IMG/VR virus record: IMGVR_UViG_3300032144_000010
Length of the DNA stretch: 63,186 bases
Strand: one strand, 5' to 3'
From: a virus
Shown here: one piece after another, positions 1-63,186 of the stretch
How positions within the stretch are numbered: position 1 is the first letter of the stretch
Layout: the number at the start of each line of letters is the position of its first letter
Made by a program: the position numbers and the translations under genes
The notes under the pieces: model-generated
Databases searched by the model: none
The model's input: the letters and a program-made list of their open reading frames with translations, nothing else
Told to the model about the DNA's origin: nothing

Positions 1-127
1 GCCGTGCGTGCGGTGATCGGCGACGTCGCGATGCGGGCAACCGACGGTACTTCGACGAGGGTGACGTGGCTAGGGTCGAAGACGTACTCCGGCGTGACAA
101 GAGCCGCCATGATGACGTCGTTCACCC
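1..127. repeat. 127-bp terminal direct repeat (identical to 63060..63186); circular-assembly overlap or terminal redundancy
   Basis: Read directly: gccgtgcgtgcggtgatcgg...gatgacgtcgttcaccc occurs at both ends of the window. Confidence 0.95.
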
Positions 128-185
128 AGTGGATGTGCTTCGTCAGGAACCGTTCACGGGCCGACGGGTAGAGCGTGTTCATCGG

Positions 186-824
186 TCACGCCCACTTCGG
201 AAAACGGAACGGTACCTCGTCGCGGACGAACAACTTGCGCGCCTGATCGCGCGCGGTGGCGATGCCGGTGCGGAACAACTTCGCATGCAGCGTGGCGACC
301 GTGGCGTCGGTGTAGGGCTTGCCCGGCATGGCGCACAGGCGGTAGATCGCGCCGCTCAGAATCGTGTCGTACCACTGCGACTCGAACTGCTCCGGGAAAT
401 TCTCGGTGCAGCCCGGCGAGTATCCGAACGCGACGTGCGGCACGATCAGCGACGTCGTTGCCGTCATCGGCGTCGGCGACAACGTGAAGCGGTTCGGCTC
501 GTTCAGGTAGCGCCGATAGTGGAACGGCATGTCGCCCTGAGACGTCGGGTACGTCAGCCACTGCTCGACGGTGAGCGCCTTCAGCGGACGGCCCTCGAAG
601 TACATCCCGTAGATGAACAGGATCGGCCCCTGCGGCTGCTTCGGGATCGTGTAGTCCGCGTGCCCCGGCCGGAGCCGGATGCCGGGAATCTCCATCGCGT
701 AGGCCCCGCTCTTGCGCAGGAACTCCGCGATGGCCTTGTCGAGCGCGAGCTTGATCGCGCCCATCGGCGCGCCAGCCACGTTGACCATCAATTCGTCGTG
801 CCATGTCGAGAGCTTGATCGTCAT
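186..824 (-). CDS. virion-module protein, function unknown (212 aa)
   Basis: Clean ORF in the minus-strand virion operon, 2 nt downstream of the preceding gene (827). I recognise no motif. Confidence 0.6.
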   Translation of the reverse strand: MTIKLSTWHDELMVNVAGAPMGAIKLALDKAIAEFLRKSGAYAMEIPGIRLRPGHADYTIPKQPQGPILFIYGMYFEGRPLKALTVEQWLTYPTSQGDMPFHYRRYLNEPNRFTLSPTPMTATTSLIVPHVAFGYSPGCTENFPEQFESQWYDTILSGAIYRLCAMPGKPYTDATVATLHAKLFRTGIATARDQARKLFVRDEVPFRFPKWA

Positions 825-826
825 GG

Positions 827-1186
827 CTACATGTTCCGCGTCATGAGCTTCGCGCCGAAGCGCATCAGCAGCGCGGCCGCGCGCCCCTCCTCCACGTACT
901 CGTCTTCTTCCACGGACACCATGCCGACCATGTACTCGATGAACGGCGACTGGTACATGTATTCGAGCGGGAACGGCACCGCGAAGTCCGTCTTGGCGAA
1001 GGCGAACTCTTTGGTGGAGATGTCGGGAAGGAACAGGTCCGGGCGCAGACGCTTCGCGTCCATGAGCGCCATGTTAAGGTAGCGGCAGAGCTTCTCGTCG
1101 ATGTGGCGATAGGGAGCCTTCGCAGGATCACGATTGTCCTGCAACAGGTCACGCGCTGTGGTGACAAGCTCCCCGATAGTCGCCAT
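827..1186 (-). CDS. putative head-completion/adaptor-type virion protein (119 aa)
   Basis: Small ORF a few genes after the capsid gene. The N-terminal pattern L..AR.LL.D....YR...L..YLN.A....RLRPDL resembles phage adaptor families from memory only. Confidence 0.45.
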   Translation of the reverse strand: MATIGELVTTARDLLQDNRDPAKAPYRHIDEKLCRYLNMALMDAKRLRPDLFLPDISTKEFAFAKTDFAVPFPLEYMYQSPFIEYMVGMVSVEEDEYVEEGRAAALLMRFGAKLMTRNM

Positions 1187-1195
1187 GCCGCGCCA

Positions 1196-1564
1196 TTACC
1201 GCTTCTTGCCCGTCGGAGCAGGGGACGGAGCCGGCGGCGGAACTTCGCCACCATCCTCGCCTTCCTCGAACTCCGTATCGACATGCCGCACGGGTTCCGG
1301 CAGCTGGCCGGTCTCGCCGACGGTCTCGCCGCCGACGCCTTCGCCGCCTGTGGCCTCGCCACCGACCCCACCAGCTGACGTGTCCTCGCCCTTCGGCGCG
1401 GCCGGGGGCTCCCCCAGCGGCGGGCCGTAGAACTCGTACTGGCTGGACGCCATCAGGTGTTCGTTGGCGTAGAGGATCATCCCGTTCTCGCGGTGCTTGC
1501 ACAGCTGACCCTTCGGGATTTCCACAGGCTTCGGCGCTTCGATCATTGGACTATCCATCTCCAC
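1196..1564 (-). CDS. hypothetical virion-module protein with Gly/Glu/Pro-rich C-terminus (start may be Met at 1546)
   Basis: ORF in operon context. It overlaps the upstream gene by 22 nt unless the internal Met at 1546 is used. Confidence 0.5.
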   Translation of the reverse strand: MEMDSPMIEAPKPVEIPKGQLCKHRENGMILYANEHLMASSQYEFYGPPLGEPPAAPKGEDTSAGGVGGEATGGEGVGGETVGETGQLPEPVRHVDTEFEEGEDGGEVPPPAPSPAPTGKKR

Positions 1565-1863
1565 GGGGCGACGACCGTGCTGCCGTTCGGCAGCGTGACC
1601 GTCACGTTGGGGGTTCCCGACCCGAGAGCCGTCGGCGTGCCGCTCACGACGCCAGAAGCGGCGTTGATCGCCATGCCGGTCGGCAACGTGGTCGAGGCGA
1701 AGTTCGTCCCGGTCGGGAAGTACGGCCGGAACGAGAATGTCTGGCCCGCGAGGTTCTGCGTGAACACTCCGGCCGGGAGGCGAAGTTCGCCGATCCCGTA
1801 AGGGCTGCTGCCGCTGGAATCGCGCTTCTGGACCTCGCGCAGATGGCGCTGGCTACGGGGCAT
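1543..1863 (-). CDS. Ig-like (He_PIG-type) domain protein, candidate capsid decoration protein
   Basis: LPTGMAINAASGVVSGTPTALGSGTPNVTV matches the LP.G...d..tG.isGTPt..G signature of putative Ig domains. It is the first gene after the capsid gene. AGGAGG lies upstream of the ATG. Confidence 0.6.
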   Translation of the reverse strand: MPRSQRHLREVQKRDSSGSSPYGIGELRLPAGVFTQNLAGQTFSFRPYFPTGTNFASTTLPTGMAINAASGVVSGTPTALGSGTPNVTVTLPNGSTVVAPWRWIVQ

Positions 1864-1880
1864 GGCGCGCGTCCTCCTGA

Positions 1881-1922
1881 GAGAGAAACCCGGCGGCGGA
1901 CGCCTGCATCGCCGCCGCCGGG
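1881..1922 (-). terminator. intrinsic-terminator-like hairpin after the major capsid gene
   Basis: An 11-bp GC stem (1889-1899 pairs with 1912-1922) with a 12-nt loop. On the minus strand it is followed by TTTCTCTC. It lies 20 nt after the capsid stop codon. Confidence 0.55.
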
Positions 1923-1941
1923 TGGTTGCCGCGAACGAGGC

Positions 1942-2934
1942 TCACGCCCCGCGAACAGCGCCCAGCGTGATAGCCGTGAAGTCCACCAGCTTGCGACCGT
2001 AGACCTGCAAGCCGCGCAGCAGCGTGCCGAACGTGGACTCGGCGCGCAGGGTCTCGACCTTGCTCAGCTGGCTGGCGAAGGTGAGGCCGTGCTGGTGGCC
2101 TGCGAAGATGTACGTCGCAGCGCCGCCCGCCCCGGAGGCCGTGGTCGGCAGCAGGTTGCTGGAGTAGATCGTGAAGCGATCCACCATGCCCAGCCGCCCG
2201 TTGCGCAGGATGCTGGTGCCGTCGCCGGTCAGCGAGGCATCACGCAGTTCCGACTTCTTGATCCGCGATGCGAACCACGCCGGCACGACGATCCAGCGTC
2301 CCGTCTCCGGGATGTTCTGCTCGTCGAGGGCCTGCCCCATGTCCACGATCATGTCGATGGGGGTCTTCTGGCCCGCCGTCGGCGCGGTCGCGACGATGTC
2401 GATGGGAACAGCAGCGCCTGCGGCCGGGTTGCCGAGGTTGATGTTGCCGCTGATCTTGCCGGCAGTCGTCCCGGAGTTGTCGGTGTTGGTGTCGGCAGCG
2501 ATCATCGCCGACGCGAGGTACGCGAGGACCTCGGTGTCGATCTTGATCTTCATCTGCTCGGAGGCGTCGTCCGCCCACATCGACAGCTGGTCGAGGTCGG
2601 CCTGCACTTCCATGACATCGTCGAGGACGGTGTTCCAGTAGAAGCCTTGGTCGATCAGCAGGTCGATCACGTTGCTCGCCGGACGGGTCACGGTGAGCGA
2701 CTGGTCGGCCTGATACGAGGCGATGGCGATGGTCGGCTTGGTGCGAATCTTCACCTTGTCGCCGTGGCCCTTGATCTCGCCTTCCCAGCTGGTGTTGGCG
2801 ATCTGCGCGAGCACCGTGGCTGCGTAGAACTTCTCCAGCACCTGCCCGGACCAGATTTCCGGGATGAATGTTCCGCTGTACGCGGGGTTTGCTGCTGCAC
2901 CGGCCCACGGTGCGCCTGCGACGGGATAGGCCAT
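1942..2934 (-). CDS. major capsid protein (330 aa)
   Basis: Position after portal and scaffold. Size and N-terminal ...GTFIPEIWSGQVLEKFY... are typical of HK97-fold/P22-coat-like capsid proteins (memory). It is followed by a terminator hairpin. Confidence 0.8.
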   Translation of the reverse strand: MAYPVAGAPWAGAAANPAYSGTFIPEIWSGQVLEKFYAATVLAQIANTSWEGEIKGHGDKVKIRTKPTIAIASYQADQSLTVTRPASNVIDLLIDQGFYWNTVLDDVMEVQADLDQLSMWADDASEQMKIKIDTEVLAYLASAMIAADTNTDNSGTTAGKISGNINLGNPAAGAAVPIDIVATAPTAGQKTPIDMIVDMGQALDEQNIPETGRWIVVPAWFASRIKKSELRDASLTGDGTSILRNGRLGMVDRFTIYSSNLLPTTASGAGGAATYIFAGHQHGLTFASQLSKVETLRAESTFGTLLRGLQVYGRKLVDFTAITLGAVRGA

Positions 2935-2956
2935 GGCCTAGCTCTCCTGTTTGGGT

Positions 2957-4018
2957 TTACCGGATACGGCCCTCGCGAGCCGCAGCGATGAGGTCCTGTT
3001 CGAGGCGCACGCGTTCGTCGTGACGATTCGCGTAGACACCCCGGCGAATGTCGTCGTAGAACATCGCCACTTCAGGGCGTGTCCACACGCGACCGTTCGA
3101 CTGAGGCACGCTCTGGCCGGTCGGAGACTGGGGCCTGCCCGGAGCCACCAGCGTCTGGATCGGTACTTGGGGCTGGCGCGGCTGTGGCGGCGTCGGCCCG
3201 TTACCTCCCGGAGCTTGGGGAGTCACGGCAGCGGTCTGGTCGAGATACCCCCGGAAGAACGCGATGACTCGCGTTGCATCCAGATTGGTTGCGGCGGTAT
3301 TTAGCATTTCCTGCCGGGTCTGTCCAGCATACGGATCAACTTGGGCCAGCCACTGGAGGAAATTGGGGTCGGTGTTCAGCTGGGCGTAGTTCGGGACCGC
3401 GCGCTCCAGCGCCGCGTACATCCGGTCCACGGCCGTCACCTGCACCTGCTCGCGCACCTGCGCGATCTCGGGCTCCATGACCTCGCGCGCGGCCCGGTGG
3501 ATGACGTCGATCATGTCCTCGCCGTAGTCCGCGATCTCCTCGGGCTTGAGATAGCGGCCGTTGCGGGGGACGGGTGCGGGAGCGGCCCCGTTCGCCCCGT
3601 TTGGGGCGGCCGCCGGGTGCTGCCGATTGGTCCGAAGCTCCTGAATCAGGGTGTTCTGGTTCTGGAGCAGCGTGCGAAGCTCGCCCATTTCCTTCTGGTG
3701 GCGCTGCTGCTGGGCCGACATCATGCCCTGCACGGTGCGATACCGGTGTTCCCAGTCGATGGGCTGCCCGTCAGGCGTCTGCTGGGCACCCTGCGGCGGC
3801 ACAGGAGGCGTTTCCGGCGTCTGGGGGGCATCGGGAGTCACCGGAGGAGTCTGCGGGGCCTCTGGCGGCGTCTCCGGGCCGCCCGACGGGACCTCGGGCG
3901 GCGTTTCCGGGGGCGTCGGAGCCGCCCCGTTGGGCTGCTGGACAGCCTTGCCGTAGATCGAGGCATGCAGTTCAGCCGATGCGCGGCTCTGTTGGCGGAC
4001 GGCGGCAGGTATGTTCAC
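2957..4018 (-). CDS. scaffolding protein (353 aa)
   Basis: Sits immediately upstream of the capsid gene. It has a Pro/Thr/Glu low-complexity N-part and a Gln/Glu/Arg-rich helical middle (QQQRHQKEMGELRTLLQNQNTLIQELR). Confidence 0.65.
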   Translation of the reverse strand: MNIPAAVRQQSRASAELHASIYGKAVQQPNGAAPTPPETPPEVPSGGPETPPEAPQTPPVTPDAPQTPETPPVPPQGAQQTPDGQPIDWEHRYRTVQGMMSAQQQRHQKEMGELRTLLQNQNTLIQELRTNRQHPAAAPNGANGAAPAPVPRNGRYLKPEEIADYGEDMIDVIHRAAREVMEPEIAQVREQVQVTAVDRMYAALERAVPNYAQLNTDPNFLQWLAQVDPYAGQTRQEMLNTAATNLDATRVIAFFRGYLDQTAAVTPQAPGGNGPTPPQPRQPQVPIQTLVAPGRPQSPTGQSVPQSNGRVWTRPEVAMFYDDIRRGVYANRHDERVRLEQDLIAAAREGRIR

Positions 4019-4020
4019 GG

Positions 4021-4272
4021 TCAGGTCCTCTGTCGCAGGTTTTCGAGGCGTTTGGGCGCTTCTTGGAACGCCTCCAGAAACTGGCTGAGCCCACGAACGA
4101 TGCCTTGCAGGTTCATGATCTCGTTTTGGCCGTTGGAAAACACGAGCTTCTTGGTCGCTTCGCCCGTGTAGTCGGCAACGTCCCGGATAACGATGGCAAA
4201 CCGTGGGTCCGAACGCAGGGAAACGAGGGCTTCGAGCGCTTCAGGCGATTGCAGGAGTTGCCGCGCGCTCAA
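4021..4272 (-). CDS. hypothetical head-module protein (ORF open to 4353; TTG at 4272 gives a TTGA overlap with the upstream stop)
   Basis: The ORF ends 3 nt before the scaffold start. The only start compatible with the upstream gene (stop at 4269) is TTG at 4272. Confidence 0.45.
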   Translation of the reverse strand: MSARQLLQSPEALEALVSLRSDPRFAIVIRDVADYTGEATKKLVFSNGQNEIMNLQGIVRGLSQFLEAFQEAPKRLENLRQRT

Positions 4273-4520
4273 TCGGACGGCCTCCCGGAGTCGAACGCCG
4301 GCACGCCGTTCTCCTCCAGCGACTGCTCGGGGCGCGCCTTGTCGCCATACCACGACCGACGCGTACCGCCGGAGAAGAACCCGTCCCCGGCACCTTCGGT
4401 GCGGAAGGCCGGCTTCGAGCGATAGGGGTTGCCCCCCTCGTGTTCGCCGTCGCCCTTGCCCTTCTTGAAGTTCCGGCGGCGGTTCTTGCCATCGTGGCTG
4501 TACTTGCGCTGCGTGCCCAT
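4269..4520 (-). CDS. small basic Lys/Arg/Gly-rich protein (83 aa)
   Basis: MGTQRKYSHDGKNRRRNFKKGKGDGEHEGG... GAGGG lies 7 nt upstream of the ATG. Confidence 0.55.
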   Translation of the reverse strand: MGTQRKYSHDGKNRRRNFKKGKGDGEHEGGNPYRSKPAFRTEGAGDGFFSGGTRRSWYGDKARPEQSLEENGVPAFDSGRPSD

Positions 4521-4530
4521 GGTCAGGCCC

Positions 4531-4668
4531 TCACTTCTTGCCCTTCAGGAAGGCGGGAAACTTGCCCTTTTTCCCGCCTTTTTTGCCCTTCGTGGGCTTC
4601 TTCGCGTCGGTCTCGCCCTTTGCGCCGAACGGCGGGGCCTTGTTCCCGGCAAACGGGTTCTTGCTCAT
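4531..4668 (-). CDS. very small basic Lys/Gly-rich protein (45 aa; below the ORF-track cutoff)
   Basis: Hand translation: MSKNPFAGNKAPPFGAKGETDAKKPTKGKKGGKKGKFPAFLKGKK*. GAGGG lies upstream, in the same context (GAGGGCCT.GAC.ATG) as the neighbouring gene. Confidence 0.5.
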   Translation of the reverse strand: MSKNPFAGNKAPPFGAKGETDAKKPTKGKKGGKKGKFPAFLKGKK

Positions 4669-4694
4669 GTCGAGGCCCTCGCTGGTTCAGAGAT

Positions 4695-5297
4695 TCAGGT
4701 CTTGGCGTACCGGTTGCGCCGGCTCTCGCGCTCTTTCTCGACGACCGCGCTGCGGCGCTTCGCCATCTCGGCGGCGGAGCGCTTGACCGCGCCGCCAACG
4801 TCGATGGAGCGCCCCACCAGCGGCGCGGCGCGCGCGTCGGCGCGGGCCATGGTCGCACGGTTCTGTGCCCGGTTGCGCCGGTCCGTGTCCCGGATGCGCT
4901 CCAGCAGGCCCATCTCGCTGCGTGGCTTCTGCACGCGCGCCGCCGACGCGCCGCGCGACTGCGCACCCCGCGCGCGGGCCGCATCGACCTCGGTCTTGCT
5001 GGCTGCCTTGGCCCGGTTGCGGATCGCCACGACCTCGCTCGGGTCGAGCGAGTCGCCGAGCTTGCGCCGCGCAGCAGCGGGGGACATGTTGTTGCTCTGC
5101 GCAGCGGGCTTCGGCGCAGGAGCCGGCGCGGCCGCGCGCGGCGCTGGGGCCGTCGGTTTGGCTTTCGCAGCATCGCGCTTGCCGACCAACGAATCGACGT
5201 AGTCGGCAGCGGACATGCCCTTCGGGCGCGAACTGGGCGTCGGCGTGTACGCCTTGCCCATGATCTTCTCGACGCCTTTCTCGCTGTACTTCGGCAT
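4695..5297 (-). CDS. basic Ala/Arg/Lys-rich head-module protein (200 aa)
   Basis: ORF between portal and scaffold, with Ala/Pro linker and Arg-rich helices. Confidence 0.6.
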   Translation of the reverse strand: MPKYSEKGVEKIMGKAYTPTPSSRPKGMSAADYVDSLVGKRDAAKAKPTAPAPRAAAPAPAPKPAAQSNNMSPAAARRKLGDSLDPSEVVAIRNRAKAASKTEVDAARARGAQSRGASAARVQKPRSEMGLLERIRDTDRRNRAQNRATMARADARAAPLVGRSIDVGGAVKRSAAEMAKRRSAVVEKERESRRNRYAKT

Positions 5298-5323
5298 AGC
5301 GGCAACCCTCCGATGCAGCGCGC

Positions 5324-5515
5324 TCAGCGCGCCTTGCAGGTCTTATTGCTGCCAAAGGACCACGCCTTGCCCTTCTTGCCCTTCTGCATCGAGTCCTGCG
5401 ACTTCGGTGCCTCGGCGTGGTGGACCGGCTCGGCATGCGTCTGGAGCGTCTTGGTGTGGCCGTCGCCCTGCGACTGACGCGTGCGGCCCTTCTTCGGCTG
5501 GCGGAACGTACCCAT
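5324..5515 (-). CDS. small basic protein (63 aa)
   Basis: Internal Met of ORF 5324..5782. The ATG at 5515 lies directly adjacent to the portal stop (5517-5519) with 1 nt between them. GGAGG lies upstream. Sequence MGTFRQPKKGRTRQSQGDGHTK... Confidence 0.5.
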   Translation of the reverse strand: MGTFRQPKKGRTRQSQGDGHTKTLQTHAEPVHHAEAPKSQDSMQKGKKGKAWSFGSNKTCKAR

Positions 5516-5516
5516 G

Positions 5517-7640
5517 TCAGCGACCTCCGGGTGGTGCAGCGGCCGCAGGCCCCTGCGAGCGGTGCATGTTGTCGGTCTCGGCCCCGAGCCGGTTCTGCTC
5601 GTCGCCGGGTTTCGGTGGCTGGTTGCCCTGCGCCTGCGCGCCGGCCTGCTGCAACAGCGCTGCTTGCTGTGCCGCTTGCTGCATCTGCTGCATCTGCTCG
5701 GGGTTCGGCACGATCTCCTCGCCGGGCAGCGCAAGGTCTTCGCTGAGCGCCCGCAGTATAGCCGCGCGGCCGGGGAGACCAACGATCTGCATGTCGATGG
5801 GGTTGGCCGTGGCCTGAAGGAACTCGATCCGGCGCATCCGGTCGGTCTCCTTCTGGAGCGCGCGGGTGACGCCCTTCACGACGATGGACTCGTCGCCTTT
5901 CAGCGTCGAGCCGCCGTCGGTCAGCATGACCATGATGTACAGGTCCTCCAGCAGCGGCTGGAGGATGTTGCGGTCGATGGTCGCGGCTACGTTCTGGAGA
6001 ACCTTCGACGCGTTGTTCATCAGCATCGACAGGCCGGAAGCCGTGCTGGCCGCGCCGCCCTGCGCCTGCCCGGAGCCGGTGATGTACCGGGGGATGGCAG
6101 AGACCTCGTCGGCCATGTTCACCATCTGGCCGTACACGCCCAGCAGTTCCTGCGCGTTGCTGGCCGGCTGGAAGAAGTCCACCGGCTTCTCGGCGTTCGT
6201 GTTCCCGAGAGGATCGCTCAGCACGAACCAGCGCTTCCACGGATACAGCGTGTTGCCGTCCGTGGTCGGAGAGAGGCGGTCTTCGTTCACCACGACCTGC
6301 GGGCCGGACGAGATGGACAGGTTGTTCACCAGCGAGCGGAACGCGGCGTTGGCGACGTCTTGGATGTCGCCGATCAGTTCCGAGAGCGCATTGCCGACGA
6401 TGGAACCCGGCACGCTGTCGAAGCTAGCCGAGTAATACGGGGTCCGCTTCTTCGGGTTGGGGTTCAGCTGCACCTTGATCGCATACCGCCCGACAAACCA
6501 GCAGGTGACGTAGTAGTCGAGGATGGGGTCGGGGATTTCCTTCTCGGTGAATCCGCAGTTCAAGTCGAGCAGCAGCTGCCCGCGCACGGGACCGTTGAAT
6601 TCCAAGCCGTCGAGCATCTCGGCGTCGTTGACACTGGGATTTTCCTTGCTCTCGGCGTATGCCCGAACGGTCTCGTAGTCGTCCAGCCACTCGAAGTACC
6701 CCGTGGAGTAGTCCGTCAGAACGCGCCGTATCTGCTCCTCGATGAAGCCGGCAATGCCGATCAGCGACGACAGGTCGGCGCGGGAATACTTGATGCGTTC
6801 TACGGTCCATCCGTCGTCGATCTTGTTCACACCGGGGGAGAAGTACAGGTCGAACGGGCTCACGCGCCGCCACTGCATCTTGGGCTTCGTGACGCTTGTC
6901 GCGAGCCCCTCCACCCAGTCGATCTCCGTCACGTTGGTGACGACCGGCCCCTTCAGGTAGGCCACCGGGAAGATCGGCAGGTCGCACAGGAACTCCGCCA
7001 GCGCGTCGTAGAACCCGCCCTCGGTCAGGATGTCGTTCAGGTACCGCTCCGCGCGCTTGGCGGCTTCCTGCGCCTGCTTCTGCGCGGCTTGAAACGCGGC
7101 GTCCACCAGCCCTTGCGTGCGCGCCGTCAGCTGCTCCTCGGAGGGCGGCATGCCCGCCTCGGTCATGTTCGCGACTTCCTGCGCGATCAACTCCGTGATG
7201 GACGTCGAGATGTCCTGCGGCAACGATGGCACGGGCGTCGGTGAGATGCCCCACGCCGGGTCCGCGCCGAGAAACACGTCGCGCAGCATGCTGGTCGCGC
7301 CACGGCACTTCACGGCGGTGAGACGCGAGTAGACCTCGGAGCCGCCGAACTTGCGGATTTCCGCGAGCTTCTCGGGCTCGTACTCGCCCGAGTAGGCCCG
7401 CAGGCACTTCATCAGGCGCAGGTTGATCCGGTTCTGAGTGCGGTTGCGCTTGGCGATCTCGAAGCAGCGCTTTACGTGCGCGAGGAAGTTGTCGTAGGCG
7501 TTCGGCTGGCTGGCAAGGTACGCCTCGTTGTCGGCGGCCTGCTTGGCGCGCTCGGAGGCGATCAGGGCGGCCGGCGGTACCGCGCGCAGGAGGGGCACGG
7601 AGCCGGGGACAACTGCCGGAGATGCGGGCGGGGGGGCCAT
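5517..7640 (-). CDS. portal protein (707 aa)
   Basis: A large ORF between TerL and the scaffold/capsid genes, with canonical size and position. Confidence 0.8.
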   Translation of the reverse strand: MAPPPASPAVVPGSVPLLRAVPPAALIASERAKQAADNEAYLASQPNAYDNFLAHVKRCFEIAKRNRTQNRINLRLMKCLRAYSGEYEPEKLAEIRKFGGSEVYSRLTAVKCRGATSMLRDVFLGADPAWGISPTPVPSLPQDISTSITELIAQEVANMTEAGMPPSEEQLTARTQGLVDAAFQAAQKQAQEAAKRAERYLNDILTEGGFYDALAEFLCDLPIFPVAYLKGPVVTNVTEIDWVEGLATSVTKPKMQWRRVSPFDLYFSPGVNKIDDGWTVERIKYSRADLSSLIGIAGFIEEQIRRVLTDYSTGYFEWLDDYETVRAYAESKENPSVNDAEMLDGLEFNGPVRGQLLLDLNCGFTEKEIPDPILDYYVTCWFVGRYAIKVQLNPNPKKRTPYYSASFDSVPGSIVGNALSELIGDIQDVANAAFRSLVNNLSISSGPQVVVNEDRLSPTTDGNTLYPWKRWFVLSDPLGNTNAEKPVDFFQPASNAQELLGVYGQMVNMADEVSAIPRYITGSGQAQGGAASTASGLSMLMNNASKVLQNVAATIDRNILQPLLEDLYIMVMLTDGGSTLKGDESIVVKGVTRALQKETDRMRRIEFLQATANPIDMQIVGLPGRAAILRALSEDLALPGEEIVPNPEQMQQMQQAAQQAALLQQAGAQAQGNQPPKPGDEQNRLGAETDNMHRSQGPAAAAPPGGR

Positions 7641-7674
7641 GCCGGGCGAGTCTCCCCGGCATGGCTACACGCTG

Positions 7675-7962
7675 TCAAGGGTTTTCGATGTGGGGCGGCT
7701 TGACCACGACCTGCTTCCAGTCGTGGGACAGCAGGTCGGTCTGGCCGGGGGTCCACACGGCGATGGACCCGTCCGGCAGGTGGATGTCGATGTGCGGGTG
7801 GTACGCGATGGGCGTCCCCTCGGGGAATATCCCGAGCAGCGGGGGACGGTTTACCTCGAAGCGCGACCCCGTAACGAGAAACACGAAGATGCCATCGAGC
7901 CATGCTTCGCGGGTGACGCGGCCGCCGTTCTTGACGACGTGAAGTGCAGCGCAAAAATCCAT
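7675..7962 (-). CDS. DUF2829 / Tad2-like protein (candidate Thoeris anti-defence nucleotide sponge)
   Basis: N-terminal MDF.AAL..VKNGGRVTREAW and C-terminal HIDIHLPDGSIAVWTPGQTDLLSHDWKQV match the DUF2829 signature (M.F..Al..lk.G.kv.R..W ... W..sQ.DlLa.DW.iv) as I remember it. It is moron-like, inserted between terL and portal. Confidence 0.7.
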   Translation of the reverse strand: MDFCAALHVVKNGGRVTREAWLDGIFVFLVTGSRFEVNRPPLLGIFPEGTPIAYHPHIDIHLPDGSIAVWTPGQTDLLSHDWKQVVVKPPHIENP

Positions 7963-7974
7963 GTCGGTCTCCTG

Positions 7975-9450
7975 TCAGGTCCAACCGGCGGCGGAGGGAG
8001 CGCGCGCATCGCGGTCGGAGGACATGCGCGCACGCTTGGTTATCTGGTTCATGACCCGGCCGCGCAGCGCGCCGTCGGTACCGAGCGCGGCGTACTGGAG
8101 CGCGTCCGCGTAGTCGGCCCACGGGTGGTTCTTCTCCGGCATGTTGTCGTCCAGCGTCTTGCCGTCTTTCTTGAATTTGTAGCGGTAGCGCGCCTGCATC
8201 GCGAGGATGAGCCCGGAGCAGTGCACCGGGTCGAACAGGATGGCCGCCTGCCCGCCGCGCTGCGCAAGCAGGAACTTCTCCACGGCACGCAAGCGCGGCT
8301 CGATGGCATTGGTCATCGCCGGCTGCGCGACGAAGTTCAGTCGTTTGCAGCACTCGATGACGGACTCCTCGCCGATCTGTGAGCGCTGCCGGCACGCCGG
8401 GTCCATCACGAGGTACACCGGCAGGCCCGCGAAGCGCGTCTGCATCAGCAGCGGGAGGAGAATCGTCGTGATGAACAGTTCCATCCCCATGTTCTCGCCG
8501 TAGGCGTCCGCGAGACAGAGCAAGCGGCCCATCGGCGCCAGCTGCGTCAGCACGGCGGCGGGGTGCCGGCCGGTGTCGAGGCCGATGGCAATCGGCGCGC
8601 CGGGCACCACGGGGATTTCGTGTTCGGCGATGTGGAACGTCGAGTAGAAACTGCTGCGGAACACGGCCTGCCCGGAGAGAGATGGGCCAACGATGTTGTC
8701 GATGTACTGCGTGATCCAGTCGTCGCTGTTGGCTTCGATGAGATCGACGTAGTAGTTGCTCGGGAGGTTGTCGAGATTCTCGGCATGCTGGTCTCGCGCG
8801 CCGGGCTGAACGAAGTACGCCCAGTTGTTCGGGAGCAGGCTTGCTTCGAGCTTGTCGAACCACGGAGAGTCCTCGTTGAACGAGTTGGTCTCCGCGATCA
8901 AGCCGTACCAGTAGTTGCGGTCGAGCGGGTCGATCATCGCCTTGCTCGGGTAACGTCCGCAGCGCGAGTAGGTGTCGTTCACGAGTTGCGGGTCGATCTC
9001 GCGGAATTCGCTGACCCACGCGAACGTGAGTTCCAGCGAGAGGAGACGCTGCACGTTCTCTGGCGTGTCGAGAGGCAGGAGCAGCCAATCCGACTCGACG
9101 GCAGGGACCGGAGGGATAGCCGTCGGGTCGCCGGGGATGCGCAGCTGGATCGTATGGTCAGAGGCACGGAAGTACACCAGCGGTCCCAGCAGTTGCAGCA
9201 CGGAAACGAGGCAAGTGGTCTTCAGCTGCGGCAGCGTGTTGCGGACGATTGCGCCTTTGGAGCGGCGCACGAGCCGCTGGCCCTGCGGAGTCGCGACGAT
9301 CTGCGCCGGAGCCTCGCATGCGCGGCGGACCAGTTCCATGATGCACGCGCTGGTCTTGCCGGAGCCGATGGGACCGCGCACGAAGCGCAATCTGCTGTCG
9401 CTCAGCATGAACCTGTTCAGCGTCGGCGCAGGCGTGTAGTTCAGGCTCAT
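7975..9450 (-). CDS. terL: terminase large subunit
   Basis: Walker A GPIGSGKTS near the N-terminus, 491 aa. ATGA overlap with the upstream small-terminase candidate. Portal lies downstream. Confidence 0.9.
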   Translation of the reverse strand: MSLNYTPAPTLNRFMLSDSRLRFVRGPIGSGKTSACIMELVRRACEAPAQIVATPQGQRLVRRSKGAIVRNTLPQLKTTCLVSVLQLLGPLVYFRASDHTIQLRIPGDPTAIPPVPAVESDWLLLPLDTPENVQRLLSLELTFAWVSEFREIDPQLVNDTYSRCGRYPSKAMIDPLDRNYWYGLIAETNSFNEDSPWFDKLEASLLPNNWAYFVQPGARDQHAENLDNLPSNYYVDLIEANSDDWITQYIDNIVGPSLSGQAVFRSSFYSTFHIAEHEIPVVPGAPIAIGLDTGRHPAAVLTQLAPMGRLLCLADAYGENMGMELFITTILLPLLMQTRFAGLPVYLVMDPACRQRSQIGEESVIECCKRLNFVAQPAMTNAIEPRLRAVEKFLLAQRGGQAAILFDPVHCSGLILAMQARYRYKFKKDGKTLDDNMPEKNHPWADYADALQYAALGTDGALRGRVMNQITKRARMSSDRDARAPSAAGWT

Positions 9451-9977
9451 GCGTCGAGCGGCTCTGACTCGGACGCGGCAGCATCAGGCACGGACTCGAA
9501 CGCTCTTGGCGGGAGCGCCGTGGGCGCGCTGACCGTCAAGGTGCGGTCGGGGCTCAGGTTTATCGTCACCGTGAACTGCGGGCTTCCTGCGCCGGGCGCG
9601 TCTTGTTCTTTCTTCGGGATCACGTCTGCCAAGACGGTGATTTGTTTGTACGCGTCGAGGCGCGATTGGAGCCCGTTCTGCGGCGTGCGGAAGATGTTGT
9701 ACAACTCCTCCAGCCCGTCTTCAGCTGCCATTGCGGCTTTCAGACGGAGCCGCTGTGTCGTGTTCAGCGGGCTGGTCCAGACGCGCTGGGCTTCTTTGAC
9801 CATGTGGCGAAACTGCGTGTTTTTCAGCATCGCCTTGAGGTCTTGGGGGGTGAGCCCGTGGCGCACGAGTATGTCCGGGACGGGCAGCAGCTGAGACGCC
9901 AAGTCCCACGCGAGGCGCGCAGGCTCCTGCGGGATGGTTTGAATCTGCGGCGGTGGATTCAGCGCAGCCGTGGACAC
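9447..9977 (-). CDS. putative terminase small subunit (GTG start)
   Basis: A 176-aa ORF translationally coupled (ATGA) to terL, with a helical N-half. The call is by position. Confidence 0.6.
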   Translation of the reverse strand: MSTAALNPPPQIQTIPQEPARLAWDLASQLLPVPDILVRHGLTPQDLKAMLKNTQFRHMVKEAQRVWTSPLNTTQRLRLKAAMAAEDGLEELYNIFRTPQNGLQSRLDAYKQITVLADVIPKKEQDAPGAGSPQFTVTINLSPDRTLTVSAPTALPPRAFESVPDAAASESEPLDA

Positions 9978-9982
9978 AGCGA

Positions 9983-10198
9983 TCAGGCCGCTTTTTCCGC
10001 TTGCTGCGGCTGGGAGAGCAGCAGTTCGGTTTCTTCGCGCTCGCGCTTGAGTTCCGCCACGACGTACTGGCGCAGCGCGGTGCGGAACAGGTCGCTCATG
10101 GTGCTGCCACGGCGGTCGGCAAGGATGCGCGTCGCATTCAGGAGCTTTGGTTCGAGGTAGACGTTCACACGAACGGACGGGGCTGCGGGCGTGGACAT
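9983..10198 (-). CDS. ribbon-helix-helix (CopG/Arc-like) DNA-binding protein; first gene of the late arm
   Basis: VRVNVYLEPKLLNATRILADRRGSTMSDLFRTALRQYV fits a beta-strand/helix/helix RHH pattern. Confidence 0.55.
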   Translation of the reverse strand: MSTPAAPSVRVNVYLEPKLLNATRILADRRGSTMSDLFRTALRQYVVAELKREREETELLLSQPQQAEKAA

Positions 10199-10533
10199 GT
10201 GTGAAGCCAGTGTGGGGGATTACGCGGCGGAGAATAACACATGTCGTTGTGGGTGATGCCCCAAAACCTCCCGAAAATTATTCGTGGAAGGGATAGAGAG
10301 GGGGTGGCGGGGTCGCGCGCGAGACGCATATCCCCCCGGTGTCCGGCCCCGCCGGGCCGCGACCCATCCCGACCTCGGTGGAGGCCGATGGCGCCTTTCG
10401 TGAACGGCGACGACAGACCCCCGGTTGGTGTGTGGAGCGCGGAAGCCTGCAAGGTGGAGCGCAAAGCACCCGTGATTCCAGAGCGTATGTGAATCCGTAC
10501 ATTGCCATGCTGGCTCGCTGAGCAGGCATCGCA
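10199..10533. promoter_or_regulatory. divergent intergenic control region between late (minus) and early (plus) arms; promoters not resolved
   Basis: 335 bp without a credible ORF. It contains nested GC hairpins: 10310-10317 pairs with 10358-10365, and an inner stem runs 10341-10347 with 10351-10357. Confidence 0.4.
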
Positions 10534-11058
10534 ATGTACCCATTCCCGAGAGAGCATGACATGGACCTGAGCATGGCCGCACTAACCCACGTCGAAGCGC
10601 GAGAGCGTGAAGGCGAGCGCAACGCTGAGCGTATGCGTATCGCCCTCGCTGCCTGCCGCGACACAAGCGACGATGCGTCACGTAGCGTCCGGCGTGATGC
10701 GGACGGCGAGCGCCTTGCGAATGAGCGGGGCCATGCGAATGCACAAGCCCGCTCGCTGGCTGAGCGCGAATGGCGCAAGAGCGAGCGCTTCACGGCGCGG
10801 CAAGCGGACGGGAACAGGCGTCCCGACAAGCGGGAGCGCGAGGCAGCGCGAGAGGCGAGGCGTGAGCGCAACGCGCTGACAGGCCGGGCGCTGGTCTACG
10901 TGAAGGGGCGAGCGCCTAGCAGCGTGCCCGTGCACATCCCGAGCATGCAAAGCGTGCAGCGTGTGAACGCATCCGCGAAGAATCCGGGCAACGGGAATAT
11001 CCGTGCCCTCACGAACAAGCGGGCCGAAGCGTTCGGCCTGCTCCCGAAGCGCACCTAG
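10534..11058 (+). CDS. hypothetical Arg/Glu-rich early protein (start uncertain: 10534, 10561 or 10573)
   Basis: First plus-strand ORF after the divergent region, with no recognised domain. Confidence 0.45.
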   Translation: MYPFPREHDMDLSMAALTHVEAREREGERNAERMRIALAACRDTSDDASRSVRRDADGERLANERGHANAQARSLAEREWRKSERFTARQADGNRRPDKREREAAREARRERNALTGRALVYVKGRAPSSVPVHIPSMQSVQRVNASAKNPGNGNIRALTNKRAEAFGLLPKRT

Positions 11059-11081
11059 CGCAAACACGTCCACAGGAGGAC

Positions 11082-11765
11082 ATGAGCATGAGCAAGCACA
11101 ATCCCGTTGCCGCGAACGAGGCGGCCGTCGCAACGCTGCTGAGCCGCAGCGTTGCGGACGTATCCATCACGACGCTCGACCAGCGCATCGCCGGATCGCA
11201 CCAGCGTTTCGCCGCCGAGTGGGACGACCTGCACGACATCGCGGTCATCGCACTGGCGCACGCCGCCACGCACGGGGACTACACCCGGATGCAGGCGCTG
11301 TGGTCCGGGCACCGAGCGCCCGTCCGTAAGGCGCTGGCTGGCTGGCTGGGCGAGTGCAGCCCGCTGATCGTGTCGCAGGGCAAGCTCGCGAAGAGCCGCC
11401 TGCCGGATGCGCCCGACTACAGCGTGGAAGTGGCGCAGGCGCTGAACCCGGCGGACTGGAAGCAATCGCCCGCTGCGGCGGAACGCTTCCAGCTGGAACA
11501 GCTGGCGAAGTACCTCGCGAAGAAGGCGGACGGGCAAACCACGGAAGAGCGCACCGCGAAGGTGTGCGGGAAGCTGGCCCGCGAAGTGCGCCGCCTGATC
11601 GACGACACGGAAGAGGCGCAGGCGCTCGAAGAGGCGCAGGCGCTCGAAGAGGCGCAGGCGCTCGAAGAGGCGGGCGCGGTCAACGCCAAGCGCATCGCGG
11701 CGGACATGGCCGCGAACCCGGAGCGCACCAGCCACGACGTGAAGGCGGGCGCGGCGCTGGCCTGA
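11082..11765 (+). CDS. hypothetical acidic early protein with (EEAQAL)3 repeat (ATG at 11088 has better spacing from AGGAGGA)
   Basis: ORF with a strong SD (aggagga, 11074-11080) and an in-frame 18-bp tandem repeat. Confidence 0.65.
   Translation: MSMSKHNPVAANEAAVATLLSRSVADVSITTLDQRIAGSHQRFAAEWDDLHDIAVIALAHAATHGDYTRMQALWSGHRAPVRKALAGWLGECSPLIVSQGKLAKSRLPDAPDYSVEVAQALNPADWKQSPAAAERFQLEQLAKYLAKKADGQTTEERTAKVCGKLAREVRRLIDDTEEAQALEEAQALEEAQALEEAGAVNAKRIAADMAANPERTSHDVKAGAALA
11610..11663 (+). repeat. 18-bp perfect tandem repeat x3 (gaagaggcgcaggcgctc), plus a degenerate 4th copy to 11681
   Basis: Read directly; encodes EEAQAL x3. Confidence 0.9.
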
Positions 11766-11778
11766 GCGAGAGCGGAGA

Positions 11779-11796
11779 GGGGGACGCAAGTCCCCC
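11779..11796 (+). terminator. terminator-like hairpin after gene 11082..11765 (no U-tract)
   Basis: gggggac-gcaa-gtccccc: 7-bp stem with a GNRA-type loop. A second hairpin follows, gcatcc...ggatgc (11797-11816). Confidence 0.35.
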
Positions 11797-11906
11797 GCAT
11801 CCCCAAGCTCGGATGCGTCCGGGTTTCGGCATGCGGGTACACGTACAGGCGTAAGGCGGACCCGGCCCCCACCGGGCTAGCCCGGCAGGCACGCGAGAAC
11901 CGCTGT

Positions 11907-11917
11907 TGCGGTGTCAT
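11907..11917 (+). repeat. copy 1 of strand-specific 11-mer TGCGGTGTCAT (non-coding)
   Basis: ctgtTGCGGTGTCATcgtgcc. Confidence 0.9.
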
Positions 11918-11972
11918 CGTGCCCCATATTGGGTGTTGTATAACGAATAGATCGCGCAAAACAAGCGGTCAT

Positions 11973-12032
11973 CTGGTGTAATAACGTATGTTATTTGAAT
12001 AAGAGCTAGACTCTTATTGTCTTACACACCAG
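11973..12032 (+). other. compound inverted-repeat element (closing stem plus two AT-rich hairpins)
   Basis: ctggtgt (11973-79) pairs with acaccag (12026-32). Inner hairpins are aataac-gtat-gttatt (11980-95) and aataagag-ctaga-ctcttatt (11998-12018). Confidence 0.6.
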
Positions 12033-12062
12033 TAACCCATTGATTCCAAAGGTGGTGGGGGT

Positions 12063-12107
12063 AGAGAGAGAGAGAGAGATAATAATTAATTACTACTACT
12101 ACTACTA
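12063..12107. repeat. composite microsatellite: (AG)8, ATAATAATTAATTA, (TAC)5
   Basis: Read directly: agagagagagagagagataataattaattactactactactacta. A related block, cattattaattattact, sits at 12191-12207. Confidence 0.9.
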
Positions 12108-12250
12108 GACCCTACTATGAGAGCCGGGCTTTTGAGGCAGTTGATTCAACTACCCGCTCCCTCGCTCCCGGTGCTTCTCTCCGCAAAACGCATTATTAAT
12201 TATTACTCGGACGTAAGATCCCTTGCGGCTCTAGGCAAGAAGGCGTAATA

Positions 12251-12766
12251 ATGAGTTTCGCCAACAATCAGGCCAACACCATGATTAATTCTTATTCGGC
12301 CCTTTCGCGGGCCTTTTTCGATGAATTTCCTGCCTGCAAGCCGAACAGCATGCGCTCTTTCGTGCAGCAACAGATGGGTGGATACCCAGCTTTCGCCGAA
12401 TGGCTGGAAGCTCATGGCGTGCCCCGCGAAGATGTGCTTGGCACCAAGTTCATGCACACAGCCATGTTGCGGATGGGCACGGATGAGTACAATAGGCGCA
12501 GGCGTTTGAACAGCGCCGACGTAGCAACGCTGCACGACATCGTGCACAAGCTGCGCACCTTGGTGCCTATGGAGCGCGAGGAACCGTTGAACAGGTCCGA
12601 ACAAAGGGACGCCGCCCGCATCAGCGCGCTGCTCGCGCGCATGATCGTCAAGCGCGCGAAGCGGGACCGGCGCACGGCCAACACGAAAGCCGTGCGCGCA
12701 CAGCGCGCTTGGGTGCGCGAGCAACAACAGCACGCCGAGGACATGGCGCATGTCGATCCCGACTAG
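12251..12766 (+). CDS. hypothetical early protein (171 aa)
   Basis: First ORF after the AT-rich spacer, with gaagg upstream of the ATG. Confidence 0.6.
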   Translation: MSFANNQANTMINSYSALSRAFFDEFPACKPNSMRSFVQQQMGGYPAFAEWLEAHGVPREDVLGTKFMHTAMLRMGTDEYNRRRRLNSADVATLHDIVHKLRTLVPMEREEPLNRSEQRDAARISALLARMIVKRAKRDRRTANTKAVRAQRAWVREQQQHAEDMAHVDPD

Positions 12767-13139
12767 CACCCTTGGCAGGCACCTGTCCATCGGCAAGCTC
12801 GATGGCGCTTATCGCGCTGCCCCATTCGTCCTCGCGCAGGGCACGCAGGAAATCCTCGCGGTGCTGTGCGGCCCATTCAACCAAGACGACCCCAAGCACA
12901 TCCGCACCGTTGCCTATGAGCCCACCGAGGTCATGATCCCGGCGTTGTATTCCAGCACCCGCACCAAGACCATCGCGCAGACGCGCACGCTGCTGCACTC
13001 ACTGATACCCGCAACGATGCTGCTCTGGTCTGGTAACATGAGCCCCGCACCACAAGCACCGTTCCACATCTGGTTGTCGATGAATCCCGCTTGGCACAAG
13101 GTGGTGCCGTCCATGTACAAACGACTGGTGCAAAGGTGA
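12750..13139 (+). CDS. hypothetical early protein (129 aa), paralog of the next gene
   Basis: Shares ...YEP..V......S......T...T..L......P.AMLLW... with 13136..13543. Confidence 0.55.
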   Translation: MSIPTSTLGRHLSIGKLDGAYRAAPFVLAQGTQEILAVLCGPFNQDDPKHIRTVAYEPTEVMIPALYSSTRTKTIAQTRTLLHSLIPATMLLWSGNMSPAPQAPFHIWLSMNPAWHKVVPSMYKRLVQR

Positions 13140-13543
13140 TCCCGATAGCCCGAGCGGAATCCCCGGTATTCCGCCTGATGCATGGCGGCAATCCCATGCT
13201 GACCGTCTACACGGCCAGACGTTACCCGCTGGACTTCCCGCAGCGCATGGTGCTGACGCTCTACGAGCCGCTCGCTGTGCGCAATGGCGACGTCGTAACA
13301 TCCAGACCCATCGAGCGTACTGTCCACACGCGCTCGACGCAGGAGCTTCGCGGTGTCATCGACCAGACGGCCCCGATAGCCATGCTGCTGTGGGCGGACA
13401 CGGCCACCACGTACATGCGCGCCAGCGGCTACAAAGCCAGAATCCAAGTGATGACACGGTCCATGGACTGGTGCGTATCTCTCTGCCCGCGCAGCCTGAG
13501 ACGGCTGTTCGACGCGGAATCCGTACACTCGGCATTCAGGTAG
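13136..13543 (+). CDS. hypothetical early protein (GTG start in GTGA overlap), paralog of the previous gene
   Basis: In-frame GTG at 13136 overlaps the upstream TGA. The ORF track opens at 13091. Confidence 0.5.
   Translation: MIPIARAESPVFRLMHGGNPMLTVYTARRYPLDFPQRMVLTLYEPLAVRNGDVVTSRPIERTVHTRSTQELRGVIDQTAPIAMLLWADTATTYMRASGYKARIQVMTRSMDWCVSLCPRSLRRLFDAESVHSAFR
13350..13360 (+). repeat. near-copy of the 11-mer (cGCGGTGTCATcg)
   Basis: gcttcGCGGTGTCATCgacc. Confidence 0.8.
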
Positions 13544-13745
13544 GGAGACTACCCGCATGAACAGCTTCTTCCCGTGTGGACGACGCCAGCGCGTGCGCTA
13601 TCCAGACGCGAACTGGCGCTTTCCCACAGGACAGTGGCAGCAACGCTGGCCCGCCACGCGGTTCCGCACGCGCGGGCTGCATGCCGACACGCCCCGGCGA
13701 GCAAACCGCTTCGCCATCGCCTCTTACAACCAATCGAGGTACTGA

Positions 13746-15173
13746 ATGAACACGAACCAGACCATCGCCGACATCATCTCTGGCAACTACATCCTCGTTG
13801 ACCTGCGCATCTCGGCATGGGACGCAGCGCGCACGGACAAGGACGCGTCCGACGAGATCACGGCAACCAAGAGCGCGAAGAAAGGCAGCGCACGCGTCAT
13901 CAAGAACCTTATGGCTGGCGCGGACGACCGCTTGCGCGCTGTGCGCATGCAGGGCCGCGCGCTGCGCTCTCTGGTAGACGCCACCACGGCGACGTGGGCC
14001 GACGCGCAGCGCATCTTCCCCGCGAACAAGTACATGACGCTGGTGCCGCAGTACGAGCAGATGGTCCAGACCTTCGACAACCTCAAGGCCGAATTCTTCG
14101 CGCACTACCAGTCGGACATGCAGTTGGCGATGATGAACCTCGGCGGGCTGGCAACGCAGGACGACTACCCGGACATCAATGACCTGTGGAACAAGTTCGG
14201 CATCCAGCTGCGCTATCTCCCGGTGCCGTCTCTCGATGACTACTCGCGTATCGCTCTCCCCCCTGCCATCGCCCAAGAACTCGCAAACAGGATGGCCGAC
14301 GACCTGCAACAGAAAGCCGACGCGGCCAGTGCGCAAGCCAAGGAGACGCTCATCAAAGAGCTTGACCGCATGGCAACGCAACTCGGCAAGCTGGTAGCAG
14401 GAGAGCCGACGCGGCTCTACGACACGCTGGTGACGAACATGCGCGCTGCCGCGAGCGCCATCGAGGATACGAACTTCGCATCGGACCCGCATCTCGCGCA
14501 GCTGGCTGCGCAGATCAAGACGTCGTTGGTGCCGGACTACCGTACCAAGGACGACTTTCGCGACAGCGTACCGCTGGCCCGAGCAGCGCTCACCGAACTG
14601 GGAGCGATCAAGCAACAGCTGGTGCCGCCGCCCATCATCGCCACGGTGCCCGTTGCGGTGTCATCGCTGCCGCCTGCGGACGTGCAGGGCATAGCCATCC
14701 CGAGCGGGCAGGACCTCCGTGAGCAGATCGCGGGCACCTTTGGCGTCACGCCGGAGATTGTGCAGGAAGTGTTCGACAACACGGCGCAAGAAGAACTTGT
14801 CGTCCCTGTTCTCGACTCGCGTGGACGCACGCCCGAGCAGCGCCAAGAGGAAGCGAACTGGGCCGCCGAGCAGTCCGAGCAGGAAGCCATGGACGCCAAG
14901 GCTGCGCGCGAGGCTGCGGCTGCACTCGACGACGACTTCCTCGACGAGATCGACAAGTGGCTGGGAACGTCTCCCAGCGCGCCACCCGAGCCGCTGGTGA
15001 CTGCACAAGTCGCGGCTCCCGTACCGGTAGCCCCGGTGAAGGCCACCCCGCCGCCGGTCCCGCGCCCGGAGCCTGTGCCGGTCCAGAAAAGCGACCTGCT
15101 GGCTCAACTGGCAGCGATGGCGGACACGGATGCCCTCTCCGAGGGAACCGACCTGCTCGACGACAGCTGGTGA
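13746..15173 (+). CDS. DUF3150-like protein (475 aa)
   Basis: N-terminal ILVDLRISAWDAARTDKDAS... followed by long helices resembles DUF3150 proteins of ICEs and plasmids (memory). The C-terminal half is Pro/Ala/Glu-rich low complexity. Confidence 0.55.
   Translation: MNTNQTIADIISGNYILVDLRISAWDAARTDKDASDEITATKSAKKGSARVIKNLMAGADDRLRAVRMQGRALRSLVDATTATWADAQRIFPANKYMTLVPQYEQMVQTFDNLKAEFFAHYQSDMQLAMMNLGGLATQDDYPDINDLWNKFGIQLRYLPVPSLDDYSRIALPPAIAQELANRMADDLQQKADAASAQAKETLIKELDRMATQLGKLVAGEPTRLYDTLVTNMRAAASAIEDTNFASDPHLAQLAAQIKTSLVPDYRTKDDFRDSVPLARAALTELGAIKQQLVPPPIIATVPVAVSSLPPADVQGIAIPSGQDLREQIAGTFGVTPEIVQEVFDNTAQEELVVPVLDSRGRTPEQRQEEANWAAEQSEQEAMDAKAAREAAAALDDDFLDEIDKWLGTSPSAPPEPLVTAQVAAPVPVAPVKATPPPVPRPEPVPVQKSDLLAQLAAMADTDALSEGTDLLDDSW
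14654..14664 (+). repeat. copy of 11-mer TGCGGTGTCAT
   Basis: cccgtTGCGGTGTCATcgctgcc; read in frame as A-V-S. Confidence 0.9.
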
Positions 15174-15805
15174 TGAAAGCCTGCCGCTTGTGCCTGCGCC
15201 TGTTGCCAATCAGCGAATACTACGCTGATTACCACAGGCACGATGGGCGCATGACCGCGTGCAAGCTATGCACCAAGCTGGCGCGGCGTGAGTATGCCGC
15301 CCGTAACAAGGCGGTAATCCAGCGGCGAAACAAGCGTTACTACGAGCGCAACAAGGACAAGCTGGCCGTGTACCAGCACACTTGGCGAACACGCAACGCC
15401 GACAAGCTGAAAAAGCAACGCGAAGCCAAGCGCGCAACAGCCGAGTACAAGGCCCGGTTCAGCAGCTACGTCGCTGCGAGAAAAGCAAAACAGAAAACAG
15501 AGTGTACGCCGGAAGAGCGTGCCGCCATGCTTCGTTTGTACCGATACGCCCGCGCATTGAGTCGCGTAACAGGAACGCGCTATGTGGTAGATCACATAGT
15601 GCCTATTGCCAAGGGAGGAGTACATCACCCAAGCAACTTGAGAGTGTGCACAGCGGAAGAAAACTCAGCCAAGTACGCATCGACTGTGTGGAACGTGCGC
15701 CCATGGCTGCAACGCGAACTACGCTTGGTGTTGTCGAACACGGACCACAAGCTGGTAGCTTTCCGCGTCGAAGAAATACATCGCCTTCTATCAACCTGCA
15801 TTTGA
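15173..15805 (+). CDS. HNH endonuclease (probable free-standing/homing type)
   Basis: YVVDHIVPIAKGGVHHPSNLRVCTAEEN is an HNH motif, with an N-terminal CxxC...CxxC. TGATG overlap with the upstream stop. GC looks lower than the flanks by eye. Confidence 0.8.
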   Translation: MKACRLCLRLLPISEYYADYHRHDGRMTACKLCTKLARREYAARNKAVIQRRNKRYYERNKDKLAVYQHTWRTRNADKLKKQREAKRATAEYKARFSSYVAARKAKQKTECTPEERAAMLRLYRYARALSRVTGTRYVVDHIVPIAKGGVHHPSNLRVCTAEENSAKYASTVWNVRPWLQRELRLVLSNTDHKLVAFRVEEIHRLLSTCI

Positions 15806-15815
15806 GGAACCCAAA

Positions 15816-16922
15816 ATGAAGCTCTCGGATTTTCTTGTTTCCTCCAACGTGCGCCGCATGTACGAGTCCAAGATGGCGGTGCACATCGAAAGCGTGCCCG
15901 GCAGCGGCAAGACGAGCGTCATGCGAAAGCTGCCGGAAGTGCTGTCCAACATCTACGGCGAGCAGTTCGGCTACGTCGAAGTGTGCCTGAGCCACATGGA
16001 CACGCCCGACGTGCACGGTATCCCCATCCCGGCCAAGGACACGGACGGCGTGGTGCGCGTGAAGCTGGCGCGTGCGTACATCGCCAACCTCATCGAAGCC
16101 ACCGGCTGCAAGTTCGGCGTGCTGAACCTCGACGAGTTCGCGCAGTGCGACCCGGCGATGCAGAAGGTCAGCACCAAGATCACGCTCGACCGCATGATCG
16201 GCGACTACGCGATCCCCGAGGGCTGGATGGTGGTGATGACCAGCAACTCTACCAAGCACAGGTCCGGGGCAAACGCGTTGCTGGCGCATGCTAGAAACAG
16301 GATCATGATGTTCTCGTTCCCCGTTGACCTCGACGGGTGGCGTACCAACTTCGCGGAGCCGCGTGGCCTGCACTTCCTCTGGCCCGCGTTCACGGAGTTC
16401 TCCGCGTCCAGCTTCGCGCACGAAGTGCCGCCCCCGGACGGCGCGTTCTGCACGCTGCGCTCCTTCACGGGCCTGCACGACATCATCGTGGGGCCGGGCC
16501 AGCTGGCGGACCGCACCTGCGCGCTGAACCTCGACGACTTCGCGCTGGATGCCAGCATCGCCACCATCGGCGAGGCCGAGGCCACGAAGGCGTTCGCGTT
16601 CTTCAAGACGCACTCGGAATTGCCGAGCTTCGCCGAGATCGAAGCGAACCCGGCTGGCGCGAAGTGCCCCGGACCTGACCGTATGGACGTGGTGTATCAG
16701 GTCATGGGCCTGCTCGACCAGAAGGTCAACGGACGCAACGTGGACAAGGTGTTCCCCTACGTGCAGCGCATGCCGCGCGAGTTCCACGTCGCCATGGTGC
16801 GCAAGTTCCTGAACCGCAGCGGCGGTGGCGTCATGCTGAACGCCCCGTCGATCCGCGCCTTCCTGACCGACCCGAAGAACAAGGCGCTGGTCATGTCCGG
16901 CGTTGCAGGAGACCAGCGCTGA
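15816..16922 (+). CDS. AAA+ ATPase (MoxR/CbbQ/AAA_5-like)
   Basis: Walker A VPGSGKTSV, Walker B VLNLDEFAQ, sensor-1 VVMTSN. Confidence 0.8.
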   Translation: MKLSDFLVSSNVRRMYESKMAVHIESVPGSGKTSVMRKLPEVLSNIYGEQFGYVEVCLSHMDTPDVHGIPIPAKDTDGVVRVKLARAYIANLIEATGCKFGVLNLDEFAQCDPAMQKVSTKITLDRMIGDYAIPEGWMVVMTSNSTKHRSGANALLAHARNRIMMFSFPVDLDGWRTNFAEPRGLHFLWPAFTEFSASSFAHEVPPPDGAFCTLRSFTGLHDIIVGPGQLADRTCALNLDDFALDASIATIGEAEATKAFAFFKTHSELPSFAEIEANPAGAKCPGPDRMDVVYQVMGLLDQKVNGRNVDKVFPYVQRMPREFHVAMVRKFLNRSGGGVMLNAPSIRAFLTDPKNKALVMSGVAGDQR

Positions 16923-17188
16923 TGGACGCGGGGAGTAAGGCCGCTGCGGTGTCATCGCCGCCCGTGGAGGCGTACAAGAGCGTGGAGCGCATGGTGAAGA
17001 CCGTGCGCATCGTGGTGCGCAACGTCTACGGCCAGCTGGTGTGCTACCCGGCCTGCGAGCGCGCGGACCTGTTCGCCGAGATCGCAGGCACGCGCACGCT
17101 CTCGCACCGTACCCTCGCTCTGGCCGAGCGGCTGGGCTACACGATCCACAACGACACACCTGTCATCGACTGGAGAAAAGCACGATGA
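16922..17188 (+). CDS. hypothetical protein (88 aa) between the ATPase and VWA genes
   Basis: ORF with start and stop overlaps to both neighbours. Confidence 0.55.
   Translation: MDAGSKAAAVSSPPVEAYKSVERMVKTVRIVVRNVYGQLVCYPACERADLFAEIAGTRTLSHRTLALAERLGYTIHNDTPVIDWRKAR
16945..16955 (+). repeat. copy of 11-mer TGCGGTGTCAT
   Basis: ggccgcTGCGGTGTCATcgccgcc; in frame A-V-S. Confidence 0.9.
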
Positions 17189-18432
17189 ACAAGACCCTGA
17201 TGGCAATGAGCGTTGCCGGTTCCACCGTGGACCCCAACGCTCCCCCGGACAGTTACAGCCTGACGCGCAGCCCCGGCATGGTGGAGGCCCTGAGCCGCCT
17301 CATGCTCACGCAGCCGTTCTTCGCGAGCCTGCTGCACTGGCTGAAGCTGTACCAGACCGACAGCCCGGCGATCCCGACGGCGGCCACCGACGGCTACAGC
17401 ATGTGGTACAACGCGCCGTGGTACGACGCGCTCCCGCTCGACGAACGTGTTGGCGTGCTGGCGCACGAACTGCTCCACGTCATGTTCGACCACATGGGAC
17501 GCAGCGCTGCCTATCAGGATCAGGGCATCGGCCCCGACTTCAAGCCGTGGGAACACGACCGCTACAACGTGGCGGCGGACTACGTCATCAACTCCATTTT
17601 GCAGGCCGGAAGTATCCGGCTCCCGAAGTCAGCGTTGCTGGACCCGAAAATAGCAACGCCCGACGATCAGGCGGACGACGTGTACTGCAAGGTCCCCAGC
17701 CCGCCCAAGCGCGGCGGAGGCGGTCACGGTGGCTTCGACAGGCACCTGCGCCCGCCGCCGACCCAGCGCCCGCGCAACCCGGCTGCCGTGAAGGCAGACG
17801 TGGCTGGCGCACGGCAAGCTGCGAGAGAAGCTGGCAACATGCCCGCCGCACTCGACCGTATCATCGGCGACCTGCTCGAACCGGTGATCCCGTGGCCCGA
17901 GAAGCTGCGCGAGTTTTGGGTGCGGGAGACCATCGGCAGGGACACGCAGACCTACAAGCGGCTGAACCGCCGCTGGCTCACGCGGTTCCCGTCGCTGCCG
18001 CTCATCTACCCCGGTCGCATGGGCTTCGCTCCTGTGGACGTGGTCGTGCAGATCGACACCAGCGGCTCCATCGGCGAGAAAGAAGTCACGAACTTCCTGA
18101 CCGAAGTGGCTGGCATCATGCGCGATGCGATGCCCGAGAACCTGCACATCCTGTGGGTGGACGCTGAAGTCGCAGGGACCGACCATCTCACGCACAACGA
18201 CAGCCCGGAGATTCTCCGCACGCTGAAGGCGAAGGGCGGCGGTGGCACGGACATGCGCGAGGGGTTCCTGTGGATCGACGAGAACCTCCAGCAGCGCGAC
18301 ATCGTGCACATCATCATGACCGACTGCTACACGCCATGGCCTGACGAAGCGCCCGAGTGGCCGGTATTCGTGCTGTCCACGACCGACGCCGAGTCGCCCG
18401 AGTGGGCACGCAGGGAGAACTACAACCAGTGA
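17185..18432 (+). CDS. zincin-like metallopeptidase + VWA domain protein (DUF2201-type partner of the AAA+ ATPase)
   Basis: HExxH in LAHELLHVMFDH. MIDAS-like VQIDTSGS ... GGGTD ... IMTDCY. ATG at 17185 follows ggagaaaag and forms an ATGA overlap. The ORF track opens at 17041. Confidence 0.8.
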   Translation: MNKTLMAMSVAGSTVDPNAPPDSYSLTRSPGMVEALSRLMLTQPFFASLLHWLKLYQTDSPAIPTAATDGYSMWYNAPWYDALPLDERVGVLAHELLHVMFDHMGRSAAYQDQGIGPDFKPWEHDRYNVAADYVINSILQAGSIRLPKSALLDPKIATPDDQADDVYCKVPSPPKRGGGGHGGFDRHLRPPPTQRPRNPAAVKADVAGARQAAREAGNMPAALDRIIGDLLEPVIPWPEKLREFWVRETIGRDTQTYKRLNRRWLTRFPSLPLIYPGRMGFAPVDVVVQIDTSGSIGEKEVTNFLTEVAGIMRDAMPENLHILWVDAEVAGTDHLTHNDSPEILRTLKAKGGGGTDMREGFLWIDENLQQRDIVHIIMTDCYTPWPDEAPEWPVFVLSTTDAESPEWARRENYNQ

Positions 18433-18770
18433 ACAGGGGCAACGTGACCGGACTGTACGTCCCCACGCCGGAGGAACTCCGTGCGTGGGCCGACAACCCT
18501 GCGGCCAACGGCATCGTGCCTGTCTTCCCGGCGACGTTGCGAAACCTAGCCGAGGAGATCGAGCGGCTTCGCGCTATCTGTATGCGCGACGAACCCGCCA
18601 TGTTCAAGGCGGCACAGGAAGACGACGAGCGCATGGCTCAGCTGGAAACCGACGCGCGCGAACTCTACGAGTATGCGGAAGACGCGCTCGCCGAGGAAAC
18701 CAACAACCCGCGCGCGGACGAACTGCGCGAGCGGTACGCCACGCGCGCCGTCACGAGGAAGAAGCCATGA
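18429..18770 (+). CDS. hypothetical helical acidic protein (GTG start in GTGA overlap)
   Basis: In-frame GTG at 18429 overlaps the VWA stop. Confidence 0.5.
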   Translation: MNRGNVTGLYVPTPEELRAWADNPAANGIVPVFPATLRNLAEEIERLRAICMRDEPAMFKAAQEDDERMAQLETDARELYEYAEDALAEETNNPRADELRERYATRAVTRKKP

Positions 18771-18997
18771 GCCACCCCGACGCACTGACCAAGAGCGAGC
18801 AGGCGAACTACAACACGTTCCTGCGCGCAGCCGGCAACGGCGACCTCGCGCTCATGTCATGCCACGACAAACGCAGCGGGCTGCGCGTGCCGATCATCTG
18901 TGCGGTGTCACAGGACGCGGACGGCACCGTGACCTTCACGCCCTTGGCGCAGCTACTGGATGGCACGCAGTACGAGTGGCTGGACCCGCCGACATGA
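18767..18997 (+). CDS. hypothetical protein (76 aa)
   Basis: ATGA overlap at 18767-18770. Confidence 0.55.
   Translation: MSHPDALTKSEQANYNTFLRAAGNGDLALMSCHDKRSGLRVPIICAVSQDADGTVTFTPLAQLLDGTQYEWLDPPT
18901..18910 (+). repeat. 10/11 copy of the motif (TGCGGTGTCAc)
   Basis: atctgTGCGGTGTCAcagg; in frame A-V-S. Confidence 0.8.
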
Positions 18998-19302
18998 ACG
19001 CCAACAAGCACCAGCGCCTGTACGTCACGCAGCTGGTTAAACGAGATCGCACGGGTCACTCTGGTGGGAACGTAGTCACCAAGCTGGTGCGCGATCACAT
19101 CGTGGTGCACGGCATGTGGGGCAGGTCACCGTGGAAACAGGAGAACTACCGGGAACACCACCGGGAGTTCACCAACTTCGCCGATGCCATCCACTACCAC
19201 GATGAGCTTTCGCTGAAGATCGCGCTCATGCTGGGCACCAATCAAATGACAACGTGGAGTCACCCGAAATGTCCGCTGCCTTTTCCGTTGGCGACCAAGT
19301 GA
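18994..19302 (+). CDS. hypothetical protein (102 aa)
   Basis: ATGA overlap at 18994-18997. Confidence 0.55.
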   Translation: MNANKHQRLYVTQLVKRDRTGHSGGNVVTKLVRDHIVVHGMWGRSPWKQENYREHHREFTNFADAIHYHDELSLKIALMLGTNQMTTWSHPKCPLPFPLATK

Positions 19303-19475
19303 TCGACCGCTGGTGGACCGAGATGGGCGTGGGCACCGTGACCATGGTGACGCGCGAGTACACCACCGTGCAGTGGAACACGAAGAGCAAGACCAGCAAG
19401 TACACACCCGCTGGCCTCAACTGGCTGCAACACGCGCCCGAGGAACAAGCCGATGGTAAAGACGAACAACCGTGA
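19269..19475 (+). CDS. hypothetical protein (68 aa)
   Basis: GGAG lies 10 nt upstream of the ATG at 19269. The ORF track opens at 19254. Confidence 0.45.
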   Translation: MSAAFSVGDQVIDRWWTEMGVGTVTMVTREYTTVQWNTKSKTSKYTPAGLNWLQHAPEEQADGKDEQP

Positions 19476-19800
19476 AGCACGCCAGTGCGTGTGCTTCCAT
19501 CTGGAATTCAAGGCCAACAATATTTTCGGCGAGAACGCCCCGAGCGGCGTCTATGTCGTGTACTCGTATGGCAGGCATTGGCCGATGTTCGCGTACATCG
19601 GAGATGTCTGGTACGAGAACAGCGACCGCTTCAGCCCGACGACCAGCAAGCATCGCAGCCAAGTATGCCCGCCCGTGGACACGGTAAAGCTCCCATGCGT
19701 GGAGATGCAGATGCTCATCAAGGAAGGCCGCAACTACAAACCCAGCGCAGCGGTCATCATTGCCGCTGAATTCAACACGCCAGAAGGTGCAGTGTCATGA
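19453..19800 (+). CDS. hypothetical protein (115 aa)
   Basis: ORF with YSYGRHWPMF...W.EN.DRFSPTTSKH; no confident family assignment. Confidence 0.55.
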   Translation: MVKTNNREARQCVCFHLEFKANNIFGENAPSGVYVVYSYGRHWPMFAYIGDVWYENSDRFSPTTSKHRSQVCPPVDTVKLPCVEMQMLIKEGRNYKPSAAVIIAAEFNTPEGAVS

Positions 19801-20198
19801 GCGACAAGTCCCATGTGACCATGGAGCAGCAAGTGTGCGCCGTGTGCGGCAAGAAATTCTCGACCGGGAACATACTGCTGGACAGGAAGCTGCGCAATGC
19901 CTTCGATCAGTACACCGTCACCGGCTACGGCATGTGCGACGAACATGCGAAGCTGCGCGACGACGGCTACGTGGCGCTGATCGCCATGGACCCGGAGAAG
20001 TCCAGCACGCAGGGCGACAGTGTTCGCCTCGACGACGTGTTCCGCACGGGCACCGTCGCGCATGTGCGCAAGTCCCTGTGGGCGAAGATCATTCGTCAGC
20101 CCGAAATGACGCAGGAACAGCTGCTGGAGAAACCGTTCGTGTTCGTCACTGACGACTTCATCACGGCGCTTGCCAAGATCACCAACAGCGCCAACTAG
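19797..20198 (+). CDS. hypothetical protein with N-terminal Cys cluster (CAVCG...GMCDEH)
   Basis: ATGA overlap at 19797. Confidence 0.6.
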   Translation: MSDKSHVTMEQQVCAVCGKKFSTGNILLDRKLRNAFDQYTVTGYGMCDEHAKLRDDGYVALIAMDPEKSSTQGDSVRLDDVFRTGTVAHVRKSLWAKIIRQPEMTQEQLLEKPFVFVTDDFITALAKITNSAN

Positions 20199-20207
20199 GA
20201 GACCGCC

Positions 20208-20393
20208 GTGCTTCGCGTGCTGATTTACTTCGCTCGCCTGTTCATCATGTGGGTGGGCGTCAAGCTGATGGGACTCGACAGCCTGACGTGGTGGCAAGCC
20301 ACTGGCTGCATGCTGATGTTCATCGCCGGTACGTTCGACCGCGAACAATGGATGCGTGGGTACCGGTATGGCCTTAAAAACAACCCCCGCTGA
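20208..20393 (+). CDS. small membrane protein, two predicted TM helices (GTG start)
   Basis: VLIYFARLFIMWVGVKLMGL and WWQATGCMLMFIAGTF are hydrophobic stretches. Confidence 0.5.
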   Translation: MLRVLIYFARLFIMWVGVKLMGLDSLTWWQATGCMLMFIAGTFDREQWMRGYRYGLKNNPR

Positions 20394-20817
20394 AGTGCTG
20401 AGCGCGCCGCAGCTGTACTCGCTGAAGCGCGCCGTCTCCGAGCGCGTAGCCAAGCTGGTGCCGCCTGCTGACAGCACGATCCAGCAACGCATCCTCGTAT
20501 CGCAGCGCGCCGTTGCCATCGGCGACCTCGTTGCCAAGAGCGTCACGCACGCCACCGTGTGCGAAGAACGCGACTCCGTGCGCCTGTTGACGAACATGGA
20601 ACTGCACGTCTTCTGGGACGGCGAGCTTGAGCCGACCACTGTGCGGTACTCGTTCTCGGATGTAGTACAGAGCCGGCCGGAGCGTCGCGCGCTCCGCAAG
20701 AACGATGACTGGTGGCGTCACGCCATGAGCGTGCTGATCGCTGGCATTCCCGAGGGCACGCTGCTCGCAGCGGTCCTGAAATACACCCCCACGAACGGAG
20801 CAACCGACAATGTTTAG
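20368..20817 (+). CDS. hypothetical protein (~149 aa)
   Basis: ATG at 20368 within ORF 20356..20817. Confidence 0.55.
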   Translation: MALKTTPAEVLSAPQLYSLKRAVSERVAKLVPPADSTIQQRILVSQRAVAIGDLVAKSVTHATVCEERDSVRLLTNMELHVFWDGELEPTTVRYSFSDVVQSRPERRALRKNDDWWRHAMSVLIAGIPEGTLLAAVLKYTPTNGATDNV

Positions 20818-21379
20818 CCCACAGGGCGGACTGGCCGCCCAATGCCGCACGCACAACAAGGCCCTGCACGGTCTGCAAGGCACGTCGGAGATCACGCTGG
20901 ACCTCTCACGCTACCCGCAGGCGGTGCGCACCCGAGCGTCCAACCAGATCGACTGCCGCGTGCGTACCACGGATGCGTACTCGTCCCTGAGCGGCGGACT
21001 CATCCGCCTGATGGAGTATCTCTACGCGTTCAACCTGCCGCTCAACCTCGCGCGCGGCAACCGGCAGGTACTCGTCCCGCGCGAACACCTGCAAGAGGCG
21101 AAGGACCTCGTGCACCTGATGAACATGGAGTGCGCCGCCGTTGCCACCGTGGGCGAGGCGAAGAACTGCAACGGCGTGTGGTTCTACATGACGGGCAGCC
21201 AGTTGGGCGTTCATGATCGCCCGAGTCGCTACAACGAGAAGCTGTTCTTCTCCCGGCTTGGCCCGCTGATGCGCAAGTGCTGCGCGGACCATGTGAACGA
21301 ACGGGCGGACCAAGCCGTGGTGGCTCTTACGAAGGCCATCACGGTACAGACGACGGCCAATCTGGAATTCACGAAGTGA
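20810..21379 (+). CDS. hypothetical protein (189 aa)
   Basis: ORF in the co-directional array. Confidence 0.6.
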   Translation: MFSPQGGLAAQCRTHNKALHGLQGTSEITLDLSRYPQAVRTRASNQIDCRVRTTDAYSSLSGGLIRLMEYLYAFNLPLNLARGNRQVLVPREHLQEAKDLVHLMNMECAAVATVGEAKNCNGVWFYMTGSQLGVHDRPSRYNEKLFFSRLGPLMRKCCADHVNERADQAVVALTKAITVQTTANLEFTK

Positions 21380-22140
21380 GCAAGTGGCTCAGGTACAAAG
21401 AGGAGGAGAAAGTGAGCGGCGAAACCAACAGACTGAACGACTACCTGCGCGAGCAGATCAACCAGACGGTGAAGAACTACCTGTCGTGGCTGCGCGCCAA
21501 GATCGAGCCCATCATCGTCACGGAGGAAGACCGCGAGGACCTCATCCGCGCGGCCTACGGCGACGACGTCCGCGACTTGCAGCTTCGGCTGTACGCACTC
21601 GCGCCTGACGCCGTGGAGACCTCCTACGGCACTTCCCTGCGCTTCAGAATGGAGCGCGAGAACGAGACTGACGCCCCCATCGCCCGCACCGTCACGCTGA
21701 GCCACGGCGACCGTAGGCCGTCCTACGACCTCCCACGCAACAACCTGCTCAATCCGGCCATCTATCCGGGCATGCTGGAGTGGTTGCAGGCGTGCCACGC
21801 CATGGACGTGATGATCGCCAAGGACTGCAACTTCGTGCATACCCTGTGCGAACAGCTGGGCACCTACGGTCAGCTGCTGCGCCTGTGGCCGGACTTCATC
21901 CAGTACCTGCCCGGCAAGGAACGACTGGAAGTAGCGCGCAACCAGAAGAAGCGCAGCGCCGTGCAGGCCGAGTACGAGTTCGCCATGGGCAAGAAGCTCA
22001 CCCGCTGGGATGTTCAGGACAGGCTCCATAGGATCAACACGAGACTCGCCGAAGGCGCCTTGCTCAAGTCGGTCATCAACGAGCAGCGCGAGAAGAACCA
22101 GCAGACCGAAGAGTATCGGGCTGAGCTTTGGCCGGCATGA
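21376..22140 (+). CDS. hypothetical protein (~254 aa; GTG start in GTGA overlap)
   Basis: In-frame GTG at 21376 overlaps the upstream TGA. The ORF track opens at 21277. Confidence 0.6.
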   Translation: MSKWLRYKEEEKVSGETNRLNDYLREQINQTVKNYLSWLRAKIEPIIVTEEDREDLIRAAYGDDVRDLQLRLYALAPDAVETSYGTSLRFRMERENETDAPIARTVTLSHGDRRPSYDLPRNNLLNPAIYPGMLEWLQACHAMDVMIAKDCNFVHTLCEQLGTYGQLLRLWPDFIQYLPGKERLEVARNQKKRSAVQAEYEFAMGKKLTRWDVQDRLHRINTRLAEGALLKSVINEQREKNQQTEEYRAELWPA

Positions 22141-22526
22141 ACACCGAGGAAGCCGACCTGACGGTGCTGCTTCAGGCAGCATGGACGCGGCACATGATCG
22201 ACAAGTACCACGTCCCGCTGGCAAAAGCCCGGCTCGCTGCCGGGCACCTGACCAAGGGCATCGTGCTGCGCCGTGGCGCGAAAGTCGTTCAAGTGGACTT
22301 CGTGTTCCGTCGCCTCGACCGAGCGTACACGTTCCAGAGAGAGGTTGGTGGATGGATACACGACGACGTCATCGTGGGGCTTAACGCTGCGGTGTCATCC
22401 ATCGCCGACGACATCCTGACTGGAGCCATATTGGCCGTTGACCAAGCGCCGCCGCCCGGCGAGGACGAGGAAACGCACAGCGTCAAGTGGTATCTGGAAC
22501 AAACCGAGAAGCTGGCAGCCCTGTGA
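22137..22526 (+). CDS. hypothetical protein (~129 aa)
   Basis: ATGA overlap at 22137-22140. Confidence 0.55.
   Translation: MNTEEADLTVLLQAAWTRHMIDKYHVPLAKARLAAGHLTKGIVLRRGAKVVQVDFVFRRLDRAYTFQREVGGWIHDDVIVGLNAAVSSIADDILTGAILAVDQAPPPGEDEETHSVKWYLEQTEKLAAL
22388..22398 (+). repeat. copy of 11-mer TGCGGTGTCAT
   Basis: taacgcTGCGGTGTCATccatcg; in frame A-V-S. Confidence 0.9.
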
Positions 22527-22882
22527 CCGACTTCACCACGATGATGCGCTCGACGGCCACGGTCGTCATCAGCAAGACCCTGTCCTGTTCGCTGGACCAA
22601 GCGCACGCGCTCGCGGGCCGCATCCATCGACTGGAGTACACGCACCCGGTATTCCACGGGCCGCGCAACTTCAAATGCGCGCTGTACATCAACGACAGCA
22701 ACGACAGCAACGACAGCAACGGCAGCAGAAGCCTGTCCCTGTATGAATTCGTGCACGAACTGAAACCGGGCGAGTTCTCGGAGTATTCCGCATGTCAGAT
22801 GCCAGCGATGCGCAAGCTCGTCGTCGCGCGCTCACTCTTTCACAGTTTGGACCAAGTACGTTGGCTCAGTCTGTTTCTATGA
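22523..22882 (+). CDS. paralog-family member A (C-terminal ...SLDQVRWLSLFL)
   Basis: GTGA overlap at 22523. It carries an in-frame (NDS)n repeat and the family C-terminal motif. Confidence 0.55.
   Translation: MTDFTTMMRSTATVVISKTLSCSLDQAHALAGRIHRLEYTHPVFHGPRNFKCALYINDSNDSNDSNGSRSLSLYEFVHELKPGEFSEYSACQMPAMRKLVVARSLFHSLDQVRWLSLFL
22691..22726 (+). repeat. 9-bp tandem repeat aacgacagc x3 plus aacggcagc
   Basis: Read directly; encodes NDSNDSNDSNGS. Confidence 0.9.
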
Positions 22883-23205
22883 CCAACAAACTCTCGCAGG
22901 AACACATCACGCACATAGCTCGCGCGCAGCTGAATCAACTGTTGCTGCGCGAAGGCTACACGCTGGTGCAGCGCCAGAAGATCGGCGAAAGCATGGTCAG
23001 CGTAGTGATGGATGACAACCCGTTCGACTACTCGGCGATGGTGAAGATGGTATTCACGATTGGCGGCAAGACGCAGCGGTTCAACTACGAAGTGGGTCGT
23101 CAGTCTCCTACCGCGCTGAGTCAGCGCGAAGGCCGGGCTACTTCGCTGATTACTGAGGCACTCGAAAGCATGGACAAGCTGGTATGGCTGACAATCGCAA
23201 GCTAG
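22879..23205 (+). CDS. paralog-family member B (C-terminal ...SMDKLVWLTIAS)
   Basis: ATGA overlap at 22879. The ORF track opens at 22792. Confidence 0.55.
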   Translation: MTNKLSQEHITHIARAQLNQLLLREGYTLVQRQKIGESMVSVVMDDNPFDYSAMVKMVFTIGGKTQRFNYEVGRQSPTALSQREGRATSLITEALESMDKLVWLTIAS

Positions 23206-23501
23206 TCGAGTGTGCGCAGCGCCGCTTCGTGCGCAGGCTGGTGCGCGAGTTCGGCATGACGTACCCGGAGACGCACATCGTCAAGAACCTGACGAACGTG
23301 ATCCTTGAGCGGCACCACAACAACGGTGGGCGCGGGGCGGTTCATTTCTACGGGCGAGATGTTACGCCTTCCGTGAGCGTGCGCATGCAGCTGCAAGGCT
23401 CGGACGTGTACAGCATCCAGACGCGTGTCGTATCCAACCTCGTGAAGCGCGCCGTGGACTCGCTGGATGTTCTCCAGATCGGAATTCTGCTCAGTGAATG
23501 A
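23184..23501 (+). CDS. paralog-family member C (divergent C-terminus ...VDSLDVLQIGILLSE)
   Basis: Same size and helix/strand/helix layout as its neighbours. Confidence 0.5.
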   Translation: MADNRKLVECAQRRFVRRLVREFGMTYPETHIVKNLTNVILERHHNNGGRGAVHFYGRDVTPSVSVRMQLQGSDVYSIQTRVVSNLVKRAVDSLDVLQIGILLSE

Positions 23502-23736
23502 ATTCAAAGCCGAGCCCGGCGACATCGTGGAGAGCTTCGGTATCTATGCCGTATTCGAGGGCTACCACGAACGCGACATCGCGCACATCTACGCACGCGA
23601 CAACTTCAGAGGCGTAGTCCTGTGCGCATTGGAGACTGGCTCGCTTACTATTCCTATCTGGCGGAAGGTCCACCCCGACGAAGAAGGCAACGTGCCGCCA
23701 ATCCTAGTGATGCTGTCCAAGGCGATGAAGTCATGA
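23467..23736 (+). CDS. hypothetical protein (start 23467 ATG or 23494 GTG)
   Basis: ORF inside the paralog array, without the family motif. Confidence 0.5.
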   Translation: MFSRSEFCSVNEFKAEPGDIVESFGIYAVFEGYHERDIAHIYARDNFRGVVLCALETGSLTIPIWRKVHPDEEGNVPPILVMLSKAMKS

Positions 23737-24011
23737 GCGTGTACACCGACGAGTTCGGCGACAGCATTCGCCCCGGCATGTTGCTGCACCACATGGGCAT
23801 CTGGCTGGTCACGATCAATCGCGACCACAGCAAGGAATACGCCGACGAGAAGCGCTGGTACTGCTGCATCCACAATCACGGCAAGGGACCGGACACCTAC
23901 GTGCTGCCCGTACCGCAGGACGTGCTGCTCGACCTGATGGTGCGCTCGCGCCCGGAGGACGACAAAGCACCGCCCGCGCTGCAAATGCTGGCGACGGTGC
24001 TTCGCCGATGA
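23733..24011 (+). CDS. hypothetical protein (92 aa)
   Basis: ATGA overlap at 23733. Confidence 0.5.
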   Translation: MSVYTDEFGDSIRPGMLLHHMGIWLVTINRDHSKEYADEKRWYCCIHNHGKGPDTYVLPVPQDVLLDLMVRSRPEDDKAPPALQMLATVLRR

Positions 24012-24379
24012 CCAAGCGCACGAAGAAGCTCGCGCGCCAAGCGCGGAAGAAAGCCGTAACCGGCAAGGGCAGCCACGCGCGGGCAACCAAGACCGTCGCG
24101 CCGAACCTCACCACGGCGCGCGCACTGATCGTGGAGAAGATGCGCAACTGGTACGATCTGGAAAAGACGCTGTGCATCCGTGTCTCCAACATGCTCACCG
24201 ACGTGTCGATTGGACGCGACTGGCAGACCGGAGAGACGCAGGCCGAGTTCATGTTCGTTGGCTTCGGTGTCATCTGCGTCGTGCTGGACGGCATGCACAA
24301 CCTGTCCACGGCGCTGAGCAGCATCGACGAACTGGTGTGGGCGTTGTTGATCGCTGAAGCGAAGGCTGCGGTGTCATGA
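24008..24379 (+). CDS. paralog-family member F (…SSIDELVWALLIAEAKAAVS)
   Basis: ATGA overlap at 24008, with a basic N-terminus. Confidence 0.55.
   Translation: MTKRTKKLARQARKKAVTGKGSHARATKTVAPNLTTARALIVEKMRNWYDLEKTLCIRVSNMLTDVSIGRDWQTGETQAEFMFVGFGVICVVLDGMHNLSTALSSIDELVWALLIAEAKAAVS
24367..24377 (+). repeat. copy of 11-mer TGCGGTGTCAT spanning a stop/start junction
   Basis: gaaggcTGCGGTGTCATgagcg. Confidence 0.9.
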
Positions 24380-24702
24380 GCGAGGAAGTGAGCCAGCTGG
24401 AATACGCGCGCAGCGCGATCTTCTTCATGCTGTACTCCGAGAGACAGCTGGAGCGCAAGCAGGCGCGTCGCGCGGCTGAACGGCTATTGGGCATCGAGGC
24501 TTCGTACAACAGGCGCAGGCAGCAGTACATGGTCCGGCTGACGTTCGCGGGGCTGCCTCGTTCCATCGAGTCGTTCCACGATATGTCGAGCATGTACACC
24601 GGCTTGGACGCCAAGACCAAGGGGCTCAACGCCGAGCAGGGGATGATCTACCGTGCCATTCACCTTGTGGACCCGATGCTATGGATCGCGATAGCCGCAT
24701 AG
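24376..24702 (+). CDS. paralog-family member G (…HLVDPMLWIAIAA)
   Basis: ATGA overlap at 24376. Confidence 0.55.
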   Translation: MSEEVSQLEYARSAIFFMLYSERQLERKQARRAAERLLGIEASYNRRRQQYMVRLTFAGLPRSIESFHDMSSMYTGLDAKTKGLNAEQGMIYRAIHLVDPMLWIAIAA

Positions 24703-25025
24703 TTTTCAGCGCAAACGAAGACACAGTTCGCTCGCTGATGCGCGGCATGGACCTCCCGGACAACATCCCGAGCATGATGCGCAAGAACGCTTCGCGCTCG
24801 CTGAACAGCGTGGAGATCACGGTGCCCAACGACGGGCACTCGTTGCGCCGCGCGACGATAACGCTCATATTCAAGAACCCGGACTTCAGCGTGATCGCCC
24901 ACCACGGCGTGGCGATGAAACACGAGAACGGGCGCTGGGCCATCGTCCGTGAAGACCACGACCTCTGCCTGCGCGCCGCTGTGCGCGCCATCGACCCGCT
25001 GGTGTGGGGAATCCTCAGTGCCTGA
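24681..25025 (+). CDS. paralog-family member H (…RAIDPLVWGILSA)
   Basis: ORF with the family C-terminal motif. Confidence 0.55.
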   Translation: MDRDSRIVFSANEDTVRSLMRGMDLPDNIPSMMRKNASRSLNSVEITVPNDGHSLRRATITLIFKNPDFSVIAHHGVAMKHENGRWAIVREDHDLCLRAAVRAIDPLVWGILSA

Positions 25026-25368
25026 CCTGAAAGGAACGCGCGGAGTGAATCGCAGGGTGCTGATGCTGCTGCACGAAACCAAGAGTGTCCTCGAACTGCG
25101 CTGCTCGCTGATCCGCCCGCAGTGTTCGCGCCACACGCTGGTGGACCGGCTCGATGGCATCGAAGTCGCTGGCGACACGGGCGACTGGCTGGTGGTGCCG
25201 AAGGTCACGCTGCTGTTCGTCGATCTCGATGGGAACATCTTCCACGCGCCTGTTGTGCCGGAATACTCGCAGTGGTACTTGAAGGCGCTGCTCGGCGGGC
25301 ACGCATCCACGCCACCATGCCCGCTCGCTGAAGACCAAATACTAGGGCTGCTGCTGCACTATGGCTAA
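25018..25368 (+). CDS. hypothetical protein (GTG start; uncertain)
   Basis: In-frame GTG at 25018 just before the upstream stop. The ORF track opens at 24949. Confidence 0.45.
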   Translation: MPDLKGTRGVNRRVLMLLHETKSVLELRCSLIRPQCSRHTLVDRLDGIEVAGDTGDWLVVPKVTLLFVDLDGNIFHAPVVPEYSQWYLKALLGGHASTPPCPLAEDQILGLLLHYG

Positions 25369-25681
25369 CGATGAGCGCGACGACACGCTGAAGCAACAGC
25401 ACATTCGCGCAGCGTTCGAGTCGCAGCTGTTTCGCCATCGCCGCGACACGCTGGCGACAAGCAACGTGTGGGAACCGACCTACCGCGTGGCGATGGTCTA
25501 CAAGTACCCGGTGACGGGGCCGGAGGGCAACGGCGTCTGGCTGCTGTTCGACCACGGCTACAAAGCTCCTACCACGGAGAAGTTCGCAAGATGGTTCAAC
25601 GAGCGCGGCGACGTCCTGCCGCCCCCGCCGCTCGATGACCCGACGATCAGTGCGCTACTACTCAAATTTGGTGTACGCTAA
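25361..25681 (+). CDS. hypothetical protein (106 aa)
   Basis: ORF in the co-directional array. Confidence 0.55.
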   Translation: MANDERDDTLKQQHIRAAFESQLFRHRRDTLATSNVWEPTYRVAMVYKYPVTGPEGNGVWLLFDHGYKAPTTEKFARWFNERGDVLPPPPLDDPTISALLLKFGVR

Positions 25682-25685
25682 GAGC

Positions 25686-25889
25686 ATGTTCACCTACGAA
25701 GCCTCTCCGAACAGCGCCGTGACCCGAGATGCTATGGCTAGCTTCTGGCTCCAGCGCTACTGCGCGCGCGTGGACGTGGCCCGTTCGATCATGCACAATT
25801 CTGGCGTACCGTTCCCGGCCGCCATGGAAGCCGCCGAGGGCGTGATGAACCAGCAGTTCAACCAGTGGCTGTCGCAGGGCAAGCTGTGA
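25686..25889 (+). CDS. hypothetical protein (67 aa)
   Basis: ATG at 25686, 5 nt after the upstream stop. Confidence 0.5.
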   Translation: MFTYEASPNSAVTRDAMASFWLQRYCARVDVARSIMHNSGVPFPAAMEAAEGVMNQQFNQWLSQGKL

Positions 25890-27736
25890 AGACGATCACC
25901 GTCGATTTCGAGAGCTTCTGGTCGCAGGACTACACGCTGTCCAAGATGACGACGCAGGAGTACGTGCGCGACCCGCGCTTCCAGCTGATCGGCATGGGCT
26001 TCGCTGTTGGCAACGACCGCCCGCGCTACGTGAGCGGCCCCACCGACGTGATGCTGGCTGCGGCCGCGCTGCCATGGAGCGAGTCCGTCGTGATCGCGCA
26101 CAACGCGCAGTTCGATGGCGCGATACTCGAATGGCTGATCGGCTTCCACGCGCGCACCTACTTCTGCACGATGCAGGCAGCGAACGCGTGCGTAAAGCCA
26201 TGGACAGGTTCAGCATCGTTGGCCTCGTGCGCAACGTACTTCAACCTGCCAGAGAAGATGACCGGCATCCTGCAAGCCACGCGCGGGCTGCGCCACGAGC
26301 AGCTGACGCTGGAGCAACGGCGCGCGATGGCGGAATACTGCAAGCACGACGTGATGATTACGCGCGAATTGTTCCAGCGCATGCGCGACAAATTCAACGA
26401 AGACGAGACAGACCTGATCGACCTCACGATCAAGAAATACGTCCGGCCTAAAATCGTCCTGTCGCGCAAGCGCATCAAGGAAGCGCAATACGAACTGGAA
26501 CAGCGGCGCACCGCCCTGCTGACACAGCTGGGCGACGAGAAGTGGGCCAGCGCGACGATCTCCAGCAACGAGAAATTCGCCGAAGCGCTGCGTGCGCTCG
26601 GCGTCGAGCCGCCGATGAAAGTCAGCGGACGCACAGGCCAACAAACGTATGCGTTCGCCAAGACCGATCCTGATTTTCTTGAGCTACAGGAACACGATGA
26701 TCCCGACGTGCAGACGCTGGTGAACGTGCGCATCGGCGCGAAGTCCACGCTGGAGGAATCGCGACTGGAGAAGTTCCTGCGCATCGCCGACATCGACCCG
26801 GACCAGAAGCTCGCCGTGCCGCTCACCTACTACGGCGCGGGCACCGGGCGCATGAGCGCGCGCGACGGAATCAACCTACAGAACCTCACGAAGAAGTCGC
26901 CGATACGCGACTGCCTCACCGCGCCGCCCGGCTACAAGGTCGTGACGGCTGACCTCTCGCAGATCGAAGCACGCGTGCTGGCATGCATTGCGGGGCAGGA
27001 CGACCTTCTCGAAGAATTCGCTACTGGGGCCGACCCCTACTCGTCCTTTGCTACGGACCTGTACGGTGTGCCCGTCTCCAAGGAGGAGAACACGGACCTG
27101 CGTGACGTGGGCAAAGCAGCGATTCTCCAGCTTGGCTTCTACGCAGGCGTGAGCGGCTTCGACCGCTACTTGAAGACCAAAGCCAACAACCCGCAGCCGC
27201 TCGATGAAGTGGAGCGCATCGTCAACGCCTACCGTCGCCGGTACGGCCACATAGCCAAGCTGTGGAAGTGGATGGAGAAAACCGCCACGCCGGTCATCCT
27301 CGGCACGAACGGCGGCGCTACATGCGCGATTGCCAACTGCGTCTATTCCACCCATCAGCTGACGCTGCCTAACGGCATGCCGATCTACTATCCGCACGCG
27401 CGCCGGCAGCTGAACGGCGACGTGATCTACGACTCGTTCCGTGGCAAGAGCGGAGCCGTCAAGGAGGTAAAGCTATGGCCGGGCCTGCTGACCGAGAACA
27501 TCGTGCAAGCGCTGGCGAGGATCATCCTCTCGACCGCCGAAGTGAGTCTGGCACGCGCCGGGCTGCTCGCGGCCTTGCAGGTACACGACGAACTGGTATT
27601 CATCGTGAAGGAAGCGGCGGTGCGTGCGGTGTCATTGGCGCTGCGCCGGGCGATGACCCAGCGTGTTTCATGGATGCCGAATCTTCCCTTGGCATGCGAC
27701 ATCAAGGTAGGGAACACCTACAAGGAGGCAAAGTGA
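25886..27736 (+). CDS. family A DNA polymerase with 3'-5' exonuclease domain
   Basis: Exo motifs DFESFW, AHNAQFDGAIL and YCKHDVMITRELF. Pol motif A VVTADLSQIEARVLA, motif B RDVGKAAILQLGFYAG, motif C LQVHDELVF. GTGA overlap at 25886. Confidence 0.92.
   Translation: MKTITVDFESFWSQDYTLSKMTTQEYVRDPRFQLIGMGFAVGNDRPRYVSGPTDVMLAAAALPWSESVVIAHNAQFDGAILEWLIGFHARTYFCTMQAANACVKPWTGSASLASCATYFNLPEKMTGILQATRGLRHEQLTLEQRRAMAEYCKHDVMITRELFQRMRDKFNEDETDLIDLTIKKYVRPKIVLSRKRIKEAQYELEQRRTALLTQLGDEKWASATISSNEKFAEALRALGVEPPMKVSGRTGQQTYAFAKTDPDFLELQEHDDPDVQTLVNVRIGAKSTLEESRLEKFLRIADIDPDQKLAVPLTYYGAGTGRMSARDGINLQNLTKKSPIRDCLTAPPGYKVVTADLSQIEARVLACIAGQDDLLEEFATGADPYSSFATDLYGVPVSKEENTDLRDVGKAAILQLGFYAGVSGFDRYLKTKANNPQPLDEVERIVNAYRRRYGHIAKLWKWMEKTATPVILGTNGGATCAIANCVYSTHQLTLPNGMPIYYPHARRQLNGDVIYDSFRGKSGAVKEVKLWPGLLTENIVQALARIILSTAEVSLARAGLLAALQVHDELVFIVKEAAVRAVSLALRRAMTQRVSWMPNLPLACDIKVGNTYKEAK
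27625..27635 (+). repeat. copy of 11-mer TGCGGTGTCAT
   Basis: ggtgcgTGCGGTGTCATtggcg; in frame A-V-S. Confidence 0.9.
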
Positions 27737-27876
27737 AACTGGAGAGCGTTGATCCCGGCGGACGGCAAGTGCCGCTGTTCCGTGGGATGGATTGGTTCCT
27801 GCTCGGGTTTGCCACGGGCATGCTGGTGACGGGGACGGTAGTCGGCATCTGGCTGACGCTCGGCGCGCCTGCATGA
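27733..27876 (+). CDS. small single-pass membrane protein (47 aa, GTG start)
   Basis: AAGGAGG lies 5 nt upstream, with a GTGA overlap with polA. TM segment WFLLGFATGMLVTGTVVGIWLTL. Confidence 0.5.
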   Translation: MKLESVDPGGRQVPLFRGMDWFLLGFATGMLVTGTVVGIWLTLGAPA

Positions 27877-28052
27877 GCCTGTCAGACGCCTGCGATGCCG
27901 TCATGAAGGCCCGGCGCGAGTACCACGCCGCTGCGCAGGAATACGAGCGCGTGCAGTACAAGCTGGACGTTGCCCGCAACCAGCTGGAGAGCGCGCAGCG
28001 TGACTTCGACAACGCCGTGCGCACCTTCGCTGAAAAAGCCAATGTCGCATGA
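27873..28052 (+). CDS. small coiled-coil protein (59 aa)
   Basis: ATGA overlap at 27873. Confidence 0.5.
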   Translation: MSLSDACDAVMKARREYHAAAQEYERVQYKLDVARNQLESAQRDFDNAVRTFAEKANVA

Positions 28053-28233
28053 CGACCTCGCGCGCGAACTCAAGGAAGCGCAGCGGCTGCTCCAGCGGGC
28101 GAACCTGCTGTGGGCGGCGGGTTTGTTGCGCGGGCCGATCCGTGACCCGGACGATGCCAACGAGTGGATCGAGAACGTGCGCAAGTACGTCAAACGAACC
28201 GTGCGGACGAAGCGTACCGCAGAGGGAGAGTGA
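28042..28233 (+). CDS. small helical basic protein (63 aa)
   Basis: ATG at 28042 within ORF 27970..28233. Confidence 0.5.
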   Translation: MSHDDLARELKEAQRLLQRANLLWAAGLLRGPIRDPDDANEWIENVRKYVKRTVRTKRTAEGE

Positions 28234-28741
28234 GCCCAAGTTCAGAGTGAACCAATGCGTGGAGCGAGTCATTCAAGACGACAGTACCAGATGTAGCGAA
28301 CGAGCCAGTGGTGACGATAGCGCCTAATGAGGAAAGCGAGTCTGTACAGGTGGAGTGAACCATGGACCTCGAACGAGCCACTAGGTCATAGCGGACCGGA
28401 CAACAGGAGCGAGCCCATCAACCTGTGAGTACCAAGAACTGTAAGCGAGCCATTCAAGAGAAGCGCACCGTTGAGGATGAGCGAGACAACTTTTGGAGCG
28501 AGCCTTATAGGTGATCGAGTCAACCCCTTAGAGGGCACCATATAGAGTGAACGAGCCCTTTTTCGTGGAGAGTACCAATCGACGAGAGCGAGTCGTGTTA
28601 AGGAAGCGCACCGTGGGTGCTGAACGAGTCTGGAGCGACGAGCGGACCACCTTATGCGAACGAGTCAACATCCATGAGAGAACCCCGTTTCACGAACGAG
28701 CCATTGTCCCAATGAGAACCACCCAACCGGAGCGACCTGCA
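28228..28741 (+). repeat. array of about 15 units with ~36-bp period. Each unit has conserved GA(A/G)CGAG(C/T)C, a variable segment, a conserved G-N-N-N-ACC type element and a second variable segment. TIGR-like (tandem interspaced guide RNA) array candidate.
   Basis: Core starts at 28228, 28262, 28298, 28334, 28371, 28407, 28443, 28479, (28496), 28513, 28549, 28586, 28622, 28658, 28694, with a truncated copy at 28729. The second element's ACC lies 23-25 nt after each core start. No consistent reading frame runs across the array. Confidence 0.75.
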
Positions 28742-29563
28742 ATGAACGAAGACCTGCAACCTGTCATTCGTCTGAGCCGCGACATCGCGGAAGCGGCGAA
28801 GACGCTGTCCGATCAAGAAGCGCGTTATCTCGTGGACGCGTATTACATGATGCAAGAGGATCGCAAGCGCGCGCACAACCAAGTGCGTGCTATGACCACC
28901 CCGAATCCCGAAAGCGAGCAGCAGCCGGAGCCGCACACCGTCATCCACTGGCTGGCGGAGCAGTCGTCCACGCTGGAGAAGCAGATTCAGCGCGCGCTCG
29001 ACAAGTACACCGACGGCCACCCGATGGGATCGTGGATGCGCAGCGTGAAAGGCATCGGTCCCGTACTGAGCGCGGGTTTGCTGGCGCACATCGACATCAG
29101 CAAGGCACCCACCGTGGGCCACATCTGGCGCTTCGCCGGGCTCGACCCCACCACGAAGTGGAACAAGGGCCAGAAACGGCCGTGGAACGCCACGCTGAAG
29201 ACGCTGTGCTGGAAGATCGGCCAGTCGTTCATGAAGCTCTCCAATGACCCGGAGTGCTACTACGGGCGCATCTACCGTGAGCGGAAAGCCTACGAGCAGG
29301 CCCGTAATGGGACAGCAGCGGTAGCCGAAGCTGTCGCCGCCGGGCTCGCGAAAGTCGGCAAGGACACGGAGGCGTACAAGCACCTGTCCGCTGGCAACTT
29401 GCCGCCGGGCCAGATCGACGCCCGCGCGCGCCGCTACGCGGTGAAGCTGTTCCTGTCGCACATGCACGACCAGTGGTATCGCCAGCACTTCGGCACCGCG
29501 CCGCCGCTGCCGTATCCCATCGCGCACCTTGGTCATGTCCACTTCATCGAGCCGCCGAAGTAA
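28742..29563 (+). CDS. Tas-like / IS110 Tnp_20-like helix-hairpin-helix protein without a DEDD or other nuclease domain (274 aa)
   Basis: MRSVKGIGPVLSAGLLAHIDISKAPTVGHIWRFAGLDPTTKWNKGQKRPWNATLKTLCWKIG aligns by eye to the Tnp_20 consensus (sipGiG...a..llaeigd..rF.s...l.ayaGL.P...SG..). A coiled-coil-like region precedes it. GGAG lies 10 nt upstream of the ATG at 28742. The ORF track opens at GTG 28547 inside the array. Confidence 0.6.
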   Translation: MNEDLQPVIRLSRDIAEAAKTLSDQEARYLVDAYYMMQEDRKRAHNQVRAMTTPNPESEQQPEPHTVIHWLAEQSSTLEKQIQRALDKYTDGHPMGSWMRSVKGIGPVLSAGLLAHIDISKAPTVGHIWRFAGLDPTTKWNKGQKRPWNATLKTLCWKIGQSFMKLSNDPECYYGRIYRERKAYEQARNGTAAVAEAVAAGLAKVGKDTEAYKHLSAGNLPPGQIDARARRYAVKLFLSHMHDQWYRQHFGTAPPLPYPIAHLGHVHFIEPPK

Positions 29564-29595
29564 AACCACTACCTCCCCTGCATGGAGTAACGAAC

Positions 29596-30384
29596 ATGTC
29601 TGTCACTGCTTTCGTAGTAGATATAACCCCTGCTCTTGCTGAGCAGTGGTTGAAGATGAACACCAACAACCGCCTCGTGCGTGAAGCGCACGTCGTTGCT
29701 TTGTCGAAGGCCATGCTGGCTGGAGAGTGGAAGCTGAACGGCGACACCATACGCATGAACAGCAGCTTGCTGTTGGACGGCCAGCATCGGTTGATGGCTG
29801 TGGTGCGCTCCGGCGTAACAATCCAGTCCCTCGTGGTTACAGGCGTCAGCAGCGACGTTTTCGACACCATCGACAAGGGGCGCAAGCGCACCACCGGGGA
29901 CACTCTGCACTTGCGCGGAGAGAAGCACGCGTCGCTTCTTGCCGGGACGGCTCGCGCGCTGATCGAACTGGAATCGTGTTCCATGGTGATTCTGGCACGC
30001 AGCGACAAGGAGATCGTTGACTGCATCAATCGGCATCCGAGCGCGCGCGACGTCATATCACACAACTGCGGCACACGCGCGTTGCGCAAGTTGAAGATAT
30101 ACCCGCCGTCGCTGTACATGGCGATCAGGGTATTGGCTTCTGAGAAGGACAAGACGTTGGCGGACCTGTTCTTCGCGCACATCGACGACGGCGACGTGTT
30201 CCAGCCCGACGAACCGGTAAGTATCCTGCGCGAGCGCCTGATCGAAACGCGCTCTACCTCTCGTGCACACACGCGGGAAGCAGTAGCTATCCTTACCATC
30301 AAGGCGTGGAACGCCACGCGAGCGGGCAAGAAAGTTGGCGTTCTTCGCGCCCTTCGCGACGAATCCATTCCTGTTATCGCGTAA
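29596..30384 (+). CDS. ParB N-terminal (sulfiredoxin-fold) domain protein with DGQHR motif
   Basis: SLLLDGQHRLMAV motif. GGAGTAA lies upstream of the ATG at 29596. GC looks lower than the flanks by eye. Confidence 0.75.
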   Translation: MSVTAFVVDITPALAEQWLKMNTNNRLVREAHVVALSKAMLAGEWKLNGDTIRMNSSLLLDGQHRLMAVVRSGVTIQSLVVTGVSSDVFDTIDKGRKRTTGDTLHLRGEKHASLLAGTARALIELESCSMVILARSDKEIVDCINRHPSARDVISHNCGTRALRKLKIYPPSLYMAIRVLASEKDKTLADLFFAHIDDGDVFQPDEPVSILRERLIETRSTSRAHTREAVAILTIKAWNATRAGKKVGVLRALRDESIPVIA

Positions 30385-30402
30385 CTACCGGAGTAAAAAG
30401 CA

Positions 30403-30639
30403 ATGGAAGGTTGGCAGGAACGGTTGGTCCAAGAGGGCATCGAACTGAGCGCACGGCTGGAGAAGCTGTGCCTGTTCATCGGCTCCAAAGAGTGGTTCAA
30501 CATCAGCGACGAGGAACAGAAGCTGCTGTGGGCGCAACACGACGCCATGCAGAAGTATCGCACTGTCCTCTTGGCCCGCACGCGGAGGCTTCCCAATGGG
30601 CGCGCACATGAAGCTGAAGCACCCGGAGTACGCCGATGA
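30403..30639 (+). CDS. hypothetical helical protein (78 aa)
   Basis: ORF with ERLVQEGIELSARLEKLCLFIGS..F..ISDEEQKLLWAQHDAMQKYRTVLLAR, a pattern common in small phage proteins (memory). Confidence 0.55.
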   Translation: MEGWQERLVQEGIELSARLEKLCLFIGSKEWFNISDEEQKLLWAQHDAMQKYRTVLLARTRRLPNGRAHEAEAPGVRR

Positions 30640-30866
30640 CAAAGCGTGAACGGGAGCTACGCAAGAAACTACTGGACAACGGACTGGTCATCGACCGATT
30701 CAGCAGGACCGGTAACGTGCACTACCAAGCGCGTGTCACGGCTCCTGACGGTACCAAGTCCGTGATCCACTTCGGCTGCACGCCAAGCGACGTGCGCGCG
30801 GCCAAGAACGAACTGGCGACGATACGACAGCACGCGGAGGGACGACCCCATGGGCGACGTCGTTGA
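30636..30866 (+). CDS. hypothetical protein (76 aa)
   Basis: ATGA overlap at 30636. Confidence 0.5.
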   Translation: MTKRERELRKKLLDNGLVIDRFSRTGNVHYQARVTAPDGTKSVIHFGCTPSDVRAAKNELATIRQHAEGRPHGRRR

Positions 30867-31134
30867 CCTCGACTCGCAGCGCCCACACCTGCAAGGTCAG
30901 GCGCGCTGCGGCGGCTGCCAGCACAAATGGCAGGCAGTGGTTCCAGTCGGCACGGTGACGCACCTTGAGTGCCCCGCATGTCACCGGACGCTGGGCGTTA
31001 TGACGCAGCACGTCCTGCGTGGCGACGACGACAGCTGGCATTGGGTCTGCAAGTGCGGCTGCGACATGTTCCACATCCACGAGCAAGGCACCTACTGCGC
31101 CTCGTGCGGCAGCTACAAATGGGAGAAGACATGA
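30850..31134 (+). CDS. Cys-rich zinc-ribbon protein (94 aa)
   Basis: CGGC...CPAC...CKCGC...CASCG clusters. Confidence 0.55.
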   Translation: MGDVVDLDSQRPHLQGQARCGGCQHKWQAVVPVGTVTHLECPACHRTLGVMTQHVLRGDDDSWHWVCKCGCDMFHIHEQGTYCASCGSYKWEKT

Positions 31135-31385
31135 CTCAGGTTCTCGACATCGACGACGGCGAACTGCCGCCGGAAGACCTCACGCCGGTAGACCCGCGCG
31201 TGCTGAAGCAACGCGAACGCGAGGAGATCGAAGCGCAGACCAAGGCGTTCCTCGAACGCGGCGGGCAGGTCAAGAACCTCGACCCCGGCATGCAGGGGTA
31301 CGAGTTCATCACCAAGTACGCGCAGCCAAAGAAGGGCTCGCCGCGCAAATTCAACGCATCCGTGGTGCCTGCATGCACACCCTGA
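31131..31385 (+). CDS. hypothetical protein with acidic N-terminus (84 aa)
   Basis: ATGA overlap at 31131. Confidence 0.5.
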   Translation: MTQVLDIDDGELPPEDLTPVDPRVLKQREREEIEAQTKAFLERGGQVKNLDPGMQGYEFITKYAQPKKGSPRKFNASVVPACTP

Positions 31386-31621
31386 CGATCTTCTACTGCA
31401 CAGTGCAGATCACGGTGTACCACACGCGCTCGCCGGCCAATGCCGGAAGCAGTCTCGTTGACACGGCGAAGATGCCCGGCAGCGAAGCCGCGACGATCAC
31501 GGAGCAGCACGGCTACTTCATCACCGCCTACGACGAGCAGTTGGCGCGCAACGCTATGTACGAGATGTTCGGCAACGGTGCACGAGTCAACGTCACGCCA
31601 TGCGGGAGCGCGTTGCTATGA
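31373..31621 (+). CDS. hypothetical protein (82 aa)
   Basis: ATG at 31373 within ORF 31019..31621. Confidence 0.45.
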   Translation: MHTLTIFYCTVQITVYHTRSPANAGSSLVDTAKMPGSEAATITEQHGYFITAYDEQLARNAMYEMFGNGARVNVTPCGSALL

Positions 31622-31914
31622 CTCAGACACCCGAAGGCAAAGTCAAAGACGCAGTGAAAGCCGTGCTGGGAAAATACGGCGTTTTCTACTCGATGCCCGT
31701 GCAAACCGGCTATGGCAGCTGTATGCTGGATTTCCATCCGTGCTTCCTGCGCGGCGTTGGATTCTGCATCGAAACCAAGGCTCCCGGCGGCCGGCTGACG
31801 CCCCGGCAAGCGAACGTGATCGAGTTGCTCCACGCGCAGCAGATTCGCACGTTCGTCATCCGGGACGCGGTGACGCTGAACGACCTTCGGTTGTTCTTGG
31901 AGGCTATTCCGTGA
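31618..31914 (+). CDS. VRR-NUC domain nuclease
   Basis: GSCMLDFHPCFLRGVGFCIETKAPGGRLTPRQANVIELL fits the D...(E)xK ...Q pattern of VRR-NUC. ATGA overlap at 31618. Confidence 0.7.
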   Translation: MTQTPEGKVKDAVKAVLGKYGVFYSMPVQTGYGSCMLDFHPCFLRGVGFCIETKAPGGRLTPRQANVIELLHAQQIRTFVIRDAVTLNDLRLFLEAIP

Positions 31915-32564
31915 CGGCATGGGCGATCTCCGGGCTCAAAGACTACGAACTCTGCCCGCGCAAGTATCATGAGGAACGTGTCCTCAAGAGAGTAGAGCGG
32001 GTCTACAACGCCAAGGGCGACGACGGCAAGGACAAGCACAAGGCCATCGAGAACTACTTCGTCGAGGAGCGGCCGCTGCCGCCGACGCTGAACGCTCACG
32101 CGCGCGTGCTGTCGCTGATCCGCGACAAGCTGGAAGGCATGGAGTTGTTCCCCGAAGTAAAGCTCGGCGTGACGCAGCTACTCACGCCCTGCGACTTCTG
32201 GGACGACCTGTGCTGGGCGCGCGGGGTCGCAGACCTCGTCGCCGTGGCGAAGAACGCGCTCATCGTGCTGGACTGGAAGACCGGTCGGCCGAACGACGAC
32301 TTCGACCAGCTGGCGCTCATGGCGCTGATGCTGTTCGCCAAGTACCCGCACATCAACGAAGTACGCGCTGGGTACTACTGGATGAAGGAAATGCGCCTTG
32401 CCCCGCGTATCTTCTACCGCCGCGAGTGGACTGGCCTGTGGGGCGACTTCGTGCAGCGCGCCGAGCGCATGCTGTCGGATACGCGCTTCCACCCGCGCAC
32501 GAACTTCCTGTGCAAGAAGTGGTGTCCTGTGAAAACCTGCCCCTACAACGGAGCCAACGCATGA
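31911..32564 (+). CDS. PD-(D/E)XK (Cas4/RecB-like) nuclease with C-terminal Cys cluster
   Basis: ADLVAV...LIVLDWKTG (D...D/ExK) and CKKWCPVKTC at the C-terminus. GGAGG upstream, with a GTGA overlap at 31911. Confidence 0.65.
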   Translation: MTAWAISGLKDYELCPRKYHEERVLKRVERVYNAKGDDGKDKHKAIENYFVEERPLPPTLNAHARVLSLIRDKLEGMELFPEVKLGVTQLLTPCDFWDDLCWARGVADLVAVAKNALIVLDWKTGRPNDDFDQLALMALMLFAKYPHINEVRAGYYWMKEMRLAPRIFYRREWTGLWGDFVQRAERMLSDTRFHPRTNFLCKKWCPVKTCPYNGANA

Positions 32565-34123
32565 CGCTGTCGTTCAAGCTGTTCCCCGAACACCGGAAGG
32601 TCGTCCTTCCGTACCACGCGAAACTCGCGGCGGTCGTTGGAGGCGAACGCCGCACGCTAGCTGGCATCGACTGCATCGTTGCCGATCACACGGCCGACTT
32701 GGTGCGGTTTATGGAGAACCTCGGCACGCAGATTCCGCCGCCGATCATGCACCACTACAACTGGCCGGGCGCGCGCGTGCCGTTCGAGTCGCAGACCGTC
32801 ACGGCCGCGATGATGACGATGAACAAGCGCGCCTACGTGCTGAACGAACTCGGCACTGGCAAGACGTTCGCCGCGCTGGGCGCGATGGACTACCTCATGG
32901 ACGAGTTGGAGATTCACAAGGCGCTGATCGTGGCCCCTGTATCCACGCTGACGTGCGTGTGGGAGCGCGAAATCTTCGCGACGATGCCGCACCGCACCTG
33001 TGCCTTGCTGTACGGGGACGCGCAGCAGCGCCTGAAAGCTCTCTCGCAGGACGTGGACTTCTACATCGTCAACCACGACGGCCTGCGCGTGAAGTCGCTC
33101 TACGCAGCGCTGCTGAAGCGCAGGGACATCGACTGCATCCTGATCGACGAATTGGCGGCATATCGCAACGGCCAGTCCACGCGCTGGAAGCTGATGAGCG
33201 CGCTCACCAGCACGCGCAAGTACGTGTGGGGCATGACCGGCGCGCCCACGCCCAACGATCCGACGGATGCGTTCGCGCAGGCGAAGCTCATCAATCCGAA
33301 GCGGCTGCCGGTGGCGTTCTTCAAGGCGTTCCGCGACATGACGATGCGCCAGATCAGCCAGTTCAAGTGGGTGCCGAAGACCGACGCCAACCAGATCGTG
33401 CACGACGCGATGCAACCAGCGGTGCGCTTCACGCGCGCCGAGTGCGTGGACTTGCCGCCGCTGCTCATCACCGAGCGTGACCCGCCGCTCTCGAAGGAGC
33501 AGGAAGCCGCGTACCGCGACATGCACTCGAACATGCGCGTGAAGTTCCAGAAGGACCCCCGCGCGATCTACGCGCCCAACGCCGGAGTGCAGCTGGGCAA
33601 GCTGCTCCAGATCGGCGCGGGTTTCGTCTATGGCCCGGACGGGTCCGCCATACTCATAGATTACTCAGAGCGCTTCGACGCGCTGGAGGAGATCATCTAC
33701 GAGGCCGAGAAGAAGGTCATCGTCTTCTTGCCTTTCACTCGTGGGGTTGATAGGCTTTACTCAGATTTGATGCAGGCCGGGCATTCGGTTGCCAAGGTCT
33801 ACGGGGACACGCCGAAAGCTGAGCGGGATCGCATCTTCAATGCGTTCCAGTCGCAGGCCGATCCACATGTCCTCGTGGCGCACCCGAAGTGCATGAGCCA
33901 CGGACTCACGCTCACGGCCGCGAACACCATCGTGTGGTTCTCGCCGTCGTTGTCGCGCGAGACCTACGAGCAGGCCAACGGCCGCGTGTCGCGGCCGGGG
34001 CAGGACACCCACCAGCTGGTCGTTCGGTTGGTGTCCACGATGGCTGAGCGCAAGGCGTACCGGGTCCTCGACCGGCGCGGCGCTGTGCAGGACGTGTTAC
34101 TGGAGTTGTTTGCTGCCGATTAA
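32561..34123 (+). CDS. SNF2-family (SF2) helicase
   Basis: LNELGTGKT (motif I), ILIDELAAYRN (motif II). The C-terminal helicase lobe has ...SHGLTLTAANTIVWFSP...QANGRVSRPGQ. ATGA overlap at 32561. Confidence 0.85.
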   Translation: MTLSFKLFPEHRKVVLPYHAKLAAVVGGERRTLAGIDCIVADHTADLVRFMENLGTQIPPPIMHHYNWPGARVPFESQTVTAAMMTMNKRAYVLNELGTGKTFAALGAMDYLMDELEIHKALIVAPVSTLTCVWEREIFATMPHRTCALLYGDAQQRLKALSQDVDFYIVNHDGLRVKSLYAALLKRRDIDCILIDELAAYRNGQSTRWKLMSALTSTRKYVWGMTGAPTPNDPTDAFAQAKLINPKRLPVAFFKAFRDMTMRQISQFKWVPKTDANQIVHDAMQPAVRFTRAECVDLPPLLITERDPPLSKEQEAAYRDMHSNMRVKFQKDPRAIYAPNAGVQLGKLLQIGAGFVYGPDGSAILIDYSERFDALEEIIYEAEKKVIVFLPFTRGVDRLYSDLMQAGHSVAKVYGDTPKAERDRIFNAFQSQADPHVLVAHPKCMSHGLTLTAANTIVWFSPSLSRETYEQANGRVSRPGQDTHQLVVRLVSTMAERKAYRVLDRRGAVQDVLLELFAAD

Positions 34124-34147
34124 TTGCACGTATCTTTGGAGGTACGA

Positions 34148-34528
34148 ATGGACGTAGCCCGCGCCGTTGGCGCATACATCAAGTTGCGGGACTTGAAGAC
34201 CGAAGTGAAGGCGAGGCACACTGCCGAACTCGCTCCGATCAACGAGAAGATGACCAAGCTGGAAGCCATGCTGTTGAACCATCTCACCACCCAGAACACC
34301 GAGAGCGTTCGCACCAGCGCCGGCACCGCTTACAAGTCCACCCGTACCTCCGCAAAGGTCATCGACTGGGACGCTTGCCTCGCGTTCATTCGCGAACACA
34401 ACTTCTGGCACCTGCTGGAACGTCGTGTCGCGAAGACGGCCATCGAGGAGATCGTCGCAGGTAGCGGTGAGTTGCCACCCGGCGTGGACCTGTCGTCTGA
34501 AGTCACCATCAACATCCGCATTTCGTGA
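34148..34528 (+). CDS. Gam/Gp157-like architecture protein (coiled coil plus small alpha/beta domain); function uncertain
   Basis: GGAGG lies 6 nt upstream of the ATG at 34148. The N-terminal coiled coil followed by ...SVRTSAGTAYKSTRTSAKVIDWDACLAFI... resembles Mu Gam / Sipho_Gp157 layout (memory only). Confidence 0.4.
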   Translation: MDVARAVGAYIKLRDLKTEVKARHTAELAPINEKMTKLEAMLLNHLTTQNTESVRTSAGTAYKSTRTSAKVIDWDACLAFIREHNFWHLLERRVAKTAIEEIVAGSGELPPGVDLSSEVTINIRIS

Positions 34529-34536
34529 GGTAGAAC

Positions 34537-35565
34537 ATGAGCAAGGAGCTTGCAACCAAAGCCGAGGCGATCATCGCGCGCTTCGGCGACGTCTTCGACG
34601 TCGATCCCGATGACCTGCGCGCTGGCGCGACCGGCGGCACCTTCGGGGTGATGTCGTTCCGCGCCAGCAAGTGGCGTGTGAAATTCGGCGGTGAAGAAGA
34701 ACTCGTCACCGACGATCAGGGCGAGCCGGTGGCGTCCATCCGCGTCGTCATGCTGCGCGCGTCGAAGTCGGTCTCCAAGACCTACTACGAGGACGCGTAC
34801 ACCGACGGCTCCGACGCGCAGCCGACGTGTCTGTCCGTGAATGGCATCGAGCCCGACCCCGGCTCGCTGAAGAAGCAGTCCGGCACCTGCGCCACCTGCC
34901 CGAAGGGCATGTGGGGATCGAAGATCACGCCGAACGGCAAGAAGGCGAAAGCGTGCAGCGATGCCCGCCGCATCGCCATCGTGCCGGAACTGGACCTGAA
35001 CAACGCTCGCTATGGCGGCCCGATGCTGCTGCGGGTACCGGCGGCGTCCCTGCGCGACCTCGCCGAGTTCGGCGAGCAGATGAAGCGCAAGGGCTTCCCG
35101 TACAACGCCATCATCACCCGGATCGGCTTCGACCCCGACGCGAGCTTCCCCAAGCTCACGTTCAAGGCGGTGCGCGCGCTGACGCTGGATGAACTGGAGA
35201 TCGTCGCGGGCGTCCTGCACGACGACGAGGTTCTGGACAACATCCTGAACAAGCCGTCCGAGCCCCGCGCCGACGACGCGCCGGCCGCGCAGGCACCGAA
35301 GCCGGCGGCGGCTCCCGCCCGCCCGGCACCGGCCCCCGCGCCGACCGTGGACACGGAGTTCGAGGAGGACACCCCGGCACCGGCCCCCGCGCCGCGCGCA
35401 GCGGCCTCCCGGAAGCCGCCGGCCGCGCGCAGGGCTCCGGCCGCTGCTCCGGCCCCGGCAGCGGCTCCCGCCGCTCCTGCGCCCGCACAGGCGGCTCAGA
35501 AGTCGGACAAGGAGACATCGCTGGAGCAGGACTTGGACGAACTGCTGGCTGGCGTCGAACTGTAA
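34537..35565 (+). CDS. putative ssDNA-binding/annealing protein with Cys cluster, Ala/Pro linker and acidic C-terminal tail
   Basis: Position in the replication module. C..C..CP motif. C-terminus ...LEQDLDELLAGVEL is typical of phage SSB tails. Confidence 0.45.
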   Translation: MSKELATKAEAIIARFGDVFDVDPDDLRAGATGGTFGVMSFRASKWRVKFGGEEELVTDDQGEPVASIRVVMLRASKSVSKTYYEDAYTDGSDAQPTCLSVNGIEPDPGSLKKQSGTCATCPKGMWGSKITPNGKKAKACSDARRIAIVPELDLNNARYGGPMLLRVPAASLRDLAEFGEQMKRKGFPYNAIITRIGFDPDASFPKLTFKAVRALTLDELEIVAGVLHDDEVLDNILNKPSEPRADDAPAAQAPKPAAAPARPAPAPAPTVDTEFEEDTPAPAPAPRAAASRKPPAARRAPAAAPAPAAAPAAPAPAQAAQKSDKETSLEQDLDELLAGVEL

Positions 35566-35595
35566 TCGGGGGGTGAGGAACCCCCGGTAGCAGTG

Positions 35596-35626
35596 GGGGG
35601 GACCGACGGGTCCCCCCGTTTTTTCT
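35596..35626 (+). terminator. rho-independent terminator
   Basis: A 9-bp stem ggggggacc/ggtcccccc (35596-35617) with a 4-nt loop, followed by TTTTTT (35619-35624). A second hairpin precedes it at 35567-35586. Confidence 0.8.
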
Positions 35627-35642
35627 CCACTCGACCTCGCGA

Positions 35643-38447
35643 GTGCCTGCAATGAACACACTAGAATTCCTGAGCAGGGTCCTGCCGCCGGACGGCAGCC
35701 ACTACTTCTCCGCGTCCACGACGGGCGTGAAGGAAAACCAAGACTACCGTCAGACCCACCACACCAGCGTTGCCGAGCTTGCCGCGCGCATCGACGCGAT
35801 GGCGGCGAACCAACCGCATGTGCGGCGCAATATCTACTTCGGCGTCGGGTCGTTCACCCGTAACTCCCGCACCAAGGACGCCTGCGCGCTGAAAGCGTGC
35901 CACCACATCGACATCGACTCGGGCGACGACAAGCCCTATGCGAGCCCGCAGGAGACGCTGGACGCCATCAAGGCAGTAATCGGCAGCCGGGCGCTGCCGA
36001 TGCCCACGCTGATCCTCTGCTCGGGCTACGGCATCCATGCCTACTGGTGTCTGAGCGAGCCGGTCGCGCCGGTCCTCTGGCAACCCGTCGCCGAAGCCTT
36101 GAAGAACGCCTGCAAGGGCGCAGGGCTGGAGACCGACGAGGACATCACCACGGACGCGGCGCGCATCCTGCGCCCGCCCAACACGCTCAACTTCAAGAGC
36201 AGCATCAAGGAGAACTGGGTCCGGGACGACGCGATGTGCCGCCTGCTGGGCGGCGTCGGGCCGACCTACACCAACGAGCAGCTGGCATCGTTGCTGGGCA
36301 CGGCGGCCGCGCTCCCGGCGGTAGACAACAGCGACCTCTCCGATGGACTGTCCCAGCCCGAGTACAAGCCGCTGCCCGCCGGGCCGATGCTGAAGAACTG
36401 CGGCGTGTTCAACTGGCACATGGACATGGGCGGCGCGAACGCCCCGCCGGGATCGTGGTACAACATCATCTCGACGCTGTCGTTCACGGCCGATGGTGAG
36501 GATTACATCCACCCCATCAGCGAGAAGCACGCGACCTACGTCGCCCGCGACGTGGATAAGCGGTTCAGCTACGCCAAGTCCCAGCACGGGAAAGTCGGCC
36601 CGACGACGTGCGCCAAGTTCGAGGAGTGCCACTCCGACATCTGCGCGCTGTGCCCGCACAAGGGTACGATCAAGTCGCCAATCCAGCTGACGACTTTCTT
36701 CGACGAAGTGCCGATGCCGTTTGGCTACTATCAGGACGAGTTCGGCTTGCGGCTCAAGAAGGCGAGCAGCAGCGACGAGGGCAAGCCGGCGGCGGTCGTG
36801 ATGCCGTACCGCATCGTCGAAGTCAGCATCTCGCAAGACCCGACAGGGGCCGGGCTGCGCATACAGTACAAGGCGCACCACATTCACCAGCCCAACGCTG
36901 TGAACGAGGTCAACCACGAAATTCGGCACGTACAAGGCGATAGTCGCGTCGTTTCGGAAGACCTCGCCAGAGGCGCGATTGCGCTCACCGGCCCGCAGCT
37001 GAAGGGGTACAAGGACTTCATCATGTCGTGGATGCAACGCCTGCAAGGCACAGCGAAAGGGCCGCTTACAACGGCGGTCTCGAAGTTCGGCTGGACCAGC
37101 AACGGTTCGTTCGCCGCTGGCGACGTCCTTATCCATCCAAACGGCAAACAAGAACGCGCAACAGTGCGCGCTGATGGCGAGGTCGCAAAGATTTACACCA
37201 CGGCTGGCAGCTTGGAGCCGTGGCGCGAATGCTGCGATTACGTGGTCGGGCAGAAGCGGCAGGAACTGAATGCGCTGATCGCTTCTGCTTTTGCCGCTCC
37301 GTTGCTTAAATTCACTCCCGCAAACGGCGTACTGCTGTCGCTCTACAGCAAGGAATCTGGCACGGGTAAGACAACAGCAATGCAGATTGCGCAAGGAGTG
37401 TGGGGCGACCCGCGCGAGGGTGTACACGCTGTCGTAGATACAGAGAACGCTATCGCAAACAAGATGGGCATACTGAACAATCTCCCGGCTTACTGGGATG
37501 AGTTGCGGACGATGAACATGCGTTCGTTCGTAGGGCTCATATTTCAGGTTGTGCAAGGGCGCGAGAAAGCGCGTCTCGGGTCCAACGCGAAAGCGAGGCC
37601 GCAGCATACGTGGCAGACAATGCTTTCATTCGCCACGAACGAATCCATCCTCGATTACGTCGGTGAGGTAATCCACAGTTCGGACGCAGGCATTGTTCGT
37701 GTCTTCGAGCTTCCTTGTTCCCCGTTGATTATCGGCACCGACGAATTGCACGCAGCGCAGAAACTGTTCAACCAGCTGCCACGTAATTACGGTCACGCAG
37801 GCCGTATATACGCTGGGTATCTGGCATGCAATCACGACGCGGTAGTCGCGAAGTTGGAGAGGAACATCGAGACCTTGTGGAAGCTTATTGACACGAAAAT
37901 GCCGGAACGCTTCCGTTTCTACACCATGGTCACATTGATTACTGGTGCGCAGCTGTCGAACGAAGCAGGGCTAACCAAGTTCGACGTGCCTGCGCTGATG
38001 CGTTACCTCGTCGGCCAGTTCTTGCGCATGCGAGGGCGTGTGGCAGAAGCTGTAGTTAAAGATGCAGCCGCTGCGCACATGCGTGAATTCTTGCGCACCT
38101 TCGCAGACAGTCGCGTTATCGTCGATGCGCGCACTGGACGCATGACTATTCGCGATACTCCAAAGAAAGCGCCTCTCGCATATCAGATCACCGTGGGGCC
38201 GAGCGATGTCACCTTGACCGTGGCGAGCGATCCGTTCTTGCAGTGGGCAAAGACGCGCTACGGCATACACCGTTCAAACGTGCGTCAGGACATGCTCGCG
38301 AAAGGATTCACGGAGCAATCTGTGAACATAGGTAGCGGAACGGGGCACGCCGCTGGGGCCAGCGACTGCTTCGTGATGGTCCAACAGCAAGCGGCGACGG
38401 ACGACCCTTACGCACTGCTTGAACACACGAACTTCGTAGCGGTCTAG
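35643..38447 (+). CDS. bifunctional primase-polymerase / SF3 (D5-like) helicase (start GTG 35643 or ATG 35652)
   Basis: The N-terminal HHIDIDSGDD and CSGYGIHAYW resemble prim-pol. The C-terminal part carries Walker A SKESGTGKTT. Confidence 0.8.
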   Translation: MPAMNTLEFLSRVLPPDGSHYFSASTTGVKENQDYRQTHHTSVAELAARIDAMAANQPHVRRNIYFGVGSFTRNSRTKDACALKACHHIDIDSGDDKPYASPQETLDAIKAVIGSRALPMPTLILCSGYGIHAYWCLSEPVAPVLWQPVAEALKNACKGAGLETDEDITTDAARILRPPNTLNFKSSIKENWVRDDAMCRLLGGVGPTYTNEQLASLLGTAAALPAVDNSDLSDGLSQPEYKPLPAGPMLKNCGVFNWHMDMGGANAPPGSWYNIISTLSFTADGEDYIHPISEKHATYVARDVDKRFSYAKSQHGKVGPTTCAKFEECHSDICALCPHKGTIKSPIQLTTFFDEVPMPFGYYQDEFGLRLKKASSSDEGKPAAVVMPYRIVEVSISQDPTGAGLRIQYKAHHIHQPNAVNEVNHEIRHVQGDSRVVSEDLARGAIALTGPQLKGYKDFIMSWMQRLQGTAKGPLTTAVSKFGWTSNGSFAAGDVLIHPNGKQERATVRADGEVAKIYTTAGSLEPWRECCDYVVGQKRQELNALIASAFAAPLLKFTPANGVLLSLYSKESGTGKTTAMQIAQGVWGDPREGVHAVVDTENAIANKMGILNNLPAYWDELRTMNMRSFVGLIFQVVQGREKARLGSNAKARPQHTWQTMLSFATNESILDYVGEVIHSSDAGIVRVFELPCSPLIIGTDELHAAQKLFNQLPRNYGHAGRIYAGYLACNHDAVVAKLERNIETLWKLIDTKMPERFRFYTMVTLITGAQLSNEAGLTKFDVPALMRYLVGQFLRMRGRVAEAVVKDAAAAHMREFLRTFADSRVIVDARTGRMTIRDTPKKAPLAYQITVGPSDVTLTVASDPFLQWAKTRYGIHRSNVRQDMLAKGFTEQSVNIGSGTGHAAGASDCFVMVQQQAATDDPYALLEHTNFVAV

Positions 38448-38737
38448 CGACGGTTGGGCATGTCCTTGCCTTTGGTCAGGCCGTGCCCACGGTTCTTCTT
38501 CTGCGAGGCCATGCGCAGGTTCGAGTCCGCGTTGCCGCCGCCCTTCACGATGGGACGCTTGTGATCTACGTCCTTGCCGTCGCCCTTCTTTGCCAAGCCG
38601 CGCTCGATCATCTCGCGGCGGGCGGCGTTCCGCTTCGCGCGGTTCTTCCGCTGCTCGGGCGTGGCTTCGTAGCCTGAGATACGCGCCTTGATCTGGCTCG
38701 GCGTGCGGTGCTGGCTGGGGTCGCGCTTCTCTTTCAC
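38444..38737 (-). CDS. small basic HNH-like protein (97 aa); last gene of the virion arm
   Basis: DVDHKRPIVKGGGNADSNLRMASQKKNRG resembles the D-H...GG...N-L...N HNH core without the Cys ligands. ATGA-type overlap with the giant gene. Confidence 0.5.
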   Translation of the reverse strand: MKEKRDPSQHRTPSQIKARISGYEATPEQRKNRAKRNAARREMIERGLAKKGDGKDVDHKRPIVKGGGNADSNLRMASQKKNRGHGLTKGKDMPNRR

Positions 38738-41700
38738 TGCGTAATCCTCTGTGCTTCGCGGAGGTCCACGTACTTGCCTTGCTTGTACTCGCGGGCCTTC
38801 TTGCGCTGGTAGATGCGGCGCTGCTGGAGCTTACCATTCGTGATGCGCGTTTCCACGCCGGGATGCGCGCGGTTGAAGTCTGCGATCTCGCCGCGCTTCA
38901 GGTCGTCGGCCGCGTCGTAGTCCTCGTCCTCGATCAGTCGCGCCCAGCGGTCCATCAGATTGTCACGCTTACCTTCAATGACCTGCTTGGCCGTCAGCTG
39001 CTCGCCGCGCGGGTCGTACATTTCCTGCGCGCGGCGCGGCGTGAAGCCGATCATCTGGCGGGCTACGTCCCCCGCAGTGGCGTCGTCGGCACTGAGCAGC
39101 GTGACGCCGGACGTGTCTTCGATGCCCCGTCCGCCTTCCATCAAGCGCGCACCCTTGGAGATGTCGCTGACGCCTTTCGGCATCAGCAGTTCGCCCGCGC
39201 GCTGGTAGTTGCCGTCAGTGATGGCCGTCATGGCGTTTGCGCCCTTCACGAGCAGGCCCATCACCGGGCCAGCCAACGCCATTGCCATGTTGCCCAGCCA
39301 CTCCTCGGCGTCACGCGACGGCCGCAGCGGCTGCCACAGCAGGTGGCCGAAGCCGACGCGCTGGCCCCACTCGACACCCGTCGCCGCGCTCAGCGCTCCG
39401 TCGGACATCAAGAAGCCCATCTCGTCGCCTGCCCAGTCGCCGAACATCCGGCGTAGCGCCACGTCGGGGTTGCGCAGGGAGAGCGAGAGCTTGCGCACGT
39501 CCTCGTCCTCGGAATCGTCCCCGCCCATTCCGCGCAGCGCCATTCCAGCGCCGAACGCGATAGCCCGCAGCGGCTCGGCAAAAAGCCCGCCTACCGCGCC
39601 CAGCAATGCCCCGTTGATGCCAGCGAAGTAGAGCGCCGCCTTGCGCGCCGCCTTCTTCTCTGTGGCGGTTGCCGTGCGGCTGAAGAACGCCCTGTTGAAC
39701 GTGTGCAACGTGAGGCCGTACATCAGCATGCCGAAGGTCTTGTACAGAGCCACCAGCTTGAACCCGGTGAACTTGCGCAAGTGACGAGGCAGGTTCTCGA
39801 CCGAGTAGTTGCCCTGCGTCTGGCGCGTCATCTTCTCGGCGTAGTTGGTGGCATCGGCCAGCGTTGCCCCCCGCTCGCGCGCGAGTTCGTAGGCAGCCGT
39901 CGCCGTCACGAGCCGGTTCATGATCTCCGTCAGCTGCGGCATGACCTTGGCGATGGACTCGATGTACTGCGCCGTGTGCCCGACGGCCCGAGCCACCATT
40001 GACTTGCTGGGGCCAGCATGCGCCGCGCGCGCAAGCTCCGTCACCATCGTGGTGTCGATGACGCCACGAGCCACCAGTTCGCGCAGCATGCTCTTGACCT
40101 GCGGCGTGGCGCTGCTGGCGGTGAGGATCGCGTCGAGGGCGTCGTCGAGCCGCACGATCTGTCCGCTTGCTGCATCGCCGAGGGCGACGAACATGCGCTT
40201 GATGGCGGGCTTGGTGAAGCGGCCGGACACCCTCGCCATCTTGCGCCCGGTGCGCACCAGCCCATGTTCGCCCGCGATGATCGGCAGGCTGACCAGCCAC
40301 GGCTGCGTGGCGTTGCTGAGCGCGTGCGAGAGCGAGCCGAGGTACCACACGAACGCGAAGCGCGTCAGGCCGGACTCGAAGCGAGCCCAGCTGCCGTTGT
40401 TCTGGTGCATGGTCAGGTCCTGAAGACGCCGAGCCTTCAGTTCCTCGACGAACCGTCCGACAGAGGGCGGGTTGTCGGAGTTCTTATGGAGCGCGTTCAG
40501 ACCCGCGATGGCTTCCTGTTCGTCCACGACGTGTTTCAGGTTCGCGAGCGACCACGCGCCGGAGTAGCTGCGCTCGGCGAACGTCTTCAGCAAATTGTGG
40601 AAGTCGTTCTCGCTGCCACGAACGCGCTTGCGTTCAAGCTCGGACTTGCGCAGGTTCGAGTCTGCCAACAGGCGGATATGCGCGGCGCGCACGGCGTCCA
40701 TCGCGTCTGCTTTCGCTTCCCGTTCCTCCGTGCTATCCGAAGCCTTCCTGCGCCGCCCGCTCATGTAGGCGAGCAGTTCCCGGAGAGCGCCAGTCTCCAC
40801 AGACGTCGAGGTCTGCTTCACCGTCGGGAACTTGCCGACGTAGTAGCCCTCTCCCTTCAGCTGCTTGAGCATCGCAGCGGCTTCTTTCTCGTCGCCCGTG
40901 AACAAGGCGTGGTCTTCGTAGTCCACGACCGCTTCGTCGCCCATCATGTGGACGCGCCCATACTTGCGGCCGGGGTTCTTCACCCGCTCGCCCTTCAGTA
41001 CCTCCTGCACCAGCAACTTGCGAAATTCAGCCGAGTCCTTGGGGTCGAACGCGATCTTGAACTCGCCGTCGCGCTTGCCCTCGGCTACATACTCTCCGTG
41101 GCGCGTCAGCGGGAAATAGTCGCCCTTGACGCTGGTCTCCTCCAGAATTTCGTCTACGTGCTGCATCGTCCACTTGTTGGCGGCACCCGCGTTCTGCACG
41201 TTGGCAAATGCCTTGTCCACGATCTCCTGCCGCGCGCTCTTGTCCTTGGCGTTCATGAGCGCACCGACCAGCTGGATACGCGTGATCTCGGCCTTGTGCA
41301 GATGGTCGGACAGACCTCCGCGCTCCAGCACGGCATGCAGCTGTGCCCGCGTCGAGGTTTCGTGCAGCGCCTTGTAGTGGTTGCGCATGGCGATGTAGAC
41401 CTTCCTCGCCTGCGGCGAGAGAGCATCGAACGCCTTCTTCACGCGGTTGTAGACCTGCTGCGCTTCGGCTTCGACCCCCTTGAAGTGGTCGTGATCTGCA
41501 AAGGACTTGTCCGGGGAGATGTCATGCAGCGTGGCGTCGTTCGCCACCTTGGCAAGTGCTTCACCCTCGGCCATGGAGAGCTTGCGCGCTTCGCGCATCA
41601 CGGCGTCGGCGCGCTGCTGGATCATGCGAGCATCGTGCTGCTTGGCGCGGTACACCTTGATCCAGTCGCGCACTACCTGCGTCCCGTTGCCCGTGCTGGC

Positions 41701-44700
41701 GACAAGGCGCGCTCCGTAGTCGAGCAGATAGTCGTACAGCATGTACCCCAGCGTTTTCTCGTTCACCGCTTCGCGGATACTGTCGAAGAAGCTGTTCATG
41801 CGCGCACGCGCTTCGCGCGGCGTGCTGGGCGGGCCGCGATAGCCGTAGTTCTCACGGTCGTGCGGAGTAAGCGTAGGCTTGATGGCGTCCACGCGGTCGT
41901 CGAACGCGCGCATCTCGGCGTTGTACGCGTCGTGCCGCGCCTCGACCGTAAGCCGGTGCGCACCCGGCATCGCCATGGCATGCTCGATTGGCGAGAAGCT
42001 GGACTCCAGCTTCATCACTTCTTCAAGGACGGAGTTCTTGACGCCCTCCAGACCGAACGCTTTGCGAATCGCCTTGAGCAGCGACTTCCATACCGTTGAA
42101 GTTTCCGGCGTGCGCAGATGCTCAGGCGTTGCGATGCCGTCGAGGAAATACTGGAAGTTGATGTTCGTGAAGGCTTCCGACAGGAACTCCTCTGGCGTGC
42201 GCATGCCGTAGAACTGGTGCCAGTCAGCTTCCGGTACGCTGTTCTTTACGTGGTTGAACAGCGCGTCCACATGGCGCGCGAAGTTCTTGTCCACGGCGTA
42301 GCGCGTAACGGTGGCTGCGTGCACGATCTCGTGCGCGACCACGACGATGCTACCAAGCGTATTGGTTCCGAACTTGATGTAGTCCCGGTCTTTGAACAAC
42401 GGGATGCTATTGCGCAGGTTGTGGCTGTAAGCCGCCACGTTCGGCGTCACATGCGTGATGTCGAAGCGCGTCTGGAGACCGAGCTTTGCCAGCCGCGCGA
42501 GTAGCGGACGAAGGTTGGATGGAATCCCCTTACTGGCAAGCAACGCTTCCAGCAAGTGCTGGATCGTCGGCGCGCCGCCCGTACCTTCGCGCCGCCCACG
42601 CGAGTTCGCTTCACGAACCGCTTCCCATATGAGGCGCTGTTCGCTCGTCTGCGTTACCGGCGCGCTGCGCACGCCCCAGTCTTCCTCGAAGCCACTGACG
42701 TCTTCGTCGCCCCGGCGCTCAACGCCTTCGGCGTCAGCGGCCATCTCCGCTTCCTGCTCGGCGATCAGCTTGTCGAGTTCGCTCATCTCCGCCACGGACT
42801 CAGCTGCTGCGGCGGCTTCTTCGTCGGCCATCAGCCCGGCTTCGGCCATCTCCGTTTCGTCGGCCACGGTGCCCGTGCCAGCCAGTTCCGCAGCAGCACG
42901 CTCGTTGCTCTCCTCGGCTTCTTCCGCAGCGCGTGCTTCCTCGCGCGTGGCAGCCAAGCGCTCGGCGCGCGCGGCTTCGCGCTGCGCCTGCACGGCGGGC
43001 GTGATGCGCGCGTAGAAGTTCAGCCACTCGCGCTGCGCTGCCTCCGGCCATGCACCGCCGGGGAACTCGTTCATCGCCTTCGCAAGGCGCTCCTCGGCCC
43101 CTTCACGCAGCGGCGCGTAGTTGCTCATCAGCAGGTTCGAGTCCGACACGATGTCCTCGAACGCCTTTACCTGCTCGGGCGTGCGCCGCGACTCCACGTC
43201 CTTCGCCTGCGCTTCGTCCATGTCCGCGCGGTTGGCGCGGCGGAAGCGCGTGAACAGCGCGCCGATCAGCCCCATGTCGGGGAGGTCCCCTAGCAGTTCG
43301 CCTACGCGCTTCTTGGCGGCGGCTTCTTCCTCGACAGTCGTCATGTCGCGGACGTACTTGCCAGTCTCCTCGTCCCGGACAGCCGTATCGAGTACGCCGG
43401 GCTCAACCATGTCCAGCACGAAGCGGAACGTGTTCTGGATCGGGTTCGACACCAGTTCAAGCTCGCCTTTTGCGGTGTCACCAACGGTCGTGCCCTTGAC
43501 CGCTTCGCCGCCCTTCTCCTTGACCTCGGCGGCGCGGGCCTCCTTCTTGGCGTCTTCCTTGCGCTGCTCGCGCCGGACCTCGCCAATCTCGCCCTTGGTG
43601 GAAAGGCGGTGTGACCCGCGCTTGCCGACCCTCTTGCCGTTCAGCAGTACGTCGCCGGGGCGCACTTCGCCGACGCCGGGCAGCCGGTCGATCTCACCGA
43701 CTACCGTCAGCTGCTCGCCACGCGACGTGCGGAACTCCAGCCATCCGTTCTTCTGCGCGATCAGCTTCAGCGCCTTGCGGATGCGCGGCACCCGGCGGTC
43801 GCCTTCCTCGTAGCTCAGCGTGTAGGCCGGCTCCTGCGGCGCAGCGGGCGCGCTGCGCTCCTTGGAGACCGCCTTAGCCCGTTCTTTCTTCGTCGGGGCT
43901 ACCGCTGGAGCAGGAGCAGGTTGAGCGACAACGACAGCAGCAGGAGCAGCGCTCCCAGCAGCGCCACCAGCATCAGCAACCACCGGAGCAGCGGCCACAA
44001 CCACTGGAGCAGGAGCCGCAGCCGGAGCCACAACAGGTGCCGGAGCAGGGGCAGCCTTGCGGACAGGCGCAGCCGCGCGCCCTTCGAGAACGTCGAGGAC
44101 GCGTGCACGGAGTTCCTCCGCTGTCTTCTGCATGTCACCAACGCGGGCGTGCCGGCCGCGCGCGCCGGCCGCGCCGCGCCCGCCCGTGGTCTTGGCTTCC
44201 CGGTTGGCGTGCGAGATGCCTACCCGCCGGGCAATGCTGCCCAGCCGAGCCACGTCCGTGCCCCACGCCTCGTTGCCAGCGCCCCAGCCGGCAGCTGCCA
44301 GTTCCTTCAGCGCGGCGCTGGCTTCCACGATCCAGTCAGCGAGCGGCTTGGCCGCCGGCTTCTTGCGCCACTTGCTAGGCTTCTTCGACTTGGCCGTCTT
44401 GACGTTGGTGGCAGCGGCATAGCCCTCGTCCACCAGCCCGCGCAGCGCGCGCTCCAGCTGGGCTTCCTCCGGGGTCTTCGCCACGACAGCCTCACCGGGC
44501 GAGGCTGCGGCCTCTTGCTGAGCGACTGCTGTGGGGACGTTCTGGGGACTGACGACTTGCCCATGCACGACAGCCCCGTCCGGGGTGTGGCGCTCGACGG
44601 CCACCGCCTGATCGAGCGGGACCTGTGGCTTCGGCTCGACGTAGCCCAGAATCTTCGCGCGGGCCTCCTCACCACGGCCCAGCCGGTCGTACTCGTTCGC

Positions 44701-46779
44701 CACGTCGCGGCTGAGCGTGAACAGGACGCCCATCTGCTGGCCGGTCGGGTCGGGATGGTCGTTGACGGCAATGACCCGGCCCCGAAAGCGGTTCTGGATG
44801 TCCTGCATCTGCTGCGGGGTCGGGTTGGCGATCCAGATGGCCTTGCGCGGGTTGCCGGGGTTGGCAAGCTCCTCGACCTGCGCCTCGATGTCCTGCGGGG
44901 CTTCCGTGGTCGTCGGCGGAGCCGGGGTGCCGGGCGGCGGCTCGTCCCCGGTCGATTGCGCTACCGGGCCACCGAACTCGCCGCCTTGGGCTCCAGCCGC
45001 CAGCAGGGCATCCAGTTCAGCGCCAGTGGGGTCCGCAGCCGCTCCCTGCGGGCCTACAGCCGCCGCAGGGGCACCGGGGGCACTCGGAGCCGCACCGGGC
45101 GCTGCCGGGGCTCCAGCGCCGCCTACGGGCGGCACAGTGACGTTTTTGAGGCGCTCGTTGAGCCCAGCGAGGGCGTTGTCAACGACGTGCAGGCGCATCG
45201 TCGCGACCTTGACCGCGTTCTCGTCCCCGGCAGCGGTAGCTGCCTCCAACTCCTTCGTTGCCCGCGCGCGAGTACGGTTGGCCGCGTCGATCTCCCCGAC
45301 GAGTCGCTTGTACTGCTCGACCGGTGGCGTCTGGATAGCCGGTGCCGGGGCGGGCGCAGCGCCGGGGGTCGCCGCCGCGCCCCCCACCGCCGTTGGTGCT
45401 GCGCCGCCTCCGGCTCCCGGTGCAGCAGTGGCAGCCTGAGCCGCCGCCTGCTGCTGTTGTGCGTCGAGGACCTGTTGAGCGCGCTCACGCGCCGTCGCAT
45501 TGGCCTGCGTGACGATCTCGGGTACGGACGGTGTCGCCCCCGGCGGAGCGTTGGCCTTGACCGCATCGACGACGGCCGGGTCCACTTCCGGCGTTGTCGG
45601 GGATGGCTCCCCCGGCTTAACCGTCGGTTTTTCGCCCTTCGCGAACGGTGCAGTCGCGATCTCGGCCGGGGCCATCGCGACCTCGCCGAAAAGCTCTCCA
45701 GCCATCGCCCCACCGCTGGTGATCTTGCCGGACTCGGCCAGCTGTCCAGCCCCTTCCCCAGCAGCACCCATCGCGCCCTGCCCGAGGACTTCCGCAATGT
45801 GCGCGAGCGCCTTCTTCGCCAGCCCGGACTTCTCCGCCATCTTGACCAGCCGCCCGGCCATGCCGAGCGAGAGGGTGTCGATGACCGCTACCGGGACGGC
45901 GTGCAGCGCCTTGCTCGACCGAAGCTTTTCGTACAGGTTCGGGTCCGCGTAGAACTTGGCGATGTCCTCCGGGTTGGTAACGTCCAGCCCCGACGACGCC
46001 ATGGCCTCCTGCATGCCCGCCTGATAGTCCATGGCGAACGAGCCGGTGAAGCCGCCTGCGCCTGCGCCAATGACAGTGCCTATCGGACCTCCAATCGCGG
46101 AGCCGCCTGCGCCGCCTGCCAGTGCGCCGACCAGCGGCGCGGCGGACATGGGGAGGGACTCAGCAGCCGTGGCGACGGCGAGGCGGGGGTTCTTCGCGTA
46201 CAGCTTCACGGCGTCCCAGAAGTCGGCCTTGTCGATCTCCTGCATGACCGCCTTGTCTTCGTCGGTCAACTGCGTCGTGGCGCGGATGTCCCGCTGGGCC
46301 TGTGCGTACTCCTCGTAGTCGCCCGTCATCTGGTCCGGCATCGCCATGACGGACTCGTAGCCGCGCTTCGCAGGCGCGCCGACGTAGCGTGTCAGCCAGC
46401 CAGCGTCTTCGTCGCCGGCTCCTTCGACAGGAATCGTCTTGTCGAGCCACGCGCGCAACTCGTCGTTGCTCATGCTCGACGTATCGACGTCTTCTTCGTC
46501 GCCGGCTTCCTCCTGCTCCTGCGCGCCGACAGCTGCTTCGTGCATGCCTGCCAGCTGCTCGGGAGGCGGCGGAGGAGCCATGAGGCGCGGCATCTGTGGC
46601 TGGTTGGCAGCGGCAATGGCTTCGATGTCCGCCACATGCTGCTGCATGATCTGGTCGGCGCGAGCGCGCGCACGATCCATGAGCGCCTGCGCAGGCATGG
46701 CGGATGCGCCGACGCGCGGCTGCTGGCCGGGCGGCGGGGGAATGGCCGAGCGAACGTCGTCTTCGACGAGAGGGTACAT
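38734..46779 (-). CDS. giant (2,681 aa) virion/ejection 'polyvalent' protein with zincin-like motif
   Basis: Single uninterrupted ORF. HExxH in VVVAHEIVHAATV with a downstream EEFLSEAF. YFPLTRHGEY resembles the PLxRFG motif. Long Ala/Pro/Glu low-complexity linkers. Gly/Ala-rich hydrophobic segments occur near both ends. Confidence 0.8.
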   Translation of the reverse strand: MYPLVEDDVRSAIPPPPGQQPRVGASAMPAQALMDRARARADQIMQQHVADIEAIAAANQPQMPRLMAPPPPPEQLAGMHEAAVGAQEQEEAGDEEDVDTSSMSNDELRAWLDKTIPVEGAGDEDAGWLTRYVGAPAKRGYESVMAMPDQMTGDYEEYAQAQRDIRATTQLTDEDKAVMQEIDKADFWDAVKLYAKNPRLAVATAAESLPMSAAPLVGALAGGAGGSAIGGPIGTVIGAGAGGFTGSFAMDYQAGMQEAMASSGLDVTNPEDIAKFYADPNLYEKLRSSKALHAVPVAVIDTLSLGMAGRLVKMAEKSGLAKKALAHIAEVLGQGAMGAAGEGAGQLAESGKITSGGAMAGELFGEVAMAPAEIATAPFAKGEKPTVKPGEPSPTTPEVDPAVVDAVKANAPPGATPSVPEIVTQANATARERAQQVLDAQQQQAAAQAATAAPGAGGGAAPTAVGGAAATPGAAPAPAPAIQTPPVEQYKRLVGEIDAANRTRARATKELEAATAAGDENAVKVATMRLHVVDNALAGLNERLKNVTVPPVGGAGAPAAPGAAPSAPGAPAAAVGPQGAAADPTGAELDALLAAGAQGGEFGGPVAQSTGDEPPPGTPAPPTTTEAPQDIEAQVEELANPGNPRKAIWIANPTPQQMQDIQNRFRGRVIAVNDHPDPTGQQMGVLFTLSRDVANEYDRLGRGEEARAKILGYVEPKPQVPLDQAVAVERHTPDGAVVHGQVVSPQNVPTAVAQQEAAASPGEAVVAKTPEEAQLERALRGLVDEGYAAATNVKTAKSKKPSKWRKKPAAKPLADWIVEASAALKELAAAGWGAGNEAWGTDVARLGSIARRVGISHANREAKTTGGRGAAGARGRHARVGDMQKTAEELRARVLDVLEGRAAAPVRKAAPAPAPVVAPAAAPAPVVVAAAPVVADAGGAAGSAAPAAVVVAQPAPAPAVAPTKKERAKAVSKERSAPAAPQEPAYTLSYEEGDRRVPRIRKALKLIAQKNGWLEFRTSRGEQLTVVGEIDRLPGVGEVRPGDVLLNGKRVGKRGSHRLSTKGEIGEVRREQRKEDAKKEARAAEVKEKGGEAVKGTTVGDTAKGELELVSNPIQNTFRFVLDMVEPGVLDTAVRDEETGKYVRDMTTVEEEAAAKKRVGELLGDLPDMGLIGALFTRFRRANRADMDEAQAKDVESRRTPEQVKAFEDIVSDSNLLMSNYAPLREGAEERLAKAMNEFPGGAWPEAAQREWLNFYARITPAVQAQREAARAERLAATREEARAAEEAEESNERAAAELAGTGTVADETEMAEAGLMADEEAAAAAESVAEMSELDKLIAEQEAEMAADAEGVERRGDEDVSGFEEDWGVRSAPVTQTSEQRLIWEAVREANSRGRREGTGGAPTIQHLLEALLASKGIPSNLRPLLARLAKLGLQTRFDITHVTPNVAAYSHNLRNSIPLFKDRDYIKFGTNTLGSIVVVAHEIVHAATVTRYAVDKNFARHVDALFNHVKNSVPEADWHQFYGMRTPEEFLSEAFTNINFQYFLDGIATPEHLRTPETSTVWKSLLKAIRKAFGLEGVKNSVLEEVMKLESSFSPIEHAMAMPGAHRLTVEARHDAYNAEMRAFDDRVDAIKPTLTPHDRENYGYRGPPSTPREARARMNSFFDSIREAVNEKTLGYMLYDYLLDYGARLVASTGNGTQVVRDWIKVYRAKQHDARMIQQRADAVMREARKLSMAEGEALAKVANDATLHDISPDKSFADHDHFKGVEAEAQQVYNRVKKAFDALSPQARKVYIAMRNHYKALHETSTRAQLHAVLERGGLSDHLHKAEITRIQLVGALMNAKDKSARQEIVDKAFANVQNAGAANKWTMQHVDEILEETSVKGDYFPLTRHGEYVAEGKRDGEFKIAFDPKDSAEFRKLLVQEVLKGERVKNPGRKYGRVHMMGDEAVVDYEDHALFTGDEKEAAAMLKQLKGEGYYVGKFPTVKQTSTSVETGALRELLAYMSGRRRKASDSTEEREAKADAMDAVRAAHIRLLADSNLRKSELERKRVRGSENDFHNLLKTFAERSYSGAWSLANLKHVVDEQEAIAGLNALHKNSDNPPSVGRFVEELKARRLQDLTMHQNNGSWARFESGLTRFAFVWYLGSLSHALSNATQPWLVSLPIIAGEHGLVRTGRKMARVSGRFTKPAIKRMFVALGDAASGQIVRLDDALDAILTASSATPQVKSMLRELVARGVIDTTMVTELARAAHAGPSKSMVARAVGHTAQYIESIAKVMPQLTEIMNRLVTATAAYELARERGATLADATNYAEKMTRQTQGNYSVENLPRHLRKFTGFKLVALYKTFGMLMYGLTLHTFNRAFFSRTATATEKKAARKAALYFAGINGALLGAVGGLFAEPLRAIAFGAGMALRGMGGDDSEDEDVRKLSLSLRNPDVALRRMFGDWAGDEMGFLMSDGALSAATGVEWGQRVGFGHLLWQPLRPSRDAEEWLGNMAMALAGPVMGLLVKGANAMTAITDGNYQRAGELLMPKGVSDISKGARLMEGGRGIEDTSGVTLLSADDATAGDVARQMIGFTPRRAQEMYDPRGEQLTAKQVIEGKRDNLMDRWARLIEDEDYDAADDLKRGEIADFNRAHPGVETRITNGKLQQRRIYQRKKAREYKQGKYVDLREAQRITQ
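43471..43480 (+). repeat. 10/11 copy of the motif (TGCGGTGTCAc), the only one seen in the late arm (antisense to the giant gene)
   Basis: cctttTGCGGTGTCAccaacgg. Confidence 0.75.
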
Positions 46780-46788
46780 AGCCTGTCC

Positions 46789-48216
46789 TCAGTCGGGCGG
46801 GGGCAGGGCGGTCGGCTCTTGCGGCTGCTCCTGCGGCAAATCGTCGTATCCCAGCGGACCGCCAGAGTCGTACTGCTGCGCCCACGCGTCGTAGCGCGCC
46901 TTCTCGACGCGCTTGCCGAACGCGTCCCGCAGCGCCACGATGCGCCGCTTGCGCGCTTCGGTCTCCGCCTCGTTGCCTTCTTTCTCGGCCTTGTGCAGCG
47001 CGTCGAACTCCGGCCCGGCAAGGGTCGCGTATTCCTGAAGGAACTTGTACGAATCGACCGCGCCGGTCAGCGCCCCTTGGTTGATCGTGTGGACGAGTGG
47101 GCCAAGAACTTCCGCACCGAACTCGCTGTTCAGCGCGTCGGTCTGCCCGCCGGGCGTCAGGTCCTCGTTCACCAGCTTGGTGATCGAATCAGACGTGTTC
47201 TTGTAGACGCGCATGATGTCGGCATTCGTCGGCGGCTTGCCGCCACCTGCGGCGCGAGCGCGCGTCAGCGCCGCTGCGGCGTTCGTCTTGGCTGCCGCGC
47301 CGAGCGCGCCGTAGTAGCTGCCCTGCTGCGCCACGGACTGCCCGTACATCTGCGTGCGGTTCGTGGCGTCCTTTTCGCCCTCGACGTTGTGGCGGTGCAC
47401 TTCCGCTGTGTCGGCTTCCGTGTCCTCCATCGTGCGCTCGTCGATGTCGAGCTTCTGGCGCTCGGCCAAGCCCATCATCGACTTCTCGTAGCGGTCGAGG
47501 AACGCGCCGTCGACCACTTGTGGGTCGCCAACAGGTGCGCCGCTACGCTCGTCGTGGCGCATGCCGTAGAGCTTGCCATCGGAGCCAACCTTGAACTGCG
47601 GGACGTAGCCGTCCGGGAAGTACGTCGAGGCACGCGTCAGATAGTTCGCTGCCGCCCGGTTGTCACCAGCGTCGATGGCTGCGCGGGCGTTCTTCAGCGC
47701 CCGCGCGGCGCGGCGCTCCTGCGATGCCATGAACTCGTCATCGACCTTGATGGCTTCTTCGAGCGTGCCGTAGCGCATGTTGTAGGCGAACAGTTCGTGG
47801 CGGTAGTCGGCCGCGTCACGCGCGGTCGTCCACCGGCCGGCTTGCGGCTGCTGTTGCGCCGCTGCTGCGGCCGGGGCCGGCAGTGCGGTCGGCAAGGCAG
47901 CAGCTGGAGCCGCTGCCTGCGCCGGGGCAGCGGGAGCCGGCGTGGGAGGAGCAGGAGCCGCAGCAGGAGCAGGAAGCGCCCCCGTGCTGGGCGTAACCTC
48001 CGCAGGCAAGGCGGTGGCTTGCTCTGCCTGCGGCGGGGCGTAGTCGGTGTCGGCCTCGTCATCGCGCGGCCAGAGCGAGTCGTGCTTCGAGATGATCCGC
48101 TCTTTGTCCGCGTCCTGCGCCTTGCGGAGCTTGCGTTTGCGGTGCGTCTCGTAAATCTTGTCGCCAAGCTCTACGCCCGTGGCGAAGTTCTGGCCGATGC
48201 GGCTGTAGACGGACAT
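46789..48216 (-). CDS. internal-virion/ejection-type protein (475 aa)
   Basis: ORF between two other large non-fibre virion proteins, with an Ala/Pro-rich linker. The call is by position. Confidence 0.55.
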   Translation of the reverse strand: MSVYSRIGQNFATGVELGDKIYETHRKRKLRKAQDADKERIISKHDSLWPRDDEADTDYAPPQAEQATALPAEVTPSTGALPAPAAAPAPPTPAPAAPAQAAAPAAALPTALPAPAAAAAQQQPQAGRWTTARDAADYRHELFAYNMRYGTLEEAIKVDDEFMASQERRAARALKNARAAIDAGDNRAAANYLTRASTYFPDGYVPQFKVGSDGKLYGMRHDERSGAPVGDPQVVDGAFLDRYEKSMMGLAERQKLDIDERTMEDTEADTAEVHRHNVEGEKDATNRTQMYGQSVAQQGSYYGALGAAAKTNAAAALTRARAAGGGKPPTNADIMRVYKNTSDSITKLVNEDLTPGGQTDALNSEFGAEVLGPLVHTINQGALTGAVDSYKFLQEYATLAGPEFDALHKAEKEGNEAETEARKRRIVALRDAFGKRVEKARYDAWAQQYDSGGPLGYDDLPQEQPQEPTALPPPD

Positions 48217-48227
48217 GGCTCAGGCCC

Positions 48228-50141
48228 TCACGCGAGGTTCTTGAAGAAGTCGCCGACGGCCCGCCCGGCATCGGTCGTGGCATTCCACGCGCCTTTCGGG
48301 TTGCCCATGCGACCGACGTAGCGCACCGCCTTGCCCCCCGCGCTGGGGTTGTGCGAGTCCCCGGCATAGCGGCGCATGTCCCGTTCCAGCGCCTTGCCAG
48401 TGAACGCGTCCCCGACCTGCTCCTTGAAGTCGTTCGGCCTGTTGCCGGACTTGTTCTGGTAGGTCTCGTTGGCGATGACCGCCGCCGCGAGCGCCGCCCA
48501 CGGACCCGCCGCGCCGAGCGCCGAGCCGCCGCCTGCTGCCCCGCTGGCCGCGCCGCTGCCGGCCCCGCCCGCTGCGGAAGCCGCAGGAGCCGCTGTCGTC
48601 GCCGCAGGCAGGGCGGTCGCGCCAGTCGATGCCGCCGGGGCTGCGCCGGCTACAGGAGCCGCCCCGGCCGTCGCAGGAGCCCCCACAGCGGGGGTGGCCG
48701 CCGTCGATACCGGGGCGGCCGCCGGAGCAGCAGGAGCCGGCGCTGGGGCCGCAGGAGCCGTCGTGATCGGCGGGCCAGCTTCCGGCGCGGGCGTTACCGT
48801 CGCGCCGGACGGCTGCAAGCCGGGACCGGTCTCGGAGCCAGCAGGCTGCACTGGCTGGTTCGGACGCATGCCGCTACGCTCGCGGTTGGCCGATTCCATG
48901 CGCTCCTTGTCCTTGGCTTCCTGAGCTTCCTTAATCCGGTCCTTGACCTTCTGCCCGACGTTCACGCCAGCCTGAAAACCCTCTTTCATCTGGGATTCTT
49001 CTTTCTCGCGCTTCGCCGCCATGTCGGCGCGGAACGTGGATGCATCCTGTGCCATGGCCTGATTGCGGGCGTACATCTCCGCCATTTCCTGATCGACGTC
49101 GCCGCCGTAGTTCAGGCGCATGCGAGTCTGTGGCTGTTGCATGGGCAGCGCGCCCTGCTGCGGGCGCGGCGTGTCGGGGATGCCCTGCGCCTTGCGCGCC
49201 TTCGCCACCATGGCGTCGATCTTCTGCGTGCCGTAGAAGTTGACCGCCTCCTTGGGCAGGACGTACTCGCCGGGCGTCAGGGACGCGTCCACGGAGTCCT
49301 GCCCGCGCAACGAGTCGTCTTCGAGATGCGGCGCAACCTCGCCGCCCTCGTTCATCATGGCAGCCGCGCCGATACCCATCGACAGCAGTTCCATCGGGCT
49401 ACCCTGCGCCTCGAACCCAGCCAGCTTGTTCTGGTAGCCCTGACTGACGATGTTGGCCTGCTGCCCGGTGGCGTTCAGGCCCTGCGCGCCCCACTGGAGT
49501 CCGGTGCCCATCGAGGACGCGCCGGACTGCACCGCGCCGAACTGGTTCTGCATGGCGCTGTTGCCGGCATTCAGCGACGTGCCGTAGGACTGCGCCACCT
49601 GCGAGGGCATGCCCTTGCCGATGTTGATGGCCTCCGCGCGCAGCGCGCGGCCAGTATCCTGCACGTTCTTGCGCGCCTTGTTGCCGGCGGCAGCTTCGGA
49701 CGCGGCCTGATACGCCTGCAAGTTGCGGTCGAGCGCTGCGCCGCGCACGGCGGTCGGCTGCACGCCGTAGCTCTCCAGCTGCTGGGCCGAGCGGTTGCGC
49801 GCGGCCTCGTTGGCAGTGCGCACCTGCGCCATCGCCTCGCCAGCTTCCTTGGCGCGGCGCTCCGGCGTGTCGTACTGCTGGAATTCCTGAATCAGGTTGT
49901 CTTCGAGACCTTGGAACTTGGTCTCGTAGCGCTGCCGGTCCGCGAGCGCGTTCGCGTAGTTGTTCTCCATGATCTTGCGCTGGACATCGAGGGTCGGACC
50001 AAGGAGGTCCTTGGTCTCGCCCCACATGTCGCGCGCCCACTGGAGTTGCTCCTGCGAGGTCTTGTAGCCGAGTTCAGCGGCCTTCTCGCTGGCTGCCGCC
50101 ATCGAGGACATGTCGGGAGCTTTGGGTGCCTTTTTGCCCAC
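48228..50141 (-). CDS. internal-virion/ejection-type protein (637 aa)
   Basis: Gln/Ala/Asn-rich helical N-half and an Ala/Pro/Gly low-complexity segment. The call is by position. Confidence 0.55.
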   Translation of the reverse strand: MGKKAPKAPDMSSMAAASEKAAELGYKTSQEQLQWARDMWGETKDLLGPTLDVQRKIMENNYANALADRQRYETKFQGLEDNLIQEFQQYDTPERRAKEAGEAMAQVRTANEAARNRSAQQLESYGVQPTAVRGAALDRNLQAYQAASEAAAGNKARKNVQDTGRALRAEAINIGKGMPSQVAQSYGTSLNAGNSAMQNQFGAVQSGASSMGTGLQWGAQGLNATGQQANIVSQGYQNKLAGFEAQGSPMELLSMGIGAAAMMNEGGEVAPHLEDDSLRGQDSVDASLTPGEYVLPKEAVNFYGTQKIDAMVAKARKAQGIPDTPRPQQGALPMQQPQTRMRLNYGGDVDQEMAEMYARNQAMAQDASTFRADMAAKREKEESQMKEGFQAGVNVGQKVKDRIKEAQEAKDKERMESANRERSGMRPNQPVQPAGSETGPGLQPSGATVTPAPEAGPPITTAPAAPAPAPAAPAAAPVSTAATPAVGAPATAGAAPVAGAAPAASTGATALPAATTAAPAASAAGGAGSGAASGAAGGGSALGAAGPWAALAAAVIANETYQNKSGNRPNDFKEQVGDAFTGKALERDMRRYAGDSHNPSAGGKAVRYVGRMGNPKGAWNATTDAGRAVGDFFKNLA

Positions 50142-50151
50142 GGTCGTTACC

Positions 50152-50610
50152 TCATGCGTTGTGCCGCAGCTGTGGCGGCAACCAGCGGCAGGTCTCGCGC
50201 CGCATCTCCTGCACGACGAGGTCTACGCCGAACGCGTAGCCGTCGCGTACCCGGTACAGTTCCTGCCACCCCACCTTGCGGTTGAAGCGCAGGGCCTTCT
50301 CGTTGTCGCTCGGCGTGATGCCGATGACGACGTGCCGCCCGCCGTGAATGAATACAGCCATCGCGGCGGTCTGCAAGAACCCGTGGCGAATCACCAGCGG
50401 GTTCTCCACGACGATGTGGCAGCAGCACGATGTCTCCGTGAACGAGTCGAACACCACGGCCGCGCAGTATTCCCCGTTGTGGTCCCGCGCGATGATCCCG
50501 CCCGAGTCCTCGACCATGTGACACCGCAGCTTCTGGCTGATCCACGCCCAGTCGTGATCGAGGTCGATCACGCCGAACGTGAACGCCGCGCGGCGCACCG
50601 CGAGGTTCAT
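50152..50610 (-). CDS. GNAT-family acetyltransferase-like protein (152 aa)
   Basis: ...ITPSDNEKALRFNRKVGWQELYRVRDGYAFGVDLVVQEM fits the GNAT C-terminal N..A...Y.K.GF pattern. ATGA overlap at 50607-50610. The ORF track opens at 50961. Confidence 0.55.
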   Translation of the reverse strand: MNLAVRRAAFTFGVIDLDHDWAWISQKLRCHMVEDSGGIIARDHNGEYCAAVVFDSFTETSCCCHIVVENPLVIRHGFLQTAAMAVFIHGGRHVVIGITPSDNEKALRFNRKVGWQELYRVRDGYAFGVDLVVQEMRRETCRWLPPQLRHNA

Positions 50611-51074
50611 GCGAAGGCCATCACCAGCGACCCGGCCGGGAAGCTCGGCGCGGGATTGCCGTTCAGCACGTTCTTCGGCGCAGCCAGCGCACCCTGCAAC
50701 AGCATGTTGCCCCCGGTCAGGGCGTCCATGATGGCCGCGTGCGTGATGTTGCCCCAGTCCGCCGTCGGCGCGCCGTAGGTCACGGCTGCGTTGTTGGACG
50801 TCTGCCCGCTGGTGCCGGTCGAGGCCGTGGTCGTGCCAGCCCCCTGCGTCCCCGCCCACGAGGCCATGTTGCAGGGCACGGCAATGCGGGCGTACCCCGC
50901 CCCGGTCACTTCGGTGCCGCCGCCGGCCTCGCCGGGAGCCCCCGTGAACAGCGCCACCCACACCTGCGTCGGGCCGCTGCCCGCCCCCGCAGAGGCCCCG
51001 GCGATGCCGAGCGCCTGCCCGCGCAGGAGGAAGTCGATCCAGTGGTTTTCGAGGAAGTCAGTCAGAGCGGACAT
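50607..51074 (-). CDS. conserved tail-associated protein (GGYAR-motif family, 155 aa)
   Basis: FLLRGQ...VWVALFTGAPGEAGGGTEVTGAGYARIAV...ADWGNITHAAIMDALTGGNMLLQGAL matches a family commonly annotated as a phage tail fibre-related protein (memory). Confidence 0.55.
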   Translation of the reverse strand: MSALTDFLENHWIDFLLRGQALGIAGASAGAGSGPTQVWVALFTGAPGEAGGGTEVTGAGYARIAVPCNMASWAGTQGAGTTTASTGTSGQTSNNAAVTYGAPTADWGNITHAAIMDALTGGNMLLQGALAAPKNVLNGNPAPSFPAGSLVMAFA

Positions 51075-51084
51075 GGTTGGTTCC

Positions 51085-51327
51085 TCAGTTCAGGGACGGG
51101 GGAGCCGGGTCTTCCGGCGTTTCGGGGGCAGGCGGCGGAGTACCCTGCACCGGGTTGCGGCGCTTCTCGGCCTCTTGGTTCTGGCGGCCGATCTCGGCGC
51201 TTATCTGCATCATCAGCGGCGCGACCTCTGCGTAAGGGCGGCCCGCGAGGGCGTTCAGGACCGTGCCGAGTGCTTCGGCGGTCATGGGCAGGACGTAGAC
51301 GGCACCCGGTTGCAGGGCTACATTCAT
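51085..51327 (-). CDS. hypothetical protein (80 aa)
   Basis: ORF in operon context. Confidence 0.5.
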   Translation of the reverse strand: MNVALQPGAVYVLPMTAEALGTVLNALAGRPYAEVAPLMMQISAEIGRQNQEAEKRRNPVQGTPPPAPETPEDPAPPSLN

Positions 51328-51494
51328 GGGATCATTCCTTCGGGCAGGGTTGATTTCCGCTCGATCTTAGTCTCCCCGTCCCGCTCCGTCACCACGCAAA
51401 TGAGCAGGCAGAACACCCGGAGGCTCTCCCCGTCCCTCGTGAACGTGGTCGAACAGCCGCTGAGCAGCAGGGTGAGCGCGAGGGCGTATTTCAC
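51324..51494 (-). CDS. small lipoprotein (56 aa, GTG start), directly downstream of the long tail fibre
   Basis: VKYALALTLLLSGC is a signal peptide plus lipobox (LSGC). GTGA overlap with the fibre stop, and AAGGTGA upstream. Confidence 0.55.
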   Translation of the reverse strand: MKYALALTLLLSGCSTTFTRDGESLRVFCLLICVVTERDGETKIERKSTLPEGMIP

Positions 51495-54400
51495 TGTTTC
51501 ACCTTGAAGCACCGCAGCTTCGAGCCGGTCTCCAGTGAGCGTGCGATGGACGCGTTGAAGTTGAGCGAGGTCATGTTCGCGGCGCTCGTCCAATAGAACA
51601 TGAAGTGGACGACGCACAGCCCGCCTGTCCCGCCGCGCGAGTATTGCGCCATGACGCGGGTCAGCCCGTTCACGTCCTTGCGAATCCAGATCGTGCCACT
51701 CGCTTGCTCGTTGGCGTTCAGCACGCCGATGACCGAGTCGTTGCCGTTGCCTGCGGTCACGGTCGTGCCGCCGCCGACTGTCCACTCGTACCAGTAGTTG
51801 GTGTCGGTCGTGTCCCCGTTGAAGCGCAGCCGCAGGTAGGTCTGCGTGGCCGTCGCGTTCAGGAACTCGAACTGGATGAAGTAGGACTCGTCCACTCCAA
51901 GGTCGAGTCCCGACAGACCGAGGTTCGTCGCGGCCGCGCCCAGCGTCGTGCCGCCAACGTAGGTCATCGCCCCCGGCACCGCGCCGCCTGCGAGGCGATA
52001 GAGCGTGTAGGTGGCGGCGGCCGTGCGCCGCGCGCGGAACGCCGCGCTGGTGCCCGCCGTCACGCTCATGTTGCCCTTCGCGGTCCAGCCCGCCGACATG
52101 GTCATCACCGCCGTGCCGGTGCCCGTGTTGACCACGTTGAACTCCCACGACTGGTCTACGCCCAGCGTGGAGAAGTTCGTGTCCATGTTGGTGCCGTTGG
52201 TCAGCGTCAGCGTACCCCCGGTGCCGGAATACTCGACGATGCCGTTACGCAGTTCCGATGCCGTGATGCTAGCGCTCGCGGCGCTTTTCAAAATCTCCGT
52301 CGTCTGCGCTTGCAGCAGCATCGTGGCGAACAAGTTGCCGGTAACATCCAGCGGGTGGACCGGCGGCGTCAGCCCGCCGACGCGAACAGCAGCACCAAAG
52401 GCACTCAACCCCGAGTTCACGCGCAGCGACCACGGGTTCGTGATGGTGACGTTCGTGCCCGCGATGGGCGGGCCAGTGATACCGAGCGTTGCGAGTTCGG
52501 TGTACACGACGCCCGTGTTCGCAGCGGCGATGGTGTGGCCCGCGAGCAAATGCGAGTAACCAACGGCATTCACCGCACTCACCGCGCTCGTAAGGTCGGT
52601 GTACGTCTTGGTGCTGGAACGAAGCCCGACAACGGAGTTGACCCCCAACGCATCGCCGGAGAAGTTGGAGTTGGTCAAGTTGACCGAACCGTTCTCCAAG
52701 ATGTTCAGCGCGTTGGCGCGAAACCCCGCGTTGTCCATCAGGTTGAACGTGATGCGGCACCCGATAACACCCGACCCCGGCACGACTGCTGCTGCGCCGA
52801 CGGAGAACGTCATGGCCCCCGCCAGAATCAGCGTCGCACTGCCGTCCGAAGCGTAGGCCCGGTAGGTAGCCAGCACGTCGCTGGAGACCACACTGTCAGC
52901 AGCACCTGCACCGATGACGCCGATAACCGCAGAGCGTGTCTTCACTGCCGAGAAGACAACACCACTGGCATCCGCGCTGTAGCGCACCGACGAGATCATC
53001 GTCTGTGCATCGGACGTGCCGTGAATCTGGAGCGGGCCAACGGACCCCGCGAGACCGAGGCTCGCGTTGTGCCCGATGATGAGCTTGGAACCGAGCGGAA
53101 GCGAGACACCGTCGCTGACCGTTACGGCCCTCTGTGCCCCGGCGTAAGCCAGCGCAACACCGCCAGCGTGCGCGATAGTAATAGCGTCCTGCCCGCCACC
53201 GCCTGCTGCGTTCCTGACCTCGAAGCGCCACGTCTGCGCTGTCGTGTCCCAGATGATGTTAGCGCGCGCGTTCGTGATCTCGCGGAAGCGCAGGATGGCG
53301 TTGTTGGTGCCAATCACGGGGGCCGAAAGGTGCACCACTGCGCTCGCAGCGGCGGGCGAGATGAACAGGTCGCCCGTCATCGTGTCGCCGGTATCGTTGA
53401 CCTTGCCATCCAGCGCCGTCTGGAGGCCGGTCACTTCGCCGATGATGATGCCCGCCCACGCGGTCGCGTAATCGGTCGCGCTCGTCTTGCGCAGGTACTG
53501 GCCTGTCGTGCCGCCAGTCGGCAACTCGTTCAGCGGGTTGTACACGATGCCGACGTTCAGCGCGTTGTTGTTGCCGAAGTCGCCGCCTGCCGTGAGGAAC
53601 GCGGACACCGGGATCGTGCGGAAGCCGCCCGGCGTGCCGGGGTTGCTGTCCACGACAGCGCCCGTGACGAGGAAGACCTTGGTCGAGGACGCCCCGGTGC
53701 CGTCGAAAATCTGCAAGTAGTCGCCCGGCCCGAGCGTGTCCCAGATAAGCGACAGGTTGTTGCCGGGGTCGCTGGTCTCGTGGACGCGGATCGTCCCCGT
53801 GCTGTTCTGCACGACGTTGTCGAACTTGAGGCGGCCGCTCGCCGGGTCCGTCACGCTGACGTCGCTGGTGAAGCGGTAGTTCATCACCACGCCGCCAGAC
53901 GCGCCGGTCGCGCGGCTCACCCAGTTGCCAGAGTCGTCCAGCACGCGGCCGCTCACGGTCGTCGGCGGCGGCACGAAACCCGCGACCGTCGGAGTGAACA
54001 GCGGATGCTCCGCGATGCCGCCTGCGCCTTTGTGCGCGATGGGAACGTACTTGGCGCTGAGCAGGACGCCCGCTTCCGACAGCGCCGTGGTGGCGTTCCA
54101 TGTGCCCGTCAGCGTGCCGCCTGCGGCGCTGGTCGCGAGCTTGATCGCATTGTCGAAGAACAACTCCACGCGGTCGTTGTAGAACCCGCGCAGGAAGGTC
54201 TCGGCGTTGCTGCCCGCCGAGTCGCGCCCTTGGATCAGCGTGGCACCCGAAGCCGACTGCCACACGAACGACGCGCGAGCGAGTCCGGTTTCGCCGAGGT
54301 TGAACGCCGCGTTCTGCCCCGTGTCGCCATAGCTGTTGATGTTGGCAGCGGAACCAGAACCCAAGCGGTTCACGACGAGGTTGCCCGTCATCGTATCGCC

Positions 54401-55141
54401 CGTGATGTTCACGTAGCGCGCGTCGGCGTCCACCCACGCGCCGTTGGTACGAACGTAGTGGTTCGAGTCCGGTGCGTCAGAGATGCCGCCACCCCCGCCG
54501 CCCGGCTGGTCGTACCAGCCCTTCACGCCGACCGCGTTAGTACCGTAGAGCTTAGAGTTGCCGGGGGTCGCGACGTCGCCGTCCAGCGCGAGCGACATGC
54601 CACTGGAGAGCGCACCGCCGCCGATCACCGACATTGGCGTGGAGATAGTCGTTGCTTCCAACGAGTCCACGTCGCCCTGCGCGAGGATCGCGGCCAACTG
54701 CGCGGCGTCCGCCGTAGTCTGTGCCGCGCTTGCGGCGAGCATTGCGTCGTAAGCATCGAGCAGCGCTTGGTCGGCCTTGCCGTCGATGATCCCCAGCGCA
54801 GCGGCAAGGCCGGTCACGTCCGCGATAGCGTGCGTGTGATCTTCGGGCGGGAACTCGGACGGCACCCCGATGATGTCGCCCCAATTCACCGAACCAGAAG
54901 CCCCACCATTCGACGAACCGCTCCCGTCGTGCTTGGTCGTTTCGAGATGGTAGTCGATGGTCGCTTGCAGGATGCCTTCGAGGTCGGCTACCCGCACCGC
55001 GCTTTCGTTGATGTCGCCGCGCCAGCGCAGCAGCGTCTCGACGGTGCCGATGACGTCTTCGAGCGTGCGGTGCCCGCCGTAGCGCTTGTTCGGGCGCGCG
55101 AGCGCACCGATGATGCGCGAACGGAGCGACAGCGTACTCAC
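51491..55141 (-). CDS. tail fibre protein (1,216 aa from GTG 55141)
   Basis: GTGA overlap with the upstream gene. Fibre-type motifs ISDAPDSNHYVRTNGAWV and NITGDTMTGNLVV / GDTMTGDLFIS, with Gly/Ser/Thr/Ala-rich beta repeats. The upstream 248 aa of the 1,464-aa ORF lie inside the 55138..57192 gene. Confidence 0.8.
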   Translation of the reverse strand: MSTLSLRSRIIGALARPNKRYGGHRTLEDVIGTVETLLRWRGDINESAVRVADLEGILQATIDYHLETTKHDGSGSSNGGASGSVNWGDIIGVPSEFPPEDHTHAIADVTGLAAALGIIDGKADQALLDAYDAMLAASAAQTTADAAQLAAILAQGDVDSLEATTISTPMSVIGGGALSSGMSLALDGDVATPGNSKLYGTNAVGVKGWYDQPGGGGGGISDAPDSNHYVRTNGAWVDADARYVNITGDTMTGNLVVNRLGSGSAANINSYGDTGQNAAFNLGETGLARASFVWQSASGATLIQGRDSAGSNAETFLRGFYNDRVELFFDNAIKLATSAAGGTLTGTWNATTALSEAGVLLSAKYVPIAHKGAGGIAEHPLFTPTVAGFVPPPTTVSGRVLDDSGNWVSRATGASGGVVMNYRFTSDVSVTDPASGRLKFDNVVQNSTGTIRVHETSDPGNNLSLIWDTLGPGDYLQIFDGTGASSTKVFLVTGAVVDSNPGTPGGFRTIPVSAFLTAGGDFGNNNALNVGIVYNPLNELPTGGTTGQYLRKTSATDYATAWAGIIIGEVTGLQTALDGKVNDTGDTMTGDLFISPAAASAVVHLSAPVIGTNNAILRFREITNARANIIWDTTAQTWRFEVRNAAGGGGQDAITIAHAGGVALAYAGAQRAVTVSDGVSLPLGSKLIIGHNASLGLAGSVGPLQIHGTSDAQTMISSVRYSADASGVVFSAVKTRSAVIGVIGAGAADSVVSSDVLATYRAYASDGSATLILAGAMTFSVGAAAVVPGSGVIGCRITFNLMDNAGFRANALNILENGSVNLTNSNFSGDALGVNSVVGLRSSTKTYTDLTSAVSAVNAVGYSHLLAGHTIAAANTGVVYTELATLGITGPPIAGTNVTITNPWSLRVNSGLSAFGAAVRVGGLTPPVHPLDVTGNLFATMLLQAQTTEILKSAASASITASELRNGIVEYSGTGGTLTLTNGTNMDTNFSTLGVDQSWEFNVVNTGTGTAVMTMSAGWTAKGNMSVTAGTSAAFRARRTAAATYTLYRLAGGAVPGAMTYVGGTTLGAAATNLGLSGLDLGVDESYFIQFEFLNATATQTYLRLRFNGDTTDTNYWYEWTVGGGTTVTAGNGNDSVIGVLNANEQASGTIWIRKDVNGLTRVMAQYSRGGTGGLCVVHFMFYWTSAANMTSLNFNASIARSLETGSKLRCFKVKQ

Positions 55142-57192
55142 AGGGACGACAACTCCAGCGGCGTCGAAGCCACCTTGATGTTCTGCACGTCGGCCGTGCC
55201 TTCCAACTCGAACATCCACAGAATCGCCTTGAAGGCGGTCTGCGGGCGGTACTGCTCCATGTCTTCGATCAGCTGCTCGTGGTACGGAACCTCCTCGCGG
55301 TTCGCGTAAATCTTGAAGATCAAGTCCGGCGGCGTATCCGGCACCGTGAGCAGGTACAGCGGCGACTCGTGCCATGGCTGCTTGTGCTGCCCCGCGATCA
55401 TCAGCGTCGGGTTCGGCGTCGTCGCAGGCATCGTGATCGGCACTACATGCACGCCGTTGAACGGAGCCCAGTTGAACGGGTTGAGCGGGAAGCCGATGCG
55501 CTGCTGGTTGAACACGCGCATCTGGTCGCGCACGACAGGATCGTAGATGCCAGTCGCCGTGATGTCCTTGAAGGTGATCTTGTACGCGCCGAAGTTGGTC
55601 GGGTCGGGGACCACGAACTCCTTCGAGCGCCAGATGTACTTCACGGGCGCGCCGCTCTCCGGGTTCCACACTTTCAGCTGGTTGTCCTGCAACAGCCAGA
55701 CGCGACCGGACGCCGGGTCCTCCTGAATGGACGTGTGCCGCCACAGGTCGTCGATCATCCACACGAACGCTTGGTTCTGCTCCTCGAAGTCGATAGCAAA
55801 GCCATGCGTGTCGTCGTAGAACGCCACGTACTGCGAGTCGTACTTCACAGCTTGCAGCGCGTAGGGCTTGCACTGCAAGTTCCATTCGCGCCGCGTGAGA
55901 ACCTTCTTGGTCAGGTTCACGACGTCACCGGTCGGCCCCGCAAGCATCAGCCCGTCGATGCCGGGATAGAACACGCCGTCGTGCGTGGACACGATGCCAC
56001 GACGGCACTGGCACGGATCGGGCGTGTCCGACTTCACCAGCGTCATCGCCTCGGGGCGCACACCGCCTGCGACATAGGGGGCGCCTTCGGTGAGGATCAC
56101 CACCGACTGCCCGACGATGCCGAGCCCGACGATGTTCCAGCGCGTCGAGATGATGAACTCCGTCGGCCACGCGTGCGGACGGTAAGGCACGGACATGTAC
56201 ACGTCGCGACCGACGAACCCAAGCAGAAAGCCGTTCGGGTGCGTGATGAGGCCGATCATTTCTTCCGGCGGCTCGTTCCAGTTCATCGTTTCGAGAATCG
56301 GATTGAGCGCAATTTCCTCCGCCGACTTGGTGTCCACGTACTCGGTCTCGCCGAATTCGATGGTATCGACGAGGTAGTACGAGAGGTTGCCGAACGCCCC
56401 GGTGATCGTGCGATAGATGTTGACCTTCTCGATGTCGCGCTCGGTCTCGTGCGACACCGTGGTGGCGATGTCCGAGAGGTACCAGCTATCCAGCGAGGAG
56501 CCCGTCATGATCTTCGGCGGCGACGGCGCGCCTTCTTCGCCGTAGGCCGACACGAACGTGTAGACGTACACGCGCGTCTCATCGAGCGTGTCTTCGGGCA
56601 CCGGCTCCGGGGCTTCCAGCGCTGCCTCGAAGGTGGCCTCCGAACGCATGACCGTTTCGAGGCTCATGTTCGCAGGGGCGGTGCCGAACGCCGACAGGTC
56701 GCCACGCATCGTGGCAGTCACGGCGAGACGCACTTCAAACGACGCACCAGTCGTAGGCGCGTCCGGGTCCTTCACCACGATGTTCAGTTCGGTCTCGGGT
56801 GCGGGAATGCCAAGACGCAGGCCGGTCGGAACATCGTTGGCGAGGAAAGCCGCCGACAGCATAGCCTCCGTCGCGTAGCGCGGGACGTCGTCTTCGCTCG
56901 TCCAGTAGTGCCGGTTGAATCCATCGTTGTCGATGGGGGCCTTCACGAAGTCGATGGACTCCTCGTCGAACGCGGCATAGAAGCCACCGGTCTGCGTCTG
57001 CACGCGGTACGCACGCTGGATGACCTCGCTCCACGCCGTGAACGACGCAACCGGCGCAGGGGCCTTCAGCGACTGCAACTCGCCCGAGAGCAAGCGACAG
57101 TTCTGCGCGAAGCTCGCCGCGTTGGGCGGGATCAGTTCCTGCCCGTAGCGCGGCAGCATGCCGCCGAATTTCTCGATGACGAGGCCGGTCAT
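55138..57192 (-). CDS. large tail structural protein (684 aa; tail hub/tubular-B-like by position)
   Basis: ORF between two fibre-like genes, with no recognised motif. Confidence 0.55.
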   Translation of the reverse strand: MTGLVIEKFGGMLPRYGQELIPPNAASFAQNCRLLSGELQSLKAPAPVASFTAWSEVIQRAYRVQTQTGGFYAAFDEESIDFVKAPIDNDGFNRHYWTSEDDVPRYATEAMLSAAFLANDVPTGLRLGIPAPETELNIVVKDPDAPTTGASFEVRLAVTATMRGDLSAFGTAPANMSLETVMRSEATFEAALEAPEPVPEDTLDETRVYVYTFVSAYGEEGAPSPPKIMTGSSLDSWYLSDIATTVSHETERDIEKVNIYRTITGAFGNLSYYLVDTIEFGETEYVDTKSAEEIALNPILETMNWNEPPEEMIGLITHPNGFLLGFVGRDVYMSVPYRPHAWPTEFIISTRWNIVGLGIVGQSVVILTEGAPYVAGGVRPEAMTLVKSDTPDPCQCRRGIVSTHDGVFYPGIDGLMLAGPTGDVVNLTKKVLTRREWNLQCKPYALQAVKYDSQYVAFYDDTHGFAIDFEEQNQAFVWMIDDLWRHTSIQEDPASGRVWLLQDNQLKVWNPESGAPVKYIWRSKEFVVPDPTNFGAYKITFKDITATGIYDPVVRDQMRVFNQQRIGFPLNPFNWAPFNGVHVVPITMPATTPNPTLMIAGQHKQPWHESPLYLLTVPDTPPDLIFKIYANREEVPYHEQLIEDMEQYRPQTAFKAILWMFELEGTADVQNIKVASTPLELSSL

Positions 57193-57196
57193 GGCG

Positions 57197-58687
57197 TCAC
57201 CCCGTTTCTACGACGTGGAACGAGAAGGCCCGCGCAACCGGATCGGTCTGCGACCCAGCCGTGAACGTGCGCACGGTGATGGTCTTCGGCCCGGCAAAGC
57301 TCCAGCAGAAGTCCGCAACCTGCGTGTTACCAGTACCAACAGCCGTTGCCGTCAGTACCGGATTCGTCGCGTTGTTCGCGAGCGTGATCGTGTAAACGCC
57401 GGCACCGCCGGACACCGTGCAACCGAACAGCGGCCCGCTCGCGGCACCGCCCGCCGACACGTTCCCGGCAGCGACGATGCCGCCCGTAGGCGTAAGCCCC
57501 GCGAGCGCATCTTCCAGAAACGCCAGCGGCACGAGGTCGCCCGGCGCAGCCGGCACGAGGTTGCTGACACGCACCAAGCCCGTAGACAGGACGTAGGTGT
57601 CGTGCACCGTGCCGTCGCTCTCGAAGGTGCGGAACTGCATGTCCGCCGCGACGAGTCCGGGCAGCGTGGGCTGGATGATGAGGCGCGGCGAGCCTGCGGG
57701 CGCGGACGCGCTCAGCGTCCACCAGCTGGTCGCGGCTGCGTTCTGCTTGACGCGGAACGGCGATTCGACCTGAACCGCAGCGCCGAGCAGGCGCGTGAGC
57801 GCTGCGCCAGATGCGCCGAGCAGCACTTCGTTGACCGTGTTGACCTTGGCGAGGTTGTAGATCGTCGTGCCGTTGCTGTGCCGCCCTTGCAGCGCCTTGT
57901 CGTTGTCGAGGATGAGGTCGCTCGTCAGGTGCGCGAAGCTGATGACGGGCACCCACGCGGTGCCGTTCCACAGCTTCAGCGTATTGCGCGTGAAGGTCTC
58001 CGCGCCGACTTCTTCAGTCGTCTGGTACCAGAGGGTCCTGACGGTCTTCTGGTATTCCTCCGGCTCCGCGCTGCCGTAGTAGATGCCGGGAACAAGTTCC
58101 CAGCGCTCCAGCGCATCAGCCGCGTCCACTGCGCCGACGATCAGCTTCTTGGTCTTGGCGTTGAAGTAGAACTCGCCGATCAGCATGTTCGGCGCGAGCG
58201 GTCCAGCCGTGTTCGGGTCGAACGTGTGGCGCGTGATGATGCGCACGGACTCCGCCGGTTCCGGCGTCAGCCCCGGCGCGCCGAAGATGCCCCCGTGGAT
58301 CGTGTCGCCGTCGCGTTGCAAGAAGCTGTTGAACAGCCCCGCCGTCGGACGGCACTCGAAGCGGCTGCCCGCCGGGAACGCCTTCATTCCCCCGACAGCA
58401 GCCGGAGCATCCAGATGTCCCGCTGGAAACGCGCCGTTGCCGCGTGCGACCGTCACCGTGCCGCTGACTACGTTGACGGAGTTCAGCTTGCAAATCTCGA
58501 CCTCGCCGTCCACGTTCTCCAGCGTGCAGTAGGCGTAGTCCGCAGCGATGGTATCCACGTCGGGGAATAGCGCCAGCTGCCCCTGCGAATTGTCCACCGC
58601 GAACGTGAGCGTGACGGGACCTGCACCTGCTTCCGCGTCAATGTCGTTGAGCGTGAGCGTGGAGGCGTTGTTGGAAATCTTGCGCAT
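57197..58687 (-). CDS. second tail fibre/spike-like protein (496 aa)
   Basis: Internal ATG at 58687, 1 nt from the upstream stop. Gly/Ala/Thr-rich beta-type composition. Confidence 0.6.
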   Translation of the reverse strand: MRKISNNASTLTLNDIDAEAGAGPVTLTFAVDNSQGQLALFPDVDTIAADYAYCTLENVDGEVEICKLNSVNVVSGTVTVARGNGAFPAGHLDAPAAVGGMKAFPAGSRFECRPTAGLFNSFLQRDGDTIHGGIFGAPGLTPEPAESVRIITRHTFDPNTAGPLAPNMLIGEFYFNAKTKKLIVGAVDAADALERWELVPGIYYGSAEPEEYQKTVRTLWYQTTEEVGAETFTRNTLKLWNGTAWVPVISFAHLTSDLILDNDKALQGRHSNGTTIYNLAKVNTVNEVLLGASGAALTRLLGAAVQVESPFRVKQNAAATSWWTLSASAPAGSPRLIIQPTLPGLVAADMQFRTFESDGTVHDTYVLSTGLVRVSNLVPAAPGDLVPLAFLEDALAGLTPTGGIVAAGNVSAGGAASGPLFGCTVSGGAGVYTITLANNATNPVLTATAVGTGNTQVADFCWSFAGPKTITVRTFTAGSQTDPVARAFSFHVVETG

Positions 58688-58688
58688 G

Positions 58689-59003
58689 TCAGCAGCCTCC
58701 GTTGTCGATGTCGAACACGATGCAGTCGTCCGACTCCTGCTCCAGCGAGCTTTTCGCGTGAGCATGCACCGTGTAGCTCGTGCCGTCGATACCGCCGCCG
58801 CCGAGGAAGCGGGCCTTGCGGTTGGCTGTGTCGATCTGCGTGTCCGTGATGGTGTAAGTCGGGGAGACTTCGTCCGCAGCGCCTTGCTCCGCCGTCACCG
58901 TGCAGACGAACGAAATCGGAATCTCGCCGTCCTGCATCCACGGGAAGTTGATCGCGTACCAGCGGCGCGCGCCTGCGGGAACTGTCAGTCGGCCGATGAC
59001 CAT
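58689..59003 (-). CDS. small tail-module protein (104 aa)
   Basis: ORF in operon context. Confidence 0.5.
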   Translation of the reverse strand: MVIGRLTVPAGARRWYAINFPWMQDGEIPISFVCTVTAEQGAADEVSPTYTITDTQIDTANRKARFLGGGGIDGTSYTVHAHAKSSLEQESDDCIVFDIDNGGC

Positions 59004-59018
59004 GTCTGCATGCCCCCG

Positions 59019-62000
59019 TTATGCGTACTGCCCCGGTGCTGCGACCGGGGGCGTGAAGTTGGACGTCCACAATGCCTTACGAATGAAGCGCACGCCATCC
59101 AGCTGCTTGACCCCATTGCTGAAGCCGACCGCTTGGCTCGGGGCGTAGCCACCCATGACCAGTATCTTGTTGGGCGGGTTCTGGAAGACCTTGCCAGTCA
59201 GGTCGTACATCCCCGTCGGCGTGACTGGGCCACCAAGCGTGCCGTTCTTGAACAGGTACAAGGTATTCAGCCTGCGCACCACGGCGTAGTGGTCGAACAC
59301 GTTGACCGTGCCGCCACTGGGGTGCGACCAGCCAGCCAAGAACGCGACGCCGCCCCCGGTGAAGAACGGCACTACCAGAATCTGCCCTCCGTTCCCGGTG
59401 TTGTGCGACACCGACAGCATGACGTTGGAGCCGTCGTCTGCACCGACGAAGTTACGGCCGAGGTAGAAGATGTGCCCGCCGTTCAGTATCTGCGCGCCCC
59501 ACCAGTCAAGCGTGAAGTCGCCGCCGTCCGCGAGATTGAAGCGCGCATCGATTGCCGGGAAGTACGAAGCCCCGTTGATCCGCGCGCCGGGGCCGAACTT
59601 GAACTGCGGCGACGTGGTCGTGATGAACGGCCCGCTGCACCCCGGCGTGAGCGTGCCCGCCTGCGCGTATATCGAATCGTCGATGAGATGGTCAACGTTG
59701 GCGTTTTGCAGGAAAGCCACGGGCGTCTGTTCGTCAATCAGCGTTGGCGGCGGCATCGAGCCGACGATGTTCAATGTCATGGCAAGGGGCGTGTACGAAT
59801 CCTTCAGCAAAGGAGGCGTCCACGTCACGGTGCTGTTCAGCGCCACAGCGAGGGGCACCGTCGTGTCTACCAGAGCGAGGGGCAACTTGCTATACCACGG
59901 TGCCGTCGGCATCGGGAGCGTCGGAAGGTTCGGATAGCGCGCCACGCCCGTCACGCGCCAGTCATCCATGTAGGAAGACCCAGCGCCGTTGACGGCCCCC
60001 CAGAGGAGGCGAAGCTCTTGGGGCGTGATGACGTTCCAGTTGTTCACTGCATTGTAGACGCGCGTGCCGTTGCACCACAGCGACATCACGCCGTTTTGGC
60101 GCTGCCACACCCACCACATCCACATTCCGTCCGCTGTCGGGAATTCACTCGATACATCGAACGCGAACGGCGTCGAGTTGAAGAACCTGAAATAAGCCGA
60201 CGTCGGCGACGCCCCCTCAAACCAGAGCCGCAGACCCATGTGCGCGCCGTCAGAGGTCTGCGCGCCGCGAAACACTTCGCCGGAGGACGCCATGAACGAC
60301 ACGCTGCTCCAGCGGTTCCAGCCTTCGTAGCAGAAGTCCCCCACGCCATGCCCGAAATCGCTGGGATTCCCAGTAAGGGCTACCATGCCATTCAGCAGGT
60401 TGGCGCGTTCCCACGCCTGATCCCACTGCGCTATCGCCGACTGTATCTTCTGCCCAGCGGCAGGGAACGCCGCCGTGTGCCGCCCGGTCAGGTCGATCAG
60501 TGCCGTCGAATTCTCTGGGCCGTCGAACTTGACCAACGACAGCACGCGCGGCCACAACGGATCGCCAAGCGGAGGGAGCGTCACCGCCGCGTCCATTGTC
60601 ACAGCAATGGGCGTAACTATCTCAGGCAAGTCGAACTGCACACTTGCTTCGACTTCCATGTACACGCCCAGCACCGTGAAGCCGCCAGTTGCGATGCGCA
60701 GGCTGACCGGCGCAGCGCACGGCATCTTGCTGACGAACTCCGGCTGCTCCCACGAATCGAAGTTCGTCGGCCACGCGGGCGACTCCAGCGGCGGGCAGCC
60801 GATCAGCGGCGATGCGAACTCCGTGCACCAGCAGGTCGAGTCCAGCGTGGCGCAGGAGGCTTCCGGTTCCACCGCCTGCACGAGCGCGACGCCGAAGAAG
60901 TCATCGTCGATGGGATCGACCTTGATCTCGTAGTTGCCTGCGTAGCTGTTGTAGAGGTCGAGCAAGTCCGCGTCGGTCAGCGAATTGCCCGCCTTCCAGA
61001 ACATCACTTCATCGACGCGCGTGCGCCTGCTGTAGATCGCGGCGGGCGAGGGCCACCCTCCGAGCAGCGACAGGTTGACGTTGAGACTCCCCGCGTAGGT
61101 GTGGACGACTCCGTCGCGCTGCCCGTTCAGTACGCCCTGAAAGTGGTGCACGCCACCAGTCTTCCAGTGGAACCAGCCTGCCATCGTCGGAGTATCCACT
61201 TCGACGTCGAGGGTGTAGTCGAAGGGCGGGCTGTTCGCCGGATCGTCGGGGCAGTCCACATACAGCGGCCCTTGAACGTGGCGCACGAGCGTGACGCGGT
61301 TGCCGCTCTCCGATGAAAGCATCGGGAAGTCTTCGTTGATGTCGTTGTACGTCATCCACATGCAGATGAACGCGGCACCATCAGGCTGCGTCGCACCGGC
61401 CATGTTGCAACCGTTCTTCGTCGCGTGGTTCACCCCCACAGTGGAGACAACCGCCGGGATAGGAAGATCGACGACGTGCAGATGCGTCCGTCCGTTCTGA
61501 CCGAAGCCAGAGCTTCCCGTCTTTCCCCACACGAAGAAGCCGATGGCCCGCAGGTTGCCATCGGCATCGTGTTCCGCAATCGCGGACACAAGCATCATTA
61601 TCGTAACGGTCGCACCGGGAAACATGGCCGCCTTCGTCGGGAACGTACTGATCTCCACGGTGTTGCCGCTCTCGTCGAGGCGCAGCACTTTCAACGTCAT
61701 GAAGTCCGGCTGGGTCTCGAAACCCTCCTGCACGACGAGGTACACGTAACCGTCATCAGTCTGCGGAGTGACGTAGTGGATGAACGAGTTCGGATTGGTG
61801 TACGGAATCGCGAGGCTGGTCCACGCCCCAGCTGCCGAGTCCTTGTAGGCAACGTGCATGCGGTCCTGCACCGGAGCCGTAGATGCCATGCCCCACGCGT
61901 AGAGCCGCCCGCCGTCGCGCGTGCGCCGCACTGCAACTGGCCCCACTGGCGTCTTGGCAACCGGCGGTGCGCCGTTCCACACGCCGTCGATGGCCGGATC

Positions 62001-62861
62001 GTCGCCTTCCCATTGCGCGCCAGCGACAGATACGCCACCCGTGCTGGGCACGCGCCACAGCGGGATGTGTTCCGTATCCACGTTGTATCCGCCGAAGAAC
62101 GTGCTGCCGCCGAATTCCTGCATGGAGATGCCGACACCCGTGTAGGTGATGCCTGCGGGGATGCCGTCCTCCTTCCACAAAGTCAGCCGATGCGTGGTGA
62201 AGTCCGCCTGCGTCAACGTCACCCACTCGTTGTTCGCGTTGCCCATGGAGCGTCGCACGTACAAGACGCCTTCGCCACGCCCAGTCTCGTGCAGCCCATA
62301 GTTGCCGTACCACGGCATGTGCGAGCCCGCAGGTTGCGCGACAACCGATTCAACCAACGCACTCGAATACTTCTTGATCGTTGGTGCAGTGACCGCTGCC
62401 CCGATACGCGCTACGCCCCGGTGCGCGACATAGAGGAACCCGTCCCCCGGCGCACACACACCCTCCACATCGTCGTTGGTGCCGATCTCAGTCAGCGCAA
62501 GCGTGCCGGGCGCGACGAAGAAGGCACCTACGATGCCGTTGTTGCCTGACGGGCGAATCCACGACATGACCAGCTGGCCGTTGAAGACGGCTCCAAACAC
62601 GGCGGGTGACTGCGACAGATTGAACGTCGCCCCCGCGTACTGCGACAGCACGCTGGTCTTCGCGCCGACATTCTCCAGCTGCACCGCACGCAGCGACTTC
62701 AGCGGGACTTCTTCCGCAGGCGTGACGTTCTGCCGGTAGTTCCACGGGCGGCCGTCGTAGCCGCCGAAGCCGCTGTTCAGTGCCTGTGCACCGTTTGCGG
62801 TATTGACGTCATCGAGTTTCAGCCACAGGTTGGGCTTCAATTTCTCGACTACGGATGTCAC
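59019..62861 (-). CDS. large tail protein with multiple LamG/concanavalin-like segments (1,280 aa)
   Basis: Recurrent LamG-type endings, such as VDEVMFWKAGNSLTDADLLDLYNSY and LDGVRFIRKALWTSNFTPP. Confidence 0.65.
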   Translation of the reverse strand: MTSVVEKLKPNLWLKLDDVNTANGAQALNSGFGGYDGRPWNYRQNVTPAEEVPLKSLRAVQLENVGAKTSVLSQYAGATFNLSQSPAVFGAVFNGQLVMSWIRPSGNNGIVGAFFVAPGTLALTEIGTNDDVEGVCAPGDGFLYVAHRGVARIGAAVTAPTIKKYSSALVESVVAQPAGSHMPWYGNYGLHETGRGEGVLYVRRSMGNANNEWVTLTQADFTTHRLTLWKEDGIPAGITYTGVGISMQEFGGSTFFGGYNVDTEHIPLWRVPSTGGVSVAGAQWEGDDPAIDGVWNGAPPVAKTPVGPVAVRRTRDGGRLYAWGMASTAPVQDRMHVAYKDSAAGAWTSLAIPYTNPNSFIHYVTPQTDDGYVYLVVQEGFETQPDFMTLKVLRLDESGNTVEISTFPTKAAMFPGATVTIMMLVSAIAEHDADGNLRAIGFFVWGKTGSSGFGQNGRTHLHVVDLPIPAVVSTVGVNHATKNGCNMAGATQPDGAAFICMWMTYNDINEDFPMLSSESGNRVTLVRHVQGPLYVDCPDDPANSPPFDYTLDVEVDTPTMAGWFHWKTGGVHHFQGVLNGQRDGVVHTYAGSLNVNLSLLGGWPSPAAIYSRRTRVDEVMFWKAGNSLTDADLLDLYNSYAGNYEIKVDPIDDDFFGVALVQAVEPEASCATLDSTCWCTEFASPLIGCPPLESPAWPTNFDSWEQPEFVSKMPCAAPVSLRIATGGFTVLGVYMEVEASVQFDLPEIVTPIAVTMDAAVTLPPLGDPLWPRVLSLVKFDGPENSTALIDLTGRHTAAFPAAGQKIQSAIAQWDQAWERANLLNGMVALTGNPSDFGHGVGDFCYEGWNRWSSVSFMASSGEVFRGAQTSDGAHMGLRLWFEGASPTSAYFRFFNSTPFAFDVSSEFPTADGMWMWWVWQRQNGVMSLWCNGTRVYNAVNNWNVITPQELRLLWGAVNGAGSSYMDDWRVTGVARYPNLPTLPMPTAPWYSKLPLALVDTTVPLAVALNSTVTWTPPLLKDSYTPLAMTLNIVGSMPPPTLIDEQTPVAFLQNANVDHLIDDSIYAQAGTLTPGCSGPFITTTSPQFKFGPGARINGASYFPAIDARFNLADGGDFTLDWWGAQILNGGHIFYLGRNFVGADDGSNVMLSVSHNTGNGGQILVVPFFTGGGVAFLAGWSHPSGGTVNVFDHYAVVRRLNTLYLFKNGTLGGPVTPTGMYDLTGKVFQNPPNKILVMGGYAPSQAVGFSNGVKQLDGVRFIRKALWTSNFTPPVAAPGQYA

Positions 62862-63184
62862 AGCCTGAAGTATCCAAGTCCCGTGTGAATGAAGTTGTAC
62901 GAACCAGCCTCCGTCGCCGGAAGGCCGAATCCAATGTCGTAGTATGCGATCAGCGCCGACTGCGCCGCGTTACCCGTGTCCTTGTAGATCAGCACACCGT
63001 TCGCCAGCGTGAGGTCAGCAGCGGCGAGCAGACACGACCCGTTGGCCCAGCCCGCAGTAGCCGTGCGTGCGGTGATCGGCGACGTCGCGATGCGGGCAAC
63101 CGACGGTACTTCGACGAGGGTGACGTGGCTAGGGTCGAAGACGTACTCCGGCGTGACAAGAGCCGCCATGATGACGTCGTTCAC
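62858..63184 (-). CDS. small tail-module protein (108 aa); its 5' end lies in the terminal repeat
   Basis: ORF with ATGA-type overlap to the 1,280-aa gene. On the circular map it follows gene 186..824. Confidence 0.55.
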   Translation of the reverse strand: MNDVIMAALVTPEYVFDPSHVTLVEVPSVARIATSPITARTATAGWANGSCLLAAADLTLANGVLIYKDTGNAAQSALIAYYDIGFGLPATEAGSYNFIHTGLGYFRL

Positions 63185-63186
63185 CC
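63060..63186. repeat. second copy of the 127-bp terminal repeat
   Basis: Identical to 1..127. Confidence 0.95.

Follow-up and report, generated by a model that had tools for sequence, protein, structure and literature searches.

The window, by which we mean the whole stretch of 63,186 nucleotides analysed, is the ~63-kb genome of an uncultured phage whose plus-strand arm is the replication, or early, arm. This arm probably starts near 10.5 kb, rather than 11.9 kb, and a DUF927 primase-helicase, a PD-(D/E)XK nuclease and an SNF2 helicase are encoded by the phage. The 11-mer TGCGGTGTCAT, which tops the genome's 10-mer and 11-mer frequency lists, occurs in six exact copies, all of them on the plus strand (Table 1), compared with a mean of ~0.01 in dinucleotide shuffles. 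When one mismatch is allowed, there are 12 copies in total against 1.6 expected, 11 on the plus strand and one on the minus strand, so that five plus-strand copies and one minus-strand copy are added to the exact ones. Ten of the 12 fall within 11.9–27.6 kb, in the replication arm and on its coding strand, and the final 10 kb of the early arm is free of copies. The overrepresentation of TGCGGTGTCAT is several-hundred-fold and strand-specific. Copies with two mismatches (two on the plus strand and four on the minus strand) show no strand bias, and the motif family is therefore a tight one. A weaker preference for C, then G, is seen at the two positions following the motif.

Table 1. Copies of TGCGGTGTCAT with at most one mismatch in the window.
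Copy	Position	Strand	Context and reading frame
exact	11907..11917	+	intergenic; after the hairpin-rich stretch that follows ORF 11082-11765, before an AT-rich non-coding region
one mismatch, CGCGGTGTCAT	13349..13359	+	within ORF 13091-13543; CGC-GGT-GTC, not Ala-Val-Ser
exact	14654..14664	+	within the 475-aa ORF 13746-15173; Ala-Val-Ser
exact	16945..16955	+	codons 9-11 of ORF 16922-17188, 23 nt past the stop of the ATPase gene (16922); Ala-Val-Ser
one mismatch, TGCGGTGTCAC	18901..18911	+	within ORF 18485-18997; Ala-Val-Ser
one mismatch, TGCAGTGTCAT	19788..19798	+	TGA stop of ORF 19453-19800 and ATG (19797) of the next ORF
exact	22388..22398	+	within ORF 22128-22526; Ala-Val-Ser
one mismatch, TTCGGTGTCAT	24263..24273	+	within ORF 24008-24379; TTC-GGT-GTC
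exact	24367..24377	+	TGA stop of ORF 24008-24379 and ATG (24376) of ORF 24376-24702; Ala-Val-Ser-stop
exact	27625..27635	+	family A DNA polymerase gene (25865-27736), 111 nt before the stop
one mismatch, TGCGGTGTCAC	43471..43481	+	late arm, antisense to the gene for 2681 aa; membership uncertain, may be a chance match
one mismatch, TGCGGTGTCAC	50518..50528	-	sole minus-strand copy, Leu-Arg-Cys-His; probably a chance match

An earlier note on this DNA had listed the six exact copies at the positions and on the strand found here. Its near-copies at 18901 and 43471 also stand, those at 13350 and 24265 move to 13349 and 24263, and the plus-strand copy at 19788 had been missed. The statement that no reverse-complement copy exists holds for exact copies but fails for the one-mismatch copy at 50518. 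Successive copies are separated by 0.1–3.3 kb, instead of about 2–3.5 kb. That the copies do not track gene starts holds in part: those at 19788 and 24367 overlap TCATGA stop/start junctions, the one at 16945 lies 23 nt past a junction, 11907 is intergenic, and the remaining copies are internal to genes.

The copies show a marked preference for one reading frame. As had been claimed, the motif is mostly read as (Ala)-Val-Ser, a frame that is used by all five exact coding copies and by those at 18901 and 19788, with 13349 and 24263 in another frame. Among the 11 Ala-Val-Ser tripeptides, six are encoded by GCG-GTG-TCA (GCGGTGTCA), for which codon usage predicts about 1.4% each. In 3000 synonymous-codon shuffles, the mean exact count was 1.017; this value includes the fixed intergenic copy, so that coding copies arose 0.017 times on average as compared with five observed, and the similar counts that the earlier note had named as a refutation were not obtained. 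With one mismatch allowed, the shuffles gave a mean of 1.4 and a maximum of 5, against 10 observed. TGCGGTGTCAT is maintained by selection at the nucleotide level, not the protein level, inside unrelated genes, and the frame in use is the cheapest one, Ala-Val-Ser, compared with the cysteine-containing alternatives Cys-Gly-Val and Arg-Cys-His. These codon statistics, together with conservation at orthologous positions in relatives, strongly support the previous proposal of selection on DNA or RNA accommodated in one tolerable frame.

The motif also recurs in related phages. In two relatives (L021 and L022) whose polymerase is 52% identical, the exact 11-mer occupies the identical position of the polymerase gene, 111 nt before the stop and 108 nt upstream of the next gene, in the pattern xxT-GCG-GTG-TCA-Txx. 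The GC content of these relatives is 54–57%, against 64% in the window phage. The surrounding amino acids differ (R/D/S before, L/S/S after), the flanking half-codons being conserved, and five more distant polymerases have unrelated residues at this place. In length, the 11-nt run ranks in the top three of the stretches of this gene that are identical in all three phages; elsewhere in the gene, third-position identity is 0.25. One exact copy is found in a 1.45-kb relative (L020), although the place orthologous to 18901 lacks the motif there, which indicates turnover of sites. In a 13.3-kb contig collinear with the window (L108), the 9-mer core GCGGTGTCA emerged independently as the top k-mer, with six copies on the plus strand and none on the minus strand (0.07 expected), all six in the early part of the contig. 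The L108 homologue of the 475-aa ORF carries TGCGGTGTCAC at roughly the place of the 14654 copy. The 11907 copy is the core of a 30-nt block (about 11905–11934, TTGCGGTGTCATCGYGCCCCATRTTGGGT) that is conserved, and duplicated, in L108. Comparison of these sequences indicates that the motif is conserved down to 52% polymerase identity, beyond general sequence similarity, as the check in related phages proposed earlier had called for.

Other branches of the family have one-strand words of their own. The nearest relatives of the window phage are Rhizobium phage RHph_TM3_14A, the closest cultured one, and KPP25-like phages. RHph_TM3_14A has the word YGCGCACTCAY, sharing YGCG...TCAY with the window motif, in nine plus-strand and no minus-strand copies, seven in the early arm and two in the late arm. 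The two late-arm copies lie on the plus strand inside antisense late genes, where about 0.07 would be expected, and two copies are located 14–18 nt before start codons. Another relative (L011) has the word TACGGTGAG, with nine plus-strand and no minus-strand copies at one mismatch or fewer. No such word was found in KPP25, L016–L018 and many other family members. Whether the motif is a generic host repeat, as the earlier note had considered, was examined for the RHph_TM3_14A variant, whose word GCGCACTCA has no copy on either strand of 100 kb of Rhizobium etli p42f; it is therefore not a host Chi.

Among the roles proposed previously, strand-specific nick sites fit best, because the anatomy of the motif matches point by point that of the mapped nick motifs of phages tf and Rembedalsseter. 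In these and about 60 LUZ24-like (Bruynoghevirus-type) phages, the nick-associated motif is WACTRTGAC / TACT/RTGMC, and for tf and Rembedalsseter nicks at the motif have been shown experimentally (PMC3517423, PMC11780129). In both systems, a short word of 9–11 nt is restricted to one strand and present in 9–14 copies, mostly on the early-arm coding strand of a two-arm podophage with opposed gene arms. A few copies are antisense to late-arm genes, several extend over start codons or gene junctions, and one-mismatch variants keep to the same strand. Both words are kept among relatives of little DNA similarity, with some positions conserved, and contain a GTG core, T.C.GTG.C being in common with TGCGGTGTC. 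The uneven distribution over one genome half is shared by the window phage, RHph_TM3_14A and tf. As a positive control, the same k-mer procedure was run on phage tf, where it ranked the proven nick motif TACTGTGAC first.

There are differences as well. The conserved core of the window motif is longer (11 nt), the genome measures ~63 kb against about 46 kb in those phages, the copies end about 10 kb short of the early arm's end, and the nicks of tf and Rembedalsseter are proven by experiment, whereas the window motif is known from sequence. The identity between TGCGGTGTC and TACTGTGAC, 6/9, is not significant. Comparison of all window ORFs with those of tf by BLASTP gave two spurious short matches only and no detectable homology, and none of 98 relative loci scanned contains more than one copy of TACTGTGAC or TACTATGAC. 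Membership in the tf/Rembedalsseter WACTRTGAC system was considered and rejected on account of the motif mismatch and a position outside the LUZ24-like/tf gene-content cluster. Localized, sequence-associated interruptions in one strand of a linear genome also occur in phiKMV-like phages (consensus CGACNNNNNCCTA/CTCCGG) and in T5 (major nicks at R/GCGCRGG) (PMC3517423). The window phage appears analogous in its localized one-strand sites, but the nicks of phiKMV, about four in number, fall on the non-coding strand and have a bipartite consensus that is long, and the T5 consensus is short, degenerate and present on the un-nicked strand too. Neither motif resembles TGCGGTGTCAT, which is unlike every published nick consensus.

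Our best reading, to which we assign a probability of about 0.5, is that TGCGGTGTCAT represents a putative new family of nick-associated motifs. It would be recognized by a protein that the phage encodes and that reads a single DNA strand. This protein would most likely be a site-specific nickase, and the packaged DNA would carry localized single-strand interruptions, grouped in the genome's early half, as is the case in tf, Rembedalsseter, phiKMV-like phages and T5. The DNA cutting itself, the position of the cut in the motif, the enzyme gene and the timing are what we infer here. No nickase candidate was found in the window phage. Its sole HNH gene (15173–15805) is sporadic and missing from relatives that keep the motif, which makes the HNH target suggested earlier unlikely, and a methylation site, also suggested, would leave the one-strand enrichment unexplained.

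The main rival, unlikely but live, is that the motif serves as a promoter specific to the phage or binds one of its transcription regulators, the second of which the earlier list of roles had included. In its promoter form, for example, a single element would be used by host RNA polymerase with a phage specificity factor, in the manner of T4 late or MotA-dependent middle promoters, and the gene-internal copies would be internal promoters in a tightly packed operon. The T4 late promoter TATAAATA and the MotA box of T4 middle promoters are single-element phage promoters, and resemble the window motif as short, strand-specific, co-oriented words that in compact genomes often fall within the gene upstream. 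Each of the ten copies in the early arm runs in the direction of the genes there; in L021 and L022 the polymerase copy lies at an unchanged distance from the gene that follows, and two RHph_TM3_14A copies stand shortly ahead of start codons. The 11907 copy, in its conserved intergenic block upstream of the first long ORFs to follow and duplicated in L108, would suit a regulatory function as well. In 11.5–29 kb, no consensus sigma-70-like promoter could be found, so that other signals must exist. On the other hand, T4 uses dedicated phage factors (gp55, or MotA with AsiA), and none was found in the window phage: neither Pfam nor PHROGs detected a phage RNA polymerase or sigma factor on the ORFs scanned, many small ORFs being unannotated, and the DxDGD motif is absent from the large virion proteins. 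T4 promoters stand in a fixed relation to transcription starts, whereas the window copies are irregular relative to genes; the next gene start is 9 to >1000 nt away, most copies are gene-internal and two overlap the start codon itself, with neither a second conserved element nor a -10-like box at a fixed distance. Proven nick motifs show an equal partial association with gene starts. Since the well-supported window copies are all co-oriented with transcription, the window by itself does not tell whether the signal belongs to the DNA strand or to transcription; the argument for the DNA strand rests on the two RHph_TM3_14A late-arm copies, which speak against promoters.

A strand-polar signal for replication or recombination, recognized in single-stranded DNA, is rather improbable; the motif would then be a priming site for the DUF927-type primase-helicase, or else a Chi-like attenuator acting on the phage RecB-family nuclease and SNF2 helicase or on an exonuclease of the host. 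The phage's own set of these enzymes, the strict polarity regardless of gene orientation in RHph_TM3_14A, and a 1–3 kb spacing like that of Okazaki fragments are in its favour, as is GTGTC inside the motif, a T7 primase recognition sequence, which we regard as a lead only. But 11 specified bases far exceed known primase sites (3–5 nt) or Chi sites (5–8 nt), the RHph_TM3_14A variant lacks GTC, its absence from 100 kb of host DNA argues against a host Chi, and copies are limited to about 16 kb of the 63-kb genome, with none in the arm's last 10 kb. A still smaller chance attaches to an RNA-level signal in early transcripts, be it a processing, antitermination or translational element, which would account for the motif being on the sense strand of early genes and for the copies at gene junctions. 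Folding of 80-nt stretches around the copies gave minimum free energies within background, the pairing state of the motif varies between copies, no structure is common to them or stands out by its stability, and an Rfam search of the window gave no matches. Furthermore, the 11907 copy follows hairpins and precedes the AT-rich region, and may be little transcribed if that region holds the early promoters, and the RHph_TM3_14A late-arm copies would be antisense; the processing or antitermination role put forward earlier is disfavoured. Chance, a coding artefact of a shared peptide, or a generic host repeat is effectively refuted, as Ala-Val-Ser coding by most copies is all that favours it, against the dinucleotide and synonymous-codon shuffles, the unrelatedness of the proteins concerned, the conservation of flanking half-codons where the flanking amino acids differ, and the independent rise of the word to top k-mer in L108.

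The finding may extend to a whole group of phages. We tentatively suggest, at less than even odds, that a broad, mostly uncultured family of ~60-kb podophages possesses a putative strand-marking system whose word changes between lineages. Such a family includes RHph_TM3_14A, its words being TGCGGTGTCAT, YGCGCACTCAY and TACGGTGAG, and the word, set within coding sequence, would be retained over very long times, as the polymerase site survives across 48% protein divergence. Should these be nick sites, localized nicking would be much more widespread, and would evolve more readily, than one would gather from the three known groups, and lineage-specific switches of the motif would allow the nickase to be identified by covariation, a route that would open up the 50-year-old question of what phage nicks are for.

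The word TGCGGTGTCAT supplies the most frequent 10-mer and 11-mer of the window genome. Its six exact copies, which the earlier note had placed at 11907, 14654, 16945, 22388, 24367 and 27625, are all present and all lie on the plus strand, against 0.01 copies expected from dinucleotide shuffles. Six more copies differ by one mismatch, five on the plus strand (13349, 18901, 19788, 24263 and 43471) and one on the minus strand (50518), which brings the total with up to one mismatch to 12, against 1.6 expected. Two-mismatch copies show no strand bias, and the motif family is therefore sharply bounded. The flanks of the copies are not conserved, save for a preference for C then G directly 3' of the word, and no partner element at a fixed distance up- or downstream is visible in the aligned flanks.

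Bases 1-128 recur at 63059-63186 as an exact terminal direct repeat of 128 bp, which makes the contig a circularly closed assembly about 63,058 bp long. It has a GC content of 64% and consists of two gene arms (see the table). The plus-strand arm had been thought to begin at 11.9 kb; this start has to be moved, because two plus-strand ORFs precede copy 11907 and place the divergence of the arms near 10.2-10.5 kb. Neither an RNA polymerase, among the ORFs scanned, nor a tRNA or Rfam family was detected in the window, and no close DNA relatives were found among GenBank phages (by DNA) or in IMG/VR. The nearest cultured phage is Rhizobium phage RHph_TM3_14A (MN988472; amino-acid identity of 34-39% in polymerase and terminase and 59% in the capsid), followed by the Pseudomonas phages KPP25, phiR18 and Rollin, and the two-arm layout is common to all of them. 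Among side observations, the second of the early ORFs holds an 18-nt tandem repeat (11613, 11631, 11649), and a 9-nt tandem repeat in which CAACGACAGCA starts at 22690, 22699 and 22708 occupies 22690-22716 on the plus strand, where ORF 22487-22882 lies. Pfam matches among 40 small window ORFs include a Tad2-like domain (Thoeris anti-defence 2; 2e-14), DUF6117 (1e-14) and a CopG-type ribbon-helix-helix protein (5e-06).

Gene arms and genes of the window discussed in the text
Feature	Position	Strand	Remarks
Minus-strand arm	38.4 kb through junction to ~10.2 kb	-	portal, large terminase, internal virion and tail proteins
2681-aa protein	minus-strand arm	-	DarB/LPD39-like polyvalent protein
Plus-strand arm	~10.5-38.4 kb	+	ATPase, DUF2201 metallopeptidase/VWA protein, PD-(D/E)XK nuclease, SNF2 helicase, DUF927 primase-helicase
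ORF	10534-11058	+	high third-position GC; before copy 11907
ORF	11082-11765	+	high third-position GC; before copy 11907; phrog_1448 match; homologs in L108
HNH endonuclease, free-standing gene	15173-15805	+	between 475-aa gene and ATPase gene
Family A DNA polymerase gene	25865-27736	+	plus-strand arm
IS110-family transposase-like gene	28547-29563	+	Pfam Transposase_20, phrog_4285

Inside genes, selection on TGCGGTGTCAT acts on nucleotides. When synonymous codons were shuffled within genes 3000 times, 0.017 exact coding copies were obtained on average against five observed, so that the codon-preserving check favours the earlier note; with up to one mismatch, and with the fixed intergenic copy counted, the shuffled mean was 1.4 against 10 observed. 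The preference for one reading frame is likewise real, with seven of nine coding copies read as Ala-Val-Ser, and it is explained simply by what the other two frames would impose on the protein, Cys-Gly-Val or Arg-Cys-His. Proteins of the plus-strand arm contain 11 Ala-Val-Ser tripeptides, and six of these are spelled GCG-GTG-TCA with a T before, a codon choice with a chance of 1.4% per tripeptide under the arm's own codon usage.

Relatives carrying the same word provide the strongest evidence in this analysis. In a search of 5.8 billion proteins, the two polymerases nearest to that of the window (52% identical) were encoded on two short contigs, L021 and L022, with GC contents of 54% and 57%. 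In both, the 11-mer is present without mismatch and lies 111 nt ahead of the polymerase stop, an offset identical to that of copy 27625. The window spells the site cgT-GCG-GTG-TCA-Ttg, L021 spells it gaT-GCG-GTG-TCA-Tca and L022 agT-GCG-GTG-TCA-Tcg; the T on each side is retained, although the adjacent amino acids differ. In the entire gene, whose third codon positions are elsewhere 25% identical, this run belongs to the three longest that all three sequences share. Five polymerases that are more distant show unrelated residues at the orthologous place (RVV, KFV, TFV, ITK and WFT).

Two further contigs bear the word. L020 (1.45 kb), with a DUF2201 protein 79% identical to that of the window, has one exact copy read as Ala-Val-Ser, and the window's near-copy 18901 is not conserved at its orthologous place, which indicates that sites turn over. 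This 1454-bp metagenome contig stops 9 nt past its motif copy (1435-1454); this could be a coincidence or a coverage break at a nick during library preparation. L108 (13.3 kb) is collinear with window positions 5.4-18.7 kb, and its top k-mer is GCGGTGTCA, found six times on the plus strand and never on the minus strand (0.07 expected), always in the early part of the contig. Two of the six extend to the exact 11-mer and lie in the orthologous intergenic region, where the stretch best conserved between window and L108 is a 30-nt block, TTGCGGTGTCATCGYGCCCCATRTTGGGT, and one other lies at a place roughly orthologous to window copy 14654. The noncoding region 11766-12250 of the window also holds three hairpins (e.g., GGGGGAC-GCAA-GTCCCCC at 11781-11798), followed by an AT-rich stretch with low-complexity (GA)n, TAATAATTAATTA and (CTA)n at about 12060-12106; short blocks of it are kept in L108, among them CATTGATTYCAARGG and ATCCCTTGC. 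It may be an early control region or a genome end.

Other branches of the family have words of their own. An unbiased k-mer screen was run on family members with Pseudomonas phage tf as positive control, and it returned as the top word of tf its experimentally proven nick motif, TACTGTGAC (11 exact copies; 17 vs 0 between strands with up to one mismatch). In RHph_TM3_14A it yielded YGCGCACTCAY, which occurs on the plus strand and never on the minus strand: the early arm has seven copies (19467-34853), and the late arm has two, at 47853 and 59232, which are antisense to genes in a place where about 0.07 would be expected. The RHph and window words align as YGCG-NNN-TCAY. In a relative with a 45% identical polymerase (L011), TACGGTGAG has four exact and five one-mismatch copies, all on the plus strand, a pattern only suggestive when taken alone. 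No comparable word was found by the screen in KPP25, L016-L018 or most IMG/VR loci. Neither GCGNNNTCA nor TACGGTG proved general as a core common to the wider family, matches to TACGGTG elsewhere being Tyr-Gly codons, and the top word of phage Rollin, ACCGGAGAGA, is ribosome-binding-site context.

Several repeats of other kinds were also observed. A distant family member, L019 (Rhodospirillales MAG contig JBBILI010000012.1, locus 194-21569), has a different strand-specific word, ATTCAACCC, with 11 exact copies on the gene strand, none on the opposite strand and 0.10 expected, mostly within the opening 5-12 codons of genes, read Ile-Gln-Pro and often followed by a GCGCCGGGTGAGCCGGC hairpin. L028 (IMGVR_UViG_3300044618_000246, locus 339-9034) has about 10-14 gene-strand copies of the near-palindrome CTAACAAATGTTAG directly upstream of ribosome-binding sites; the element looks like an operator or RNA hairpin preceding early genes. 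Positions 1-50000 of RHph_TM3_14A contain AGGTAAC and its complement GTTACCT 24 times per strand (about 3-4 expected; about 1 per 50 kb in host DNA); the word often extends to GAGGTAAC and is probably conserved ribosome-binding-site context. A literature search for the words of the window, RHph_TM3_14A and L011 (TGCGGTGTCAT, YGCGCACTCAY and TACGGTGAG) returned unrelated primer matches only.

The behaviour of TGCGGTGTCAT is that of a recognition site: the word is enriched and polar, is held by purifying selection at the nucleotide level, is conserved, and changes between lineages. We put the probability that it is a selected, strand-specific site recognised by a protein at the DNA level at roughly 85%. 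T5 has been known since the 1960s to carry localized single-strand nicks in its DNA, and such nicks were later found in phiKMV-like and tf/LUZ24-like phages; their function is unknown, as is the enzyme for most of them (PMC3517423, PMC11780129). In tf, 14 nicks were mapped at TACT/RTGMC, all on the top strand, and in Rembedalsseter 13 nicks at WACTRTGAC were confirmed by nanopore data; the latter motif, of unknown function, shows one-strand enrichment in 61 phages, for the most part on the coding strand and frequently where genes begin (PMC3517423, PMC11780129). Set against GenBank features, 12 tf nicks fall on the coding strand of the left gene arm and two are antisense in the late arm; three sites lie exactly on start codons, and one-mismatch variants occur on the nick strand only. 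Each of these features is seen in the window motif as read from sequence, whereas in tf and Rembedalsseter the nicks themselves were mapped. The window word matches the tf consensus at 6 of 9 positions, which is not significant once registers are allowed for, and no protein homology between the two phages is detectable; it is therefore not the same system.

Most plausibly, TGCGGTGTCAT is a new member of this nick-associated class. By analogy, a phage-encoded, sequence- and strand-specific endonuclease would recognise it on the plus strand and nick that strand late in infection or during packaging, and virion DNA would then carry about 6-11 interruptions in its early half. We consider the chances of this mechanism about even, its cutting, cut position, enzyme and timing being taken from the known systems. 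The main alternative, a promoter or regulator site, is suggested by the co-orientation of copies with genes, the conserved block at the intergenic copy and the constant spacing of 108 nt between copy and following gene in L021 and L022. However, distances to gene starts are otherwise very irregular, some copies lie on start codons, the late-arm copies of RHph_TM3_14A are antisense, a second element is lacking, and neither a phage RNA polymerase nor a sigma factor was detected among the ORFs scanned, which makes this alternative unlikely. Promoters of a phage RNA polymerase are disfavoured, as Pfam and PHROGs scans of the ORFs covered, many small ones of which lack annotation, gave no RNA polymerase domain and the 2681-aa protein belongs to another kind; no sigma-70 promoter was found to coincide with a copy in 11.5-29 kb. 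A polarity signal for replication or recombination is improbable: the word is longer than known primase or Chi sites, its copies occupy no more than 16 kb, and 100 kb of Rhizobium etli p42f contain no copy of the RHph 9-mer, which rules out a host repeat or Chi site for that variant. An RNA signal is very improbable, with no structure around the copies and no Rfam match. Chance or a coding artefact is excluded by the dinucleotide and synonymous-codon shuffles.

Candidates for the enzyme of the nicking reading were also examined. The HNH gene has an N-terminal Cys-pair motif, the classic DHIVPIAKGG...N...N and weak Pfam HNH matches, and it resembles the sporadic free-standing HNH genes of many phages. 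It was rejected as the clade's nickase, since it has no homolog in the motif-bearing L108 or any other relative and is thus probably a mobile insertion. The IS110-like protein, unique to the window, was rejected as motif reader; neither it nor the phrog_5931 protein 3' of it has a counterpart in related loci, and 28547-30384 (plus strand) may be an insertion element in the replication arm, just past the last motif copy. No gene was found to track the motif in a presence/absence matrix, which recovered the shared replication core only and in which most loci span just the polymerase +/- 10 kb.

The observation is genuine and no artefact explains it: an undescribed lineage of phages has kept a strand-specific DNA word under nucleotide-level selection over the long term. 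This lineage is unrelated to the known nick phages and has the same anatomy, and it offers unusually clean evidence of a nucleotide-level hold inside genes, including a polymerase site that has outlasted 48% divergence of the protein. Altered words occur in sister lineages, and one of these is represented by a cultured phage (RHph_TM3_14A on Rhizobium etli), which makes the question directly testable. If the nick reading is true, the protein that recognises the site could be approached by comparing lineages with different words; if it is false, the motif would be a strand-specific signal of a new kind in the early regions of phages.

Follow-up and report, generated by a model that had tools for sequence, protein, structure and literature searches.

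Do the six adjoining small genes that an initial annotation grouped as a tandem family in an uncultured 63-kb phage really encode one protein family, and what might the shared end of their products be for? The window, by which we mean the whole stretch of DNA analysed, is 63,186 nucleotides long. All six ORFs (A-F, products of 105-123 residues) were found at the coordinates proposed for them, with high third-position GC, and their six C-terminal endings were as originally quoted (Table 1). B-F are exact matches to calls in a public protein collection, each forming a singleton cluster, and A is likewise among the existing calls. The two small genes said to interrupt the array, x1 and x2, are indeed unrelated to it.

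Table 1. Members of the array, interrupting genes and downstream genes. Scores are from the anchored position-specific scoring matrix (PSSM; leave-one-out for B, D, E and F), with the number of control ORFs reaching them in brackets.
Gene	Coordinates	Strand	Length	Protein	C-terminal tail	Motif	PSSM	Remarks
A	22523..22882	+	119 aa	P0009	SLDQVRWLSLFL	22844-22876	8.3 bits (4/1962)	weaker member; GTG start, 4-nt overlap with upstream stop
B	22879..23205	+	108 aa	P0001	SMDKLVWLTIAS	23167-23199	18.8 bits (0/1962)	GTA-TGG codons house ATG of C
C	23184..23501	+	105 aa	P0002	SLDVLQIGILLSE	23460-23492	6.4 bits (22/1962)	weakest member; Trp replaced by Ile; CTG-GAT-G houses ATG of next gene
x1	23467..23736	+	89 aa	P0003	VPPILVMLSKAMKS		no match	non-member
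x2	23733..24011	+	92 aa	P0004	APPALQMLATVLRR		no match	non-member
D	24008..24379	+	123 aa	P0005		SIDELVWALLI, 24320-24352	15.7 bits (0/1962)	basic N-terminal tail
E	24376..24702	+	108 aa	P0006	LVDPMLWIAIAA	24664-24696	17.4 bits (0/1962)	CTA-TGG codons house ATG of F
F	24681..25025	+	114 aa	P0007	AIDPLVWGILSA	24987-25019	17.6 bits (0/1962)	
G	25045..25368	+	107 aa	call in Logan contig	PPCPLAEDQILGLLLHYG		4.0 bits (59/1962)	
y1	25361..25681	+	106 aa	P0008	PPPPLDDPTISALLLKFGVR		4.9 bits (36/1962)	

The element common to A-F is A-h-x-x-h-D-x-L-x-W-h-x-h-x-x-COOH. The core pattern, h-D-x-[LMV]-x-W-h-x-h, falls within the last 6-13 residues and is preceded by A-h-x-x-h; conservation reaches about ten residues upstream of the tail, into a helix. 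Four of the six proteins end exactly five residues past the Trp. In D the motif is followed by an eight-residue extension, AEAKAAVS, with a copy of the 11-mer TGCGGTGTCAT (at 24367), and D.L..GIL is common to C and F. The hydrophobic stretch after the last charged residue measures 5-12 residues in all six proteins. A tail-anchored or membrane protein needs an uncharged hydrophobic segment of at least ~18 residues, and this assignment was rejected.

Hydrophobic C-terminal helices are common, and the resemblance might be accidental, with no family behind it. A, C and E were indeed missed in HMMER leave-one-out searches with a 25-column model, which was weaker than the PSSM and ranked only B, D and F first, and pairwise BLAST among the members gave weak E-values of 0.02-0.1. 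Against this, 0 of 5000 whole-protein shuffles and 1 of 5000 tail-only shuffles matched the members for a D-x3-W dyad within the final 16 residues. The anchored PSSM, an 11-column matrix trained on B, D, E, F and a metagenomic homologue (P0010, see below), was compared with 1962 control ORFs; left out in turn, these five sequences, one of them from another contig, scored 15.7-24.6 bits, a level that no control attained. B and E can be aligned by profile (E-value 1e-5), and the members are all adjacent. The shared tail motif exceeds chance, and a fortuitous likeness, contradicted by the shuffles, the B-E alignment and the anchored PSSM, is barely credible. The PSSM places B, D, E and F robustly in the tandem paralog family; A and C belong to it less securely.

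Outside the tail the proteins have diverged strongly, as the initial annotation had noted: all tail-less pairs gave z ≤ 1.84 against shuffles. The sole pair aligning over the bodies is B-E (hhalign of E against a B+P0010 profile: 82.6%, E-value 9.6e-6, 81 colinear columns), and the other pairs align over the tail alone. In an all-against-all hhalign run of 170 comparisons, the top-scoring pairs were all inside the group B, D, E and F. Against the B profile, D aligned over 17 columns (46%, E-value 2e-4) and F over 19 (E-value 6e-4); the match of A covered only the tail (E-value 0.09), and the tail of C gave no match. F scored 23.1 against D. Similarity outside the tail is confined to B and E, and for A, C, D and F a common ancestry of whole bodies is only putative. 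The paralogs are saturated as regards dN/dS. AlphaFold models of B and F, built from the six-paralog alignment, are of low confidence (pLDDT 55.9 and 55.1); in the tail, both show a helix that breaks at the Asp, followed by a short terminal helix. On such models, the layout of N-terminal helix, beta-rich middle and C-terminal helix proposed in the initial annotation is at best putative. A Foldseek search with the low-confidence F model returned nothing meaningful (best E-value 0.26).

The family had not been recognised from the sequence, and it has no match in Pfam, PHROGs, PADLOC or PDB sequences. The best E-values in Pfam-A (0.12) and PHROGs v4 (0.04) were short of the cut-offs, PADLOC-DB held no match for the array proteins, and the best hit of the B+P0010 profile among PDB sequences had an E-value of 0.13. 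A phmmer search of 1.84 billion representative proteins with B identified the only relative found, P0010, a 109-residue metagenomic homologue (40% identity, E-value 7e-17) encoded on a 2,519-bp JGI contig; P0010 retains the tail: TALEYIDPLLWITLAA. Three further matches in this search (1,470-1,694 residues) are tandem-repeat proteins with 5-6 matching stretches each and were discarded as repeat artefacts. In 5.8 billion proteins, the six-member profile and F alone found only themselves, and the B+P0010 profile found itself and P0010, with no others. No match was obtained by blastn of the 21-28 kb region against INPHARED phages, by tblastn of P0010 against phages, by IMG/VR scans with P0010, B+P0010, E and D, or by running the family profile against the records behind related loci L005, L010 and L026. 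The phage DNA polymerase has relatives in IMG/VR, JGI metagenomes and GTDB genomes, none above 43% identity, and the motif is absent from their flanks. Among 3,410 six-frame ORFs from the window and 26 related loci, the family-trained profile located the motif solely in A-F and in no other ORF of the phage, larger proteins included. Given these profile matches, the motif has a family behind it and is not the chance hydrophobic helix that the initial annotation had allowed for, though the family is tiny, comprising this phage and one metagenomic homologue. On sequence grounds, A-F would be a nearly unique orphan family.

With moderate confidence, we favour the reading that A-F are a duplicated, lineage-specific family of small, soluble accessory proteins, unlike any known enzyme family, whose tail is kept by selection at the protein level. 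Local duplication within a variable phage slot would have given rise to the six genes, at least one step having copied a multi-gene segment (probably B-C to E-F, possibly A-B-C to D-E-F), and the array and the replication genes would be read as a single translationally coupled string. Selection on the protein would have preserved a tail with three parts: a helix (A-h-x-x-h), an Asp (in many cases Asp-Pro) that serves as break or N-cap, and a short, highly hydrophobic segment containing Trp. We infer that the tail provides a common packing, oligomerisation or partner-contact surface, and the divergent bodies may supply each paralog with its own binding specificity; proteins with such bodies would bind host or phage macromolecules rather than catalyse reactions. 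Should the tail prove to be a shared interaction surface, the array would illustrate, in compact natural form, how a single anchor can serve many specificities within the accessory region of a phage, and it would also be a source of new small host-protein binders. At present it stands as one more orphan paralog family in the large uncharacterised phage gene pool.

A conserved tail on bodies that, in A, C, D and F, resemble neither B/E nor each other could also be a modular address or docking peptide carried by otherwise unrelated small proteins. Such a tag would define the family and bring every member to one hub, be it a pocket on a host or phage protein, a protease recognising a degron, or a compartment. 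Known C-terminal docking peptides include the β-clamp-binding hexapeptide QLxLxL/F, ssrA-like LAA degrons and encapsulin cargo-loading peptides, and the array resembles them in having a short hydrophobic extreme C-terminus common to otherwise different proteins. The exact five-residue spacing after the Trp in four of six tails fits such a tag, the six C-terminal residues, W-[LIG]-x-[LI]-x-x-COOH, are reminiscent of clamp-binding hexapeptides in position and hydrophobic spacing, and the IAA and LAA endings of E and P0010 resemble the end of the ssrA tag. However, the β-clamp-binding motif (QL[SD]LF or QLxLxL) has a conserved Gln at position 1, followed by L-x-L-x-[LF]. That hallmark is missing, position 1 being Trp in every member (Ile in C), and the clamp motif was rejected on this count; LSLF follows position 1 in A alone. 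The [LI]AA ending is found in only two of seven sequences and is not consistent as in a degron. Unlike a general signal, which would be expected elsewhere, the motif occurs in no other ORF of the phage; B and E are homologous over their full length; and conservation into the helix before the tail exceeds what a short linear motif would require. Taken together, we consider an address tag unlikely. Less probable again is a specific form of docking, in which D-P-L-x-W-h-x-h-x-x-COOH would plug into a hydrophobic pocket on a single host hub protein, much as do peptides binding the sliding clamp or the partners of the FtsZ tail, and the cargo bodies would have diversified on this one anchor; if true, it would amount to a modular recruitment system adjoining the replication genes.

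The gene junctions bear on both the duplication history and the level of conservation. The overlaps A/B and D/E are 4 nt each, and B/C and E/F are 22 nt each, the next ATG being formed within a rare GTA or CTA codon and the TGG of the motif (GTA makes up 10% of Val codons, CTA 3.7% of Leu codons). This repeated geometry suggests that at least a B-C segment was duplicated into E-F. At the DNA level the first and second halves of the array show no similarity. By neither shuffle z-scores nor hhalign do the members of a syntenic pair (A-D, C-F) resemble each other measurably more than those of a non-syntenic pair, so the case for cassette duplication consists of the overlap geometry and the B-E similarity. 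The array offers a neat case of overlapping coding, in which rare codons allow a start codon to sit within the codon of a conserved Trp or Asp.

These embedded starts raise the possibility that the conservation lies in the nucleotides or RNA, as a translated gene-junction element (start context, weak Shine-Dalgarno or recombination boundary). The ATG of the next gene is inside the motif in three of six copies (B, E and C), with GGAC 8-9 nt upstream of it. There is also a precedent in distant relatives (L003, L005 and L009), in which tandem small genes in the same slot upstream of the DNA polymerase encode variable bodies whose final ~8-10 residues are conserved, with ATGA overlaps between the genes. 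The shared C-termini in L009 and L005, AIRARGDT and KLKEKNT, reflect a near-identical DNA junction, gccatccgagcaaggggggacacaTGA, which encodes the Shine-Dalgarno sequence for the next gene together with the ATGA overlap. In the phage array, by contrast, residues rather than bases are conserved, and the motif is unrelated. Codons at the hydrophobic motif positions vary between copies (TTG/ATG/CTG/ATC/GTG), the copies lack DNA similarity, and P0010 conserves residues. The next start may be embedded in the motif or lie as far as ~50 nt from it, and no start codon is close to the motif in A, D or F. We regard a junction element as highly improbable; as far as sequence can tell, motif conservation is at the protein level.

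The array occupies an expanded variable slot, with a MoxR-ATPase/VWA-metallopeptidase module on one side and the DNA polymerase on the other. The block is co-directional, translationally coupled and directly upstream of the replication genes, and nearly all genes in the region overlap by 4-35 nt. No sigma-70-like promoter was found in 19-28.5 kb, where terminator-like sites are at background level. The lower GC suggested for part of the block proved marginal (0.596-0.598 at 22-24 kb against 0.62-0.63 on either side). The module order is shared with Rhizobium phage RHph_TM3_14A, whose slot contains just two genes.

Arrays of small genes are ordinary in phage variable regions. T4-type phages have hyperplastic regions filled with small ORFan genes, and repeated promoter/stem-loop DNA cassettes mediate their shuffling (Arbiol et al. 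2010, PMC2839356; Comeau et al. 2014, PMC4122927). The array is similar in being a small co-directional cluster between conserved core modules, in a slot expanded relative to that of RHph_TM3_14A. It differs in that its genes lack a flanking DNA repeat, promoter-like or terminator-like element, and are paralogs rather than unrelated insertions. Genes 37-60 of Bacillus phage SPO1 and the class I genes of T7 are host-takeover or early modules of small proteins, mostly unrelated to each other and served by defined early promoters. The array likewise encodes numerous small proteins that lack enzyme motifs and are probably transcribed ahead of, or along with, replication genes; unlike those modules, its members share a tail. 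A host-takeover or anti-defence role, as first proposed, is a plausible but generic reading. No toxin, anti-CRISPR, DNA-mimic or HTH features, and no relatives of known function, were found for the array, and the ten small genes in 22.5-25.7 kb contain no HTH (Aca-type) or other Pfam domain. Strongly acidic DNA mimics of the Ocr/ArdA type were ruled out by the net charges of A to F (+1, +1, +5, +7, +3 and +1).

Finally, the neighbouring small genes show faint relationships of their own. x1 and x2 gave a weak colinear hhalign match at noise level (score 15.7, 68 columns) and look like a weak tandem pair. A 9-bp repeat, NDSNDSNDSNGS, is present in A. Downstream of F, G and y1 align with each other over 39 columns (hhalign score 21.9), and they are possible paralogs of one another and possible remote relatives of the A-F tail.

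The six-gene array is confirmed, and its members form a real, almost unique family. All six ORFs of the initial annotation are present at the positions listed in the table, with a third-position GC content of 0.75-0.85, as expected for real genes of this phage. B to F match gene calls exactly in the protein collection, each as a singleton at 90% identity; A is also called, with a 119-residue product, and the same gene string occurs in a second assembly (Logan, SRR9694912). In net charge the proteins range from +1 to +7, neutral to basic, and B and E both have 108 residues. As read from the translation, a 9-bp tandem repeat in A encodes NDSNDSNDSNGS.

Coordinates of the array and of neighbouring features
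Feature	Position	Strand	Remarks
Metallopeptidase/VWA protein	17041-18432	plus	Pfam, DUF2201
TGCGGTGTCAT, first copy	22388-22398		inside gene upstream of A
A	22523-22882	plus	
NDSNDSNDSNGS	22691-22726		in A
B	22879-23205	plus	
C	23184-23501	plus	start codon 23184-23186, in GTA-TGG
x1	23467-23736		start codon 23467-23469, in CTG-GAT-G
x2	23733-24011		
D	24008-24379	plus	
TGCGGTGTCAT, second copy	24367-24377		D/E junction
E	24376-24702	plus	
F	24681-25025	plus	start codon 24681-24683, in CTA-TGG
G	25045-25368		
y1	25361-25681		
Family A DNA polymerase	25865-27736	plus	Pfam
PD-(D/E)XK nuclease		plus	Pfam
SNF2 helicase		plus	Pfam
DUF927 primase-helicase		plus	Pfam
LPD39-containing protein		minus	2,681 aa

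The C-terminal endings had been quoted correctly. When the tails are aligned at the Asp, the common element extends beyond the one first described, to [LM]-x-x-x-A-[LIV]-x-x-h-D-x-[LMV]-x-W-h-x-h, with the Trp exactly five residues before the C-terminus in A, B, E and F. D ends in an eight-residue extension, and Ile occupies the Trp position in C. The statistic for D-x3-W, the best spaced dyad in the last 16 residues, was reached in none of 5000 whole-protein shuffles and in one of 5000 shuffles of the last 30 residues. A self-trained tail HMM scored the six members at 27-33 bits and the next best of 3,410 six-frame ORFs (window and 26 related loci) at 6.5; HMMER leave-one-out ranked B, D and F first and did not recover A, C and E. 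We also trained an anchored 11-column profile on B, D, E, F and P0010, a metagenomic homologue of B. Left out in turn, these five scored 15.7-24.6 bits (0/1962 control ORFs), while A scored 8.3 bits (4/1962) and C 6.4 bits (22/1962). Shuffling and leave-one-out scoring thus place the motif beyond chance and uphold the array as a genuine family. Membership is secure for B, D, E and F, probable for A, and possible for C, for which the main support is adjacency and a D.L..GIL string shared with F. The interrupting genes x1 and x2, previously considered unrelated, gave no match to the profile; G and y1, the next two genes after F, are faintly motif-like (59/1962 and 36/1962).

B and F were the members queried singly against large protein collections. 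Among 1.84 billion representatives, phmmer found P0010 as the sole true homologue of B (109 residues, 40% identity, E 7e-17); it comes from a single JGI contig of 2,519 bp and ends in TALEYIDPLLWITLAA. Three long proteins, P0011, P0012 and P0013 (1,470-1,694 residues), were rejected: their E-values of 1e-6 to 3e-4 with the 108-residue query sum five to six weak stretches, a tandem-repeat artefact to bear in mind with such phmmer tables. Pfam, PHROGs, PADLOC and PDB sequences yielded no match.

The protein bodies have diverged as strongly as had been claimed: pairs aligned by BLAST or Smith-Waterman are similar only over the last ~15-20 residues, and without the tail no pair exceeds z=1.84. In the main rival reading, bodies without relation to one another may each bear the tail as a detachable docking peptide or degron. 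A profile built from two sequences, B and P0010, matched E over 81 colinear columns (82.6% probability, E 9.6e-6); its matches to D (E 2e-4) and F (E 6e-4) were confined to the tail, and those to A and C were practically nil. When the 19 small proteins of this arm were compared all-against-all by hhalign (noise, ~13-16 score units), the top pairs fell within B, D, E and F, plus G-y1. A family-trained profile found the motif in no other ORF of the phage, which argues against a general address signal, and the hydrophobic tail of 5-12 residues is too short for a membrane span.

Because the motif copies of B, E and C hold the start codon of the next gene, with GGAC 8-9 nt upstream, we had to consider that the motif is a translated nucleotide-level coupling signal. 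However, codons at the hydrophobic positions differ from copy to copy, the distance to the next start varies from embedded in the motif to ~50 nt, the halves of the array lack DNA similarity to each other, and P0010 conserves the motif residues. Three distant polymerase-relative loci, L003, L005 (array at 3879-4543) and L009 (1090-2910), also have small genes in tandem ahead of the polymerase gene, without a Pfam family match and with common C-termini (AIRARGDT, KLKEKNT). In those loci the common end is a stretch of junction DNA that hardly varies, in which a Shine-Dalgarno sequence (aagggggg/aaggag) precedes acacaTGA with an ATGA overlap, and it is reused at every gene boundary; the motif in the window is of a different kind. 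The analysis as a whole shows a C-terminal helix-Asp-Trp element conserved as protein, in a family born by duplication.

The overlaps are 4 nt (ATGA) at A/B and D/E and 22 nt at B/C and E/F. As the starts of C and F are embedded in the upstream motif, their N-termini are alike (MADNRKLV, MDRDSRIV). The repeated geometry, the equal length of B and E, and the use of GTA (10% of Val codons in this phage) and CTA (3.7% of Leu codons) suggest that at least the B-C segment was duplicated to E-F, which we consider somewhat more likely than not; perhaps the larger segment A-B-C gave rise to D-E-F. Syntenic pairs were no closer than non-syntenic pairs in alignment z-scores or hhalign.

AlphaFold models from the six-paralog alignment had low pLDDT (55.9 for B, 55.1 for F), and the only feature consistent between them was a helix that breaks at the Asp before a short terminal helix. 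Foldseek with the low-confidence F model returned no match below E 0.26. The C-terminal element may form a packing, oligomerisation or partner-contact surface, and the divergent bodies could confer differing binding specificities; the members would then be binding proteins, not enzymes. Such a role is consistent with accessory, host-directed functions.

The window is one entire JGI/IMG contig of 63,186 bp. Its polymerase is 34% identical to those of the nearest cultured phages, Rhizobium phage RHph_TM3_14A and Pseudomonas phage KPP25, and at most 43% identical to relatives in IMG/VR, JGI metagenomes and GTDB genomes. RHph_TM3_14A (MN988472.1, 25630-39537) arranges its modules as in the window, with an ATPase and a metallopeptidase followed by two genes and then by DNA polymerase, RecB-type nuclease, VRR-NUC and SNF2 helicase. 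Since only two genes separate its metallopeptidase from its polymerase, the corresponding slot in the window, with ~7.4 kb of small genes including the array, is expanded. As phage variable regions go, the array is an ordinary feature, though one with neat overlapping coding. Between 19 and 28.5 kb we found no sigma-70-like promoter, and terminator-like sites were at background level. As nearly all genes of the block overlap, it is probably expressed with the replication genes as a single coupled unit.

Judged by their sequences, x1/x2 and G/y1 look like two more tandem pairs within the block: x1 and x2 have the tail PP-x-L-x-M-L in common and align weakly in colinear fashion, and G and y1 share PPxPL..D..I..LLL..G (hhalign score 21.9). 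The strand-specific 11-mer TGCGGTGTCAT occurs twice in or beside the array, once as the last codons of D (AAVS) plus the ATG of E, and once upstream of A, where it also reads AAVS.

Follow-up and report, generated by a model that had tools for sequence, protein, structure and literature searches.

A dual-repeat TIGR-TasA locus with compensatory edge-repeat variation in a complete tailed-phage genome

The window, that is, the whole 63,186-nt stretch of DNA analysed here (IMG/VR record IMGVR_UViG_3300032144_000010), holds a complete phage genome of 63,059 bp. The locus lies in its replication module, downstream of DNA polymerase A, and comprises on the + strand a 63-aa open reading frame (28044..28233), a repeat array (28192..28737), the gene tasA (28742..29563) and a gene for a 262-aa protein carrying a DGQHR motif (29596..30384). 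The 63-aa frame is mentioned for context only: family searches gave no match for it, and its last 42 nt overlap the first unit of the array. A gene is called at the equivalent place in L015, the same locus assembled independently from another sequencing run and identical to ours (100% over 6.8 kb). A promoter and terminator scan detected no sigma-70-like promoter upstream of the array and no terminator after it, the latter because tasA starts 5 nt after the truncated edge repeat with which the array ends. No GenBank phage showed nucleotide similarity to the locus.

The array was delimited by parsing, motif clustering and lag-36 autocorrelation, and consists of 15 units followed by a truncated terminal edge. 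Each unit contains a 9-nt edge repeat (GARCGAGYC), a spacer A of about 9 nt, a 9-nt loop repeat (GAGNGNACC) and a spacer B of about 9 nt. Unit length is exactly 36 nt in eleven cases and 34 or 37 nt in the other four. On its + strand the whole window contains 18 exact copies of the motif GA[AG]CGAG[CT]C, ten of them within 510 bp (Poisson P ~4e-19). With one mismatch permitted, the motif search recovered all 14 core starts listed in a preliminary description of this DNA, as well as its additional copy at 28496; the successive core spacings are 34, 36, 36, 37, 36, 36, 36, 34, 36, 37, 36, 36, 36 and 36. Autocorrelation at lag 36 (0.44-0.46) is the window-wide maximum, followed by lags 18, 72 and 54. 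The periodic array of that description is thus real, but one more unit precedes those listed, so that the array opens at 28192, within the 3' end of the small upstream frame, and its truncated last core begins at 28730 rather than 28729. The stretches described as variable are so, but measure 8-10 nt and not 10-12 nt (spacer A 8-10 nt, spacer B 8-9 nt, the spacer/repeat boundary being uncertain by one nucleotide, which makes the spacers 8-nt or 9-nt).

The second conserved element noted earlier corresponds to the loop repeat, whose CC is invariant; its positions G5, C8 and C9 are intact in 15/15 copies, and edge positions A2, G5, A6, G7 and C9 in 14/15. The repeats have a high information content and the spacers almost none, and the edge exists in nine sequence variants over 15 copies. 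Edge and loop both fit the pattern G-A-G/R-N-G-N-N-C/Y-C, with a box D-like 5' part and a box C-like 3' part. Positions 3 and 8 form a Watson-Crick pair in 15/15 edges (counted across the unit) and in 13/15 loops, the two loops of units 3 and 4 having no G3-C8 pair. Given these two loops and the four units of 34 or 37 nt, some units may be defective. All repeats lie on one strand, co-directional with tasA. The array RNA folds no better than shuffled sequences (z = +0.47), which identifies the array as the dual-repeat and not the stem-loop type, and Rfam held no family matching it.

The units, all on the + strand, are given here by edge, spacer A, loop and spacer B, in that order, with the span of the predicted tigRNA. 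Unit 1 (28192..28227) has a degenerate edge, AAACGAACC, followed by GTGCGGACG, AAGCGTACC and GCAGAGGGA (tigRNA 28197-28232); it overlaps the 3' end of the upstream frame, and its closing pairs are compensated (A7-U4, C8-G3). Unit 2 (28228..28261, 34 nt) reads GAGTGAGCC, CAAGTTCA, GAGTGAACC, AATGCGTG (28233-28266), and unit 3 (28262..28297), with a U-A closing pair, GAGCGAGTC, ATTCAAGAC, GACAGTACC, AGATGTAGC (28267-28302). They are followed by unit 4 (28298..28333), GAACGAGCC, AGTGGTGAC, GATAGCGCC, TAATGAGGA (28303-28338); unit 5 (28334..28370, 37 nt), AAGCGAGTC, TGTACAGGTG, GAGTGAACC, ATGGACCTC (28339-28375); unit 6 (28371..28406), GAACGAGCC, ACTAGGTCA, TAGCGGACC, GGACAACAG (28376-28411); and unit 7 (28407..28442), GAGCGAGCC, CATCAACCT, GTGAGTACC, AAGAACTGT (28412-28447). 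Unit 8 (28443..28478) is composed of AAGCGAGCC, ATTCAAGAG, AAGCGCACC and GTTGAGGAT (28448-28483); its spacer A is almost identical to that of unit 3. Unit 9 (28479..28512, 34 nt) consists of GAGCGAGAC, AACTTTTG, an edge-like loop GAGCGAGCC and TTATAGGT (28484-28517). This loop, which happens to resemble an edge, is what had been taken for an extra core at 28496. Unit 9 also has the sole A-U closing pair, with A at position 8 of its own edge and T at position 3 of the next. The remaining units are unit 10 (28513..28548), GATCGAGTC, AACCCCTTA, GAGGGCACC, ATATAGAGT (28518-28553); unit 11 (28549..28585, 37 nt), GAACGAGCC, CTTTTTCGTG, GAGAGTACC, AATCGACGA (28554-28590); unit 12 (28586..28621), GAGCGAGTC, GTGTTAAGG, AAGCGCACC, GTGGGTGCT (28591-28626); unit 13 (28622..28657), GAACGAGTC, TGGAGCGAC, GAGCGGACC, ACCTTATGC (28627-28662); unit 14 (28658..28693), GAACGAGTC, AACATCCAT, GAGAGAACC, CCGTTTCAC (28663-28698); and unit 15 (28694..28729), GAACGAGCC, ATTGTCCCA, ATGAGAACC, ACCCAACCG (28699-28734). 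The terminal edge, truncated at its 3' side (GAGCGACC, 28730..28737, +), abuts the tasA start region and, with the preceding G, forms the GGAG Shine-Dalgarno sequence of this gene.

The co-directional gene tasA encodes a nuclease-less protein, as had been described, of 273 and not 274 aa. It scored 237 bits against the NCBIfam model NF052498 (TIGR_Tas_endo; cutoff 100, E 1.7e-70), with the Nop-domain HMM spanning residues 27-247. Among solved structures, phmmer matched it to TasR (PDB 9mty, E 1.1e-14) and TasH (E 1.3e-11), the C-terminal GHVxxIxPP motif included, and tblastn to the TasH of Salicola phage CGphi29. The AF2 model (pLDDT 86.5) is helical throughout and has no additional domain; at the N-terminus it shows a long pair of helices, a coiled-coil and nothing else. 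When this model was submitted to Foldseek, as the preliminary description had proposed, the top 11 matches were all TasH/TasR complexes (probability 1.0), followed by IS621. The resemblance to Transposase_20 noted earlier was also recovered (Pfam PF02371, 24.2 bits, residues 100-139), and Pfam gave no further domain. Pfam, PDB and model checks detected no HNH, RuvC or other nuclease domain, and PADLOC reported nothing for TasA or the adjacent ParB-like protein. Residues Y258 and H265 align, at an identical 7-residue spacing, with the catalytic Y289/H296 of SpTasH (PMC13421893) and are predicted to form a tigRNA-processing dyad; the loop bearing them has low pLDDT, as expected of a flexible loop, and H265 is invariant in 34 homologues.

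Eleven relatives of tasA carry arrays: nine IMG/VR loci (50-71% identity), one NCBI contig (78%) and one Paraburkholderia contig (66%) which, having two phage-integrase genes, is probably a prophage. As to the host, these relatives point to Burkholderiales. Their units are 35-36 nt long with the same edge, GAGCGAGCC(A), or compensated variants of it, and the arrays are placed upstream and/or downstream of tasA, those downstream ending in a truncated edge and a terminator. In the Paraburkholderia relative (L017) the truncated edge and Shine-Dalgarno sequence are arranged as in our phage (GGAGCGAGGACATG). The repeats are more heterogeneous in our array (lag-36 autocorrelation 0.46, versus 0.54-0.65 in most relatives). 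The comparison of related loci suggested earlier revealed conserved repeats, and no spacer shared between the window and any of the eleven relatives. The L015 assembly, being 100% identical, is uninformative on spacer turnover at short evolutionary distance.

A dual-repeat TIGR-Tas array, of which 4,126 have been published, is defined by two alternating 8-12-nt repeats, ~9-nt spacers and a ~36-nt unit, usually in 5-15 units. Since the features that define such a locus with tasA and can be checked from sequence were found here, a terminator behind the truncated last edge excepted, the TIGR-Tas reading of the preliminary description is supported, by the curated HMM, the TasR/TasH sequence matches, the fold, the array and a published listing: the exact TasA protein and its contig coordinates ('IMG_3300032144 ... 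0315910_10000219 ... 28741_29563') are present in Table S1 of Faure et al. 2025. We therefore consider the locus a genuine dual-repeat TIGR-TasA system of a complete tailed phage, predicted by analogy to carry out RNA-guided DNA binding (probability about 0.93). The anatomy of the locus, the homology, the covariation and the conservation of repeats while spacers vary are what the sequences show. The call was correct and the kind of system is already described, not a new one. The main value of the case is validation, a TIGR-Tas locus having been recognised from raw sequence alone; standard annotation of such a locus is 'transposase IS116/IS110/IS902' or 'hypothetical'.

The new detail is that the heterogeneity of the edge repeats is compensatory. 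Position 8 of an edge and position 3 of the next edge form a Watson-Crick pair in 15/15 units (C-G 8, U-A 6, A-U 1), and positions 7 and 4 do so in 100% (G-C 14, A-U 1). The exact permutation P for this covariation within the array is 2.2e-5, and the same-copy control gave 5/14. None of 500 shuffles reached the observed covariation score, and slid controls were all much lower. For this shuffle count the 11 units of exactly 36 nt were used because the MAFFT alignment of all 15 misplaced the gap in two 37-nt units; all 15 units were counted by script. The same pairs also covary between arrays, with A-U at 7-4 in L001 and U-A at 8-3 in L004. This unit-by-unit compensation is in-genome evidence for selection on those pairs, and its pattern indicates a unit of selection running from mid-edge to mid-edge. 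On sequence grounds, the 8/3 pair is predicted to close each mature tigRNA, and the covarying pairs would bracket the cut site to between edge positions 4 and 7.

TasA homologues bind 36-nt tigRNAs (PMC12045711) and are RNA-guided transcriptional repressors (bioRxiv 10.64898/2026.09.09.750476); by analogy with this published work, we propose the following for transcription and processing of the array, DNA binding and repression. The array (28192-28737, +) would be transcribed, probably by read-through from the upstream replication-gene operon, given that no promoter or terminator separates the two. A TasA dimer would bind the precursor at edge and loop repeats through their shared 5' G-A-G/R (box D-like) and 3' CC(A) (box C-like) elements. 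The precursor would then be cut mid-edge, predicted between G5 and A6 (GARCG/AGYC), with the conserved Y258/H265 dyad of the C-terminal loop as the putative cutting agent. The products would be ~36-nt tigRNAs of the form 5'-AGYCN, spacer A, loop, spacer B, GARCG-3', their ends joined by two base pairs (G7-C4 and Y8-R3). Guided by a tigRNA, the TasA dimer may then bind DNA at a site of ~16-18 bp, one strand of which reads spacer A and then the reverse complement of spacer B. As TasA has no nuclease domain, the expected outcome would be binding that blocks transcription or replication, with no cleavage.

The preliminary description had offered as an alternative that the repeats are iterons or a centromere, and the setting gives this some appeal: short repeats at regular spacing are typical of iterons, the array is surrounded by the replication module, with DNA polymerase A upstream of it, and a ParB/Srx-like gene lies 859 bp further on, with tasA between. 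The repeats would then be protein-binding DNA sites, iterons or a parS-like centromere, for this DGQHR protein or a Rep protein, and no RNA guide would be involved. The DGQHR protein (phrog_5931; AF2 pLDDT 89) has a ParB/Srx-like N-terminal fold, matched weakly in Foldseek by pNOB8 ParB-N (E 0.02, prob 0.91) and by sulfiredoxin, and its motif is invariant throughout the family; a profile search of the family against PDB sequences gave no match. It is, however, a neighbour of tasA only: tasA was found beside the family in 0/80 viral loci, and a tblastn search detected the ParB-like gene near tasA in 0/9 relatives. A 36-nt periodicity was seen in only two of the 80 loci, both times as plain 12-nt tandem repeats. 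The array, by contrast, accompanies tasA in 11/11 relatives, the nine without a ParB-like gene among them. Moreover, all repeats share one strand with tasA, the intervening segments are unconstrained, and the complementarity of edge position 8 with the next position 3 has no rationale in double-stranded DNA sites and fits the ends of a processed RNA. We therefore regard protein-binding sites as highly improbable, and a role of the DGQHR gene as a conserved TasA partner is not supported.

A decaying, non-functional remnant, whose drifted array yields no working guides, would explain the nine edge variants over 15 copies, the unit lengths of 34 to 37 nt, the two loops without G3-C8 and the edge-like one, and target searches that found none. 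Yet the edge variation is compensatory in 15/15 units, requiring ongoing selection on the RNA; the invariant positions of edge (14/15) and loop (15/15) are intact; tasA is full-length and keeps 64 family-invariant residues, H265 included; and the identical locus was obtained in an independent assembly. Decay is thus very unlikely. That the array is coding, as an N-terminal TasA extension from GTG 28547 with a 12-residue 'ER[AV]' period, is barely conceivable. The frame is open over 28547-28741 and in frame with tasA, and 36 nt equal 12 codons, but the extension spans just 5/15 units with stop codons upstream, homologues all begin within residues 1-6 of the ATG-28742 protein, a GGAG Shine-Dalgarno precedes ATG 28742, and relatives also have arrays downstream of tasA, ending in terminators.

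Among known systems, the dual-repeat TIGR-TasA reading is matched most directly by the loci of Faure et al. (Science 2025, PMC12045711; e.g. Flavonifractor plautii FpTasA), which share a solo Nop-domain Tas, a phage-borne location, an adjacent edge/loop array with tandem ~9-nt spacers and a 36-nt unit, and a truncated terminal edge. Our array differs in standing only upstream, where it runs into the tasA ribosome-binding site without a terminator, and in its unusually heterogeneous repeats with closing pairs compensated unit by unit; our locus is known from sequence alone. TaTasR (PDB 9MTY) and SpTasH (PDB 9W03/9W04/21KL) have a homologous Nop domain, and the SpTasH Y/H dyad is conserved here. 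The TaTasR edge is nearly identical (UGCG/AGCCA versus GAGCG/AGCCA, sharing GCG/AGCCA), and its tigRNA ends are 5'-AGCCA...UGCG-3'. Both proteins are nuclease-bearing, whereas our TasA (21-25% identity) has no RuvC or HNH, and binding without cleavage would be expected.

The TasA-TasParB operons (Faure et al. 2025, Methods, fig. S14) likewise combine tasA and a dual-repeat array with a co-directional gene carrying a ParB/DndB-like motif, which here lies 33 nt downstream of tasA. Such an operon was expected, and is not supported by the motif (DGQHR, not the DGFHR of TasParB) or the 0/80 co-occurrence; the DGQHR family is widespread in tasA-less phages and missing beside tasA in relatives, the two being set apart here by motif and co-occurrence. 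IS110 recombinases (IS621, PDB 8WT6) share the Transposase_20/Nop-like RNA-binding domain (PF02371; PDB E 0.001), but TasA has no DEDD/RuvC-like catalytic domain, and a single bridge RNA is used there instead of an array of 36-nt units. An identity as an IS110 transposase was ruled out, only the Transposase_20 part matching (NCBIfam NF033542, 37 bits versus a cutoff of 140). CRISPR arrays are also processed from repeats and spacers into guide RNAs, with spacers differing between relatives. They have one 25-36-nt repeat and a ~30-nt spacer, whereas each unit here has two kinds of 9-nt repeat and two 9-nt spacers; we found no cas genes and no adaptation module, in agreement with the earlier exclusion of CRISPR.

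Targets were sought with the rule spacer A plus reverse complement of spacer B, which was verified against published TIGR-Tas oligonucleotides. The complete phage genome was searched in two registers of the spacers, allowing a central gap of 0-4 nt and ≤3 mismatches, with three wrong topologies as controls. No self-target with ≤2 mismatches was found, and counts at 3-4 mismatches equalled the controls, which argues, for this phage, against regulation of its own genes via fully matched sites. The proposed comparison of variable segments with public genomes, made with exact 18-mers of units 3, 7 and 10 against IMG/VR and GTDB, gave no target above chance in three scans. Units 7 and 10 each had one IMG/VR match; the two contigs had 43-44% GC and showed no match to a second spacer close by, and both matches were rejected as being at chance level. 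Unit 3 had 36 matches in GTDB genomes, each of them encoding FKTRYI in frame within unrelated proteins, apart from small groups of orthologues from Lysobacter and Gemmatimonadota; these were rejected as chance plus codon bias. The closing-pair data, and a complete genome that no spacer pair matches, are potentially useful to those working on TIGR-Tas.

Our array is a mosaic of three closing-pair types (C-G, U-A and A-U), each always matched, and related arrays are each nearly pure for one type (U-A in L004, C-G in the others). Because the closing pairs are always matched, switches between unit types fall inside the edge repeat, at the predicted cut site of the RNA. One tentative and rather doubtful idea is that arrays are built or reshuffled by inserting or exchanging whole units of mature-tigRNA size, either when arrays recombine with one another at mid-edge or by an RNA-templated route; if true, this would be a first clue to how TIGR arrays gain spacers. 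In addition, processing at the terminal edge would strip tasA of its Shine-Dalgarno sequence, and TasA synthesis may thereby be self-limiting.

The exact core GA[AG]CGAG[CT]C has 18 copies on the window's + strand (63,186 bases), ten of them within 28262-28694; at the background rate, 0.065 would be expected in 510 bp (Poisson P ~4e-19). Tolerating one mismatch recovered all 14 core starts listed in the preliminary description as well as the copy at 28496, and the reported spacing of 34-37 nt, with 36 nt the commonest distance, was reproduced. The autocorrelation of the segment was maximal at lags 36, 18, 72 and 54, the lag-36 value topping the entire window. Parsing anchored on the core divided every unit into four parts: a 9-nt edge repeat (GARCGAGYC), a variable spacer A of 8-10 nt, a 9-nt loop repeat (GAGNGNACC) and a variable spacer B of 8-9 nt. 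Per position, the edge carries 0.7-2.0 bits of information and the loop 0.1-2.0 bits, and most positions of the two spacers stay under 0.4 bits.

This analysis modified the preliminary description of the array. The copy at 28496, described as an extra core, is real but equals the loop repeat of unit 9. A composite-pattern search placed the start of the array one unit earlier: the added unit (AAACGAACC ... AAGCGTACC) begins 36 nt upstream, at 28192, and falls in the 3'-terminal 42 nt of the preceding ORF, which encodes 63 aa. The truncated terminal edge (GAGCGACC) is present as noted, with its start at 28730 instead of 28729. RNA folding of the array (28192-28737, +, 15 units) was no better than that of shuffled sequence (z = +0.47), as expected of the dual-repeat type.

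The adjacent gene, tasA (28742-29563, +), encodes a protein of 273 aa, one residue shorter than first stated. Its sole Pfam match was Transposase_20 (24.2 bits, residues 100-139), in agreement with the Tnp_20 likeness previously noticed. An IS110 identity was rejected, since the NCBIfam IS110 model gave 37 bits, below its cutoff of 140. The end-to-end match was to NCBIfam NF052498 (profile 1-215), "TIGR-Tas system RNA-guided endonuclease", at 237 bits where the cutoff is 100. Among PDB sequences, 9mty, the TasR described by Faure et al., ranked first (E 1.1e-14), ahead of TasH (E 1.3e-11) and then IS621 (E 0.001). A tblastn search of GenBank phages matched the gene for TasH in Salicola phage CGphi29. 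The AlphaFold2 model, built with 34 homologues as input (mean pLDDT 86.5), is all-helical with an N-terminal pair of long helices, and no extra domain was seen in it. Foldseek comparison of this model with the PDB returned TasH or TasR complexes as the top 11 matches (probability 1.0) and then IS621. In SpTasH, a flexible C-terminal loop supplies Y289 and H296 for self-processing of pre-tigRNA (PMC13421893), and this Y/H dyad is reported to be conserved in dual-repeat systems (bioRxiv 10.64898/2026.09.09.750476). Both residues aligned pairwise with TasA Y258 and H265 at identical spacing, and H265 is invariant in the 34 homologues. The initial observation is confirmed, and its interpretation as a TIGR-Tas system is supported. 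The exact TasA sequence is entered in Table S1 of the supplement to Faure et al. (Science 2025; PMC12045711) as IMG_3300032144&&0315910_10000219&&28741_29563_1; the window is the contig of that entry. The family to which the locus belongs was described in 2025, and the published Tas catalogue includes this very locus, which is therefore already known.

The TasA family comprises more than 6,300 matches. We examined relatives with 50-71% identity in nine IMG/VR loci, one with 78% on an NCBI metagenome contig and one with 66% on a contig of Paraburkholderia sp. BR10936; the last contig bears two phage-integrase genes and is probably a prophage. All of them carry 35-36-nt periodic arrays, upstream and/or downstream of tasA, with the common edge repeat GAGCGAGCC(A), of which GAGTGARCC(C) and GAACGAGTC(A) are variants; GAGAGAACC(A) is one of several loop repeats. 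Downstream arrays terminate in a truncated edge followed by a hairpin and a T-run; the upstream array of the Paraburkholderia relative ends in GGAGCGAGGACATG, its terminal edge being fused with the ribosome-binding site as in the window. None of the window spacers recurred in the relatives' arrays, and 8-mer matches were scattered in coding sequence. Repeats are thus kept while spacers are not, as the preliminary description had predicted for guides.

Within the array, spacer A is near-identical in units 3 and 8 (28271-28279, ATTCAAGAC; 28452-28460, ATTCAAGAG), and their spacer B and closing pairs differ. Units or half-spacers are also duplicated within three relatives' loci (L005, L008 and L001), which suggests that arrays grow by duplication.

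The published synthetic TaTasR tigRNA1, AGCCA-UGCAAGCCC-UGAAACCCA-UUGCCUUAG-UGCG, has ends that give a TaTasR edge repeat of UGCG|AGCCA, nearly equal to the window edge GAGCG|AGCCA. With a cut homologous to that of TaTasR, the predicted tigRNA would span edge position 6 to position 5 of the next edge. Position 8 of the 5' edge and position 3 of the 3' edge were Watson-Crick in 15/15 units (C-G 8, U-A 6, A-U 1; exact permutation probability 2.2e-5), and positions 7 and 4 were complementary (G-C 14, A-U 1). In controls, positions 8 and 3 inside one repeat copy paired in 5/14 cases, and position 8 with edges one step further off in 6/14. Applied to the 11 units exactly 36 nt long, a counting tool found the 2-bp closing helix 100% paired with two-sided changes at both pairs, a covariation score reached by 0/500 shuffles; column slides of 1-3 cut the paired fraction to 12-55%, except for the +3 slide (82%), which leaves one pair. 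The closing pairs also covary across arrays, with A-U at 7-4 in one relative (L001) and U-A at 8-3 in another (L004), and they agree with the two edge-repeat base pairs of the TasR structure (Faure et al.). The A/G and C/T degeneracy of the consensus therefore reflects compensation; decay of the edges is contradicted by the matched pairs. An analogous G3-C8 pair is present in 13/15 loop repeats. This mosaic of compensated edge repeats is a new finding of modest weight that merits specialist attention.

Published oligonucleotides (TGCAAGCCC + CTAAGGCAA) set the targeting rule, in which the target strand reads spacer A and then the reverse complement of spacer B. Searching the complete phage genome with the 15 spacer pairs, in both registers and allowing a central gap of 0-4 nt, gave no self-target at ≤2 mismatches, and counts at 3-4 mismatches equalled those of the wrong-topology controls. 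Exact scans, of IMG/VR for units 7 and 10 and of the GTDB genomes for unit 3, gave matches at chance level only. Spacer G+C (28201-28729) is 44% versus 64% for the genome, and in nine related loci it lies 4-16 points under that of the locus; possible reasons are that the targets are AT-rich or that RNA structure is avoided.

By analogy with experiments on homologues, the array would be transcribed and processed in a Tas-dependent manner into 36-nt tigRNAs, whose tandem spacers would recognize DNA, the nuclease-less TasA acting by repression and not by cleavage. Promoter and terminator prediction around the array gave none, and the simplest reading is a single transcript covering the + strand genes upstream, the array and tasA. 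The terminal truncated edge makes the tasA Shine-Dalgarno GGAG (within 28729-28744), and the predicted terminal-edge cut, 28734|28735, falls 3' of it. Maturation of the last tigRNA would then strip the ribosome-binding site from the tasA mRNA and, speculatively, tigRNA processing could limit TasA translation, possibly as feedback.

A 262-aa DGQHR protein (29596-30384, +) begins 33 nt downstream of tasA. Its confident AlphaFold2 model (pLDDT 89) resembles, in the N-terminal part, pNOB8 ParB-N (E 0.02, probability 0.91) and sulfiredoxin; it had no match in Pfam, PDB sequences or PADLOC. Operons of tasA and tasParB are known (Faure et al.), but their motif is DGFHR, whereas DGQHR is invariant in the neighbour's family. 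TasA was found within 5 kb of a neighbour-family gene in 0/80 IMG/VR loci, a Tas-like gene was absent from three further neighbour-family contexts, and none of the TasA relatives searched had the neighbour gene close to tasA. We therefore treat the adjacency as unproven, and it is probably incidental. Two phage loci encoding this ParB-like family carry long 12-nt tandem repeats that are not TIGR-like (L046, 73-432, GNTCAAGTCNGG; L039, 7273-7470, GATGGCTCTGGC).

The window ends are identical over 127 nt (1-127 = 63060-63186), and thus it holds the whole phage genome (63,059 bp), which is either circularly permuted or terminally redundant. That the phage is tailed is confirmed by PHROG matches to portal/adaptor, large terminase, internal virion protein and primase-helicase. 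The structural module includes ORFs of 1,464 aa (51491-55885) and 1,280 aa (59019-62861), and a 2,681-aa ORF occupies 38734-46779 (-). A 78-aa ORF at 30403-30639 matches Pfam PF21825 (crAss001_48-related, "Sequestin" in precomputed annotation; E 3e-14). At ~31131-31385, an 84-aa product has a precomputed match to PF20661 SutA-RBD, an RNA-polymerase-binding domain (Pfam), taken from an independently assembled identical locus (L015, 5390-5644). A perfect 18-nt tandem repeat of 3.5 copies (GAAGAGGCGCAGGCGCTC) lies within a long ORF at 11610-11672. Finally, the 36-nt period of the array equals 12 codons and leaves a frame open from GTG 28547 to 28741, in frame with tasA, in which ER[AV] recurs each 12 residues; gene callers could mis-extend tasA by 65 residues across the last five array units.
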